This document shows, one piece after another, positions 1 through 64,000 of a DNA stretch of 64,000 bases (positions within the stretch are counted from its first letter, which is position 1; every line of letters starts with the position of its first letter). The DNA is taken from positions 18,225,648 to 18,289,647 of the forward strand of contig NC_092673.1 of NCBI RefSeq assembly GCF_964355755.1. Direction: 5' to 3'. The translations under genes and the position numbers were made by a program. This DNA comes from Antedon mediterranea (lineage: Eukaryota > Animalia > Echinodermata). The notes under the pieces are model-generated. The model was not told the origin of the DNA. It saw only the letters and a list, made by a program, of their open reading frames with translations, and searched no databases.

Positions 1-718
1 TCTTCTTGCCCATATATTTCATCCTTCCACTAAGTTTTATGGAAATCGTTCATTTTCTTCGGCATCCGTTTCTCTATGGAATGCGTTGCCTATTGAAATC
101 AGTCAGGCTACTTCCACCAGTGTCTTCAAATCTCTCCTCAAAACCCACCTTTTTAATTTGTAATTTTTCTACATTTTCTGTCTTTGTAAAGCGCATTGAG
201 GCTTTCAGCATAATGCCCTATATCAAGTACCAGTTATTATTATTATTATTAATTCTTTACTTCTTAGAACATCTAGCAAAGAAATCAAACGTCTTCAAGT
301 TTTGCAAAATTGTGCAGCCAAGCTTTTTTTTAGTTTTTAACTAGTTTGATCATGTGTCTCATTTTTTTAAAGAACTCACTGGCTTAAAATTGAACAGTGT
401 ATAATCTACAAAATATCCACACTAGTTTACTAATCAGTTTCTGGGTCTGCGCCAATTTATCTGCAGGATTTAATCTCATTTCATGTCACAACAGGAAAAG
501 TTGTTCGCTGTGATAAAACACACCTTAACCGTCAGTGTAAGCAATTCAAGTCACTTCTAAAATCTCACCTTTTTCAATAATTCTTGTTGGTATTTTAGCG
601 CTGTGAGACATCAGTAAATAGTGCTTTATAAAAATTGATTATTATTCTTAATAATAAATATCACTTAATATTGTTGATCTATAAATAATATATGTTTCAT
701 TTTTCTTGCTTTGTAAAG

Positions 719-775
719 GTGTTGAACTATCCAAGCAAATTCGTGCACATGCGTTAGAAAAGAAATTAGATGAAG
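719..775 (+). CDS. Exon within Roc1, upstream of G3 (GVELSKQIRAHALEKKLDE)
   Basis: ttgtaaag acceptor, gtagg donor, phase 1-1, in frame with next exon. Confidence 0.6.
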
Positions 776-3700
776 GTAGGCACATTATTATGATTGTAGT
801 ACACTGAAAGTATCTATTTTTATTTCATCGTTTTTATTTATTATTTTATGTAGTAAATTGTATTAGTTTAAATGTATGTGTATTGTTTCTGGGGTCTTTC
901 TTGAGACAAGAAACTTGATTTCTTCTAGAGAAGACCCCAAATGATGGCTTATTACTAATGTTTTCATTTATGTACACATCTATATATTATACTGTATAAT
1001 GCCATTGTTGAACAAATAAATGTTTTTTGAACTTGAACATACTAAAACATCAAAATGTTATTTTTTATATCTGCAGATTTACAGTAGGTATATCAAGCAA
1101 TATTACAATAGTGATTTTTTTTTATTGTGTTTAAAAGGCAATGATAAAACCTGGGATAAAGTTGTGAATATTGCAAGGAAAAGTTTAACAATGGCAACAG
1201 GAAAGGTAGATGTGAGTGACAAAACTAGTATATGGGACTACGCTGGTCAACTAGACTACTATATAACACATAGGGTATGTTTGTCTTAATTATGCTCGAG
1301 TTTTTTCTTGATAGTAAAATCATATTTAAAACAACATGTGATTCGTTTACTTTTTATCTGGATTTAGATACAAGTAATTGTATCGGTACCATCATAATAA
1401 AAATTACAATAGAAGCTGTTGGGCAATAATAACCAACATAATACTGACAATAGAAGATGTAGGGCAATAATAACCAACATAATACTGACAATAGAAGATG
1501 TTGGGCAATAATAACCAACATAATACAGACAATAGAAGATGTTGGGCAATAATAACCAACATAATACAGACAATAGAAGATGTTGGGCAATAATAACCAA
1601 CATAATACTGACAATAGAAGATGTTGGGCAATAATAACCAACATAATACTGACAATAGAAGATGTTGGGCAATAATAACCAACATAATAATGACAATAGA
1701 AGATGTTGGGCAATAATAACCAACATAATAATGACAATAGAAGATGTTGGGCAATAATAACCAACATAATAATGACAATAGAAGATGTTGGGCAATAATA
1801 ACCAACATAATACTGACAATAGAAGATGTTGGGCAATAGTAGCCAACATAATACTGACAATAGAAGATGTTGGGCAATAGTAGCCAACATAATACTGACA
1901 ATAGAAGATGTTGGGCAATAGTAGCCAACATAATACTGACAATAGAAGATGTTGGGCAATAATAACCAACATAATACTGACAATAGAAGATGTTGGGCAA
2001 TAATAACCAACATAATACTGACAATAGAAGATGTTGGGCAATAATAACCAACATAATACTGACAATAGAAGATGTTGGGCAATAATAACCAACATAATAC
2101 TGACAATAGAAGATGTTGGGCAATAATAACCAACATAATACTGATAATAGAAGATGTAGGGCAATAATAACCAACATAATACAGACAATAGAAGATGTTG
2201 GGCAATAATAACCAACATAATAATGACAATAGAAGATGTAGGGCAATAATAACCAACATAATACTGACAATAGAAGATGTTGGGCAATAATAACCAACAT
2301 AATACTGACAATAGAAGATGTTGGGCAATAATAACCAACATAATACTGACAATAGAAGATGTAAGGCAATAATAACCAACATAATACAGACAATAGAAGA
2401 TGTAGGGCAATAATAACCAACATAATACTGACAATAGAAGATGTTGGGCAATAATAACCAACATAATACAGACAATAGAAGATGTTGGGCAATAATAACC
2501 AACATAATACTGACAATAGAAGATGTTGGGCAATAATAACCAACATAATAATGACAATAGAAGATGTTGGGCAATAATAACCAACATAATACTGACAATA
2601 GAAGATGTTGGGCAATAATAACCAACATAATACAGACAATAGAAGATGTTGGGCAATAATAACCAACATAATAATGACAATAGAAGATGTTGGGCAATAA
2701 TAACCAACATAATACTGACAATAGAAGATGTTGGGCAATAATAACCAACATAATACTGACAATAGAAGATGTTGGGCAATAATAACCAACATAATACTGA
2801 CAATAGAAGATGTTGGGCAATAATAACCAACATAATACTGACAATAGAAGATGTTGGGCAATAATAACCAACATAATACTGACAATAGAAGATGTTGGGC
2901 AATAATAACCAACATAATACTGATAATAGAAGATGTAGGGCAATAATAACCAACATAATACAGACAATAGAAGATGTTGGGCAATAATAACCAACATAAT
3001 ACTGACAATAGAAGATGTTGGGCAATAATAACCAACATAATACTGACAATAAATGAAACATGTATATTCTCTGTTTTGTTTGTGCCATAGCAAGTTTTTT
3101 ACAGTTTTGTATTTTAGTTATTTTCTATATCCAACAGTATTAATTAATATTAACTTTTTTGGTAGCCAACATTTGAAAAACCTATATTTCTTTATTATTT
3201 ATAATTATAAATGTTGTCTTTATTTAGGGCATAATATGTAAATCCTCTATGCACTTCACATTAAAAGTAACAAGTTTTCAATTTAAAAAAAACAAAAGAA
3301 ATTAAAAATAGGAACACTGAATGGCTACAATTCAGATCTGGTGATATTTAATTTAAAACATTTCATTTTTGTATTCATTTTGTTTCATTTTAAGTTATTG
3401 TTTGGACGCACCTTTATCAATGCAGTGTGCCACTGTTGTAAAAGTAAAGTTTCCAATAATTATAATATTCTATCTATTAACCTTTACATTGTATTTATAT
3501 CTTTCAGTTCTTCCTGACAAACAAAGTATCATACTGTGTTACGTTTAATGTGATGGATAACTTGGACGAACTAGCTAATCCACGATATTCATCAATTGTA
3601 AGTTCACCAAGTATTTCAGATTATTTTGTAAAATTTATTAACAGAGAATTGTTTATTTTCTAATTACAATTACATTTTGATTTTAGGATTCCCTAGGAAT

Positions 3701-6700
3701 GACTAATTTGGACATGAATTTGTTCTGGATAAGGTCTATTTATGAACATACTGTGCTACAACATGGTTCAGGAAACCTCATTTTAATTGATGGCAAGATA
3801 ATAGAGTCACCTCCTATCTGTTTGGTTGCTACCCATATGGATAAATTACCAGGGACAAAATTAGAAAAACAGATGAAGGTAATAGCTATAGTATACATTT
3901 ATAACTTAAATATTATTTGACTCTACACATGCACATTGCTTATTTATGAATGGTACATCAGAATGGATAAGCATGACATGAAATAAAAGAAGAAACCTTT
4001 TTTTGTATTGTTAATATATATATACAATTTTACTAATTAAAGGCTGAGAAAATGTTCATGCAGATGTTTGATGCAATGAAAGGAATGCCGTATGCCAAGC
4101 ATGTAGATCGTGAAATGTACATGGTGGATAACACTGTAAAGTCACATGAAGGTATTGAAAAACTTAAGCGAAACGTTGGTAGATACATGAAAGCAATGGT
4201 ACAGGAAGTTCCTGTAAAGTGGGTTAATTTGCAGGAAAAGTTGCAAATAATTGGAAAAACAAGATTGTACATTACCTTGACAGAGGTAAGAGTTTGAATT
4301 ACTTTTGTTTTCAACGTCTAGTTATAGAATTCTATTATTCAATATGTTGTGTGTGTACTCAGAATATTTACTTCAGAGGTGAATAATTGTAATCAAACAT
4401 TAATCAGTAATAGTAATTATTTAGTCAGTAATGCGGCAGTGAACAATCTGTATAGCACCTTGCAATAGTACTGTCCTGTTTAGTTATTTGTTTGTCAAAT
4501 GAATTTAGTGTAATAATTATATTAAAATGTCAATTCTGCATTAGGTTTCTGAGATTGCAACTCAATGTGGAATTCCTCAAGATGTTCTCGCCACTGCCAT
4601 AAGTTATCTGAATGTCACTGGAATTATCATGTATACTGGAACTAACGAGAAATTAAGAAACATTGTGATAACAAATCTTCACTGGATGATTGAAGTTTTG
4701 ACAAAAGTCATCACAGTATTTACACCAATGTTTGAAATGGTTAGTAAATGCATATTATATATAACTAGACTTGTATATCAGTAGGTCTATTACATTTAGA
4801 ATCTTTTTTTTTTGTACACAGAAGAAAGCAGATGATCGGAAGCAATTACAGAAGCTATGGAAAATGCTTAGCAATGAAGGAGTTCTTGAAGAGACGTTAC
4901 TCCGTTATTTGTGGCGAAACGAAGATGAAGATCTTTTTGAAATCTTTGTAGAATTGATGAAAGTTTTTCGTTTGCTCTTTGAGAAGACAAAGGTTGGCAA
5001 ATACACTTTTATTCATTTCTTTGATTAAGCTCTTACTAATCACTGGTACCAATTTATGTGTAATTGTGATGTTTATATTAACAGGGAATTAAAGAAGGTA
5101 ACCGGATATTTTTAGTTCCCTGTCGAATCAAAGTTGACAAAAAAGACATTCTGAAAGTATCAGCAGATGACAAACAAACAGTATCAATTTATCTGACCCC
5201 GACGGACTTTCTTCCTGATGCTGTGTACCACACATTGGTTGTTGCATTTCTTGAATTGATGACAGAAAAGGGTAGTGATGATTCAGAAGTGTTCCGGAAT
5301 CGTAGTGACTTTAGATTTAGTGGTCACACTATCAGTTTAGGTTCTGTCAAAATTAACCATGAAAGGGAAAAACCACATGCTTTAAAGGTATGAAATTAAT
5401 TACTATTTTTTCTATTAATTATATTCTAATTTCAATATTTAATAAAAATGTGTATATAAAGAGAAAACATAAAATCAATTAACGTTGAATATCGTATATA
5501 TATGCATTCTTCTGTATTACACACTTTTTTCTTTAATAGTACAACAAACCTTGCTTTACTAATTTTGTAACGATGTATTGTTCCCTCAAAAACATGACAA
5601 ATTAATTAAAAATTTGACGTTAAATAGCCCATATTGCAGTTTTATTAAAGTTATTCACTTCCGTAAAAAAAACAACAAACAACAGTAATGGTTTCACTTA
5701 TTCAAAACAAATTAAACAGTTAACAAAATTGTTTTTATCCAAATTTGGGTCAACGTGAATAACTATTATGTGACATTAAATAATAACATTTTAAGAAAAT
5801 AACTATTTTTGAAATTATTTTTTCAGGGGGACAATGCAGTACTGTATATCTTTAATGCAACACATTTCTTTTATATTTATGTTCCATTTCAATGTTTATT
5901 TGTTATTATGTATTTATCCATCTGTATTAATTATATGCATTGTCATAAGATACTGTGTGAATATTTTCCTTAACAGCTTGAAATATCACGCTGTAATCAA
6001 ATTCGTCGACGTATCAACGTAGCTGATGAAAGGTTGATATCTGAACCAGAACCAAGTGTCTGCATAGAGGTAATTAATATGAGATTATCACTTTTAAACA
6101 AATTTATCATGTTATATAAATCTATAAATAACATGTCATTCCCATGTTTTAGGTACTAAGCTATTTGAAAGAGCAACTAAAAACTGTCTGCAATATATAC
6201 AAGGGTATTGGCTACAATCTGCGTGTGTTATGCACTGCTTGTAAACCAGATGAACATCACTTAATTGATCTTGACAAGTGTTTGAAAAAGGATTCTGTTT
6301 CATGTGGAAGAAGAAAGGCTATGAAAACTGCTCATATAAAGCGCTTCTTTTCAACGAGTAAGTTGGTTTGGTTATTCTTTAATGTTGTCATCATCATACT
6401 TCATCCTAATGAATTCTCAATTTTTGTCAACAAAGATATCTTCATCTTACAAAATTTGCAATCATCTTAATTTGTACTATGAAACCTTTACTGGTCTATG
6501 TTAGACACCAGTGTATTGATATACTGTAGGCTTATGAAATATTTTTGTCAACTACTAGTTTGTCATCTTTACCATTCCATATTATTCGCATTATTGCCTC
6601 ATAATTTAGAGTTAAATTTGTTGTATCCTAATATTTGAGTAACATTTTATGTAAGTTTTTTATTTTTTATTATTACAAAATATGTTTTTGTATTACTGTA

Positions 6701-9700
6701 CTCTATACTGTATATAAGAATGAAAATTAGATTGATTAGTTAATTTGTTAGATGTATTTTATTCTACATAATTTACTACGATAGGCCTATTATTACTTTT
6801 GTAATTATTTATTTAGCTTTAATATTTTGTCTATATTCAGAATCATTTGAAGATTCTCGGACAAAACCAACATCTTGGGAAATGTCAGACTTACCAACCA
6901 AGTTCAATGAGTTGAAATATGATCTTGGAAAACACTATGATGGGGAAAGATACCTTTGGCTAAAATGTTGCTTATTTGATGTTATTCCTAGAGCATACCT
7001 CACACGTACTGATTTCAAAGCAACTGATCTGTTCAATGTCCTCCATGACAACGGTAAAATGAAACCAGATAATGTCACCATCCTTGTTGAGGTTGCCGAA
7101 GTATCAGGTTTACAGCTTGCTGTAGATCTTGTAAAGCAGTATATGGAAGATAACAACATCAAAGGTACTAGTGAAAAGTTATCCTCTTACCGGAAACGGT
7201 TATTTAGGGCATTGATTGAAGTTGGACCAGACGAGTTAAAAGATGTCATTGCTTATTATGGACTACAAAGGTTTGCTTTTCAAAACATGTGGGACGTAGT
7301 GTTTTACTTGGAAAGTGAATTACAGCTTGAGGATGAACCATTAAAATTAAATATATTTGCAGCATGTATTGGAATACGAGCAAGAAATATTTTATGTAAG
7401 TATTTAATTTTCTATTATAATATTTTATTTCTGTTCCATTAGGAAGAAAGAAAGATATGGATAGGTATCGTTAGACTGTTATGTTTTATCGTCGTCATTA
7501 CTTCATCATAATTATATCTAAGTCGTCATCACTATTCATCATTATCAATAAAAATAAAAACTATACTAATGCTAATATTATTGTTTTATTACATTATATA
7601 GGCCCTACTAAAGAACCAGTACCAAAGCCAGAGTTATTGCCAGCACCAGATCTTGAGTCAGTCTCAAAGTTTGAGTCAGAGCTAAAGCCAGTGCCAGTAC
7701 CAAAGCCAGAGTCATTGCCAGCATTAGATCTAGAGTCAATATTTGGAGGTAATGATATTTCTATTAAGTAAAATATCTATATATTATATAGATTGTTACT
7801 TATTCGTCTGTTGTATATACCAATTTATACTATATACTGTTAATATCTTAAGTATTGTTTTTGTACAGAATCATCTCAGAAAAAAATTCTGACAATGTTG
7901 GTACAAGTATCGAATTGGTATGACGAGCATGATTCACTTGATATGCTGAAGGTGTTGTGCAAAGATCTGATAACACCTTACTATGCTCTAAAGAAGGTTG
8001 ACACCACCATGGAGTTGTTTAATTTATTGAAACAGACTGGCCATCTTACCACTACCAACTTTAAAGTTCTTATCGATATCATCAGTGTCACCGGTACCAA
8101 AGGTGTTCTTGAGGCTAACAAATATCTGAAGAACAAGTTTGATGAATCTGACCATCTTGTTACATCTTTTACAACGTATCGACAGACGCTGATAGATTTC
8201 GGCAAAACGCTTTCCCAAGACAATTTTACAAAGCTCATCCATATAAACCATGTTTCTAGGAGACAATGTGACAACCTGTGGACTGTGATACTAGATCTTG
8301 AAGAAAGGGGCATCCTAAGGGAAGATAGGTTGCTGTCATTTATCGAACATTTAAAGGAAAATAAGATGGATGTTGCTGCTGAAAAGTTAGAAGGTTAATT
8401 TAATTCTCAGTACTGTATTATGTACTAAATAACTGATATAAGTTTGGTGGTTAAGTAGATATAGATCTTGAAATGGTTTAATTTATACTTTTTAAAATTA
8501 AACTCTATAATTATAATTAAAATATGGAGAAAACAGCTTTTTTTCCAGCAATATTTTTTTTAAACTTAAACTATGAAACACTTTTGCAGTATTCTCATGG
8601 ACCTGTCCATGGTATACTTACCAATTGTTTTGGTCTAAAAAATTCACTCTTCATGTCGAATGGGGTTCAATAAAAATGTTGTTGTTGTTGTTATCATGTG
8701 ACCCACAATCAAATGACAAGGATCAACTCAGGTATTTTATAATAGAACATTTTTTTTTTTTAAATTATGCAAATATTTCTGATAGATAGTGGGAAACTTA
8801 AAGACAGTTATGAGGCGATCAAAATTTGATCTGCAAATTAGCTTAAATACAGTATGCAAATTAGCTTAAATACAGTATGCAAATTACGGTGAATCTACAA
8901 GGTTACCATATCTCTAAATAGTAAACTAATAGTCAGAGAGAGTTGATTTTTTCACTGATTTATTCAGAATGTATATATTTATATTTACTCTAATGAAACA
9001 TTTTACGAAAAAATGACCGAAAGTACAACATTTGATCCTCCACCCAATTTCTCAATGCTTGCATACACAATATGACTAAAATGTCCCTAGAGACTTTGTT
9101 TTGCCCTCAAATATGTATTCTAAATATAAAGTCTTAATAATGTCTTCTGGTACAGGTATGTCTTTTGGTACTGGTACAGCTGGGTCTTGTGGTGCTGGTA
9201 CTAGTGTGTCTTCTGATGGAAAAAGAGCAAGAAATATTTTATGTAAGTATTTAATTTTCTATTATTATAATAAATGTTTTTGTATTACTGTACAGGAATA
9301 AAGATTAGATTGATCACCAAACTATGCTATGAAAACAGTTTTTCTTTCTATACAACTACTTGTGTATTTGATGCACAAATTTTACTTCTAAATTGTAGGT
9401 GCGTCTTATACACAGGTCACTTCCTCACGCACACCAAAAAGCCACACAAAGTTAACACTACAGCAGTAGCCTACAACAACTCTTACTGTAGGCCTAGCTA
9501 GTTAGTCTTTTTTTTTTATTGCAAACATTTCTTGCCTAGAGGGTCGATCACCACATAGTATTAAAGAATTTTTAAATTTAACAGTAAATTTTCATCCTAC
9601 GTATTAATTAATATTTACAGTGTTTGCATGAGGTATCCTACCCAGGCCTTCACCTACTCTCTACTCCTCAGAACTCGTGCATGCGTAACTAGATCAGATA

Positions 9701-12700
9701 TAATAAAAACACAATTATGGGAGAGTCCTTTAATTATGGTATTTATAAAATTTTAATTACACAATAAATAAATATGTCCCTTTATCACTGTGGTTTGTTT
9801 GATTACATCGCTACGTCAACAATATGGCATATTTCTGTAATCATGTAGGAAATAGTTCGTACATCAAGCGTCATCTAAAGAACTTGTTTTTAAAGAAGCT
9901 TCCTCTAGTTTATAATGTATATGGCCAACAGTGCTGGCACATGGTTAGTGTCCTACCGAATCGGTATGCATGCCTTTGAATGGGCAATAATATATATATA
10001 GTAAGCTAGCATATTTGTCTATGTATTTCTATTTTTATTGTTATAATTACAGTTTTATTGTATCGTCCTAGTTGACAGGGGCTGGTCAAGCACATCACAA
10101 GATGACAATTTTTTTACTTTTGCCTTTCCACTACACCCCTGTTATACTTATTTTTTTGTTATGTAGAAAGATTGAAAATAAAAATAAATAAATAAGATTT
10201 TCGTAATAGACATGTTTCAAATTAATAATGATATTGCTGGTTTATTATCAGCCCTCATCATTTAGATTGATTTAATAAAATGGTCATACCTACAAACAAG
10301 GTATATATTTAAATAATATGCTTAATTATGATTGTTAATAAATGTAGGCTAATAAAAGTAATTTAAGAAATGTGGGGATTTCTCTTTTCGTGGAAAGTTC
10401 ATTGAAGTAGAAGATGCCTGATACGATGTGATAAAGGCAATCAAACGAAATTACATCATCTTGATTCTAATAAATAGATCTGAAAAATTATTGTTTTATT
10501 AATAAAATGTCATTTGTTGTATTCGATTGAGACTTTTACCGTTGAGTACAGTTTTTCCGTTAAGTACTTATTTAACGGAGTATTTTGAGCGTTGAGATTG
10601 TTCTTAACGAAAAACCTTGCGTTGTCAACGTTTTCTATTCGAATGAATTTCTGTTGAGCACAAATTTACAATTCGAATACAAAAAGTACTCAACGAATGT
10701 TTATGTTAACAACGAAAGTTCCCATTCGAATACGACAATTGATATCATTGCTTTGATTGTAAAATCTTTTAATTTCGACCAAGAAATAAGTGTGTCATAA
10801 AAAATACTGATATTTCAGTCTCTTTTTGTATTTCATTATATGCTGTACCATTTTTGCTCTGTAGGCATGAGCTCATGGCCCAAACTGAAACACATATATT
10901 GGAAAGAATAAACTAAATTTAAAACAGATTAACAAGTAACACAAATGTTATTTTTTAACTGCAAAATTAAAAAATCTTTTGGTTTAAATGTTATTACTAA
11001 TTATACTTGGTGAAGTAATTAATTTGACATCCAAGTCATTGCATTAAGATTCAAGAACATAATTCTTTATAGAGATAATAAATTATTTAATTCACAAAAA
11101 CTGTAGAAAGAATAGAGCTAGATTTTTAGCTTTACATTCAAGTAGTGTAGATGAAGCTTGGTGGTTAACATGCTTGCCTTCCAATCCCAAGGTACGGGAT
11201 TCAATCCTGACTCTTCCAATTCCACTCCCTGAGCCTCAAGTTTATCCATCCCGTAATTGGCGAGTTGCTTGCCGTTAGATGCGTATGAAATAAAAAAGAA
11301 AAAAAATTGGTGATTTTGCTTTATTGTTAATATTTTACTTTGTTCACTCTCACAAATGTGTTTCTTTAAATATTAATTTGTTATCAGTCGAAAAGGATAT
11401 TCCATCTGCTATTGTTGTTCATGGTACAGACGTTAAGGAAGCTTACACTAAGGCCTTGAAAGAGGGATATGTTAAAGTCAACCTTGGAATGCTTAAAGTG
11501 ATTGGACAGGAAGGAGTAGGTAAAACATGCCTCATAAATGCCTGTCTTGGAAAGAAGTAAGTACTAGTTAAGGACAGTGAAATGAACTATGAAATATGCG
11601 TGTTAACTATTAAAAAATTATGATTCATAATGTTTACAGCACTTAAAATTGACCCAAGTTCAGTGTTGGTTTCAAATGATTTTCACTTCAGATTTAGCCC
11701 AAGCATAATGTTTACAGCACTAAGTGACTCAAGTTCATTATTGGTTTCAAATGATTTTCACTTCAGATTTAGCCCAAGCATAATCTTTACATCATTTAAA
11801 AGTAACCCAAGTTCACTATTGGTTTCAAAATAATGTTCACCTCAGATTTAGCCCACAGCACTTAAAAGTGACCAAAGTTCACTATTGGTTTCAAATGATT
11901 TTCACTTCAGATTTAACCCAAGCATAATGTTTACAGCACTTAAAAGCAACCAAAGTTCACTATTGGTTTCAAATGATTTTCACTTCAGATTTAACCCAAG
12001 CATAATGTTTACAGCACTTAAAAGTTCCACATATTGATTTCAAATTATTATACTTCAGATTTGAGAAGGAGCATAAAGTTACAGATGGCATAGCAGTGAT
12101 AAGAACTGTAACCACAACATGGACAGAAGATTATGACGATAGTGGTAAACATAAATTAATTTAGCTTTAGTATTTTTGTTATCCTTCTTGCAGTGAATTA
12201 TGATATTATAAACTATCAACAGATAAATTGGAGATCAATACCTCTACTGACATACAGTAGTATATTGTTGGATACTGTATGTTGATATGAACAGTCAAGT
12301 AACTTGACTGATTTCTGCATGATTTTTTTTCCATAATAAATATTAACATTAGGAACTCCCAGATCGGTAAAATTATTCCATTGACTACCTAAATTTAAGT
12401 TTCAATATTAACCACCAATTGATGTTTAGTTCCATTCCAAAATTGTTTATATCTACTAAGCTATCTTCTTTGTTTTCTACTCTTACTCCACCCTCTATTA
12501 ACCAACCTGAGCCACCTTTGTTTTTATTTCTTTTATTCCAGTATATATATTTCATGCAATTTAATCATCAAATATCAAGTTTTTCACTTAAATCAAACCT
12601 AGGGCATACAGAAATGGAAAACTTTTTTTTTTTTTTTTTCAGGTAATCCCTCAAAACAGTATACAAAAGTTGTCGCTGACAAACTGAGAGCAAAGAAAAC

Positions 12701-15700
12701 TGAAAACGTATGTCAACAACATTTTATTAAAAACATTAAAATAATACAAAGGGAATTTCTACCACTATTACTAGCCAAAACTGAAGGCTTTGTTTTGTTA
12801 ATGATCAATGGGACTTTAAGTGGATAGTTTTCAATTCTTTTACAATCAAATCAAAACTAATGTGTTTTGGAAAGTAAATGTATTTTCTATTATATTAAGG
12901 TAAATTAGAAGAACATTAATATCTTCTGTGACTATTTATAAGGTTTGTGTTCATTATATGTGTTAGGTTGTTCAGAAACCCCATACAAATGATGTTGTGG
13001 TCTACGATGATGATGTTAATCACAACAATAATGATATTAATAGTGATGACAACTACAACAATGATATCCAAAACAGTGATATCAATTACAACAATGGTGA
13101 TAATGAAGACAACCACAACAATGATGACAACCACAACAATGACGACAACCACAACAATGATGACAACCACAACCACAACAATGACGACAACCACAACAAT
13201 GATGACAACCACAACCACAACAATGATGACAACCACAACAATGTTGACAACCACAACAATGTTGACAACCACAACAATGATGATGACAACAACCACAATA
13301 ATGATGATGACAACAACCACAACAATGATGACAACCACAACAATGATGACAACCACAACCACAACAATGACGACAACCACAACAATGACAACAACCACAA
13401 TAATGATGATGACAACAACCACAACAATGATGACAACCACAACAATGATGATGACAACAACCACAACAATGATGACAACCACAACAATGATGACAACCAC
13501 AACAATGATGATGACAACAACCACAACAATGATGATGACAACAACCACAACAATGATGATGACAACCACAACAATGATGACAACCACAACAATGATGATG
13601 ACAACCACAACAATGATGACAACCACAATGATGAAAATGATGACAACCACAACAATGATAATAATCATGAAAAACAGAGCAGTGGTAATGATTATTTTTT
13701 TGTAACTTTTTTAAACAATAGTTGTAAAAATGATGTAATATCGATGATAAACCTCTTTAATGACTGTAATATAACATGTGCAATCCTGGGAGTTAATTGG
13801 AAGGTAATACTGTATCAGCTGTATTAGAAATGTTATTGTTCTTTACAAGAAGTAATAATTATTAGTTACAAATTAATTTGTATTTCTAGTAGAAGTATTT
13901 TATAACCTGACTAAAGGACTAAAGAATTTAATTGTATTTATATGATTAAATTCAAGTAAAATAATCACAACTGCTATACAATTTATAAAGAATGAGTACA
14001 ACAGAGATAATGATAATTGTACGCACGCGCTCCAGAGATCAAATTGATACGCCCTTAACTTCAAATATATGGATTATATATATGGATTTACAAAGCGGGA
14101 TCTCAGGAGACATACTTTTACACATATAAACATCACAGGCACATAATAAATTCTAAACAGCCCTGTGATATACTGAAATTTAATTAATTAATTTGAAACA
14201 ATAAAGATGAGGAAATCTATGCATGATAAGGAGTGCATGTGGAGTATTTACAACAAAAATCTGTTTTAGCTACAGGTACTGGCATTCCTGTTGATACAGA
14301 TCAGCAGTTAGATAAAGATGTAATTCAGGATATTGAGGAAAATAAGGAGGAAACCTTGAAAGACACGTTTAACATCTGGGATCATGGCGGACAATTGATA
14401 TATCATGGTCTACATCGTGTAAGTTATGATATATGTATTTTTCTGTTTATTATACTTGGTATTCATAAACATAATAGTAACATTATTATTGATATGCAGC
14501 CATTGCTCAAATATCTGCACAAAGGCTCTGTAAGAAGTATTCAATTAGTTCAATACAAAAACTACAGTATGTTGGCAGTTTGACTGAGAAATGTAGTAAC
14601 CTATGGAAATACAAATATACAGTTCATTTTAGTGAAAAAATCTTGCTAGTATTTACTTACTTGTCTTCTCATCTGCCACTTGGAAGGTACATGACAGTTG
14701 TCTTCCTCCACACTTCTATTTAGTGCTGCTTCTTCTAGTTCAGATTATGTATTTATATTTTTTACTCTATCTAGAATATCTATCCTTTTCCTTTCTCTTC
14801 TTTTACCACCATATCTTTTCTCTCACAATTTTTAGTAGTCCTTTAATTCTATGTCATATTTCTTTGCTATCCTTTTTATTTGCCTTTCCTCTATCTCAAT
14901 CAATATGTCATCATTCTCTTCTGTGCTGAGTATGTTGTGTTTTTAACATTTTTCTCAAGCACCACATCTCAAAAGCATTAATCGTGCATACTTCTTTATC
15001 TGTCGTCCTGTTTCACATCAATATATACTGCAGGTGACACACATGACTTTAGTTTTCCTATATTTGATCTTTATTTAATAATTGTTTTATGCATCATTTA
15101 TTCTATCCATTAGTATTATTATTCTTTGACAATTCACTTTTAAAAGCTAGCCAAAAATTGCTGTTTACAGTAATCTTTTTATGAAAAATGATTTTGTTTT
15201 TAATCTGTACTAATTATAGTTTTTTAGGTGACTTATTGTATAGCTTTAGGAAAATTTATGCAAAAATATTGTTTATGAATTTGTACCAGAGAAGAAGTGT
15301 TGCCTAGAAAGAGTAAAAAATTGTATTTATCAGTTTAATCAGTAAAATACTTGCTTTTTGCAGATGTTCATGACATTACAAGCACTTTATATTGTAGTGT
15401 TCGATCTCAGTGTAGACCTTGAGAAGCGTGCTATTGTCATTGATCCTAATGGAGTAAGTATTTCTAGGCCATGTAAAGTAATATATAGTATTGTAGTTAT
15501 TGTGGTGGAAAAGTCTTCTTGAAAAAAGACATATTCTATACATTGCAAAGACTTCTGTTCAAATATTTTGTTACCAAGCTAATCATGGATAAAATCATTA
15601 AATTGTGTGATTTTATTTTTTCAGGTTAAACGTGAACATCATTGGTCCAACCTCCAGTTCATATTATCTTACATCCTGTCAGTTTATTCTCATAGTCGTA

Positions 15701-18700
15701 TTTTGGGAAAAAACAAAGCAAAGGGAGTTCACAAACCAACTATCCTTATTGTGGGTACACATAAGAGCAAGCTTGGTAAGACTGAAAAAGAACAAATTGA
15801 TGAGGTAATCTACTACTTCTATGTTTACGTTTACTGAAATTATTAACTAGCAAGAATACATTGCAGGTTTATAGGCAAATTAATGTAAAGAAACTGACAA
15901 CTGGAATAGTGTATCAATTAATTTATATATATTATTATTTATTATAATTCATAAAGAAGTTTTTGAATATTAATTAGAATAAATTACAGTAAATTGACCC
16001 ATGTCCTACATTTTTTATTATTAGTCAAAAAAGGTATTTAAAAAGCTTCGACATGCACTTAGAGAGAAAGTGTATGAAGAACATGTCTACCACAAATATT
16101 TTGCCATTGAAAACAGTGAAGAAACAACAGATGAGAGCTTTAGTGAACTCAAAAAGGTTATTGATGAGTTTATGTCAGATTTAGAAAAGGATGTTCCTTT
16201 GAAGTGGATGCGTTTTCGATGTGACATACATAAACTAAGGACAGAAAAACACTTTTCTTTGTGTCCTGTTGAAGAGGTAAATTTATGTTAGTGTTTTGTT
16301 TTCAGAATAGAAATGTGTTGAAAATAATAAATCTAAAAAAGCATAAACAAGAGAATCTTCCCACAAAAACAATATTGATTGGTAATATGGTCCTAATCAT
16401 GTCTGAAAGAATCATGAGCCAGACCACTTGTAATATTACCTGGAATATTCACTGCAATGTTACCTCAGTGATGGCGCCAGGGAGGGTTAGTTGGCTACGG
16501 GGGCTCTAGCCTCTCGTCGGGGAGCCTAGAATATGCCCCAGCAACCACTACAGCAAAATTATGTTCACGATCTATTGTTTGTCTGTTCACCAATTTTTTA
16601 ATTTACAATTAACCCTTGGGGTACCTAAAATACACATTTCACTGTATGCCTACATTTTTAAACAAAAAAAACCATTTTATTTTCGTTTAGCCAACATCTT
16701 TATTTAAGTTATTACATACTTACTTACATATTTCATTAACTTCTCATCGTACAATATGGTACGCACGCATATACATCTTGGAAATAAACTGATTTCACCT
16801 ACGGAAAATGGTCTATGCTTGCGGATGCATTCCCCTCCAAATAAAAGCCAAAAGGGCCACCTTTTTAGGCCTCTAGGCCTGATATTTTTTTAATATAAGT
16901 GTCATTTTTGTAAATTTGCAGCTCTAGTTTTCAAAATTTTCATTTCGTTTCATATTTCGAAGTACCATACTAATTGCATCCTTAGGCAAGATGCTTTACT
17001 CTCATTGCCTAATCTGGTAGGCGCTGCACTGCTGGCTGCCGTGGGTCCGTGGAGGGCCTAATCCTAATTTCCTCACTGAGGACAAATATTAATACAAAAT
17101 ACAAATACAAAATACAAATACAGTCAGTGCATTGTATAGGGACCTAAGAGCTCTATTTTTTTTTAGCTCAGTCCCAACTATGAGGTAGGGCTGGTCCTGG
17201 AGAAATATATATATATTTTATATAATCAAAAGATTTTATCCTGTAAAGGACAACAATGTTGTTACAAATGCATACCTACCTATGATTTCATATTTGATTT
17301 AAATCTGAATAGTAATAACATTTTTCTTTAGCTTAAAATTCTAGCAAGTGAGAATGGTATTGCAGATGAATCAATCCTTCTTACCTTCCTGTATGATCTT
17401 GGTGAAATTGTTTACATGCCTGACAACAAATTATTGACAGATAAAGCAGTGTTGGATCCAATGCAGCTAGTGGAAATTGTTACTGCTTTTGTAACAGTCA
17501 TTACACCTGAAATTCCAGTAAGTAGGTTCATAAAAAATTTAATTCAGTGTTCCTTGGGGAATAGAGGTATATGTGAATTCCTATAGGCACTGTAGTATCA
17601 AAAGCAATAGCTGACAGTTACATAGAGTGGTATATTGCATATTAGATTTGAAATATTAGATGTGTATGGGCTAAACTATGTCATTTCATCTCTAAGTATT
17701 TATCCATATTATGTTTTTTTTTAAAACATAATTCCTGCATCCCCTTCAGATTCTAACACAAAATTATAAGTATGGCTAGTTAGTGGTGTTTTTTTTTAGC
17801 TTCCCATGTTTAGGAAAGCTTTTGATAATCTTGACAAAGGCATACTGGAGGAAGACTTGTTGCTTGAATTATGGAAAGAGCGTAAAGTTGACGATGGAAA
17901 GAATTTCAAGTTCCTTGTAGCACTGATGATTCAATTGGGTTTCATTTGCAAGAGGGAGACAACCAGCAGCCAAGATAGGGCAAGTACATCTACAGTAGGT
18001 TTTGTTACCTTATCTTTTCTAACATGTTTTGCATGCAATAGTATGTATAAATAATGATTTTTGGTATGATAAATATATACATTCATTTCATTATTGAAAT
18101 TTTACATAACATTTTAAAACATTTTTAGGCTTCATAAATATTTTGATTAAACTTTCTGCTGAAGATCTTTAAACATGTACAGGAAATGATCTTTAGTTTT
18201 CATTAAAATAATTGTAAATGACATTTTACAAATCAACAATTTCAGGAATCTGTTGGAAAGCGATCATTTTTTGTGCCACTACGCCTTGCCTTTAAGACAT
18301 CAAGTGAAGTGAAAGCAGTGCCTGATAAATTTCCAGCTATCAGTATATATTACGACTTTAAGGGATATCTGCCAGATGTATTGTTTCCATACATGATTAT
18401 TGATTTCCTCAACAAATTTCAAAAGGAAGGCGTTGACCCAATACTGTCATATAATCATGCTGCACTTTACTTCAACCAAGATCATCATGTGACCTTATCT
18501 CTTGTCAAATTTGTGACTACGGAGGATGAAAGAAATTTCTTGTTAAAGGTAGGGCTACTGTATCATATATTTTCTTGTGATTATGTCATAATTTAATCTA
18601 AGCATAAACTCAAATTCAGATATCAAAACATACATTTTCTTCTTTTTTTTCAGGTGACTATTAAAAGAACAAATGCTCTTAATGAAACAAGTAATGAGGA

Positions 18701-21700
18701 ACCCTCTTCTGAAGCATGTAAAGAGGTATTGTTTCATCAGTTTGGACAACTATATAATTTTGTTATAGATATTGTTGTTGATATTTGGTTAATAAGTTAA
18801 TAAAGTTAATAACTTTAATATTTAAAATCATTTTTGTGGAGTGCTTTTAGAGGTTTCGTTTTAATTTGTCATTGTATTTTGGTGTTTTAGATAATAAAAA
18901 ACAGTCTATAGCTAAAATGAAAATCTACCACTTATAGAATTAAACTTGATGTGTAATTTCAGTTATTAATAATTATAATATTAAATAAATTACAATATTC
19001 AATAATAACAATTGATTTATGGAAACTTCTATATTAAAAAAAATTACAATGATATAATCTTAATATAATATCAATTTAAAGTGTGAGCAACTTAAGGTAC
19101 AGTTGTTAAAACTAGTTGCATTGGCTTTTCATTGCAATAGATGCAGATCAATAGCACAGCAAAATTGAATGAATATTTTATTTTATCTTTGTTAAAGATT
19201 TTGTATGTACAATTTTGATAGTGATAATTCACCTAAGATGTTTATTTTATTTATTGTTGTACTTTTCCCTCTTGTAGACCCAACTGTTGTTATATTGAAA
19301 GAGTTAATAAACACAACATTTTAAAAATGTGTGTTGCTGATTCAAAGGTTGCTACATTGGGTTATATTGGTCAATTGCAGTTCTTAATCAACATTCAATT
19401 AATATCTTTAGGTTTTGTTAACAATCCAGAAGTCATTTGAACCTACTAAAGATGGTGGTAGAAGAGGGATTCAATATGAGAGATGCATACTTTGTGAATG
19501 TAGTAATACATCAGAAAAGAAGCACATTCAAAATCTTGAAGATTTCCAGCATGAGAAGTTGACATGCTCCAAAACTGGCGTTTTTTTTACGATGGATGTT
19601 ACACGTTACAAGCGGCTATTAGGAGGTAACAATAATAATAGTGACATAAGAATAGGAAGAGATTCAGCAGTAGCAATAAATAATAATACAATTAGGGCCT
19701 GTCCACACGTACGGCGTAAGCCTGACGTCAGCGGTGGTGCCAGGATCTTTCCGGGAGCTAAATACTCCGACCCCGAAGCCCCCAGAAGCAACGCATTATA
19801 GTGTAATTTGAGGCCGTTTTAATCAGATTTAGGGTAGCCAACTTTTTTCCATTTTTTATGGTACATAAATAAAATACTGTGTGAAAAACACATTGCACGA
19901 GATCCGATGCGATGACTGTGTAAATCCATTCTTTCAAATTTAAAAATGAAGTTTTTAAAGTTCAATATGCCTATCATAGAAAATATATGCGAACGTAAAA
20001 CCAACCCACGGGCCAAGAGGTATCGTTATAATCGCAGAGACGTAGGCAGGTTGCTGTATGAAGGTGCGAAAATTGTAAAGGTGCGAGACTCAACACCTAT
20101 AGGCTGATCTGTAAGAACATTTTGAAAAATAGACCTGCTAGGTACCTGGAAATTTCACTTATATAGGTCCATATTGATAAATGAAACGAAACTATAAGTC
20201 TACAGAACCAGACCGCCATGGATGGTTGGGTGGAGCTAAGAAAATTGTCAAAAATAGAGCTGCTAGGTCCCTGCAAAACATTGAAATATGAAACGAAATT
20301 ATAGGTCCAGCCCACCATGGTTGGGGGGGAGCTAAGAACATTTTGAAAAATAGAGTTGCTAGGTCCCGGAAATTTAACTTATTACACTTCGAAACATAAA
20401 ACAAAATATATACCGGTACGTCTCCAGAACCAGCCATACCATGGAAATAAAAAAAAATTGAAAAAATATAGCTCTAGGTTCCCAGACAATGCACTAACTG
20501 TATATTGTACATCGGAATATCAAACGAAATGTATCCTTGACAAGCTCTATAATTGGGGACGGTTGAGCTAATTTTGAAAACTAGAGCTGTAAGGTCTTCA
20601 AAAATTACACTTATACTTTTAAAAAATTCAGGCCTTAGAGGCCTAAAAAAGTAACCCTTTTTACCTTTTATTTGGAGGGGAATGCGTCCGCAAGCGTAGA
20701 CCATTTTCCGTCGGGGAAATCAGTTTATTTCCCAGATGTGAATCTGGAATTCCAATGTACGATGAGCAGTTCATGACATACAGGACATTGGAAATGTAAT
20801 AACTTAGCTATAAGATGTTGGCTAAACGAAAATAGCATGTTTTTTGTTTAGTAATGTAGGCGAGCCTACAGTGAAACGTCTATTTCAGGTACCCCACGGT
20901 ACAGAGGGTTAATCGTAAATTAAAAAATTAAACATACAAACAATAAAATAGATCGCGAACATAATTCGTACCCTTTTACTGTATAGCGTACGTCGATACA
21001 TAAGTACACGTCGGTAAACTTCGCCTGTAAAGTAACTACAGTACACATTCTGGTCCCTGGATGGAACATGATATCACACGTAAACCGCAATGGTCCGGGC
21101 CCAATGTTAAACGATTCGTACAAAGGGACACCGCCAGACAAGTGCGTACCTATTGTTTATTAGATTGCTGGCAATAATGCATGCATAATAAAGTGTAATA
21201 GCCCTCCGACGTACTTAACAAAAATGGAACGTCGCTGTTTTCTAGGCACTGAAGCTACGAAGTGAACGAGAACGATTTTTACTGTATGTTATATTCCCCG
21301 ACGAAAACTACTCGCGTTCCACGACGGGGGAGGGCTAGGCTCCCCGACGAGGGGGGCTACAGCCCCGTAACCCCCCCGCTGGCGCCACCACTGCCTGACG
21401 TACGCCTTGCGTAGCCTAGGCAGTGGCGTTATTAAAGACAGCTGCATACCCCACCTTAACTAGCCCCATGGAGCTAACTCCAGTGATGCTTGAATAATTT
21501 TGACCTTATTTAAGGATATTTCATGTTTTTACTGTATCTATTGTAAATGTTATTGCTGCATACCCCACCTTAACTAGCACCATGGAGCTAACTCCAGTGA
21601 TTTCAAGATATTTACCAAATACTTCATGTTTTTACTGTATCTATTGTAAATGTTATTGCTGCATACCCCACCTTAACTAGCACCATGGAGCTAACTCCAG

Positions 21701-24700
21701 TGATTTCAAGATATTTACCAATTACTTCATGTTTTTACTGTATCTATTGTAAATGTTATTGCTGCATACCCCACCTTAACTAGCCCCATGGAGCTAACTC
21801 CAGTGATTTCAAGATATTTACCAATTACTTCATGTTTTTACTGTATCTATTGTAAATGTTATTGCTGCATACCCCACCTTAACTAGCCCCATGGAGCTAA
21901 CTCCAGTGATTTCAAGATATTTACCAATTACTTCATGTTTTTACTGTATCTATGGTAAATGTTATTGCTGCATACCCCACCTTAACTAGCACCATGGAGC
22001 TAACTCCAGTGATTTCAAGATATTTACCAATTACTTCATGTTTTTACTGTATCTATTGTAAATGTTATTGCTGCATACCCCACCTTAACTAGCCCCATGG
22101 AGCTAACTCCAGTGATTTCAAGATATTTACCAATTACTTCATGTTTTTACTGTATCTATTGTAAATGTTATTGCTGCATACCCCACCTTAACTAGCCCCA
22201 TGGAGCTAACTCCAGTGATTTCAAGATATTTACCAATTACTTCATGTTTTTACTGTATCTATGGTAAATGTTATTGCTGCATACCCCACCTTAACTAGCA
22301 CCATGGAGCTAACTCCAGTGATTTCAAGATATTTACCAATTACTTCATGTTTTTACTGTATCTATTGTAAATGTTATTGCTGCATACCCCACCTTAACTA
22401 GCCCCATGGAGCTAACTCCAGTGATTTCAAGATATTTACCAATTACTTCATGTTTTTACTGTATCTATTGTAAATGTTATTGCTGCATACCCCACCTTAA
22501 CTAGCACCATGGAGCTAACTCCAGTGATTTCAAGATATTTACCAATTACTTCATGTTTTTACTGTATCTTTTGTAAATGTCATTGCTGCATACCCCACCT
22601 TAACTAGCACCATGGAGCTAACTCCAGTGATTTCAAGATATTTACCAATTACTTCATGTTTTTACTGTATCTTTTGTAAATGTCATTGCTGCATACCCCA
22701 CCTTAACTAGCACCATGGAGCTAACTCCAGTGATTTCAAGATATTTACCAATTACTTCATGTATTTACTGTATCTTTTGTAAATGTCATTGCTGCATACC
22801 CCACCTTAACTAGCACCATGGAGCTAACTCCAGTGATTTCAAGATATTTACCAATTACTTCATGTATTTACTGTATCTATTGTAAATGTTATTGCTGCAT
22901 ACCCCACCTTAACCAGCCCCATGGAGCTAACTCCAGTGATTTCAAGATATTTACCAATTACTTCATGTATTTACTGTATCTATTGTAAATGTTATTGCTG
23001 CATACCCCACCTTAACTAGCACCATGGAGCTAACTCCAGTGATTTCAAGATATTTACCAATTACTTCATGTTTTTACTGTATCTATTGTAAATGTTATTG
23101 CTGCATACCCCACCTTAACTAGCACCATGGAGCTAACTCCAGTGATTTCAAGATATTTACCAATTACTTCATGTATTTACTGTATCTATTGTAAATGTTA
23201 TTGCTGCATACCCCACCTTAACTAGCACCATGGAGGTAACTCCAGTGATTTCAAGATATTTACCAATTACTTCATGTATTTACTGTATCTATTGTAAATG
23301 TTATTGCTGCATACCCCACCTTAACTAGCACCATGGAGCTAACTCCAGTGATTTCAAGATATTTACCAATTACTTCATGTATTTACTGTATCTATTGTAA
23401 ATGTTATTGCTGCATACCCCACCTTAACTAGCACCATGGAGCTAACTCCAGTGATTTCAAGATATTTACCAATTACTTCATGTATTTACTGTATCTATTG
23501 TAAATGTTATTGCTGCATACCCCACCTTAACTAGCACCATGGAGCTAACTCCAGTGATTTCAAGATATTTACCAATTACTTCATGTATTTACTGTATCTA
23601 TTGTAAATGTTATTGCTGCATACCCCACCTTAACTAGCACCATGGAGCTAACTCCAGTGATTTCAAGATATTTACCAATTACTTCATGTATTTACTGTAT
23701 CTATGGTAAATGTTATTGCTGCATACCCCACCTTAACTAGCACCATGGAGCTAACTCCAGTGATTTCAAGATATTTACCAATTACTTCATGTATTTACTG
23801 TATCTATTGTAAATGTTATTGCTGCATACCCCACCTTAACTAGCACCATGGAGCTAACTCCAGTGATTTCAAGATATTTACCAATTACTTCATGTATTTA
23901 CTGTATCTATTGTAAATGTTATTGCTGCATACCCCACCTTAACTAGCACCATGGAGCTAACTCCAGTGATTTCAAGATATTTACCAATTACTTCATGTAT
24001 TTACTGTATCTATTGTAAATGTTATTGCTGCATACCCCACCTTAACTAGCACCATGGAGCTAACTCCAGTGATTTCAAGATATTTACCAATTACTTCATG
24101 TATTTACTGTATCTATTGTAAATGTTATTGCTGCATACCCCACCTTAACTAGCACCATGGAGCTAACTCCAGTGATTTCAAGATATTTACCAATTACTTC
24201 ATGTATTTACTGTATCTATTGTAAATGTTATTGCTGCATACCCCACCTTAACTAGCACCATGGAGCTAACTCCAGTGATTTCAAGATATTTACCAATTAC
24301 TTCATGTTTTTACTGTATCTATTGTAAATGTTATTGCTGCATACCCCACCTTAACTAGCACCATGGAGCTAACTCCAGTGATTTCAAGATATTTACCAAT
24401 TACTTCATGTATTTACTGTATCTATTGTAAATGTTATTGCTGCATACCCCACCTTAACTAGCACCATGGAGCTAACTCCAGTGATTTCAAGATATTTACC
24501 AATTACTTCATGTATTTACTGTATCTATTGTAAATGTTATTGCTGCATACCCCACCTTAACTAGCACCATGGAGCTAACTCCAGTGATTTCAAGATATTT
24601 ACCAATTACTTCATGTATTTACTGTATCTATTGTAAATGTTATTGCTGCATACCCCACCTTAACTAGCACCATGGAGCTAACTCCAGTGATTTCAAGATA

Positions 24701-27700
24701 TTTACCAATTACTTCATGTTTTTACTGTATCTATTGTAAATGTTATTGCTGCATACCCCACCTTAACTAGCACCATGGAGCTAACTCCAGTGATTTCAAG
24801 ATATTTACCAATTACTTCATGTATTTACTGTATCTATTGTAAATGTTATTGCTGCATACCCCACCTTAACTAGCCCCATGGAGCTAACTCCAGTGATTTC
24901 AAGATATTTACCAATTACTTCATGTATTTACTGTATCTATTGTAAATGTTATTGCTGCATACCCCACCTTAACTAGCCCCATGGAGCTAACTCCAGTGAT
25001 TTCAAGATATTTACCAATTACTTCATGTATTTACTGTATCTATTGTAAATGTTATTGCTGCATACCCCACCTTAACTAGCCCCATGGAGCTAACTCCAGT
25101 GATTTCAAGATATTTACCAATTACTTCATGTATTTACTGTATCTATTGTAAATGTTATTGCTGCATACCCCACCTTAACTAGCACCATGGAGCTAACTCC
25201 AGTGATTTCAAGATATTTACCAATTACTTCATGTTTTTACTGTATCTATGGTAAATGTTATTGCTGCATACCCCACCTTAACTAGCACCATGGAGCTAAC
25301 TCCAGTGATTTCAAGATATTTACCAATTACTTCATGTTTTTACTGTATCTATTGTAAATGTTATTGCTGCATACACCACCTTAACTAGCACCATGGAGCT
25401 AACTCCAGTGATTTCAAGATATTTACCAATTACTTCATGTTTTTACTGTATCTATGGTAAATGTTATTGCTGCATACACCACCTTAACTAGCACCATGGA
25501 GCTAACTCCAGTGATTTCAAGATATTTACCAATTACTTCATGTTTTTACTGTATCTATTGTAAATGTTATTGCTGCATACCCCACCTTAACTAGCACCAT
25601 GGAGCTAACTCCAGTGATTTCAAGATATTTACCAATTACTTCATGTATTTACTGTATCTATTGTAAATGTTATTGCTGCATACCCCACCTTAACTAGCAC
25701 CATGGAGCTAACTCCAGTGATTTCAAGATATTTACCAATTACTTCATGTATTTACTGTATCTATTGTAAATGTTATTGCTGCATACCCCACCTTAACTAG
25801 CACCATGGAGCTAACTCCAGTGATTTCAAGATATTTACCAATTACTTCATGTTTTTACTGTATCTATGGTAAATGTTATTGCTGCATACCCCACCTTAAC
25901 TAGCACCATGGAGCTAACTCCAGTGATTTCAAGATATTTACCAATTACTTCATGTTTTTACTGTATCTATTGTAAATGTTATTGCTGCATACACCACCTT
26001 AACTAGCACCATGGAGCTAACTCCAGTGATTTCAAGATATTTACCAATTACTTCATGTTTTTACTGTATCTATGGTAAATGTTATTGCTGCATACACCAC
26101 CTTAACTAGCACCATGGAGCTAACTCCAGTGATTTCAAGATATTTACCAATTACTTCATGTTTTTACTGTATCTATTGTAAATGTTATTGCTGCATACCC
26201 CACCTTAACTAGCACCATGGAGCTAACTCCAGTGATTTCAAGATATTTACCAATTACTTCATGTTTTTACTGTATCTATTGTAAATGTTATTGCTGCATA
26301 CCCCACCTTAACTAGCACCATGGAGCTAACTCCAGTGATTTCAAGATATTTACCAATTACTTCATGTTTTTACTGTATCTATTGTAAATGTTATTGCTGC
26401 ATACCCTACCTTAACTAGCACCATGGAGCTAACTCCAGTGATTTCAAGATATTTACCAATTACTTCATGTATTTACTGTATCTATTGTAAATGTTATTGC
26501 TGCATACCCCACCTTAACTAGCACCATGGAGCTAACTCCAGTGATTTCAAGATATTTACCAATTACTTCATGTATTTACTGTATCAATTGTAAATGTTAT
26601 TGCTGCATACCCCACCTTAACTAGCACCATGGAGCTAACTCCAGTGATTTCAAGATATTTACCAATTACTTCATGTATTTACTGTATCTATTGTAAATGT
26701 TATTGCTGCATACCCCACCTTAACTAGCACCATGGAGCTAACTCCAGTGATTTCAAGATATTTACCAATTACTTCATGTATTTACTGTATCTATTGTAAA
26801 TGTTATTGCTGCATACCCCACCTTAACTAGCACCATGGAGCTAACTCCAGTGATTTCAAGATATTTACCAATTACTTCATGTATTTACTGTATCTATTGT
26901 AAATGTTATTGCTGCATACCCCACCTTAACTAGCACCATGGAGCTAACTCCAGTGATTTCAAGATATTTACCAATTACTTCATGTATTTACTGTATCAAT
27001 TGTAAATGTTATTGCTGCATACCCCACCTTAACTAGCACCATGGAGCTAACTCCAGTGATTTCAAGATATTTACCAATTACTTCATGTTTTTACTGTATC
27101 TATTGTAAATGTTATTGCTGCATACCCCACCTTAACTAGCACCATGGAGCTAACTCCAGTGATTTCAAGATATTTACCAATTACTTCATGTATTTACTGT
27201 ATCAATTGTAAATGTTATTGCTGCATACCCCACCTTAACTAGCACCATGGAGCTAACTCCAGTGATTTCAAGATATTTACCAATTACTTCATGTATTTAC
27301 TGTATCAATTGTAAATGTTATTGCTGCATACCCCACCTTAACTAGCACCATGGAGCTAACTCCAGTGATTTCAAGATATTTACCAATTACTTCATGTATT
27401 TACTGTATCTATTGTAAATGTTATTGCTGCATACCCCACCTTAACTAGCACCATGGAGCTAACTCCAGTGATTTCAAGATATTTACCAATTACTTCATGT
27501 ATTTACTGTATCAATTGTAAATGTTATTGCTGCATACCCCACCTTAACTAGCACCATGGAGCTAACTCCAGTGATTTCAAGATATTTACCAATTACTTCA
27601 TGTATTTACTGTATCAATTGTAAATGTTATTGCTGCATACACCACCTTAACTAGCACCATGGAGCTAACTCCAGTGATTTCAAGATATTTACCAATTACT

Positions 27701-30700
27701 TCATGTTTTTACTGTATCTATTGTAAATGTTATTGCTGCATACCCCACCTTAACTAGCACCATGGAGCTAACTCCAGTGATTTCAAGATATTTACCAATT
27801 ACTTCATGTATTTACTGTATCAATTGTAAATGTTATTGCTGCATACACCACCTTAACTAGCACCATGGAGCTAACTCCAGTGATTTCAAGATATTTACCA
27901 ATTACTTCATGTATTTACTGTATCAATTGTAAATGTTATTGCTGCATACCCCACCTTAACTAGCACCATGGAGCTAACTCCAGTGATTTCAAGATATTTA
28001 CCAATTACTTCATGTATTTACTGTATCAATTGTAAATGTTATTGCTGCATACACCACCTTAACTAGCACCATGGAGCTAACTCCAGTGATTTCAAGATAT
28101 TTACCAATTACTTCATGTATTTACTGTATCAATTGTAAATGTTATTGCTGCATACCCCACCTTAACTAGCACCATGGAGCTAACTCCAGTGATTTCAAGA
28201 TATTTACCAATTACTTCATGTATTTACTGTATCTATTGTAAATGTTATTGCTGCATACCCCACCTTAACTAGCACCATGGAGCTAACTCCAGTGATTTCA
28301 AGATATTTACCAATTACTTCATGTATTTACTGTATCTATTGTAAATGTTATTGCTGCATACCCCACCTTAACTAGCACCATGGAGCTAACTCCAGTGATT
28401 TCAAGATATTTACCAATTACTTCATGTTTTTACTGTATCTATTGTAAATGTTATTGCTGCATACCCCACCTTAACTAGCACCATGGAGCTAACTCCAGTG
28501 ATTTCAAGATATTTACCAATTACTTCATGTATTTACTGTATCAATTGTAAATGTTATTGCTGCATACACCACCTTAACTAGCACCATGGAGCTAACTCCA
28601 GTGATTTCAAGATATTTACCAATTACTTCATGTATTTACTGTATCTATTGTAAATGTTATTGCTGCATACACCACCTTAACTAGCACCATGGAGCTAACT
28701 CCAGTGATTTCAAGATATTTACCAATTACTTCATGTATTTACTGTATCAATTGTAAATGTTATTGCTGCATACCCCACCTTAACTAGCACCATGGAGCTA
28801 ACTCCAGTGATTTCAAGATATTTACCAATTACTTCATGTATTTACTGTATCTATTGTAAATGTTATTGCTGCATACCCCACCTTAACTAGCACCATGGAG
28901 CTAACTCCAGTGATTTCAAGATATTTACCAATTACTTCATGTATTTACTGTATCAATTGTAAATGTTATTGCTGCATACCCCACCTTAACTAGCACCATG
29001 GAGCTAACTCCAGTGATTTCAAGATATTTACCAATTACTTCATGTATTTACTGTATCAATTGTAAATGTTATTGCTGCATACACCACCTTAACTAGCACC
29101 ATGGAGCTAACTCCAGTGATTTCAAGATATTTACCAATTACTTCATGTTTTTACTGTATCTATTGTAAATGTTATTGCTGCATACCCCACCTTAACTAGC
29201 ACCATGGAGCTAACTCCAGTGATTTCAAGATATTTACCAATTACTTCATGTATTTACTGTATCAATTGTAAATGTTATTGCTGCATACACCACCTTAACT
29301 AGCACCATGGAGCTAACTCCAGTGATTTCAAGATATTTACCAATTACTTCATGTATTTACTGTATCAATTGTAAATGTTATTGCTGCATACCCCACCTTA
29401 ACTAGCACCATGGAGCTAACTCCAGTGATTTCAAGATATTTACCAATTACTTCATGTATTTACTGTATCAATTGTAAATGTTATTGCTGCATACACCACC
29501 TTAACTAGCACCATGGAGCTAACTCCAGTGATTTCAAGATATTTACCAATTACTTCATGTATTTACTGTATCAATTGTAAATGTTATTGCTGCATACCCC
29601 ACCTTAACTAGCACCATGGAGCTAACTCCAGTGATTTCAAGATATTTACCAATTACTTCATGTATTTACTGTATCTATTGTAAATGTTATTGCTGCATAC
29701 CCCACCTTAACTAGCACCATGGAGCTAACTCCAGTGATTTCAAGATATTTACCAATTACTTCATGTATTTACTGTATCTATTGTAAATGTTATTGCTGCA
29801 TACCCCACCTTAACTAGCACCATGGAGCTAACTCCAGTGATTTCAAGATATTTACCAATTACTTCATGTTTTTACTGTATCTATTGTAAATGTTATTGCT
29901 GCATACCCCACCTTAACTAGCACCATGGAGCTAACTCCAGTGATTTCAAGATATTTACCAATTACTTCATGTATTTACTGTATCAATTGTAAATGTTATT
30001 GCTGCATACACCACCTTAACTAGCACCATGGAGCTAACTCCAGTGATTTCAAGATATTTACCAATTACTTCATGTATTTACTGTATCTATTGTAAATGTT
30101 ATTGCTGCATACACCACCTTAACTAGCACCATGGAGCTAACTCCAGTGATTTCAAGATATTTACCAATTACTTCATGTATTTACTGTATCAATTGTAAAT
30201 GTTATTGCTGCATACCCCACCTTAACTAGCACCATGGAGCTAACTCCAGTGATTTCAAGATATTTACCAATTACTTCATGTATTTACTGTATCTATTGTA
30301 AATGTTATTGCTGCATACCCCACCTTAACTAGCCCCATGGAGCTAACTCCAGTGATTTCAAGATATTTACCAATTACTTCATGTATTTACTGTATCTATT
30401 GTAAATGTTATTGCTGCATACCCCACCTTAACTAGCCCCATGGAGCTAACTCCAGTGATTTCAAGATATTTACCAATTACTTCATGTATTTACTGTATCA
30501 ATTGTAAATGTTATTGCTGCATACCCCACCTTAACTAGCACCATGGAGCTAACTCCAGTGATTTCAAGATATTTACCAATTACTTCATGTATTTACTGTA
30601 TCAATTGTAAATGTTATTGCTGCATACCCCACCTTAACTAGCACCATGGAGCTAACTCCAGTGATTTCAAGATATTTACCAATTACTTCATGTATTTACT

Positions 30701-33700
30701 GTATCAATTGTAAATGTTATTGCTGCATACCCCACCTTAACTAGCACCATGGAGCTAACTCCAGTGATTTCAAGATATTTACCAATTACTTCATGTTTTT
30801 ACTGTATCTATTGTAAATGTTATTGCTGCATACCCCACCTTAACTAGCACCATGGAGCTAACTCCAGTGATTTCAAGATATTTACCAATTACTTCATGTA
30901 TTTACTGTATCAATTGTAAATGTTATTGCTGCATACCCCACCTTAACTAGCACCATGGAGCTAACTCCAGTGATTTCAAGATATTTACCAATTACTTCAT
31001 GTATTTACTGTATCAATTGTAAATGTTATTGCTGCATACCCCACCTTAACTAGCACCATGGAGCTAACTCCAGTGATTTCAAGATATTTACCAATTACTT
31101 CATGTATTTACTGTATCAATTGTAAATGTTATTGCTGCATACCCCACCTTAACTAGCACCATGGAGCTAACTCCAGTGATTTCAAGATATTTACCAATTA
31201 CTTCATGTATTTACTGTATCTATTGTAAATGTTATTGCTGCATACCCCACCTTAACTAGCACCATGGAGCTAACTCCAGTGATTTCAAGATATTTACCAA
31301 TTACTTCATGTATTTACTGTATCTATTGTAAATGTTATTGCTGCATACCCCACCTTAACTAGCCCCATGGAGCTAACTCCAGTGATTTCAAGATATTTAC
31401 CAATTACTTCATGTATTTACTGTATCAATTGTAAATGTTATTGCTGCATACCCCACCTTAACTAGCACCATGGAGCTAACTCCAGTGATTTCAAGATATT
31501 TACCAATTACTTCATGTATTTACTGTATCAATTGTAAATGTTATTGCTGATATAAAAACAAGCTACTCAGCTGCTCTTGGCACATCGACACAAATGCCTT
31601 TTACTTATTATAGTATTTGAGGTCATTTATTTTGAAATGGATTCTATGAGAATTATTTGTATATTATAGTTTATTGTATATTGTAAATATTTTTTATAAC
31701 ATTTTTTACAATTTTTCCTAAATTTTGATTGTCTATTTCTTTTTCTTTTCAAGATGAAACAAAACCTTCAAAGAAGGAAGAATCAAACCAAGGTAAAGTA
31801 GACATTAATTATGTGTGCCAACTGTATTAAAATATTCTAAACCAAAATTGTCATCAATTGTCTTATTCTTAATGAATAATAATATTCAAATATTAACTGG
31901 TTTTAGGTAAGTGGTTCAAAGGTCAAGGTGATCTAGAGACTAAAAAATTTCCCAAAACATCACCAGCCATTAGTTTAGAATAATGTTAGCAGCTAAATAA
32001 GAAATGAAATGAAACAAAAACAACTCTTATAAATGGTCAATGGTCTGCCTTTCTTAAACATTCTCTATTTTCTATTTTAACTATTTTGTTTGATATTTGT
32101 TAAAGATGTATAAAAACATGAATAATTTATTAGTCCATTTTACAGTTTCAATACATTTTTTTCACTTCCATAGAAAAAAAAAACAAGCGAACATAATTAT
32201 TTATTCAAGTAAAATAATTTTGTTTTCGATTTTTGGTCAAAGTGAATAAATATATGTGATACTATGGCACAAAAAAAAATGTTTAAACATTGTTTTTGTG
32301 AGACAATATATCTTTAATAATATCTGTTTTTTAAAGATTTTTTTAGAACTTGTTACATCTTATTCTTCTTGTAATGATATAGATTTACGATGTCAATATG
32401 CGTACTTCTAATTTCTTACATCACATTTTAATCATTAGCTCAAGGCTAGCAGGAGTGACTTCATTAGTCTAAAATTGACAAAAATGTGTAAATTTGAGAA
32501 ATGTATAGTACTTTATTTGTTATGTGTCTATACTTTAACAAATATATGTTGCTGTAACTCTATCTATCAAAATAAATATTAATTTCATTTTCAGAGAAAA
32601 AAATAATAATTTTAAAAACTTCGATGAAAAAATTAATATATCATTTTTGCCTTACAGAAATTTCAGAGAATAATTTCCGGCAACTGTTAACTGATACAGC
32701 AGCATGGTTTGATGGACTTGGATATCTCAAAATATTGAAAGTTTTATACAAAGACCTTCTTTCAAAATCTAACGTTGAGGTGGAAAGAGCTAGAAGTGTT
32801 TGGGATCTGCTACAGGATTTAAGAGCTTCAGGAAGTTTGAGTACATCAAATCTTACTCTTCTATATGACACAATAACAGTAACCAAGCAATTTGGCTTCC
32901 AGTCAAACGTTGAGAATCAACCTCCAAAAGATATTAAGGATCATGTAGTATCAATGTTGACACCATTCAGACAGAAGGTTTATCAACTGGGAGTAGAACT
33001 TACGAAGGATGAAGTATCAACACTTGCCAGGTTATTTAACAATATATTGGTAAAGACATATCAAGACAGCTGGAGTATGATAATGGACTTTGAACATAGA
33101 GGGATCATTGATGAGGATTTCACAAAGATGGTTGTGTTTCGTAGAGTTTTAGAACAAAATGGAATGACAAAAGCTAGGAAGATTTTCATTGATGGTTGGT
33201 TGGTTTATTTGTTTTTAGTTCATCATCATGGTTCATTGTTAAAACATATAGTACATACTGTAGTACACTTCAATCAAGTAAAAGTACTGTAACAAATTAA
33301 ACAATTTAGGATTCAAATTATTATGATGTCCCTGTCTGTCTGCTATTATAGTTGATTAAGGATATCAACCAACATTCTGTTAAATGTCAATTAGGCTGAA
33401 TTAAATGACAAGTTAGTAAAATAACAATAATATGCTCAATGAGTCCAATGGAAAATGAGCTGAACTGAAAAGTGTGTGTGTATTCCATGATATTATCCCT
33501 ATACATCAGATTGACCCAAACCTTTGAAACATAATAATAATCTGCATTATAAAATTGTGAATGACTCATAATTCCTGTAAAGCCCAGCATACCATTTGAG
33601 GGTCAAAGTACCGACTCTGAGGCTGATTCAGACCTTTGCTATTGCAAGAGGATCATTAAGTTGTTTAAGAAAACCACAGGTTGACAGCATACCCATCACC

Positions 33701-36700
33701 ACCTCAGTGCCAATTTATGCAGCCGGACACTTAAACCATTATAAACTTAAGTTTAGATTATATGGCAGCATAAATGTTGTAAAATTATAGAGATCAACAC
33801 TTCTGCCTATCCCAGTTTATTTACATTTCCTAATTAAGAGCTTGTTTCAATGACAATTAGCTTACTGAAACACTTCTTTTAATCATCATCCATCCTACTG
33901 TAGGTGGATTGAAAAATCCAGAAGTCATCCAGTAGTCATACTCTACATAATTATATGTATTCTAAATAAGTATATGTCTTCTGGTACAGGCATGTCTAGG
34001 TCTTATGATGCAAGTGTGTCTTCTGGTGCAGGCGCATCTTCTGGTGCAGGTGTGTCTTCTGATGCAGGTGTGTCTTATGGTGCGTAAAAAAACAACATTT
34101 CCCGCACAATTTCACATAAATATCTGTATTCTGACAGATTTGCAAAATGTTTAGTTAACAAATTTAAAACTTCAAACACTTTACAACTTCCCAAACAAAA
34201 GTTGCGGAAAGAAGTATAAAGGAAAAAAAAAGAAATCTTATAATCACAATGGAACCAATCAAGTTGATGATATAACTATTTATTACACCTAAGTAGATTC
34301 TTGTCATTTTATTGAACAATTGGGTCACATGATGGAAAAATAACTGAACTAAATGTTATATACAATACATGTACTGCAATTTTGCGGTGGAAATTACTAT
34401 TTAAATCTTTTTGCTATTATAGGTTATTTAAAGTTGATGCTTATTTTTGCTTAACAATAAAAATGAATGAAATGAAAATTAATGTTGGGACTGAAATATT
34501 GATGGTATATTTAACCACTTTAGATTCAGATTTGCATCAAGATCACTATAGCCGACTGAAAAAAAACATAGCATCCTTAGGTTTAATGATAAGAAAGAAT
34601 GTTCCTGGAGACGGCAATTGTTTTTTCTATTGCATACAAGATCAATTGAAAAGAATGCAACTGCCTGTACAACCTGTAGCAAACATGAGAACTGAACTTG
34701 TAGAATTCTTGCAACAATTGGTGAGACTGAAACTTTTTACAATACTATACAGTAAATGTGCAATAAAATATTACTATATAGGGGTTAATTAACACTTTAC
34801 ATATTTTAGGATAACGACGACCCACTTAAGGAACATGTAAATGATCATTACCTACATAACCTTGAACAAAATGGAACTTGGGTTGATGAAGTTGCAGTGC
34901 GTGCAATGGCCAGGCTTCTCAAATGCAACATAAGGATAGTTACAAGTCAGAAACAAAGTTCTGAATCTGGATATTTGTTCAATGACATCAAAGGAAATTT
35001 GAACTCTGATGACCAGCAGCTTCTTCTTGGTCTGATAGGAGAGGATCATTATGTTAGTTTAGGTAGGATATATGGATGTTGTCACGAACTCCTCTCACGT
35101 ATGTTTCCGAGCGGTTGAAAATACTTTAGGAACTCCCTTGTGACATAAAAGTATACACACAAAATCCACAAAGTTGTAAAATAACTAAAAAACAAAGCTT
35201 TAATTTCAATCAACTTCAACTTTTAACAATCCAGTAAGCACTTTAAACAACAGCTTCACAATGACTTTACAATATAATATCCAACCTCTAATCCAACCTC
35301 TAATCCAACCACCTTCTTCAAAATAAATGCTTCAATCAAAAATCCTTCTCCCACTTACAATTGTCATACTTCCCCTTATATACAATATGTTCATAACCTT
35401 CTAGATCATTCCTTATACTTCTTCTTATTCTATTGATTACAGTTTCTATTAATAGGACTTCTGGAATGTTCTTGATTGTTCTTATTAATTATACATGGTT
35501 TCTTAAATCAAAACATCTAATTCTAGAATGTTCATGTAAATACTATGTTACTCTATATGTTAGGGAATGGTAATTTATTACACTCCCCCCTCTTTCTGAG
35601 CTCAAAACTCTTTCTTGGAGTTTTGAGGGGCAAGTATACACGGACGTGGCAAAAGTTAACCCACTCCTATTCTATAAAACTTAAATACGCCATAATAACA
35701 TACAACATAATCATTAATAATTACTAATAATGAACAAACAATATTCATGTAAATTTGTCGGAATGGTTCACTAACAATTACTGACATAGGAATCATAAAA
35801 TCCTTAAATTTAGTTTTATACTTTGAGGCTTTACAATACTCTGTCAACGAAATATCATGTGAAAATTTCAAAACACTATTACTGCAATGATATAAAACCA
35901 CTAATTTCTCTATGGGTTCTGTCTGGTGTTTAGTAAAAACATGCCTAAATAAAATTCCGTCCTTACAGACCGTCATATCTTCCCGACATAAACCTTCTTT
36001 CCTTTCAATATCTTCCCGATGTAAACGTTCTTGGTTATCCATCATCTGCTGCATCAGAAGACTCTGTTGTTGTATTTGTTGCTTCATTAACAACACCAAA
36101 AAGTCTGTACTGCTGTACACTTTACCGGATATTGTTGTTGATTGTTTATCAGCCATATTTTAAATCTGGATGAGGGTCTTGTTACTAGTTAATCGTAGTT
36201 ACCGAGACGTTCACAAGTCTACTGTTCCAAATAAATAATGTACTGTTCTTAAAACAATGTTTGTGTACTTACGATTAAACAAAACGTAGCACCACGGCTT
36301 CCGTAAAATCTCACAGTATCGTAAGTACCGCTTTAACAAAATATCAATAAAAGTACAGTTGATCCTAAAACAGCCACCAATCTATGGCAAAATACAATAG
36401 ATCAAACTGCTACCACAAAATATCACAACCGTAGATAAATACACAGTTAAGTCGAACAGTAGATCGAAATAACCGCTGCCACCAAATTAGGCTGAACACC
36501 GCTGCCACCAAATTAGGCTGAACACCGCTGCCACCAAATTATGTCACGAACTCCTCTCACGTATGTTTCCGAGCGGTTGAAAATACTTTAGGAACTCCCT
36601 TGTGACATAAAAGTATACACACAAAATCCACAAAGTTGTAAAATAACTCAAAAACAAAGCTTTAATTTCAATCAACTTCAACTTTTAACAATCCAGTAAG

Positions 36701-39700
36701 CGCTTTAAACAACAGCTTCACAATGACTTTACAATATAATATCCAACCTCTAATCCAACCACCTTCTTCAAAATAAATGCTTCAATCAAAATCCTTCTCC
36801 CACTTACAATTGTCATACTTCCCCTTATATACAATATGTTCATAACCTTCTAGATCATTCCTTATACTTCTTCTTATTCTATTGATTACAGTTTCTATTA
36901 ATAGGACTTCTGGAATGTTCTTGATTGTTCTTATTAATTATACATGGTTTCTTAAATCAAAACATCTAATTCTAGAATGTTCATGTAAATACTATGTTAC
37001 TCTATATGTTAGGGAATGGTAATTTATTACAATGTCTAGATCCCCCGAATTTGTTGTACTCTTATACTTTAAAAATGTCAGTACCATTACTATTTTGGGG
37101 GAAAATAGCCCCAATTCAGATAGACCTTTCAGTGTCTATCTGTCGGATGTAATTGAGCTGCATCTGTTACTTTAGCTGATCAAGCCCGGGAAAATCATAT
37201 GCATAATGTGTCAAATATGATGGTCTCTTGTACAGAGACGCAATGAAGTTTTAAAGTAGCCTACATTGATGAAACCAGTGAAATTTTTAATTGTACAAGT
37301 TACGTATAAACAATGTGTTTCAAGCAACACACAAAACAACACCCTGCATGAACTTGTAACACAGAAAATGGATAATGAATGTCGTAACTGAAAATTTCCA
37401 GGAATTACCCTGAGAATTATCGCTCTATTTTACCAATCCAACTTTCTTGATGTTTCAGAAAGAAATGGAATGACAAAAGCTAGGAAGAATTTCATTGATG
37501 GTTGGTTGGTTTATTTGTTTTTTGTTCATCATCATGGTGCATTGTTAAAACATATAGTACATACTGTAGTACAATACAATCAAGTAAGAGTACTGTAACA
37601 AATTAAACAATTTAGGCAGATTCAAATTATTATGATGTCCCTGTCTGTCTGCTGTTATGGTTGATTAAGGATATCAACCAACATTCCGTTAAATGGCAAT
37701 TCAGCTGAATTGAATGACAAGATAGTAAAATAACAATAATATGCTTAATGAGTCCAATGGAAAATGAGCTGAACTGAAAAGTATTTTTGTATTCCATGAT
37801 ATTATCCCTATAAATCAGATTGACCCAAACCTTTGGAACATAATAATAATCTGCATTATAAAATTGTGAATGACTCATAATTCCTGTAAGGCTCAGCATA
37901 CCATTTGAGGGTCAAATTAGTACCGACTCTTTACTATTGCAAGAGGATCATTAAGTTGTATTTTTATTTTATGTCTTTAGGCAATGTGGCCAAGGATTAC
38001 TAATAGTGAATTAATCACTGTCCTATCAGATAGGTGGTAGTCCTCCTGATACAGGGGCTATTTTGTGAACCTGTTCACAGGTTGAGAGCGTACCCATCAC
38101 CACCTCCATGCCAATTTATGTAGCCGGACACCAGTTTATTTACATTTCCTAATTAATAGTTTGTTTCAATGACAATTAGCTTACTGAAACACTTCTTTTA
38201 ATCATCATCCATCCTAGGTGGATTGAAAAATCCAGAAATCATCCAGTAGTCATATTCTACATAATTATATGTATTCTAAATAAGTATATATGTCTTCTGG
38301 TACAGGCATGTCTTTTGGTACTGGCACATCTGGATCTTCTGGTGCAGGTGTGTCGTCTGGTGCAGGTGTGTCTTCTGGTGCAGGTGTGTCTTCTGGTGCA
38401 GACGCATCTTCTGGTGCAGACGAATCTTCTGGTGCAGGTGTGTCTTCTGGTGCAGGCGCATCTTCTGGTGCAGGTGTGTCTTCTGATGCAGTTGTGCCGT
38501 CAGGTGCAGGTGTGTCTTCAGGTGAATATCAAGGCATTAGAACAAGGCTTTATTACCTTTCAATGTTAAGTGAATGTAGTTGTTTATGCAGTTAAAATCT
38601 GTATTTATTAGGCAACCTTAAAATAACTTGAGTTTAAGTTTTTCTTTGACTTTCTCCAAATCTATTCCGTTCATTTCTTTTTTAGGTAGACCTGTGAAGC
38701 AAAACATTATACATTAATCCTGTTTGTTGCTTAAACATTCGTTCCACTCTGTGGTTCACACAATATCAGCTTAGATATTTGAACTTTCCAAAAACTTTTA
38801 TTTATTAAATATTTCACTGTTATTTAACAGTTTATATTAATTTTTAATAGTCAGTAGTTATCGTTTAGCATACTTAAAATAACATCTTGTAGCTAGTTGT
38901 ACTAATAATAAATGTAATTTAATTATTTTACAACATTCCAAAAACTTTTTTCTACAGATGGGGAAGATGAAGATGAATCGCTCATCAAGAAACCAGGTAT
39001 AATCCATCTGTAATCTTTTTTCTGTTAATAACATGTGTATAGATACTTGTTTTATTTATCTTTTTTTTTAATGACTTGATGAAAACTATTGTTAAATGTA
39101 TTAGTGTATTAATCAGCAATTTGAAATTAGTATAGTAGTTGTTTTTTTAAATAGATAAATGTTGTATCATTCCTTGTAAATTTGATATCATTATATAGTA
39201 TTATTTGTATGTACAAAGGCCAGCAGAGTTTCCCTGCTAGATAATAACATTTTTAATTAATTGAAATATCCGTGCCTTTTGATTAAAACAACTAAATAAT
39301 ACTGTATACTGTACATGCCATTCAAACTATATATTTTTTATTTAATCAAGGCTTTGGTACACATTTTAACATAATATTAAAATGGTTTATGTTTAGCATT
39401 TAAACATTTATTTACTTTCAATAACATAGTAACAAAATAAAAGGAGATAAATAATATGACAAAGTAACATTGAAGGAGGACTTGTGTTGAGCAAGCCTGA
39501 AACATAAAATAAAGTGACTGTGTTCATACTTTGTTAACCTAAATAGTGCATACTATTACACACCATGTGACCCACAATAGTCCAATCAAATGACAGGAAT
39601 TATTTAGGTGTTTTATAACACTGTATACTGTACTGTACACATTCAAACTATATATTTTTTATTTAATCAAGGCTTTGATCCACATTTTAACATAATATTA

Positions 39701-40862
39701 AATGTTTTAGGTTTAACTGTGTTTATACTTTGGGGTTAGAGTGTTTAATTGTTTAATTATTTCTCACCATATCTATTACTTAATGAGCTTGCTTTGTTGT
39801 TATTTCAGGTACACATCATGGTGGGTAAGTATTTTCCACATATGTATTGTTATTTGATAAAATTAAAATATATTTTTTGTTAATAAATGGGCAGTTTTTC
39901 ATTTCATTTATTTTGCCACATAAAATTTATAACAATACAATTAAAAAAAAACAAAATAAAAAAGATAAAAGAGATTACTTCGGTCATCGGTGACGGTGAC
40001 ACGTACGAACAATTGTAGAAATAATTTATCCCTACTAGTATGATATGATATAAATAACATTTTCAGAGATAATCTGTTTGATGTATTTGTTAAGTTTCCA
40101 ATATCATCACCTTGAACTGTGACCATGTAAAATTCCTGTGTATAATGAAATAAAGTTTATCTGTATCTGTACACTCCGCCTCCCCACAAAGGCCAGCAAG
40201 ATTACCAAAAGCGTCTTGTGGCTCTCCGCATCATTGTTAAAAGTTCAACTACGATCATTTGAAAGATCAGGTTGAAAGAAACAACAATTTTAATGTTAAT
40301 ACTTGATTAGAATTTTAATTATTTAATTGTACTTTTTTAATTCTAGTCGAAAGCACAAGAAACGTAGCAAACGTTGCAAGTTGTTATAAGGTATAGTATT
40401 TAACTTGTGTATATAACAGTTTAAAAAATTGAATTTGTTTCTAAAGTCATGCACTGTTTTTCTATAAAAAAAAACTACTGTAGTTTCAATATGTAAGAAA
40501 TCCTTTGTTTTCTTATAAAATGCTTTTTTTTGTAGATTAAATTATGTAAAATTTTCATTTTGATTACAGCTCACTGGTGGATAGTTACTGTAATTTGGTT
40601 TATTCTATTGGCAACCTTTGTCATCTTAATTATTATATATGACGGCTTAGCAGCAATAATTGGCATTGGTATTGGATTGTTGGTAACTTTTGGTGGTGGC
40701 TGTATCTGGTGTGTGAATAAGAAAGTCACCAAGTCTCGTACTCAGTCAACAAACGCAGCAGCAGACGGACAGACAGTACGCTATTCTGAAAAAAGGAGAG
40801 ATACTGTAAACAGACCTTGTATAAAGAATATCAAAGATAGATGTAAAATGAAAAATATGTGA
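719..40862 (+). CDS. Multi-exon Roco-family gene (5' end outside window): Roc-COR, DEDx2, DEDx2, Roc-COR, DEDx2, OTU, membrane anchor
   Basis: 36 hand-called exons with GT-AG boundaries total 7385 nt and stay in frame from 719 to TGA at 40860-40862. Roc motifs WDYAGQ/THMD and GQEGVGKT/TDGI/WDHGGQ; OTU motifs GDGNC and HYVS. Could be two adjacent genes split near 9.3-11.3 kb. Confidence 0.7.
1138..1274 (+). CDS. Roc1 exon with G3 motif (SIWDYAGQLDYYITHR)
   Basis: Roc-type WD(F/Y)AGQ..YY.TH signature; AG acceptor, gtatgt donor. Confidence 0.9.
1405..3050. repeat. Intronic minisatellite, 41-bp unit, ~40 copies
   Basis: Unit acaatagaagatgttgggcaataataaccaacataatactg; period measured 1446 to 1487. 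Confidence 0.97.
3508..4285 (+). CDS. Roc1 C-terminal exons 3508-3597, 3687-3878, 4043-4285 (G4 ATHMD, start of COR VPVKW)
   Basis: FFLTNKVSYCVTFN, FWIRSI, PPICLVATHMD, EVPVKWVNL; all phase 0 with canonical splice sites. Confidence 0.88.
4545..6357 (+). CDS. COR1 exons 4545-4739, 4822-4992, 5085-5387, 5977-6069, 6153-6357
   Basis: COR-like motifs YLNVTGIIMY, GVLEETLLRYLW, FLVPCRI, FLPDAVYHTLVV; continuous frame across GT-AG introns. Confidence 0.85.
6841..7395 (+). CDS. Exon encoding tandem DED-like pair 1
   Basis: FNELKYDL..LKCCLFDVIP..DLFNVLHDNG..N..ILVE then LSSYRKRLF..WDVVFYLE, resembling caspase-8/cFLIP DEDs; phase 1-1. Confidence 0.78.
7602..7748 (+). CDS. Pro/Glu-rich linker exon with internal duplication PVPKPExLPAxDLES x2
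   Basis: tatag acceptor, gtaat donor, phase 1-1. Confidence 0.7.
7869..8393 (+). CDS. Exon encoding tandem DED-like pair 2
   Basis: LDMLKVLCKDLI..MELFNLLKQTGHL..NFKVL then FTTYRQTLIDFG..WTVILDLEERGIL; phase 1-1. Confidence 0.78.
9156..9242 (+). CDS. Gly/Ser linker exon (GMSFGTGTAGSCGAGTSVSSDGKRARNIL), chimeric
   Basis: tacag acceptor, gtaagt donor, phase 1-1; 5' part matches exon 38306, 3' part matches end of exon 6841-7395. Confidence 0.6.
11148..11306 (+). mobile_element. Probable tRNA-derived SINE
   Basis: Degenerate A-box-like tggtggttaac and B-box-like ggattcaatcc, A-rich tail. Confidence 0.45.
11388..11556 (+). CDS. Roc2 first exon with P-loop (YTKALKEG..LKVIGQEGVGKTCLINACLGK)
   Basis: GxxxxGKT preceded by the P..I...G..AY..AL.EG segment typical of invertebrate Roco proteins; phase 1-2. 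Confidence 0.92.
11628..12060. repeat. ~78-bp degenerate tandem repeat (~5.5 copies) built on the splice acceptor of the next exon
   Basis: Recurring cttcagattt...agcataatgtttacagcact, similar to the true acceptor cttcag|atttgagaaggagcataaagttacag. Confidence 0.85.
12059..12707 (+). CDS. Roc2 exons 12059-12144 (FEKEHKVTDGI, G2) and 12643-12707
   Basis: Switch-I T-D-G-I motif; phases 2-1 and 1-0 fit neighbouring exons. Confidence 0.82.
12967..13684 (+). CDS. Asn/Asp/His low-complexity exon (NHNNDD)n inserted inside Roc2
   Basis: tgttag acceptor, gtaat donor; open frame (ORF 12997); phase 0-1 bridges exon 12707 (phase 0) to exon 14270 (phase 1). Confidence 0.7.
14270..16276 (+). CDS. Roc2 exons 14270-14418 (WDHGGQ), 15364-15453, 15625-15804 (GTHKS), 16025-16276 (VPLKW)
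   Basis: NIWDHGGQLIYHGLHR, MFMTLQALYIVVFDLS, PTILIVGTHKS, FAIEN, DVPLKW; same intron positions as Roc1. Confidence 0.9.
16466..16970 (-). mobile_element. Truncated inverted copy of the hAT-type element at 19729-21393
   Basis: Starts cagtgatggcgccag (TIR-like); reverse-complement similarity to 21335-21393 and about 20560-20965. Confidence 0.75.
16976..17121 (+). mobile_element. Possible SINE 3' fragment with (tacaaa)n tail
   Basis: ccttaggcaagatgctttactctcattgcc resembles SINE core sequences; short tandem tail. Confidence 0.35.
17332..19625 (+). CDS. COR2 exons 17332-17517, 17800-17994, 18246-18548, 18654-18725, 19412-19625
   Basis: LTFLYDLGEIVY, VLDPMQLV, GILEEDLLLELW, FFVPLRL, YLPDVLF; canonical splice sites; frame continuous. 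Confidence 0.87.
19729..21393. mobile_element. Non-autonomous hAT DNA transposon (1665 bp)
   Basis: TIRs cagcggtggtgccag / ctggcgccaccactg (13 of 15 match); 8-bp TSD cctgacgt at 19721-19728 and 21394-21401; no transposase ORF. Confidence 0.88.
21441..31548. repeat. Intronic satellite, 103-bp unit, ~98 copies (10.1 kb)
   Basis: Unit begins gctgcataccccaccttaactagcaccatggagctaactcc; period 21555 to 21658; no spacers. Confidence 0.98.
31754..31792 (+). CDS. 39-nt linker exon (DETKPSKKEESNQ)
   Basis: Strong polypyrimidine tract plus caag, gtaaag donor, phase 1-1. Confidence 0.7.
32658..33194 (+). CDS. Exon encoding tandem DED-like pair 3
   Basis: FRQLLTD..WFD..LKVLYKDLL..WDLLQDL..GSL..SNLTLL then LTPFRQKVYQLG..WSMIMDFEHRGII; clearly homologous to exon 7869-8393; phase 1-1. 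Confidence 0.8.
33155..34080 (+). repeat. Intragenic segmental duplication, copy A (copy B 37460-38520)
   Basis: Near-identical exon end, intron and Gly/Ser exon in both copies (compare ORFs 33387- and 37630-). Confidence 0.92.
33990..34079 (+). CDS. Gly/Ser linker exon (SSGAGV-type repeats)
   Basis: tacag acceptor, gtgcgt donor, phase 1-1. Confidence 0.6.
34524..35062 (+). CDS. OTU-like cysteine protease (deubiquitinase) domain, exons 34524-34720 and 34810-35062
   Basis: VPGDGNCFFYCIQDQL (catalytic Cys), GTWVDEVAVRAMA, LGLIGEDHYVSL (catalytic His). Confidence 0.9.
35080..37031 (-). mobile_element. Internally deleted Gypsy-type LTR element (1952 bp)
   Basis: TG..CA LTRs 35080-35582 and 36542-37031, near identical; 4-bp TSD atgt; PPT (ctcccccctctttct on +); tRNA-Leu-type PBS; minus ORF 35656-36156 with integrase-like remnants (KDGILFR, LVV, EPF). 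Confidence 0.92.
37459..37500 (+). CDS. 42-nt exon (ERNGMTKARKNFID) derived from the duplicated DED exon end
   Basis: tgtttcag acceptor, gttggt donor identical to 33195; phase 1-1. Confidence 0.5.
38306..38521 (+). CDS. Gly/Ser-rich linker exon with 18-nt (SSGAGV) repeats
   Basis: tacag acceptor, gtgaat donor, phase 1-1; ORF 38290. Confidence 0.72.
38958..38996 (+). CDS. 39-nt exon (DGEDEDESLIKKP)
   Basis: ttttttctacag acceptor, gtat donor, phase 1-1. Confidence 0.68.
39809..40389 (+). CDS. Alternative C-terminal micro-exons 39809-39824 and 40347-40390 encoding GTHHGGRKHKKRSKRCKLL* (polybasic plus CaaX)
   Basis: tatttcag/gtaagt and ttctag/gtatag sites; 16+44=60 nt; TAA at 40387-40389 directly after CKLL. 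Confidence 0.62.
40570..40862 (+). CDS. Terminal exon with two hydrophobic (transmembrane) segments and basic tail
   Basis: ttacag acceptor, phase 1; WWIVTVIWFILLATFVILIIIY-DG-LAAIIGIGIGLLVTFGGGCIWCV-NKK; TGA stop. Confidence 0.72.
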
Positions 40863-41237
40863 AACAAAATGGGAGTTTTTTTCACGATGATGAATGACTA
40901 GAGGTTTAGAGGGTGTTAAATTAAAGATGGCCATCCAAGGGTCAATATCACAATTATTTTCCCCTCAAGGAATTCAGCCTTGCTTGTCAAATGAAACAAC
41001 AACATTGATTTCAGGATTTTTGTAAAATACAATAAACTTTTTAAAATCAGAACTCTCATTAGAATTTTACAAAATTCAGTTTAAAGTTTTTTTAACGTTT
41101 CAAATTCTATTATTGATTTTATGAAAAGATTAAAATTAAAATTAGACTTTTTAGTTTAATAAAGTGGGTAATGCAATGCCAGTATTATGTATGTATATAA
41201 TATCTCATGTTTGATATTTAGTTTTATTAAGCTTAAC

Positions 41238-42730
41238 ATGCTGTAGTAGACAGTTGTAAACATATTGAAGCTGTAACTCAGTTGTCAATTGTGTACTCAA
41301 TGCTGTAGTAGACAGTTGTCAACATATAGAAGCTGTAACTCAGTTGTCAATTGTGTGTACTCAATGCTGTAGTAGACAGTTGTCAACATATAGAAGCTGT
41401 AACTCAGTTGTCAATTGTGTACTCAATGCTATAGTAGACAGTTGTCAACATATTGAAGCTGTAACTCAGTTGTCAATTGTCTACTCAATGCTGTAGTAGA
41501 CAGTTGTCAACATATTGAAGCTGTAACTCAGTTGTCAATTGTGTACTCAATGCTGTAGTAGACAGTTGTCAACATATTGAAGCTGTAACTCAGTTGTCAA
41601 TTGTGTACTCAATGCTGTAGTAGACAGTTGTCAACATATTGAAGCTGTAACTCTGTTGTCAATTGTGTACTCAATGCTGTAGTAGACAGTTGTCAACATA
41701 TTAAAGCTGTAACTCTGTTGTCAATTGTGTACTCAATGCTGTAGTAGACAGTTGTCAACATATTGAAGCTGTAACTCAGTTGTCAATTGTGTACTCAATG
41801 CTGTAGTAAACAGTTGTCAACATATTGAAGCTGTAACTCAGTTGTCAATTGTGTACTCAATGCTGTAGTAGACAGTTGTCAACATATTAAAGCTGTAACT
41901 CAGTTGTCAATTGTGTACTCAATGCTGTAGTAGACAGTTGTCAACATATTGAAGCTGTAACTCAGTTGTCAATTGTGTACTCAATGCTGTAGTAGACAGT
42001 TGTCAACATATTGAAGCTGTAACTCAGTTGTCAATTGTGTACTCAATGCTGTAGTAGATAGTTGTCAACATATTGAAGCTGTAACTCAGTTGTCAATTGT
42101 GTACTCAATGCTGTAGTAGACAGTTGTCAACATATAGAAGCTGTAACTCAGTTGTCAATTGTCTACTCAATGCTGTAGTAGACAGTTGTCAACATATTGA
42201 AGCTGTAACTCAGTTGTCAATTGTGTACTCAATGCTGTAGTAGACAGTTGTCAACATATTGAAGCTGTAACTCTGTTGTCAATTGTGTACTCAATGCTGT
42301 AGTAGACAGTTGTCAACATATTGAAGCTGTAACTGAGTTGTCAATTGTGTACACAATGCTGTAGTAGACAGTAGTCAATATATTGAAGCTGTAACTCAGT
42401 TGTCAATTGTGTACTCAATGCTGTAGTAGACAGTTGTAAACATATTGAAGCTGTAACTCAGTTGTCAATTGTGTACTCAATGCTGTAGTAAACAGTTGTC
42501 AACATATTGAAGCTGTAACTCAGTTGTCAATTGTCTACTAAATGCTGTAGTAGACAGTTATCAACATATTGAAGCTGTAACTCAGTTGTCAATTGTGTAC
42601 TCAATGCTGTAGTAGACAGTTGTCAACATATAGAAGCTGTAACTCAGTTGTCAATTGTGTACTCATTGCTGTAGTAGACAGTTGTCAACATATTAAAGCT
42701 GTAACTCAGTTGTCAATTGTGTACTCAATG
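41238..42730. repeat. Minisatellite, 62-bp unit, ~24 copies
   Basis: atgctgtagtagacagttgtcaacatattgaagctgtaactcagttgtcaattgtgtactca. Confidence 0.96.
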
Positions 42731-43155
42731 ATTACAGTTTAGATATCTGTTACATAATTAGTATACACCTTTTGATTGGTAGGATATGGGAACAAAAAGT
42801 GGGGTTTTTTAAAATATTGATACAATTAGAGATGCCCCTACAATCTCAATTTTTTTCAAAGTGTATATTGCAGCTATAAACATTTTAAAGTAAAGTAATA
42901 ATTTGATAAAAGAAAAAAAAATTCAAATTAATAAGGGGACGCGACAGGATATGAGGGCAGCAATTAGGTGTTTGATATAATGATACTGATGATAATAATG
43001 TTGCTATTTGTTTGTATTAATAACTATGGTAGTTATGATTAATGATGCTAAATTGTATTTTAAATCAAGAAATCATGTAATAATTAGACCATGACAACCT
43101 AAGTGTATTGTAACAAAGACAACAACATTTTCCACTCAACAACACCATTTTCTAC

Positions 43156-44462
43156 TCAACACAGTTTGTTGTGGATAAATCCAAAAGCTGTAGGAATCCC
43201 TGTATTTATAGTACAGGGATTTAACAACACAATTTGTTGTGGATAAATCCAAAAGCTGTAGGAATCCCTGTATTTATAGTACAGGGATTTTAACAACACA
43301 ATTTGTTGTGGATAAATCCAAAAGCTGTAGGAATCACTGTATTTATAGTACAGGGATTTTAACAACACAATTTGTTGTGGATAAATCCAAAAGCTGTAGG
43401 AATCACTGTATTTATGGTACAGGGATTTTAACAACATAATTTGTTGTGGATAAATCTAAAAGCTGTAGGAATCCCTGTATTTATAGTACAGGGATTTTAA
43501 CAACACAATTTGTTGTGGATAAATCTAAAAGCTGTTGGAATCACTGTATTTATGGTACAGGGATTTTAACAACACAATTTGTTGTGGATAAATCTAAAAG
43601 CTGTAGGAATCCCTGTATTTATAGTACAGGGATTTTAACAACACAATTTGTTGTGGATAAATCTAAAAGCTGTAGGAATCCCTGTATTTATAGTACAGGG
43701 ATTTTAACAACACAATTTGTTGTGGATAAATCTAAAAGCTGTAGGAATCACTGTATTTATAGTACAGGGATTTTAACAACACAATTTGTTGTGGATAAAT
43801 CTAAAAGCTCTAGGAATCCCTGTATTTATAGTACAGGGATTTTAACAACACAATTTGTTGTGGATAAATCTAAAAGCTGTAGGAATTACTGTATTTATAG
43901 TACAGGGATTTTAACATCACAATTTGTTGTGGATAAATCTTAAAGCTGTAGGAATCCCTGTATTTATAGTACAGGGATTTTAACAACACAATTTGTTGTG
44001 GATAAATCTAAAAGCTGTAGGAATCCCTGTATTTATAGTACAGGGATTTTAACAACACAATTTGTTGTGGATAAATCTAAAAGCTGTAGGAATCCCTGTA
44101 TTTATAGTACAGGGATTTTAACAACACAATTTGTTGTGGATAAATCTAAAAGCTGTAGGAATTACTGTATTTATAGTACAGGGATTTTAACATCACAATT
44201 TGTTGTGGATAAATCCAAAAGCTGTAGGAATCACTGTATTTATAGTACAGGAATTTTAACAACACACTTTGTTGTTGATAAATCTAAAAGCTGTAGGAAT
44301 CACTGTATTTATAGTACAGGGATTTTAACATCACAATTTGTTGTGGATAAATCTAAAAGCTGTAGGAATCCCTGTATTTATAGTAGAGGGATTTTAACAA
44401 CACACTTTGTTATTGATAAATCTAAAAGCTGTAGGAATCCCTGTATTTATAGTACAGAGATT
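43156..44462. repeat. Minisatellite, 69-bp unit, ~19 copies, with internal hairpin
   Basis: 23-aa periodicity in spurious ORFs; aatccctgta-tttatag-tacagggatt inverted repeat in the unit. Confidence 0.96.
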
Positions 44463-44588
44463 TTTACAAAAAATGACCAAATTGATAATGATAACTATTA
44501 ATGATGTGCAATTGTCAGTCTGTGTTAACTGTCACCCTTTTTAATTCATATTTTGCGATATCAATGTTGTCATTCTTCATGCTGCATT

Positions 44589-45642
44589 TTGGTTAAAGTG
44601 TGGCCTACTGTACTTAATAGGCCTAACAATAAATATAATAAGTCAATTCACATTAATATTTTGTTCTCTCTTAGTTAAAGTGTGGCCTACTGTACTTAAT
44701 AGGCCAACAATAAATATAATAAGTCAATTCACATTAATATTTTGTTCTCTCTTGGTTAAAGTGTGGCCTACTGTACTTAATAGGCCTAACAATAAATATA
44801 ATAAGTCAATTCACATTAATATTTTGTTCTCTCTTGGTTATAGTGTGGCCTACTGTACTTAATAGGCCTACAATAAATATAATAAGTCAATTAACATTAA
44901 TATTTTGTTCTCTCTTGGTTAAAGTGTGGCCTACTGTACTTAATAGGCCAACAATAAATATAATAAGTCAATTAACATTAATATTTTGTTCTCTCTTGGT
45001 TAAAGTGTGGCCTACTGTACTTAATAGGCCTATAATAAATATAATAAGTCAATTCACATTAATATTTTGTTCTCTCTTAGTTAAAGTGTGGCCTACTGTA
45101 CTTAATAGGCCAACAATAAATATAATAAGTCAATTCACATTAATATTTTGTTCTCTCTTAGTTAAAGTGTGGCCTACTGTACTTAATAGGCCTAACAATA
45201 AATATAATAAGTCAATTCACATTAATATTTTGTTCTCTCTTGGTTAAAGTGTGGCCTACTGTACTTAATAGGCCAACAATAAATATAATAAGTCAATTCA
45301 CATTAATATTTTGTTCTCTCTTAGTTAAAGTGTGGCCTACTGTACTTAATAGGCCAACAATAAATATAATAAGTCAATTCACATTAATATTTTGTTCTCT
45401 CTTAGTTAAAGTGTAGCCTACTGTACTTAATAGGCCTAACAATAAATATAATAAGTCAATTCACATTAATATTTTGTTCTCTCTTGGTTAAAGTGTGGCC
45501 TACTGTACTTAATAGGCCTACAATAAATATAATAAGTCAATTCACATTAATATTTTGTTCTCTCTTGGTTAAAGTGTGGCCTACTGTACTTAATAGGCCT
45601 ACAATAAATATAATAAGTCAATTCACATTAATATTTTGTTCT
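44589..45642. repeat. Minisatellite, 81-82-bp unit, ~13 copies
   Basis: ggttaaagtgtggcctactgtacttaataggcc(t)aacaataaatataataagtcaattcacattaatattttgttctctctt. Confidence 0.96.
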
Positions 45643-46668
45643 TTCTTTTCTAAGTTTGTAAAATTACAAAAACAAAACATATCTGTGTTTGTTCTGTTTT
45701 GTTTTTGTAATTTTTAACATATTTACATTAATTATAAATAACTAACATGTGCATATGCAAATGAGACCAGGTAAACGGAAGTGCAGAACGATGTTTAAAT
45801 ATAATGATTTGAATAAATACATTTTTTTGTACAGAACTGAATTATAGTTTTTATATGAATGAATTTTCTAATACCTATTTGTTAAAAATGAAATGTTTTA
45901 TATTTTGATATTTTTCACTTTTAATTCAATTTTGTAAATTAAAACTCAATTAAGTATTTATGCTGCTGTGTTTTAATGTTTATATTCATATATTTTTAAA
46001 TAAATACTAATGAATGAAAAGCTTTTTTTTTGTTTGTAAGGAATGTGTGTTTGTTTTGAATGGGGAGATTTTAACATCGAGGAGATCATTATACTGTATT
46101 AAAATGTACGTGCTTTGCTATTCATTGTATATTATACAAAATATCCATTCCACCAATCCAGAGAGTAATAAAGTTCTTCGATATTATACATTACACAGCG
46201 ATGTTAAGTCGTAGACAAAAATGGTGATTGCGCCCTCTATAAAAAATAAAAGTTTATTCACCCAACAAACCACTCAACAACATGCATGGGATGCCGAAGA
46301 ATGTCAAACACAAGAAGTAAGTTTTTGTTTCATTATCATTACTGTATCCTAGGCCTACAAACTTAGTACTATATTATATCGGCCTAGATAGGCCTAGCTA
46401 GGCTAGTTCTAACTAGCTAGGGCAGGCCCTACCTCTAGCTATCAAAGGCTTTTAGCCCTTATAGCTAGGCCTATTCTATATACTATATCCTAGTGGGCCT
46501 ACTAGGCTAGGCCCCTAGTAGAATAAAGACAGGCCTGCTGAGGGAGTCTCCACAACTTGTCGTTAGAGAACTGCATTGTGATTGGTCCTAAGACGAACAT
46601 AAACACATGGATGGATGAGGATGTAGGGGGATTCTGGGTTTATAATTGCTTTTAAATATCGTTTTTTA

Positions 46669-47565
46669 GGTGCTAGTTCCGTTTCGCACCTGTCGTTTAT
46701 TTCGACTCAAAATTGGTTAAGTAACTTTATCGTGAGTACCACACCTTAGAATTAGGCCTCAAAAATACTTTTACGAAGGAGATCACACAAAAAGTAAAAA
46801 ATAAATCCTTTAAATTGATGAATTTACAGACGTGTTTCTCGCACATCGGTTTGTGAATTTCGCATACTCCATGTTCAATATTGTTGTTTCTATGGAGCGC
46901 CATAAGAGCAATCATAATTAGAGGGCTAAAAACTCAGTAAATTGCGTATATTTAATGCATTTATTGGTGAAAATTACGTTCAATTTTATCATATTTGTCA
47001 ATGTCAACGCAACAAAAATATTACTGTTGATACTGTACATGGTTTTTGCAGGAACTTTTATTTTAGGATTTAATTCATTATCATATTACATGTACTGTTG
47101 TAGGGGTATACCTGATCTAAATAATATTCCTCTTAGTCTATATTCTTACTCTTAGTTAGGCCTAGGGTTGGTTGCTATTTGAAAACAGCAAATTATTAGC
47201 AGTAAAATGTTACAGCATTTTTATTGACAAAATATATTAAAATTAAACGTGTATTTCAATAATAAATGCATTAAAAGAAGACGCATTCCACTGAGTTTTT
47301 AACCATCTATTGTTGTTGCTCTTTTGGCGCTCCATAGAAACGAAAATATTGAACTTCGAGTATGCTAAATTCGCGAACGGTATGCGAGAATCATGTCTGT
47401 AAAATCATCAATTTAAGGATTTATTTGTTACTTTTTATGTGATTCTTCTTCATAAAAGTACTTATGAGGCCCAATTTTAAGGTGTGGTATTCACAATAAG
47501 TTGCTTAACAATTTCGAGTCAAAAGGAAGTCGAAATAAAAACAGGTGCGAAACGGAACTAGCGCC
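46669..47565. mobile_element. Fold-back MITE with ~340-bp imperfect TIRs, Merlin-like
   Basis: ggtgctagttccgtttcgcacctg / caggtgcgaaacggaactagcgcc ends; 8-bp TSD gtttttta on both sides; GG termini. Confidence 0.82.
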
Positions 47566-47717
47566 GTTTTTTATTAAATAAAAAATGTTATAACTAGGCT
47601 AAGCCTATATAGACATGTCAGAATGAAGAAGTAATATTAATAACGAGAAATTTAAACAATTAAATTTCATATACATTTTAGGGTAAATTCATGGAGAGTC
47701 TGTTTTTCAGCAGCTTA

Positions 47718-49278
47718 AGCCTGGTTTCCAGTCGACGTAAGATTTGTTTCCGCTTACGATTGCGTCGTTTTCTTACGATTACGCTTGCGTTCCGATCAGT
47801 TGACCAAAAACTAACGTTGACACGAAATTGTCATAATCACGTTGGACCGCAAAAATTTAGATCATTACATGTGCTGATTCCGTCGTTACGAAAGTTGAAT
47901 TTTATCGCAAAGTCTGTCCTTCTTGCCCTTACGTCGAGTTGAAATTTTTCCTTGCGATTACAACACATATGACGTGATAACAAGAAATGATTTCTGATTG
48001 GCTCATAAATTCCGTGCGAAAAGAGGAGGCCATTTTCCAAAACATAAACAGTGCAGTGAGGCTATGACATATTTTTTACATAATCTTAATTAGTTATTAA
48101 TTAAAATGTTTTATCAATTCTTCTTTTGATAGTCGCCGACAAATTTAGTCTTTTTATTCTGAGAATTATTTTATGAGCGGCTTAAACAATCCCATGATTT
48201 TACCCACCCGAGAGAGCTTGTTTATCGGAGTTTTAATTTTTTGTCTGCCGCCTTTTGTTTTGATTTTCTTTGTACCACCCTGCATGGCTTAATTATTGTT
48301 TATGATTAGACTGTTGTTATAATGTTGAATATCATGACTTGCCTACGATGTTATTTATACATTTTATCTATTGGTTTTTTTTACCCGGTTTTCATTTTTT
48401 TATAAATTATAGATAATTCAAATGATGTAGGCTAATAATTATTTATTTTCATCATCAAATTATCATAGGCCTATAAATTGCAAACACTACGGTGAATTTA
48501 ATAAATACGTATATATTATTAATTTATTACCTAAACCTACCTTCATCCTACAATTAAAACAAAATCATTACGTAATTTTTCCCCACCTGCTTTTGAATGC
48601 AAACTATATGCCAGGTGAACGTATTGTTCCTGATAAGCCTGATGATGACACTGTTCTCTAACATTTTATTGCCATTTAGTTTTTAATTTAGTCCGCCAAT
48701 GTGTATTATTTTTACCCATTATATCGTATTTTTACTATGTTTATATAATTATAATAAGTAACAAGCAAGACAATTTTGTATAGTTCTCACATCTATTTTG
48801 TATTTCATCCACCTAAATTATTACATTCTATCACGAATTGAACAACATCGTGGTTCAGGTTTATTTACGTATCATTTATTGTCAACAATATTCTTATATA
48901 CGGTACTTTCTACTTTATTTCACCTTTCCAAGCTTTGACCTTCTTGCCAACGTCACATAGTCCTCGTCACTGATTGGCTGGTTCTCAAGTCAACTTTCGT
49001 AAGCGTAAGCGAAAGGGTATAAAATCGCATCGTAAGGCATGTTCATCCAGAAATTCACCGGTTTCCTGTCGAACAGTCGAATATCGACGTAACAGACGGA
49101 AGCTTCAGTCACCGGTTTCCTGTCAAACATTTGTACTACGGCGATTTCTACTTGCGTTACGTCGTTTTGACATTTAGCTTTTTTCAACCGGTTTCCTGTC
49201 GATTTTCAATTTCCAATGTAAAAACGAGCCAGTCGACGTAAGAAATTCTAATTTCTTACGTCGACTGGAAACCAGGCT
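47718..49278. mobile_element. Non-autonomous PIF/Harbinger-type DNA transposon
   Basis: Perfect 25-bp TIR agcctggtttccagtcgacgtaaga; 3-bp TSD TTA; subterminal ccggtttcctgtc x3. Confidence 0.88.
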
Positions 49279-50100
49279 TTAGGAAAGCTCATTAATATTC
49301 ATGAGATATTCACAAAATCACGTCATCAGTGGATTCCAAACTCGCGACGTCATGTACGTTGTGTTTGTCGACTAATTTACATCTTTCTCCCCTCTCAAAC
49401 GACGACCACCCGATCATTGTGAAATACATTTTTTGTAGATTTTCTAAGCTAGAAGGCCTAAAGTGTAATAATAACAGTAGTAGCATATATTTATTTGACA
49501 TTTAATGAATACAAAATTTAGTACAGATCATAGAGTCATAAATTGTACTATTTTTACCTCTATAGTACAGATCGTATTATCGGCTTCACGTACTAGGCCT
49601 AACCTAAATCATTTTTTTTATGGGTGAGAGCCATTCTGACTACCGTAGGGATTCCATGTGATGATGGCTACGTTAAAACATTGGGGCCCGTGGGCCTAGC
49701 TAGCCTACTAGACGATTGGCCCATAAATAACAAAACTCAGTGGATTCCAAACCCATCCTATCAACCAAACTCCTAAACAATCTAAACCTAAAACGTTCTA
49801 CAAAATCGGCTGTATGTAAATATTGAGGCAAAACAAGGTCTGATCGCCGTCCGCACGTTATGGTGTCCCGCGATCGTCTACTGTAAGTAGGCCTAAAATA
49901 GTTTACTCTCCAAAAAAGCGGATACTGCATCAAGCAAGTTGACCTAGTAGTAGGAAGGAGACCTAGCCGATCCGGAACAGTTAAAAATTGAGCTAGCTAG
50001 TGTAGTAGACCCTATGCGAATTGATACTACCAGGCTATTTACTATAGGCTACACTTGTTAAAATTAGCAATACTATGCTCACCAATATTCCAACTCTCTC

Positions 50101-52983
50101 CAGGGCTCGCAGAATCCTAAAATATTTGGTTGCCCTTCGGGCAAGTAGGTTTTAGATTTTGGTTGCCCTCATCATTTTTTTACTTGCCCACTATTTTAAC
50201 TTAATTTTAACGTTTTATACCGCGACTGCACCGCGAAAAAACGTCGGTGAAAAACGCCTATGCTTAATACACTGTGGTGTTTTTTCCGATGGATTTTAAA
50301 GTAGTGTAAACAATTTTTCAAATTTTTTCAATTACACAGTGATGTAGGCCAATCTTTTAAGAACATTTTACAGTAATTTATTTTCTCATACGATCCTCCG
50401 TACAAGAGTTGCGATTGTTTAATTAACATGGTGTCCTGAAATCCCTTGAAAACGCTATGTTATTTCTGTTGGTTACGCTTCGTTGCACGGCATTGTTTGT
50501 CATCGATCGAAGATGTGTTCCGTTTCGTGAATGAAAAAGGCGTATTCACGTCACGTGGGTTTACTTTGGGAGCAAAAACGTTTTGCTTCTATTGTGCAAT
50601 GAAATTCCGAAATCAAGCTATTTTGCGATATTTAAAATGTAGTGGCCTAGACATGGCACTAATTATCTTACAATTATTTAATAGATATATCTAAAATATT
50701 GCCTATAGAAATGTAGGCCTCCTAGGCCTAAAAAGTTTAAACAAAGTACTTATGAAGGTGTAGACTTGCTCCAAGTCTGTATTGTTTTTTTTAATAATTT
50801 ATTTGTTTTTATTTCGACCGCGATTTTTGTCTGAAAATACAGACTTGTGAAACACGTATAGAAATCGATTTGCAGACCGCAAACAACTGATAAGAATGAC
50901 GTAGGTTATCATACCGTATTTGGCTATATGGGGCGGGCGGTATGTAAATATGGATTTCAAATCAACCAATGATCATTTTGTTTCAAAATGAAAAAGATCG
51001 AGTACGTACAGTGCTGAATGTACGATCGAGACTGTTGAAATAATGAAATCGTGTTGCCAAGTTGTTTTGTTTATTAATTGTTTAGTCCTTAGCCTAGGCC
51101 TCGCACGTATGATGATCTGCCAAATAAAACGCCAATAAGAGGTAGGCCTACATACCACCACCGGCACACAACAGGATTCACACACAACAGACAGGGCTAC
51201 GACACCCGCTACACAGAACAGGACAGGGTCTAGGTGGGATTTAAATCAAATTATCTCCGCGTAATATTAAATGATCCATTCAATGTTTGATTTGCGGAGA
51301 AGCAAGACGAGTTTTCATGTTCTTGGGGAAAATCCTATCAAATGTTTACCAGACTACTACTAGGCATATAAAATCATTTCTAGCCTTCAGAAACTTTCAT
51401 CAATGTCCCGATCAATGTACCCAAGTACATTGTCTAAACGTAACATAGCGCATGCGTACCATCTTAGTTGTTGAGTCTTTGAAATTCTGAAATATGAATA
51501 TTAAAACAGTGTACGAGTGAGTAGCCAATCGCATGCAGCTGAAACTAGTCAACCGGATAATCTATGCACCAAGAATTCTTGGTGTCAAACCACGTGACTT
51601 TTGCGTGTTTCCCCAGACGGAGTATCCAAACTCAAGTAATACACGTATGAAACGCCATATGTGCAAAAATGTTTATATTTTTACTAATATTAAGAAAAAA
51701 ACTCCGTCTGGAGCCCAGACTAATGAAGGTGATGAGCTTGTAACGCGTTGAAATCATAGAGAAGAAAAAAAAAACAAACATCAACTGACGTCCGTATACG
51801 TGACGTGAAACAATACGCATGCGTATAGCAAAAAACCTCACAGCAGCTGCCGTACGTAGTAGGAGCACATGGGCACGGTGTGTGGAGAGTGCGGGCTTGT
51901 GGAAGTTTACTTGTTGTTTCAGTAGAAGCTCGCACAGGTTGGATAAAAACAACCATCTGCTCGCACAAGTTGGTGATTGAAAACACAAGGGAACTGTGCC
52001 GAATTGTGGTGAAAACCACGTGCTCCGCCAAGTTGGAGTTTTTGAAAGTTCAACTCTCGGCGATACCCGAAGAAGTGTATTGTTTTCAATGTTGATAATA
52101 AAAAATATACTGTAACTATTTAAGTATTCAATGTATTTATTAAATAAATTATTAGGCCTATTAAATTTATATTCTGTAATATTTATTAAAAAAATGGTAG
52201 GCCTACTTGGCCGTGTTAAAAACATCGGCCGCCGCCTATTTGGCACAGACAATTAAAATTACGTATCTATTATAATAATTTAATAATATACTGTGTATTT
52301 TCAATACAACTGTACATTTGAACAATAATTACAGTAATTCAGCAAATTATTTATTACACACAAAATACATAACATGAATGTAATTAAACATAGGCCTAAT
52401 CTACTATCAGGCTGTAGGCCACATAATTAATACTAAGTAGTAGATTCAGATTTTATTACCACCGTAAAATGATGTCGATAATTGAGAAAAACAAAAACAT
52501 ACTAGCCCCTATTTTATTTGGTTTATAGTATAACTAGGGAGTTGTTAATTAGAAACTCCCTGGTATAATAACTTCAAATAAGTTAAAAGCCGAGAGTTCA
52601 ACGCTTCCTATTTCGCGATCAATGGATGCCGCAAGAGACCGCGTGCTATATGACAGACCTGGAAACTCTATACGCAACGACTTGATACGCCCGACTGCAT
52701 AGAAACACATGTTTTGGCTCCTGGAGATAACGTTCCATACCACCGAATTCCGATCCATACATTTACTTAACAAACACTACACTGGTCTCGACGTCAAGAG
52801 AATTCGTTCGTGCGCGACTATTATTTTCATTGTTACAGTTTTTCACAACCCCTGTAAAACATCGTGGACATTTTCGGTGATTTTAAGAGGTTGCCCGTCG
52901 GGACATGACATGTTAAATTTTAGTTGCCCGACGTATTTATTTGGTTGCCGCGGGACGTCGGGCAAGCGATTCTGCGAGCCCTG
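50101..52983. mobile_element. Non-autonomous hAT-like DNA transposon with apparent 5-bp TSD
   Basis: Perfect 16-bp TIR cagggctcgcagaatc; flanking ctctc repeat; subterminal ttgccc/gggcaa motifs; no transposase ORF. Confidence 0.85.
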
Positions 52984-53007
52984 CTCTCATTCGATCTCTA
53001 TTATCTA

Positions 53008-53590
53008 TAAGATACCACTCCGGTAGGTCGAGTCGACCTTCAATGAAATACTGTACATCGTTCATGTTGTGATTATAGACGGGGTATACTCGACCCGACC
53101 AGTTTGGTATTGTATACTGTACCTGCTTATCATGTGACGATGTCAGGCATGGGCAGAGAGCATGTGTATCGCTCCTCAGCAGCAGGAATGTACAGTATAC
53201 GTTACGCTTCATTGATTTTGAAGGCTTTTCCCTAAGTCAGTGCTGAAAATCGGCAAACGTAAACTGAATCTCCAAATGATTTGACACAATTGTGATGAAT
53301 TTTCATAGAAAATTGACTTTATAAATGGGAAGACCGACTAAAATTACATCAGATAAGTATAATTTTACAAAAGTAATTGATATGGTTAACGAGTCGTCGG
53401 AAGATTGACCATTTCACGAATTTCCTATTCTGTAACCACAGTGTGATTTTGCCGTAGCTGCACTTGTAATCTGGCCTCATTTCACAGCCTTCGTTCTGCT
53501 TCACTGGGCGCTTATATAAATTGAAACTTTTACCGTTGAAGAGACAAACAAATATATTTTATATAATTTTAAACCGGAACCCCCCTTTAA
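53008..53590. mobile_element. Possible Kolobok-like non-autonomous element
   Basis: Weak terminal inversion aagataccactccggt / accggaacccccctt with TTAA on the right. Confidence 0.3.
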
Positions 53591-54056
53591 TGTTCATGCT
53601 CGACTCATTATTGAGGAGATCGGGCCTCCAGTAAAAAAGAATTGACAAGCAGAGAGTCGACCCCTGCAACCCTGCCTCTAGGCCTATACCCTCATCAATA
53701 CACCACCGATCCATCCAGCTTGTTGATCGAATCAGGTTTTACTTTATATAATATGAATAGAGAACAAATGTATTATGTAAGCATTTTAACCAACCAATCA
53801 GAACTGAGTTGACGTTGTTTCTATACTGGTGTCACCACATAACAAACAGGCCTTCCATGGGGTTTCCCTGATCTCACAACATTCAAACACAGTGTTGTGG
53901 TCTTTCATTTTTAGAAAACACAGTCTTTCATTTTCATGATGTATTAAATAACTACAATGCACTGTAAAGTTTGATGTGATGTGTAAAAAATGACAAAACT
54001 TTTCTATTTAATAATGAAATTTGTTTTAACAATTTGAGAACTTGGAATGCACACAG

Positions 54057-54500
54057 CAGGGGCGGATGCAGGATTTTGTGAGAGGGGGGGGGGGGGCGCA
54101 ACTGTAGAAAGTCCACACCAACTCAGCCCCACCATGGTTGGGGCTGAGGTGAGGCGATTTTGAAAATGTTACACCTCTAGATGGTCAGAAATGGCACTCT
54201 CGCGTTAAATAAATGTAAACAAAAATTGATATTTTAAATATGAAAACTGAGGTACTAGCCTATTAAAGGGTAACATTTTCCCTATAGGCCTATTTTGAGT
54301 AAAAGCGTCACAACAGGGCATTTCGCGCTAGTCAGCGTTTGCACGTACATGGCGGAAAAAGGTGCTTGTCCAGGGCCGTCGACAGGAACTGTGGCGAAGC
54401 GAACTTTGTTAAATGACGCCCCAGATGGCCGGAATAAATGATACGCTCGCACATAAAATTCATGATAAATGGCACCTCTAATTTGCAGGAAAAGACACTC
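54057..54500. mobile_element. hAT-like transposon end fragment
   Basis: caggggcggatgcaggattt terminus; shares cagcccaccatggttgggg..ttttgaaaa with the 19729 element (near 20308). Confidence 0.5.
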
Positions 54501-55252
54501 TTATATGTAGCATGCTACTTTTTCCCTCCAATAAACACACGTGACTAATTACAGGACGATATAACATTTTGTATTTTGTTTTGATTGTGTTGCGTTTGTT
54601 ACATGCAAGGCACAAACAGAAGATAGGCAATACAATGGATATTAGTTATATACTCTAGTCTACGTTTTATTCTTCAAACAGAAAAGCAAAAGATAACAAA
54701 ATCAATTAAAATGATTATAAAGATAAAGATTAATTAATAATATAAAATAATTATCAAAGTATAAGATGGTGGTAACACACAATCAAAATACATAAAGAAA
54801 TTCAAGCCCAAGGCTAATATAAAGCTTTACTTCAGTTGTTCAAAACAGTCAAACAGACTCCTAGATACTTCAATAGACTTTAACAGCATTTAGTTTAGCT
54901 ATGTCAGTATTCGTATTAGGACTGATTAAATATGGTTAATGTACCACTATTTATATTCTTATGCAGGATATATGATGATCTCATCAAATAACTTAAAGAT
55001 GATGAAATTGGTTTTAAGATGAAATTCAAATGACATCATCATCTTAGTATGAAGTTGTTGTAACAATTTCCTTATATGGAATATGAAACAAGTGTCTCTG
55101 ACAACTTGAGTTATGAGCAGTCTCCTAGGTACAATTATTAACAACCTGGTTACTGAACTTTGGTCTAGTCTACAACCAATATAATATATACAGTACAATA
55201 CTACCGTATGGTAAAGTGATAATAATATAATAGTATAAATGTATCTCCTAAC

Positions 55253-56935
55253 ACATGGTTGTAATGCCTGCAAGCTATTCAGCTTTTACAACTATGTCAT
55301 GGTTGTATGCCTACAAACCATTCAGCTTCTGCAATTATGTCATGGTTATATGCCTACAAACCATTCAACTTCTGCAACTATGTCATGATTGTAATGCCTG
55401 CAAACCATTCAACTTCTGCAACTATGTCATGGTTGTATGCCTGCAAACCATTCAGCTTCTGCAACTATGTATGTCATGGTTGTATGCCTACACACCATTC
55501 AACTTCTACAGCTATGTCATGATTGTAATGCCTGCAAACCATTCAACTTCTGCAACTATGTCATGGTTGTATGCCTGCAAACCATTCAGCTTCTGCAACT
55601 ATTTTATTTTTTTTAATTTTTTATTTTATTCAATTTTCAGGCAAACATACATGACAACACAGCGGTGCAGCACCCTGAGGATTGCCATGAGTGCAAAGCA
55701 CTATCGAGATGGCTTTCCATATACTGCATACAACCATGACATAGCTGAAACCATGTATGTCATGGTTGTATGCCTACACACCATTCAGCTTCTGCAACTA
55801 TGTCATGGTTGTATGCCTAAAAACCATTCAGCTTCTGCAACTATGTCATGGTTGTAATGCCTACAAGCCATTCAGCTTCTGCAACTATGTCATGGTTGTA
55901 ATGCCTGCAAGCCATTCAGCTTCTACAACTATGTCATGGTTGTAATGCCTGCAAGCCAATCAGCTTCTGCAACTATGTCATGGTTTTATGCTTATAAACC
56001 ATTCAGCTTCTACAACTATGTCATGGTTGTATGCCTGCAAACCATTCAGCTTCTACAGCTATGTCATGGTTATATGCCTGCAAACCATTCAGCTTCTACA
56101 GCTATGTCATGGTTATATGCCTGCAAACCATTCAGCTTCTACAGCTATGTCATGGTTGTATGCCTGCAAACCATTCAGCTTCTACAGCTATGTCATGGTT
56201 ATATGCCTGCAAACCATTCAGCTTCTACAGCTATGTCATGGTTATATGCCTGCAAACCATTCAGCTTCTACAGCTATGTCATGGTTGTATGCCTGCAAAC
56301 CATTCAGCTTTTGCAACTATTTCATGGTTGTATGCCTACAAACCATTCAGCTTCTTCAACTTTGTAATGGTTGTATGCCTGCAAACCATTCAGCTTCTAC
56401 AGCTATGTCATGGTTGTATGCCTACAAACCATTCAGCTTCTACAGCTATGTCATGGTTATATGCCTGCAAGCCAATCAGCTTCTACAGCTATGTCATGGT
56501 TATATGCTTATAAACCATTCAGCTTCTACAACTATGTCATGGTTGTATGCCTGCAAACCATTCAGCTTCTACAGCTATGTCATGGTTATATGCCTGCAAA
56601 CCATTCAGCTTCTACAGCTATGTCATGGTTATATGCCTGCAAACCATTCAGCTTCTACAGCTATGTCATGGTTGTATGCCTGCAAACCATTCAGCTTTTG
56701 CAACTATTTCATGGTTGTATGCCTACAAACCATTCAGCTTCTTCAACTATGTAATGGTTGTATGCCTGCAAACCATTCAGCTTCTGCAACTATTTCATGG
56801 TTGTATGCCTACAAACCATTCAGCTTCTTCAACTATGTAATGGTTGTATGCCTGCAAACCATTCAGCTTCTACAGCTATGTCATGGTTGTATGCCTACAA
56901 ACCATTCAGCTTCTGCAACTATGTCATGATTGTAA
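55253..56935. repeat. Minisatellite, 43-bp unit, interrupted at about 55600-55755
   Basis: atgtcatggttgtatgcctgcaaaccattcagcttctgcaact. Confidence 0.95.
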
Positions 56936-57389
56936 TAGTTGTGAAGGTTATTGGTATGTAGGTTTCTTCTTCAGCAGGCCTACTTGTTGGCTCTTGTGAG
57001 TTGGTCTCAATAGAATCGCCCATTTGTCTAAAATAATGCTTATTACTGCCTGGAAACACACAGATGTGCGGCAAACTCGACTTTGTCAAATCGATTGATC
57101 GATGATAGTGATTACAATTTTTTAGTGTAAGAGGCCAATTGCGTCCTTAATGTTCCACTGAAAAATATCCGGAAATGCTATTTCTGCTGGGATAATAGCG
57201 ACTACACAACGATCAGATGTTACTGAGCGTATGCAGAGTTTTTTTTTACTCAATAGTTGCTAATGTTTAAGCAACAAAAATAATAAATATTGTATATCAT
57301 AATATTTTTAAATTTTTAAAATCATTTGAATCAACATTTTTCTAATAAGAATAAAACTACATGATTCAAATAGTAAACAGGAAGTGCGA

Positions 57390-57507
57390 TTTTTAGTAGC
57401 GTGGACGCGACTTTATAGTTCACTATGTCAGTCGGTCTGTCGGTCTGTCTGTCGGTCTGGTATCACTATGCGTTTTAGCACGCGACTTATGGCTGTTGGC
57501 CTTGTTT
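57390..57507 (+). mobile_element. Short Helentron-associated (DINE/HINE-like) element
   Basis: T-rich flanks, subterminal acgcgact repeated, (gtcggtct)n microsatellite, ends ggccttgtt. Confidence 0.5.
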
Positions 57508-58466
57508 GTTATGTTACATTGTTAGTTTTTGCCAAACCATTTTATTGGGTTTTCAAACAGCAGAAAGTCACATGATGGTGTGTGTTGGCCTAGTGTATGT
57601 TTACTTGCGTTTTATTCACATGTATACAGACTTAAAAATGTTTTTAGACACGTACAATAAATTATCAATTCATCATAATATTCAAAACCATAACAATACC
57701 ATTTTCTATTAAATAGGCTGTATGCTAGGTTGATTATTATGAAAGTCATGTGACACGCAGAACGCGGTAAATTGTGTGTTTGTAATTTGCATAACAATAA
57801 ACATCTTCATTATACAGTTTGCATCCTTGCAATTATATTACTACAGTATACCAGAGAGAGTCAAGACATACATAGCCTACTAGTACTAGGGTAATTTTAT
57901 GGAGCAGTAATTTTGTTTTAGATTCAGTTGTAGCGTGAGTTATATCTATCATTATTTTATACTACAGTAATTTTATTTAATACAGACTGTTTTCTGTAAT
58001 CAGAAATAGCCAGTAGATAGCCATTAAACAATGCTATACTGGTTTAGCATAGAATATCAACCAACAGTAAAAAATTTTAGAAATACAGTATTGTCCAATT
58101 AAAACTAAAAAATTGTAAATAATATTCAATTGCATAAATGCAAATATAGTTTATTTTAAAAAGTGAAATAATGGAGCAAATTGCAGGCCGTAGTAGGCAG
58201 GCGTGTGGGGATTATGGTTTGGATGAACCCCTTTGTCTGCAAACCCTCATTTCACTGCAAACCCCTTCCCCACTAGCCCCCTATCTGAATTTGAAGTTTT
58301 CTCCGCATTTTCTCCTTCTTGGACTACCTAATGCCTGTGGTGCACCCTAACCTTGTGTTGCTCCCTTATGGGCCGGAATTGTAGTTTTAGTGGTTACATT
58401 CATACTTGGACAATGACTATAGTAAATATCTGTTGAAATTTCATGTTTAACTAAATTTGTTTATAC

Positions 58467-58860
58467 TGTAACGATTTTGATACCCCTCTTATTGTTATGG
58501 AATAGTCCTCTTAGGAGGCTTCTGATTGGTGGGTGGCTTTGTAATCTAAGGAGGAAGAAACCCACATGTGAGGCAGTGGAGCTCCAACCTTGAACCGGAA
58601 GAGTCATAAGTTTTAAAAACTATCTGATCCAATCCATACTAGGAATTACTTTGTACCTGAAGTTACACGCAATTATTAGGTAGGGCATACGAATATCATT
58701 TCTATTGTGTACTGTATTATCAGTTGTAAAATAAATAAAACATCTCCTGAATTCGTAACGGATTGTAGTTTGTGCTTCTGTACGTGATATTACTTACTTA
58801 TCGTCGTCGGAATAACACCGACGCCGAACCCGCATTACAACGAGGCAGGGAAACGTTACA
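58467..58860 (+). repeat. 5' LTR (394 bp)
   Basis: tgtaacg / cgttaca inverted ends, aataaa inside, immediately followed by the PBS; partner LTR not in window. Confidence 0.75.
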
Positions 58861-58861
58861 C

Positions 58862-58879
58862 TGGTGGCAGCGGTGGGAT
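58862..58879 (+). promoter_or_regulatory. Primer binding site complementary to tRNA-Leu 3' end
   Basis: tggtggcagcggtgggat is the reverse complement of ATCCCACCGCTGCCACCA. Confidence 0.85.
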
Positions 58880-58939
58880 TTAAGATTATTGTTGTTCTCA
58901 TTTTTGTAAGTAAATTATCCTTTGTTTGTGAATATTAGT

Positions 58940-60505
58940 ATGGAGGGGGATCTAATGAGTTTTAGTGATAGCCTTCTACTGGATGAACCCGTAGTATTAG
59001 AACCTGAACAAGCAACAGGTAGGCCTAGGCCTACGCTTGAAGACACAGGTTATACTGAACGTGAATCAGGTTACCAGTCAGTACGTGAGGATATTGCCAG
59101 CCGGGGTAAACAGATAGGTCGAGATTCGGAGCCACTCGAGGAGAAACGTGATACGCCTAGACCTAGGAAGAGTCGTGTTACGTTGTTCCAGGATGTACGG
59201 GGAGCCGGACGGGTATTTTCGGAATTAGGGGAAAGTCCAAATCTTATAGCCAAGCTTGAAGCGGGCTATAACACAGTAGAACCGTACGATATTCCAGTGG
59301 AACGAGAAGGCCTGAATATTTCGTTAGTTACGGAAACGGGTGGAAGTACGAAACGAGTTGTACGTGGTACGAGCCAGGCCAATAGCTTACCGAGCCTAGG
59401 CCGAAATGTTTCAGAGGTAAGTATGGAACCCGAAGATGGGCTATTGCAGAGTACGGTACGAGTAAACCCAACACCGACGTGTGTTAACAGTTATGTTCCA
59501 GTAGTGGGACATTCGAATCCGGTTACGAGTACGGTTAACCGACCGATGGTCCGGCCTAAAAGCCAGATTTCTAGGATAGAACCGGTAACAGTACCAGAGC
59601 AATTGCCGCCTTTGAAACGAGAGAATGCCATTTATGGACGGGAGGCATTCGAACGGGTATTTGGGGACGCTGTGAAGCGGCCGGTGATTAGTCCCGACCG
59701 GTACGAGGGAAAAGTTCCATGGCGTGAATACCGGACGCATTTTGAATCCTGTAAATTAGCAAATGGGTGGTCGAACGAGAAAGCAGCCACCTTTCTAGCT
59801 GCATGTTTGAAGGGTCCTGCCCTGGGGATACTAGGGAACTTTGGACCGAAAGGATACAGTTACGAAGAATTGGTAGAGTCCCTTGAACGTAGATTCGGGA
59901 CGGCACAACAGTCAGAGAATTATCTGATGCAATTAAGAATCCGCAGGCAGAAGGATGGGGAGACCCTGCAAATGTTAGGCCAAGTGATACGAGAATTGGC
60001 GAGCAGAGCCTATCCTACGATGCAGATGGAGGAGAAGGAGCGATTGGCGAAAGGGCATTTTATGGAGGCAGTAAGTGATCCCGAGGTACGAGAGGGGATC
60101 TTTAGATCTTGCCCAAACACACTAGACGATGCAATCTTAGCGGCATTGGATATAGAGGCATTTCAGCAGATGGAAAAGCAGCGCACGCCTATTCAAAGCC
60201 GAAAACAGGTACGAGCCAGTACGAGAGAGGAAAGTAGCGAAGGGCGGTTAAACAAGATAGAACGAGCACTGAACCAGTTAACCGAATTTATCACTAACAA
60301 TACCGGTAGCGGAGGAGAACGTCCTAGGAGCCGTGAACGAGGGAATTGGCGGAACCAGAATACAAGGACGGGTTGTTACCGTTGTGGTGAAATAGGGCAT
60401 TTTGCTCGAGAGTGCAAATCTGAACGACCGTCGGGAAACGATGGACAACCAACCACAGGGGCCGGTGGAAGGTTGGGAAGCGACGGAGGCCCACCCAAAC
60501 AGTAA
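58940..60505 (+). CDS. gag: Gag polyprotein
   Basis: ATG at 58940; capsid-like PDRYEGKVPWREYRTHFE..NGWS; zinc knuckle CYRCGEIGHFAREC. Confidence 0.93.
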   Translation: MEGDLMSFSDSLLLDEPVVLEPEQATGRPRPTLEDTGYTERESGYQSVREDIASRGKQIGRDSEPLEEKRDTPRPRKSRVTLFQDVRGAGRVFSELGESPNLIAKLEAGYNTVEPYDIPVEREGLNISLVTETGGSTKRVVRGTSQANSLPSLGRNVSEVSMEPEDGLLQSTVRVNPTPTCVNSYVPVVGHSNPVTSTVNRPMVRPKSQISRIEPVTVPEQLPPLKRENAIYGREAFERVFGDAVKRPVISPDRYEGKVPWREYRTHFESCKLANGWSNEKAATFLAACLKGPALGILGNFGPKGYSYEELVESLERRFGTAQQSENYLMQLRIRRQKDGETLQMLGQVIRELASRAYPTMQMEEKERLAKGHFMEAVSDPEVREGIFRSCPNTLDDAILAALDIEAFQQMEKQRTPIQSRKQVRASTREESSEGRLNKIERALNQLTEFITNNTGSGGERPRSRERGNWRNQNTRTGCYRCGEIGHFARECKSERPSGNDGQPTTGAGGRLGSDGGPPKQ

Positions 60506-63414
60506 CGAGTGAACCAGACAACGCGACGGACCAGTTGGGGTGCACCAAACGTGTTAAGAAGGACCAAAGAGAACCAGAAATCACGAGATCACATGAACCA
60601 TTATTTGACCCAAGAGAGGGGTTGTACGTGAAAGCAACCGTAACAGAAACAGACACGCACCTGTTAGTAGATACCGGGGCGACAGGCACCTTGTTGTCTA
60701 CTGCTTTGTACTACCAGATACCGGCGAACCTGCGTCCTCGCCTGTCGAAGTTGTCATCCGAACTACATCAGGCGGACGGCAAACCCATCAGGACGAAGGG
60801 AAGCGCGGAGGTTGAAGTACGAGTAGGTGATACCTGCCGAACCATTAGTGTAATATTCGCGGATCTAACAGCACCAGGTATACTTGGAATGGATTTCCTC
60901 TTAGCGACTGGGGGAATACTGGACCTGTCTACTCTAGAATTATGCTTGGGAAACGAAAAGATCCGATGTACCACAAGGGACGGAGAACCATTTGGCCGCC
61001 TAGTAAGAATACACAAAACCATTGAAATACCAGCAGAGTGTCAGTGTATTGCTACTGCGTACGTGCAACGACCCAGAGAAACAGAAGGGGGATGGATGGT
61101 AGAACCGAAGGGTTGTTCCAGTCTAGATGAAAAGGGCCTCGTCGTAGGTCGAACTGTAGTAGATCCAAATGCTCATTCATTCCCGCTACCTATACTAAAT
61201 GCTGGTCCTGAAAAGAAAGTGATTTTGGCTGGTACGAAAGTTGGTGTCCTTGCTCCAGTCACGATAGACCGTCCAATTACTACCAGAACAGTAAAGAACG
61301 AGACACCGTCTAGTAGCGGTTTGCCTGTGTATTTGGCGGAGTTGTATGAACGTAGCATTAAGGGTGTAAAACATCGGCACCATGTTCAGATCCAGAAATT
61401 GTTAGGCGATTATCAAGACGTGTTTGCTGCCAGTGATGCCGATCTTGGGCGAACCGGACTAGTAAAGCACGACATAAAGACCAAGGGTGCTGCCCCGGTA
61501 CGAGAGCCCCCACGGCGACAACCTATGACAAACCAGGAAGAGATAGAGAAACAGGTACGAGACTTGTTAGAACGAGGTGTGATCGAACCAACAGAAAGCC
61601 CTTGGGCTTCGAACGTTGTGTTGGTGTCAAAGAAAGATGGGACGAAACGATTCTGTGTTGATTATAGGCGGCTGAATGACCTTACTGTCAAAGACGCGTA
61701 TCCGTTACCGAGAATCGATGATTCTCTTGACGCATTATCGGGGGCAAAATGGTTCTCTACCTTAGATTTGGCCTCCGGTTATTGGCAAGTAGAGTTGGAC
61801 GAGGACGCTAAACAGAAGGCGGCATTCGTAGTACGAGGTGGCCATTTTACGTGGACGGTAATGCCTTTTGGACTGTGTAACGCGCCGTCTACTTTTGAAC
61901 GACTCATGGAACGGGTATTGAACGGGATGCAGTGGAAAGAGTTATTGATCTACTTAGACGATGTGATTGTGTATGCCAGTTCTATAGAGGACGAGATAAC
62001 CAGGTTGGGAAAAGTGTTTCAGCGATTCCGAGACGCAGGGTTAAAATTGAAGCCTAAGAAGTGTAGCCTCTTTCAGACAGAGGTTCTGTACCTTGGTCAT
62101 GTGGTATCTGAAGCTGGAATAAAAACCGATCCAGAAAAGGTGGCGGCCGTACGAGATTGGCCGACTCCCAGAAATGCCCATGATGTACGCAGTTTCTTAG
62201 GGCTAGCAGCGTACTATCGGAAGTTCATTAAGGACTTCTCAGCTCTGGCAAAGCCACTATTTCAACTAACGGAGAAATCACGAACGTTTGAGTGGGGTGA
62301 GCAGCAGCAAAGCGCATTTGAAACCCTTAAGCAGATGTTACAGACTTCACCTATCCTGGCTTACCCAAATCCAGACGCTGAATTCATCCTAGACACGGAT
62401 GCTAGTAATTATGCATTGGGAGGCGTTTTATCACAGATCCAGGATGGACAGGAACGAGTTGTGGCGTACGGGAGTCGAACGCTGAGTAGAGCAGAGAAGA
62501 ATTACTGTGTTACCAGAAGAGAGTTGTTAGCGTTGGTGCACTTCCTGAAGTATTTCAGGCAGTACCTATATGGACGAAAGATTACAATACGAACCGACCA
62601 CTCGTCTTTAAGATGGCTCATAAACTTTAAAAATCCTGAAGGCCAATTAGCCAGGTGGTTTGAGGTAATAAGCTTGTACGAGTTCACAGTTGTTCACAGG
62701 CCAGGGGCCAAACACGGGAACGCCGATGGACTGTCCCGTCGACCGTGCAAACAGTGTGGAAAAGGTACCGGTAGCCAAGAACCTGTACCTGAAGAACCAG
62801 AACTGGCAGAAGAACCTGTGTCAAAAGTACCAGTTCAAAACCATATCCGATTATCACGTCTAGAACCAGAAATACCGAACGAAGCCTTAACAACCCATCA
62901 GTTGCAGGATGAATCCATCGCATGGGTATACGATGCTAAGAAAAATAATACTGCTAGGCCCGATTGGGCGGACGTGTCTCCTGAGAATCGGGCATATTGG
63001 TTACTATGGGACCTGTTAGAAATTAGAGGTGGAACTTTGTGCAGAAAATGGGAAAGTGATGATGGAAGTACCTGTACGTGGAAAGTGGTGCTGCCAAGTA
63101 ACCTCCGGTCCCAGATGATGGACGAGGTGCACGGGGGTGTTACCAGTGGGCATTTGGGGGTAACTAAGACATTAGGAAAATTGAAGCAAAAGTTCTACTG
63201 GCCCAGGATGCACCTAGACGTACGAGCACATGTCAGAAAGTGTGGGGCATGCGCCAAACGGAAAACCCCACCCCAGCGCAGAAAGGCTCCCCTCCAGCAG
63301 TGGCCAGTGCATGAACCAATGGAACGAGTAGCAGTGGACGAGACGGAAGATCTGGTGACCAGTACCCGAAAGCAACTGCAGCTCTGGCTGCTGTACGTGC
63401 GCGTGAAGCATTGA
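60433..63414 (+). CDS. pol: Pol (protease, RT, RNase H, truncated integrase), -1 frame relative to gag
   Basis: LVDTGA, RFCVDYR, MPFGL, YLDD, DTDAS, HHCC zinc domain; open from slippery site G GGA AAC at 60433-60439. Confidence 0.93.
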   Translation, partial: GKRWTTNHRGRWKVGKRRRPTQTVTSEPDNATDQLGCTKRVKKDQREPEITRSHEPLFDPREGLYVKATVTETDTHLLVDTGATGTLLSTALYYQIPANLRPRLSKLSSELHQADGKPIRTKGSAEVEVRVGDTCRTISVIFADLTAPGILGMDFLLATGGILDLSTLELCLGNEKIRCTTRDGEPFGRLVRIHKTIEIPAECQCIATAYVQRPRETEGGWMVEPKGCSSLDEKGLVVGRTVVDPNAHSFPLPILNAGPEKKVILAGTKVGVLAPVTIDRPITTRTVKNETPSSSGLPVYLAELYERSIKGVKHRHHVQIQKLLGDYQDVFAASDADLGRTGLVKHDIKTKGAAPVREPPRRQPMTNQEEIEKQVRDLLERGVIEPTESPWASNVVLVSKKDGTKRFCVDYRRLNDLTVKDAYPLPRIDDSLDALSGAKWFSTLDLASGYWQVELDEDAKQKAAFVVRGGHFTWTVMPFGLCNAPSTFERLMERVLNGMQWKELLIYLDDVIVYASSIEDEITRLGKVFQRFRDAGLKLKPKKCSLFQTEVLYLGHVVSEAGIKTDPEKVAAVRDWPTPRNAHDVRSFLGLAAYYRKFIKDFSALAKPLFQLTEKSRTFEWGEQQQSAFETLKQMLQTSPILAYPNPDAEFILDTDASNYALGGVLSQIQDGQERVVAYGSRTLSRAEKNYCVTRRELLALVHFLKYFRQYLYGRKITIRTDHSSLRWLINFKNPEGQLARWFEVISLYEFTVVHRPGAKHGNADGLSRRPCKQCGKGTGSQEPVPEEPELAEEPVSKVPVQNHIRLSRLEPEIPNEALTTHQLQDESIAWVYDAKKNNTARPDWADVSPENRAYWLLWDLLEIRGGTLCRKWESDDGSTCTWKVVLPSNLRSQMMDEVHGGVTSGHLGVTKTLGKLKQKFYWPRMHLDVRAHVRKCGACAKRKTPPQRRKAPLQQWPVHEPMERVAVDETEDLVTSTRKQLQLWLLYVRVKH

Positions 63415-63863
63415 AGAAGAGCGCCCGGAGGCAGAAGCGGTTATATGACCGATTGGCAGGTGGACCTTCCTTGAACGAGGGAAGTTTTGTACTCATGTAC
63501 GACAAAACCAAGAGAAAAGGAGTCTCTCCAAAACTGGAGAGTCGTTGGCGTGGTCCGTACCTGATCTGCAAAAAGATGTCGGAAGTAACGTACCGGATCC
63601 AGCTAAGTCCCAAAGGGAAGTACCGGGTGGTTCACTTTGACCTCCTCAAGGTCTATGAGGGAAACGTTACAGGAACGTGCTGGGCTACACCGGGGGGAGG
63701 GAATGTCCATACAGAACCAGATCCAAGTGCAAATGCAGGGCACCCATCTATTATCCCTGAGGTACCAGACTCGTCAGGCTCGGCAGAACCCGAACCAGAT
63801 AACTCATCCCGATATCCAAAAAGGCGACAGAGGAACCGTCCTGCACGGTTTCTCCAAGATTAG
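63411..63863 (+). pseudogene. Frameshifted integrase C-terminal (GPY/F) portion
   Basis: RQKRLYD..KLESRWRGPYLI..VVHFDLLK; out of frame with pol after the core deletion. Confidence 0.85.
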
Positions 63864-63935
63864 TACGGTGTAATGAAACTGCCGGACCGGATAGTTATTT
63901 TTGTTTTTTTTTTTATTTATTTCCAGATTGGAACG

Positions 63936-64000
63936 ATGAAAGAATGTAAAGAGTGCAAATCCGAGTTTCCTACTGTGACGGCACTACGTGGGCACCGGGA
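63936..64000 (+). CDS. Start of extra ORF with C2H2 zinc-finger motif (MKECKECKSEFPTVTALRGHR)
   Basis: C-x2-C-x3-F-x5-L-x2-H; strong splice acceptor ending at 63926; cut by window end. Confidence 0.55.
   Translation, partial: MKECKECKSEFPTVTALRGHR

Follow-up and report, generated by a model that had tools for sequence, protein, structure and literature searches.

Two distantly related Roc-COR modules in tandem with DED pairs and an OTU domain at a crinoid Roco locus, probably in one transcription unit

In Chlorobium tepidum Roco and in human LRRK1, LRRK2, MFHAS1 and DAPK1 a Roc domain is followed by COR, as at the locus described here. C. tepidum Roco forms COR-mediated dimers with a nucleotide-dependent monomer-dimer cycle, and there is debate over how dimerization drives the Roco GTPase cycle, including that of LRRK2 (PMC6337361). 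All of these proteins have one Roc-COR each, dimerize between chains, and lack death effector domains (DEDs), an OTU domain and a membrane anchor, although DAPK1 has a death-fold domain after COR according to excerpts of one report (PMC6320773). In Trichoplax, at least 17 ROCO genes carry CARD or death domains, and three of these have an extra Ras-like domain (PMC4104024). The ROCO genes of Ectocarpus are clustered and exon-shuffled, some encode a C-terminal membrane anchor, and they are proposed immune receptors (PMC3341825). The available excerpts of these two reports describe no second COR, and the shuffled units in them are LRR exons rather than DED or OTU blocks. Caspase-8, cFLIP and MC159 share the tandem DED fold, but the DEDs of our locus are fused to Roc-COR and not to a caspase. 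In a literature search that included few subscription papers, with supplements (e.g. PMC8195603) outside its scope, we found neither two Roc-COR units in a single chain nor Roc-COR combined with DED or OTU domains described.

The window that we analyzed is a 64,000-nucleotide stretch of Antedon mediterranea DNA. Our reading, to which we assign a probability of roughly 55%, is that it holds a member of a large, fast-shuffling crinoid Roco family in which two distant Roc-COR modules stand in tandem within what is likely one transcription unit. The product would be a membrane-anchored two-module protein, probably accompanied by a shorter form ending after exon 13. The coding model consists of 33 exons on the plus strand (719-40862) that encode 2,332 aa, all with AG/GT ends, and the sole stop of the frame is its last codon (Table 1). 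With two optional G/S-linker exons the model grows to 35 exons and 2,448 aa and the frame is still open. The first-pass annotation had counted 36 exons in one frame; the single frame held, whereas a search for the 36th exon did not find one. Random intronic stretches of equal lengths were open in 0-3.4% of cases, and for each of the three DED-exon lengths in 0 of 2,000. The open frame and the domains are real, and so is their order: Roc-COR, DED pair, DED pair, Roc-COR, DED pair, OTU, hydrophobic anchor. The LRR and/or kinase domains of the Roco proteins named above were not found on the 23 of 33 exons that were scanned singly with Pfam, the 5′ end of the gene lying outside the window.

Table 1. 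Features of the coding model, in window coordinates
Feature	Exons	Coordinates	Strand	Remarks
Roc domain 1, C-terminal part	1-4	719-775, 1138-1274, 3508-3597, 3687-3878	+	G3 WDYAGQ, G4 THMD
COR-A + COR-B, module 1	5-10	4043-4285, 4545-4739, 4822-4992, 5085-5387, 5977-6069, 6153-6357	+	Pfam
First DED pair	11	6841-7395	+	weak Pfam DED on 6843-7394, E 0.0048
Pro/Glu-rich linker	12	7602-7748	+	
Second DED pair	13	7869-8393	+	Pfam DED on 7871-8392, E 1.7e-9, two stretches
Optional chimeric exon		9132-9242	+	phase 1-1; G/S-linker start joined to copy of exon 11 end
Roc domain 2	14-20	11388-11556, 12059-12144, 12643-12707, 12967-13684, 14231-14418, 15364-15453, 15625-15804	+	
COR-A + COR-B, module 2	21-26	16025-16276, 17332-17517, 17800-17994, 18246-18548, 18654-18725, 19412-19625	+	Pfam COR-A
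Short linker	27	31754-31792	+	after 12.1-kb intron containing 10-kb satellite
Third DED pair	28	32658-33194	+	Pfam DED on 32660-33193, E 1.3e-8, two stretches
OTU domain	29-30	34524-34720, 34810-35062	+	GDGNC and HYVSL motifs
Optional G/S-rich linker		38285-38521	+	phase 1-1
Two short linkers		38958-38996, 39809-39820	+	of all exons, the 12-nt one is least certain
Last exon		40570-40862	+	hydrophobic stretch of ~41 aa, basic tail, stop codon

In both modules Roc is directly followed by COR, as judged by local profiles and by Pfam COR-A matches on exons 6 (4545-4739, E 2.2e-7) and 22 (17332-17517, E 3.8e-5); Pfam COR-B was also detected in module 1 (E 0.008). Sequence-profile and fold matches were to the Roc-COR of C. 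tepidum, M. barkeri and LRRK proteins. The AlphaFold model of paralog P0013 (P numbers denote the compared proteins), which is poor in its Roc part (pTM 0.39), has a Roc-COR that matches those of LRRK1/2 and C. tepidum. Module 1 is incomplete within the window; its P-loop is out of view, as is the N-terminus, because the gene begins upstream of base 1. In relatives P0009 and P0002 the P-loop of this module reads GKEGAGKT. The nearest relatives carry ankyrin repeats at the N-terminus, a region that here lies upstream of the window. Roc domain 2 has G1 (GQEGVGKT, in exon 14), G3 (WDHGGQ) and G4 (THKS) motifs and an insert of 239 aa formed by an Asn/Asp/His repeat. The Asp of G4 (THxD) is the residue that reads guanine. 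It is present in module 1, which is canonical in this respect, and absent from module 2, and members of the same Antedon clade read THKG or THKA. From these residues, module 2 may be less guanine-specific or may serve mainly as a partner. G4-G5 motifs differ widely among the relatives, and they are variable in Roco proteins generally (PMC6337361).

The first-pass annotation had called two Roc-COR units, DEDs, an OTU domain and a membrane anchor, and each call was borne out, including the death fold of the helical exons. Two packed six-helix death folds were recognized in exon 13 by its predicted model (12 helices, pLDDT 87.9) and in exon 28 by Pfam. The exon 13 model resembled the tandem DEDs of caspase-8, cFLIP and MC159 with a TM score of about 0.6-0.7 at 13-19% identity. 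For exon 11 the death fold is suggested by the weak Pfam match and by a relative, since the DED pair in the P0013 model, 45% identical to exon 11, matches the caspase-8 tandem DED. Exon 11 is 81% identical to the last DED pair of P0001, and exon 28 is 75% identical to P0017. In tandem DEDs an FL motif and an RxDL charge triad serve filament assembly. Visual inspection gives LKVL or LKCC as the motif in helix 2. Pfam identified the OTU domain on exon 30 (34810-35061, E 1.8e-7, 32.2 bits against a cut-off of 23.3) and on exon 29 (E 0.046). The catalytic Cys and His are kept, and GDGNC and HYVSL align with a mussel (Sinanodonta woodiana) OTU (E 1e-18) to which the domain is 33% identical. The residue two positions after the His is Val, whereas many OTUs have Asp or Asn there. 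A PDB sequence search with exon 30 gave chance matches only. The hydrophobic stretch of the last exon has a hydropathy peak of 3.19 and is predicted to form one or two membrane helices; this exon is 85% identical to the C-terminus of P0020 over 73 aa.

The closest relatives of the locus were crinoid (Antedon) proteins. Among them, the 1,681-aa Antedon RefSeq model XP_071947615.1 (P0009) reads ankyrin repeats, Roc-COR, Roc-COR and anchor, with two COR-A stretches. Its first module shares 89% identity with window module 1 and its second shares 83% with window module 2, and exons 4-8 of the window are 92-98% identical to it. In a quick tree (SH-aLRT, no bootstrap, 34 rows; proteins aligned over <400 residues, P0008 included, were omitted), window module 1 was sister to the first module of P0009 (SH-aLRT 99) and module 2 grouped with its second (SH-aLRT 90). 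The two proteins share a type-1 Roc-COR followed by a type-2 Roc-COR, an acidic repeat insert and a G4 without Asp in Roc 2, and an anchor. P0009 differs in that it lacks DED pairs and an OTU domain and has N-terminal ankyrin repeats, a region outside the window. Within the window the two modules are only 24% identical and belong to distant subfamilies. We rejected the idea that they arose by a recent duplication within the gene, because of this low identity and because each has one-module relatives at 75-83%. One-module crinoid Roco-DED models, such as XP_071948801.1 (DED2-Roc-COR-DED2-anchor) and XP_071964214.1 (Ank-Roc-COR-DED2), share Roc-COR subfamilies, DED exons and the anchor exon with the window but have a single Roc-COR and no OTU. 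Joins of a DED pair to Roc are present in P0017, P0057, P0129 and P0138. The tandem Roc-COR half of the architecture exists in a sister gene model, XP_071947615.1, whereas two units together with DEDs occurred in none of 188 proteins. A search of proteins of 924-2,942 aa gave 23 matches, among which P0009 alone has both modules; Atlas look-ups returned generic Roco clusters only, and a metagenome scan gave no relatives of exon 24.

We considered whether one transcript joins the modules. The first-pass annotation had placed donor 9242 and acceptor 11388 in phase 1, which was confirmed, and donor 8393 is in phase 1 as well. It had also claimed that no stop lies between the modules. This is true if donor 8393 is used but not on read-through, since a TAA at 8396-8398, three bases beyond the donor, is in frame if unspliced. 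When exon 10 of the window is spliced to exon 14 no stop arises, and the product aligns to the P0009 junction with a one-residue gap; the module joint of P0009 has the phase of these two exons. Moreover, the best match of exon 14 among 48 proteins is an internal exon of P0009 (42/55 residues). XP_071948782.1, another Antedon model, lies with P0009 on one 36.2-Mb sequence and likewise leads from a COR of type 1 to a Roc exon of type 2; these two types of module are combined in P0009 and P0092. These matches argue for a single transcript, which we consider probable, and against two tandem genes, a rather unlikely arrangement in which a type-1 gene (probably Ank-Roc-COR-DED2-DED2) would end at the TAA and a type-2 gene (Roc-COR-DED2-OTU-anchor) would start in 8400-11388, perhaps from the in-frame ATG in 9132-9242. 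Module 1 with its DEDs could be a complete gene because exons 9-13 match one-module genes best, and P0049, a one-module gene on another chromosome, natively has COR1 followed by exon 11 and exon 12. Among seven paralogs that carry a DED pair of the exon 13 type, six terminate 0-3 residues beyond this pair; P0001, which matches exon 13 most closely (83%), extends 509 aa further. Most relatives of either type are one-module genes, P0020 is nearly identical to the second module of P0009 and is annotated without module 1, and P0008, the nearest model to exons 22-26 (94-100% on exons 22, 24, 25 and 26), is fragmentary, with a length of 333 aa and a gap of 22 aa in exon 23. P0009 itself was modeled automatically, has a single member on a single contig, and may represent two genes that the annotator merged. 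Domain-border introns are in phase 1 without exception, and on the two-gene reading the common frame would be a by-product of this. Polyadenylation-like A(A/T)TAAA hexamers occur at 8497, 8516 and 8669, but the hexamer is common in this AT-rich interval, with 15 AATAAA in 3 kb.

Contigs of four out of five runs were aligned to 6100-11600, of which run X1 is RNA only by guess (share 0.16). X1 gave exon-shaped cover outside repeats that drops near 8393 and is absent from 8492-8675, although a gap in this cover carries no weight as evidence. Two X1 contigs end at position 7395 and another begins at 7870, the sequence beyond these points being different, but they represent paralogs at 86-87%; one contig of 157 nt lies in exon 11 and differs there at one position. 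Among 15 of the 59 contigs, none connects 8393, 9242 or 6357 to 11388. Much of 8400-11380 matches high-depth repeats, and a scan of this interval for strong phase 1-1 exons yielded no convincing one. Exon 9132-9242 joins the start of a G/S linker to a 94% copy of the exon 11 end; its acceptor score is among the weakest of the gene, and it is dispensable for the frame.

Two sets of repeats look like marks of recent shuffling. The DED block between the units is bracketed by 64-bp direct repeats (6638-6701 and 9230-9293, 87.5%), the left copy being a leftover plus-strand donor of the exon 11 type, and the block between them is exactly what P0009 lacks. Similarly, the OTU exons lie between two copies of a block of ~950 bp (33146-34083 and 37452-38399, 89-91%). 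The G/S repeats were also considered as inverted linker exons, a reading that was rejected because two of the three copies have in-frame splice sites on the plus strand. An alternative reading is a decaying or haplotype-specific recombinant, a recent chimera of a birth-and-death cluster whose frame is open without selection for a full-length protein. Best matches switch from exon to exon among P0009, P0001/P0002 and P0008, the introns hold the 10-kb satellite, an LTR element, leftover donors and a linker copy with a frameshift, the nearest model for exons 22-26 is fragmentary, and excerpts of the Ectocarpus report put at least half of the ROCO loci as disrupted (PMC3341825). Such a chimera is nonetheless quite improbable, as ~7 kb of coding exons contain no stop or frameshift, splice sites are intact, and neither the Cys and His of the OTU nor the G1 and G3 motifs have been lost. 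An assembly artefact uniting paralogous copies, conceivable given many near-identical paralogs and long satellites, is highly improbable. Contigs of run X2 match 8192-8861, 9474-9782, 9753-10061, 10032-10548 and 10709-11046 with 0-2 differences each, although X2 may itself derive from the source sample and none of these pieces bridges the interval entirely, and P0009, from an annotated assembly, shows the same module order.

For the single two-module gene that we favor, a type-1 module would have come to precede a type-2 module within a gene cluster and the pair would then have been copied, after which phase-1 exon blocks (DED pairs, OTU, linkers, anchor) were presumably swapped by recombination. 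A crinoid Roco-DED expansion that swaps whole domains by phase-1 exon shuffling is apparently undescribed, and resembles the algal ROCO immune-receptor candidates. If both modules lie on one chain, two different Roc-COR sites could be mutated singly, which is impossible in a homodimer; two genes would be an ordinary pair within the crinoid Roco family. The protein is likely an immune or cell-death scaffold. The C-terminal anchor would tether it to a membrane with the remainder cytosolic, and the Roc-COR units may act as a nucleotide switch that sets the dimer or oligomer state, by analogy with other Roco proteins. Switching might expose the tandem DEDs for filament formation with caspase-8- or FADD-like partners, and the OTU domain could trim ubiquitin chains on the complex. 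An intramolecular pseudo-dimer of the two Roc-COR units is a speculative extension, drawn from bacterial Roco structures.

A bolder proposal, which we regard as unlikely, is that the protein is a single-chain, membrane-anchored pseudo-heterodimer of a canonical and a G4-degenerate Roc-COR. An intramolecular switch would replace the LRRK2-type dimer cycle between chains and free the six DEDs, which would nucleate a filament for death or immune signaling, and the OTU would serve as an editor within the same protein. Crinoid phase-1 block swapping would have assembled it, and the fusion of two Roco modules would be an event repeated in the crinoid, amphioxus, mussel and protist lineages. Two-module Roco models do occur outside this locus and its sister model. 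With the best 150 of 10,463 profile matches covered, a second Roc after a first COR was seen in Branchiostoma belcheri XP_019630255.1, Hondaea fermentalgiana GBG34516.1, Sinanodonta woodiana KAL3888019.1 (a partial COR-OTU-Roc model) and record P0127. All four are unverified predictions and distant from the window modules, three of them at 21-27% identity, with different partner domains (LRR and GT4; TIR) and no DEDs.

Reading the plus strand by hand, with a script check, gave 33 exons, each bounded by AG and GT, that splice into an uninterrupted frame of 2,332 aa; two extra G/S-linker exons also fit and raise the length to 2,448 aa. The first-pass annotation had counted 36 exons in one frame. 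The single open frame held, but the number of exons is 33, or 35 with the linkers. Because length-matched intronic stretches were open in only 0–3.4% of cases, chance does not explain the open frame. The architecture is real at the DNA level. Exon 1 opens in phase 1 and falls within Roc domain 1, the P-loop of which lies outside the window.

Pfam searches of 23 single exons identified DED on three, COR-A on three, OTU on two, Roc on two (weak) and COR-B on one (weak). Profiles derived from relatives resolved the spliced model as RocC-CORA-CORB-DED2-DED2-RocN-RocC-CORA-CORB-DED2-OTU, where DED2 is a DED pair. The AlphaFold2 model of exon 13, one of these pairs, contained twelve helices (pLDDT 87.9), and every Foldseek match listed was to the tandem DEDs of caspase-8, cFLIP or viral FLIP. 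A structure search with the model of P0013, a paralog of the module 2 subfamily (type 2), matched LRRK1/2 and the C. tepidum Roc-COR, plus the caspase-8 tandem DEDs. The OTU domain retains both GDGNC and HYVSL. A hydrophobic stretch of ~41 aa is encoded by the last exon. These results bear out the domain set first proposed, namely two Roc-COR modules, DED pairs, an OTU and a predicted membrane anchor. Module 1 carries WDYAGQ (G3) and THMD (G4), and module 2 carries GQEGVGKT (G1), WDHGGQ (G3) and THKS (G4). The G4 Asp is thus missing from module 2, a loss common to its Antedon clade. Roc2 also contains an exon encoding an Asn/Asp/His repeat; at the same position, Roc2 of P0009 and P0020, two related crinoid models, has a related acidic repeat built from a different unit.

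We put the probability that one transcription unit joins both modules at roughly 0.6. Placement of the two modules on one chain is supported by the Antedon model XP_071947615.1 (P0009), an Ank-RocCOR-RocCOR-anchor protein that has one module of each subfamily, arranged as in the window; as a predicted gene model, it provides a sister for the two-module core. Its modules are the nearest relatives of those in the window (89% for module 1 and 83% for module 2), with tree support of 99 for module 1 with P0009 and 90 for the group containing module 2. The inter-module junction of P0009 corresponds to a splice from exon 10 to exon 14 of the window, and exon 14 has its best match, among the proteins compared, in the internal exon of P0009. 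Exons 11–13, which P0009 lacks, are flanked by 64-bp direct repeats, and therefore a single recombination event would interconvert the two structures in either direction. In XP_071948782.1 (P0092), from the same chromosome-scale sequence, a type-1 COR runs into a type-2 Roc exon. The related protein P0001 extends for 509 aa beyond its exon-13 equivalent.

Alternatively, module 1 and its DEDs may be a complete gene, since exons 9–13 are closest to one-module genes located on another chromosome. Of seven paralogs with a DED pair of the exon-13 type, six end within 3 residues of the end of that exon, and a TAA follows exon 13 in the window. P0009 is one automatic gene model and neighbouring models are fragmentary, P0008 spanning exons 22–26 only. 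The start of P0020 lies in intron-derived repeat sequence; its N-terminus appears to be translated from a repeat of the type found upstream of exon 15, a likely annotation error. None of the sequencing contigs listed over the junction carried a joint between the modules, a result compatible with either reading. No protein in the databases showed the complete architecture: two modules occurred in 1 of 23 hits of 924–2,942 aa, and two modules plus DEDs in none of the 188 proteins compared. While a single unit joining the modules remains our preferred reading, the complete version, with every DED plus the OTU and the anchor, is a more tentative proposal.

Tandem DEDs seed caspase-8/FADD/cFLIP assemblies. 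The most likely role of the protein would be that of a membrane-held, nucleotide-switched scaffold in immune or death signalling, in which the OTU would edit ubiquitin. The modules are separated by ~410 residues (DEDs and linker) in the window and by none in P0009. The single giant protein is a predicted product, and the pseudo-dimer of two CORs within one chain a speculative proposal.

The OTU exons are flanked by two copies (89–91%) of one block that combines the last part of exon 28, the adjoining intron and a G/S linker, which is out of frame in the first copy. This duplication, together with P0017, which has the same COR2-DED2-anchor tail without the OTU, points to recent insertion of the OTU. 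The best match switches from exon to exon along the gene, as expected of a recombining cluster. Inverted repeats also surround exons 22–26, the part closely matched by P0008, and are a possible recombination boundary.

All close matches were crinoid, from RefSeq models of Antedon mediterranea and Anneissia japonica, and form two subfamilies, one matching each module. The modules are only 24% identical to each other, yet share intron positions. Most relatives have one Roc-COR module, partnered with ankyrin, DED pairs, ZU5, death, kinase, HEPN or anchor. At E 0.001 the wider family comprised 10,463 clusters; the best 150 were examined. Eight proteins (P0031, P0039, P0042, P0048, P0056, P0075, P0151 and P0182) fuse Roc or Roc-COR to kinase, OGFOD2-like, HEPN, caspase, KIX/TAZ, Macro or GT4 domains, and by sequence this is a broad effector-swapping family. 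Similar tandem DED blocks occur in the NACHT-containing proteins P0068 and P0173; those of P0173 are 65–68% identical to exon 28, which suggests that DED exons are common to Roco and NLR genes.

Local profiles placed Roc after COR in 5 of 188 proteins, a set picked by score that gives no frequency estimate: P0009, P0092, P0047 (mussel; COR-OTU-Roc, partial), P0169 (Hondaea) and P0127. Pfam and motifs did so for the amphioxus model P0156. Tandem Roc-COR is therefore found repeatedly among gene models and, at the level of predicted sequence, is not unique to this locus. The first-pass annotation knew of no such architecture in the literature; searches of main texts found no published description of tandem Roc-COR, and the window architecture appears undescribed. 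The nearest published cases come from Trichoplax, which has ROCO proteins that carry CARD/death domains or an extra Ras-like domain (PMC4104024), from algae, where ROCO genes are clustered and exon-shuffled and some are membrane-anchored (PMC3341825, PMC11378527), and from Aplysia and Owenia, where Roc is joined to TIR and to a caspase, respectively (PMC9334734, PMC11463336).

Coordinates of the gene, its exons and repeated sequences in the window
Feature	Position	Location	Details
Gene model	719-40862	plus strand	33 exons
G/S-linker exons	9132-9242; 38285-38521		phase 1-1
Direct repeats	6638-6701; 9230-9293	flanking exons 11-13	64 bp
TAA	8396-8398	past exon 13
Degenerate tandem copies	11647-12051		four copies of exon-15 acceptor region
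Asn/Asp/His repeat exon	12967-13684	Roc2, between G1 and G3	239 aa
Inverted repeats	16557-16938; 20570-20966	flanking exons 22-26	~400 bp, 79%
Minisatellite	1406-3051	intron 2	40 copies of 41 bp
Minisatellite	21520-31549	intron 26	97 copies of 103 bp
Minisatellites	41238-45647; 55254-56934	downstream	units of 62, 69, 81, 43 bp
Small LTR-type element	35080-37031	intron 3′ of OTU exons	two ~490-bp terminal repeats, 97% alike
LTR retrotransposon	58910-63863		Ty3/Gypsy-like by domain order

Between its terminal repeats the small LTR-type element has a frame of 167 aa on the minus strand that matched nothing in Pfam; the element is probably non-autonomous and recent. The parts of the larger retrotransposon (gag zinc knuckle, protease, RT, RNase H and integrase) are spread across three frames.

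Follow-up and report, generated by a model that had tools for sequence, protein, structure and literature searches.

The gene carried by the window (i.e., the whole stretch of 64,000 nucleotides of Antedon mediterranea DNA analyzed here) has probably exchanged a transmembrane anchor for a predicted lipid anchor in the course of evolution. According to this explanation, which we hold to be fairly probable, the form including both micro-exons of the tail is the main one, the change of a lysine codon into a stop gave rise to a polybasic CKLL ending, and the exon coding for a two-pass transmembrane (TM) anchor is now mainly 3' UTR. An earlier note on this DNA had proposed a splice switch between a CaaX tail and a two-pass TM anchor; the CaaX half of that proposal stood, its form being spliced and its stop shared, whereas the skip form was not seen in the spliced data and two paralogues reach the TM exon via an included basic segment.

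The gene model, built by hand, consists of 25 exons from 7869 to 40390 on the plus strand, with GT..AG borders at 24 out of 24 introns. The chain counts 1,577 codons including one stop only, the TAA after CKLL (1,576 codons are open), and the modeled domain order is the following: DED pair, Roc, COR, DED pair, OTU, Ser/Gly linker, and tail. The N-terminal tandem death-effector-domain (DED) exon (7869–8393, plus strand) scores 38.2 bits against Pfam DED, above the cut-off, and lies in frame; it is modeled as part of the same gene. The Roc GTPase and COR are encoded by 13 exons (11388–19625, plus strand) with the motifs GQEGVGKT (P-loop) and WDHGG; single-exon Pfam matches have E = 0.0033 for Roc and E = 7.6e-5 for COR-A, and the Roc-COR part is 82% identical over 540 amino acids to P0001, which itself passes the Roc and COR-A cut-offs. 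The presence of a Roc GTPase with P-loop and G3 motifs, directly followed by COR and with colinear matches to P0001–P0011, corresponds to what defines a Roco protein.

A 39-nt linker exon and the second tandem DED exon (32658–33194) follow at 31754–33194 on the plus strand (Pfam DED, E = 2.5e-8; 100% identity to P0048), and a contig of the sequencing run X1 (see below) begins at the acceptor of this DED exon; the DED-Roc-COR-DED order is the same in P0006. Two OTU protease exons (34530–35062, plus strand) carry GDGNC and HY catalytic-type motifs, the second one scoring 32.2 bits against a Pfam OTU cut-off of 23.3. They are 47–49% identical, with the same break, to P0077, a DED-OTU-NACHT protein of Anneissia, and the Asp/Cys and His motifs within the OTU profile match point to a putative OTU deubiquitinase. 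Their membership of the tail-bearing mRNA is modeled; the cover of X1 on the OTU exons is low, which carries no evidential weight. A Ser/Gly/Ala-rich linker exon (38306–38521, plus strand, phase 1-1) has AG/GT borders, is open in the chain, and resembles the linker of P0001.

The nearest relatives, P0001–P0013, are Roc-COR proteins of Antedon mediterranea, which makes it most likely that the window is part of a tandem cluster of Roco genes in this species. Four window exons are 100% identical to the public Antedon mediterranea model P0048, which ends at 34084 and leaves out the tail; the tail exons extend or correct this public model at the locus. We infer that the 25 modeled exons may form one mRNA. 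The chain is open, with an order as in P0001 and P0006; no read spans the distance from Roc-COR to the tail, and P0048 splits the locus. The DED, OTU, and Roc-COR content, the clustering, and the literature on Roco expansion suggest a possible role in immune or cell-death signaling. The locus also shows a recent duplication and an LTR-like insertion.

All the tail exons are preceded by AG and followed by GT (38958–38996, 39809–39824, and 40347–40390, plus strand), with a further acceptor at 40570; the coordinates, splice sites, and two readings of the tail that the earlier note had claimed were all correct once borders and translations were checked. The first of these exons is an acidic linker of 39 nt, phase 1-1 (38958–38996); then come a micro-exon of 16 nt (39809–39824) and one of 44 nt (40347–40390), the latter coding for a run with K/R in seven of nine residues and then CKLL and a stop. 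The two micro-exons together are 60 nt long and preserve the frame: the inclusion of both leads to the basic stretch and CKLL-stop, while one without the other shifts the frame. The TAA of this form (40387–40389) stands one base ahead of the junction, and it alone stops the inclusion form from reading through into the hydrophobic exon. The translation of a direct join from 38996 to 40570 gives instead an open 96-codon hydrophobic ORF (40572–40862) inside the last exon, with two hydrophobic segments whose hydropathy reaches 3.2, usable by the skip form alone; both the skip form and the CaaX form are open reading frames. An alternative donor after 39820, computed only, would yield a 12-nt form of the 16-nt exon in frame with the hydrophobic exon.

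Splice sites in the region 38997–40570 were scored with a crude PWM trained on the 23 other exons of the same gene. The sites of the 16-nt exon are strong, its acceptor ranking first among 68 AG and its donor tied for first among 103 GT; the donor of the 44-nt exon ranks fourth among the same 103 GT, and its acceptor has a low score (3.7), within the training range of 2.1–18.5. The CKLL-stop pattern by itself is unremarkable, with one match in the window vs. 0.63 expected; at least five K/R residues together with C-x-[LIV]-[LM]-stop occurred in 0 out of 300,000 random 42-mers of intron composition.

Five sequencing runs are on record, none annotated as RNA, and three of them (X1, X2, and X3) were examined; X1 was treated as RNA solely on account of its spliced contig, whose junctions fall on GT..AG borders. 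The region 40290–40700 retrieved two contigs from X1. One of them (250 nt, depth 35.7) contains the 44-nt exon, then jumps from 40388 to 40568, and continues into the last exon; the jump of 179 nt has GT..AG at +2 and corresponds to the intron 40391–40569. In its loose upstream end, the last 15 nt of the 39-nt exon (38958–38996) recur without a difference, followed by a 16-nt exon similar in 12 of 16 positions to 39809–39824 and placed between the 39-nt and the 44-nt exons. This contig spans all three tail junctions and is unbranched, also at 40570, and no spliced tail joint was retrieved from the two DNA runs X2 and X3. It derives from a sister copy or allele that shows eight differences from the window over 172 nt. 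The 44-nt piece holds two differences, of which one is unlisted; it lies near an end of the piece and could concern the stop codon of X1.

These data show that, in the sister copy, both micro-exons are real and spliced in together and that the 44-nt exon is joined so as to be read in the CKLL frame. The inclusion postulated in the earlier note was seen across three junctions, rather than being absent from the reads; likewise, the alternative frame of the 44-nt exon, which meets a stop four codons into the last exon and would have spoken against the proposal, is not the one that X1 enters. Inclusion is dominant in one sample; the absence of skipping does not follow from this, since contigs drop rare forms. 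The last exon (40570–41288, plus strand), 3' UTR in the inclusion form, is recognizable from the spliced joint, its hydropathy, its identity with paralogues, and the second X1 contig, which covers 40667–41288 with 34 differences and 55 gap letters. This second contig is consistent with 40570 opening the last exon, as escape from NMD requires. According to the 50-nt rule, a stop this close to the last junction escapes NMD; the CKLL form, with its stop 1 nt before that junction, would escape it.

The 44-nt exon was then compared among 52 DNA contigs (28 from X3 and 24 from X2), all from one sample (S2), perhaps the assembly's own. Three DNA sequence types span the stop, each with CKLL-stop and the basic run. 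Type 1 is that of the window, with no differences; type 2 has His>Gln and a 3-nt insertion adding a Cys two places ahead of the CaaX Cys; type 3 has His>Lys, Lys>Arg, and a 9-nt deletion. Compared with the window type, the variants have gained basic residues or, two places ahead of the first, a second Cys; both indels of the exon (+3 and −9) are multiples of three, while both indels in the next intron (1 and 2 nt) are not. Although there are only two of them, the in-frame exon indels agree better with a tail under selection than with a decaying one. A private nonsense allele at the TAA, which would have undermined the CaaX reading, is ruled out, the stop being common to the three sequence types.

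The inclusion junctions in X1 and the stop shared by the DNA types place a Cys four residues from the C-terminus, as in a CaaX box. Both a2 and X are Leu, as in GGTase-I substrates, and the upstream basic run (seven of nine residues K/R) is kept in all three DNA types; a1 is Lys and not the aliphatic residue of a canonical CaaX, which favors cleavage. The available text on yeast and mammalian GGTase-I describes an enzyme that mainly reads a2 and X (X = L/F/I/M/V), with a1 flexible (PMC10942308), and for a related motif, CKVL, yeast reporters are reported to have shown prenylation both by human FTase and by GGTase-I (PMC11152559). The evidence on CKLL itself is mixed: in the portion available of a yeast Ras61 screen, it is among the lowest-scoring motifs, with predictor scores of 0 for SVM and for cleavage and of 1 for PrePS, FlexPepBind, and Freq, and the authors of the screen suspect that prenylated but uncleaved motifs are among their Ras61 negatives (PMC9231725). 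A search of the open-access literature for CKLL with geranylgeranyl found nothing. These data suggest that the CKLL tail probably undergoes geranylgeranylation, to which the basic run would contribute, and that it may stay uncleaved. The geranylgeranylation signal of the polybasic plus CaaL type that had been claimed for this tail agrees in part with the sequence (a2, X, the basic run, and three of four predictors fit); the Lys at a1 and the negative result in the yeast screen speak against it.

The hydrophobic exon shares 85% identity with the C-terminal TM tail of P0001 and 81% with that of P0002. In both paralogues, a basic segment ending in KFLK-D precedes this same hydrophobic exon and aligns with the KLL-stop-A of the window, with a Lys in the stop column in both. 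Over the 13 residues, the sequences resemble each other modestly (shuffle test, p = 0.039 for P0001 and 0.19 for P0002), and the match between the 44-nt exon and the paralogue basic segment is not among the best five local matches in 22 kb. The 44-nt exon is probably homologous to the basic segment of the paralogues, as we infer mostly from position, phase, and composition, the paralogue models being automatic. In P0006, the TM exon is reached without the basic segment.

A tree was built with 21 crinoid Roc-COR proteins and the window gene, five of the 26 crinoid hits having been left out; it is unrooted and unsettled around the window gene. TM hairpins occur in five of the 21 proteins, on several branches, and the window gene falls within a supported clade of eight rows, with four of the TM-hairpin proteins inside. 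A CaaX ending was present in none of the 32 crinoid proteins compared, nor in the tree; the conservation of CKLL in orthologues, for which the earlier note had called, is confined to sister copies of one species. Among the 145 proteins retrieved with the DED exon, none has a CaaL-like ending (a Cys at −4 is present in three) and four have a hydrophobic tail, among them P0143, which has no similarity to the window exon. Further searches retrieved one short-protein candidate for residues 1–60 encoded by the hydrophobic exon, with none at E ≤ 10, no usable match in the ESM Atlas, 539 pattern matches in a metagenome scan, none confirmed, and, in the PDB sequences, no match for the DED exon and two uninformative ones for the OTU exon. 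Since TM hairpins are found on several branches and CaaX in no crinoid protein compared, the TM tail is likely the older state, and the direction of change would then be from TM to CaaX.

In the anchor replacement that we propose, the ancestral copy would have had a basic juxtamembrane exon joined to the two-pass TM exon. A change of the Lys codon at the end of the basic exon into a stop would have turned the positive-inside juxtamembrane segment into the polybasic part of a CaaX signal and left the old TM exon mainly as 3' UTR. The predicted geranylgeranyl tether would hold the DED-Roc-COR-DED-OTU protein on the cytosolic face of membranes, and anchors would differ between paralogues, not isoforms. 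The fact that P0001 and P0002 include the basic segment, with its Lys, on the way to the TM exon argues for a switch between gene copies rather than between isoforms. If true, close paralogues of one genome would illustrate how short the evolutionary path between a transmembrane tail and a later lipid anchor can be, and the Roco GTPases would gain a CaaX-anchored member.

A true splice switch, by which one gene would send a prenylated form (both micro-exons) and a two-pass TM form (with both left out or with use of the 12-nt donor) to different membranes, appears unlikely. The skip junction 38996–40570 and the resulting TM isoform, claimed in the earlier note, were not recovered: neither a joint nor a loose end was found in the two X1 contigs, where only the inclusion path is present, although contigs can drop rare forms, and the donor GT of the 12-nt form is missing in the X1 copy. 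The skip and 12-nt forms are nevertheless in frame, the PWM score of the 44-nt acceptor is weak, P0006 gets to the TM exon without the basic segment, and in the window no stop interrupts the hydrophobic ORF, the differences listed in its first 130 nt including neither a stop nor an indel; an ORF open at about 5% divergence would, on the other hand, need no selection. Six of the seven listed differences between the window and the X1 copy in this ORF change the residue; of these six changes, four restore the P0001 residue and one is a Leu>Ser in the first helix. Two window-specific changes (Arg>Ile and Asn>Ile, vs. P0001 and X1) raise the hydrophobicity of the window copy, which would suit a TM form, but as a whole the differences do not look like purifying selection. 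A wider version, also rather unlikely, holds that the prenylation signal arose in one step from a TM anchor and was tuned in the sister copies by additional basic residues and a second Cys, with the TM exon still reachable by skipping both micro-exons, which would give one immune-type gene either anchor.

We consider quite improbable a plain truncation, in which the stop simply removed the anchor, CKLL is an un- or barely prenylated by-product, and the copies are soluble or decaying. According to the positive-inside rule, a basic stretch is expected ahead of any TM helix, so its presence here would be expected anyway, and 0.63 chance CKLL-stops are expected per window; the recent duplication and the LTR-like insertion at the locus would also fit. 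Both exon indels, however, keep the frame, CKLL is unchanged in the three types, the 1,576 codons upstream form an intact chain, and the sister copy is transcribed and spliced; as to the motif, its low rank in the available part of the yeast Ras61 screen favors truncation, while the calls of prenylation by three of the four predictors do not (PMC9231725). Very improbable is a polymorphic stop, with Lys at 40387–40389 in some alleles or copies, so that genotype would decide between TM and CaaX under the same splicing. The paralogues do carry Lys there, and the unlisted X1 difference near an end of the 44-nt piece could be this codon; yet no difference at 40387–40389 is listed among the 52 DNA contigs of S2, which reach 11–13 nt past the stop, and elsewhere differences 11 nt from an end were listed.

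The tail that the anchor replacement would have produced shares with the polybasic CaaL tails of the Rho/Rac/Rap type (GGTase-I substrates) the Cys at −4, an aliphatic a2, Leu at X, and the K/R run upstream. A second Cys near the CaaX box is a general pattern of dually lipidated tails, and one of the copies of this tail has such a Cys. Unlike those tails, the one in the window has Lys at a1, a modification that is predicted, and as carrier a Roco of about 1,500 residues, far from whose GTPase domain it lies.

It is known from other genes that a CaaX can be gained or lost at terminal exons; a splice switch in the window gene is unproven. Splicing decides the presence of CaaX in OAS1 p46/p42 (PMC7612834) and in Drosophila complexin (PMC5445133), as far as the available text of both sources goes. 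Here, too, the choice of the terminal exon could decide prenylation; in those two systems, however, each of the two forms has been documented, the alternative one lacking an anchor, whereas in the window only the CaaX form is seen and the alternative would be transmembrane. The available part of a study on bat GBP5 describes a single nonsense change that removes CaaX, with the downstream sequence little changed (PMC13128109), and related GTPases can have different anchors, GBP a CaaX and atlastin a TM one (PMC9005921, in its available part). In bat GBP5, one nonsense change alters the anchor of an immune-type GTPase, as it would in the window gene, but the stop destroys CaaX in the former and would create it, dropping the TM hairpin, in the latter. 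No paper on Roco clusters in crinoids, on prenylation of a Roco, or on a CaaX created by a stop in place of a TM anchor was found in a search of the open-access literature.

In brown algae and Trichoplax, Roco genes are clustered and shuffled, and algal ROCOs can have TM-like C-termini, according to the available parts of PMC4104024 and PMC11378527. The window gene shares with them Roc followed by COR, death-fold domains alongside, and a tandem cluster; it differs in that LRR and kinase are missing, DEDs stand on either side, and an OTU module and the CaaX tail are present. P0027, a clam database protein with the order Death-Roc-COR-TIR, ends in CTIL, and a CaaX-tailed Roco may not be unique to the window gene.

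The OTU exons of the modelled DED-Roc-COR-DED-OTU Roco gene (34530-35062) are flanked on either side by a locally duplicated segment, whose copies at 33146-34083 and 37452-38540 are about 89-91% alike; the duplication includes the end of the DED exon, and this repeated portion forms a 42-nt in-frame candidate exon at 37459-37500. The flanking duplication, together with this candidate exon, suggests that a recent event of exon shuffling brought the OTU domain into the window copy of the gene. The exon break within the OTU region is the same as that of P0077, the DED-OTU-NACHT protein of Anneissia.

The intron following the OTU exons harbors two direct repeats of about 500 nt (35080-35582 and 36542-37031), 97% identical and bordering an interior of 1 kb; together they form a high-copy, LTR-like non-autonomous element (35080-37031). 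The modelled intron between the COR and the second DED exon contains a 103-nt tandem repeat (21520-31549; 97 copies, 98% alike). A long exon coding for an Asn/Asp/His repeat (12976-13684) is inserted within the Roc domain; P0001, a Roc-COR relative sharing 82% identity with the window gene over 540 residues, has a similar but different repeat.

Concerning the 3' end of the gene, contigs assembled from the DNA sequencing runs X2 and X3 diverge at position 40550 (region 40505-40564), where an AG is followed by an AT-rich sequence with an AATAAA-like signal, this branch standing in place of the hydrophobic exon, i.e., the last exon (40570-41288). In another DNA contig from these runs, the hydrophobic exon is preceded by an unlike intron. 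All of these contigs would represent other copies with other, candidate tails. A possible further terminal exon was identified by eye at 38686-38720, 3' of the Ser/Gly exon, where an AG precedes a short in-frame reading ending in a stop codon.

The database protein P0027 from the clam Mactra antiquata, with a Death-Roc-COR-TIR order, ends in CTIL, a canonical GGTase-I motif, and is a CaaX-tailed Roco of possibly independent origin.

Upstream of the window gene, a second, more divergent Roc-COR-DED gene (mapped within 1020-7771) shares 25-45% with the cluster proteins, the Roc-COR relatives from the probable tandem cluster of A. mediterranea. Lastly, long gag-like and pol-like ORFs of a putative LTR retrotransposon were recognized by eye at 58910-63863.
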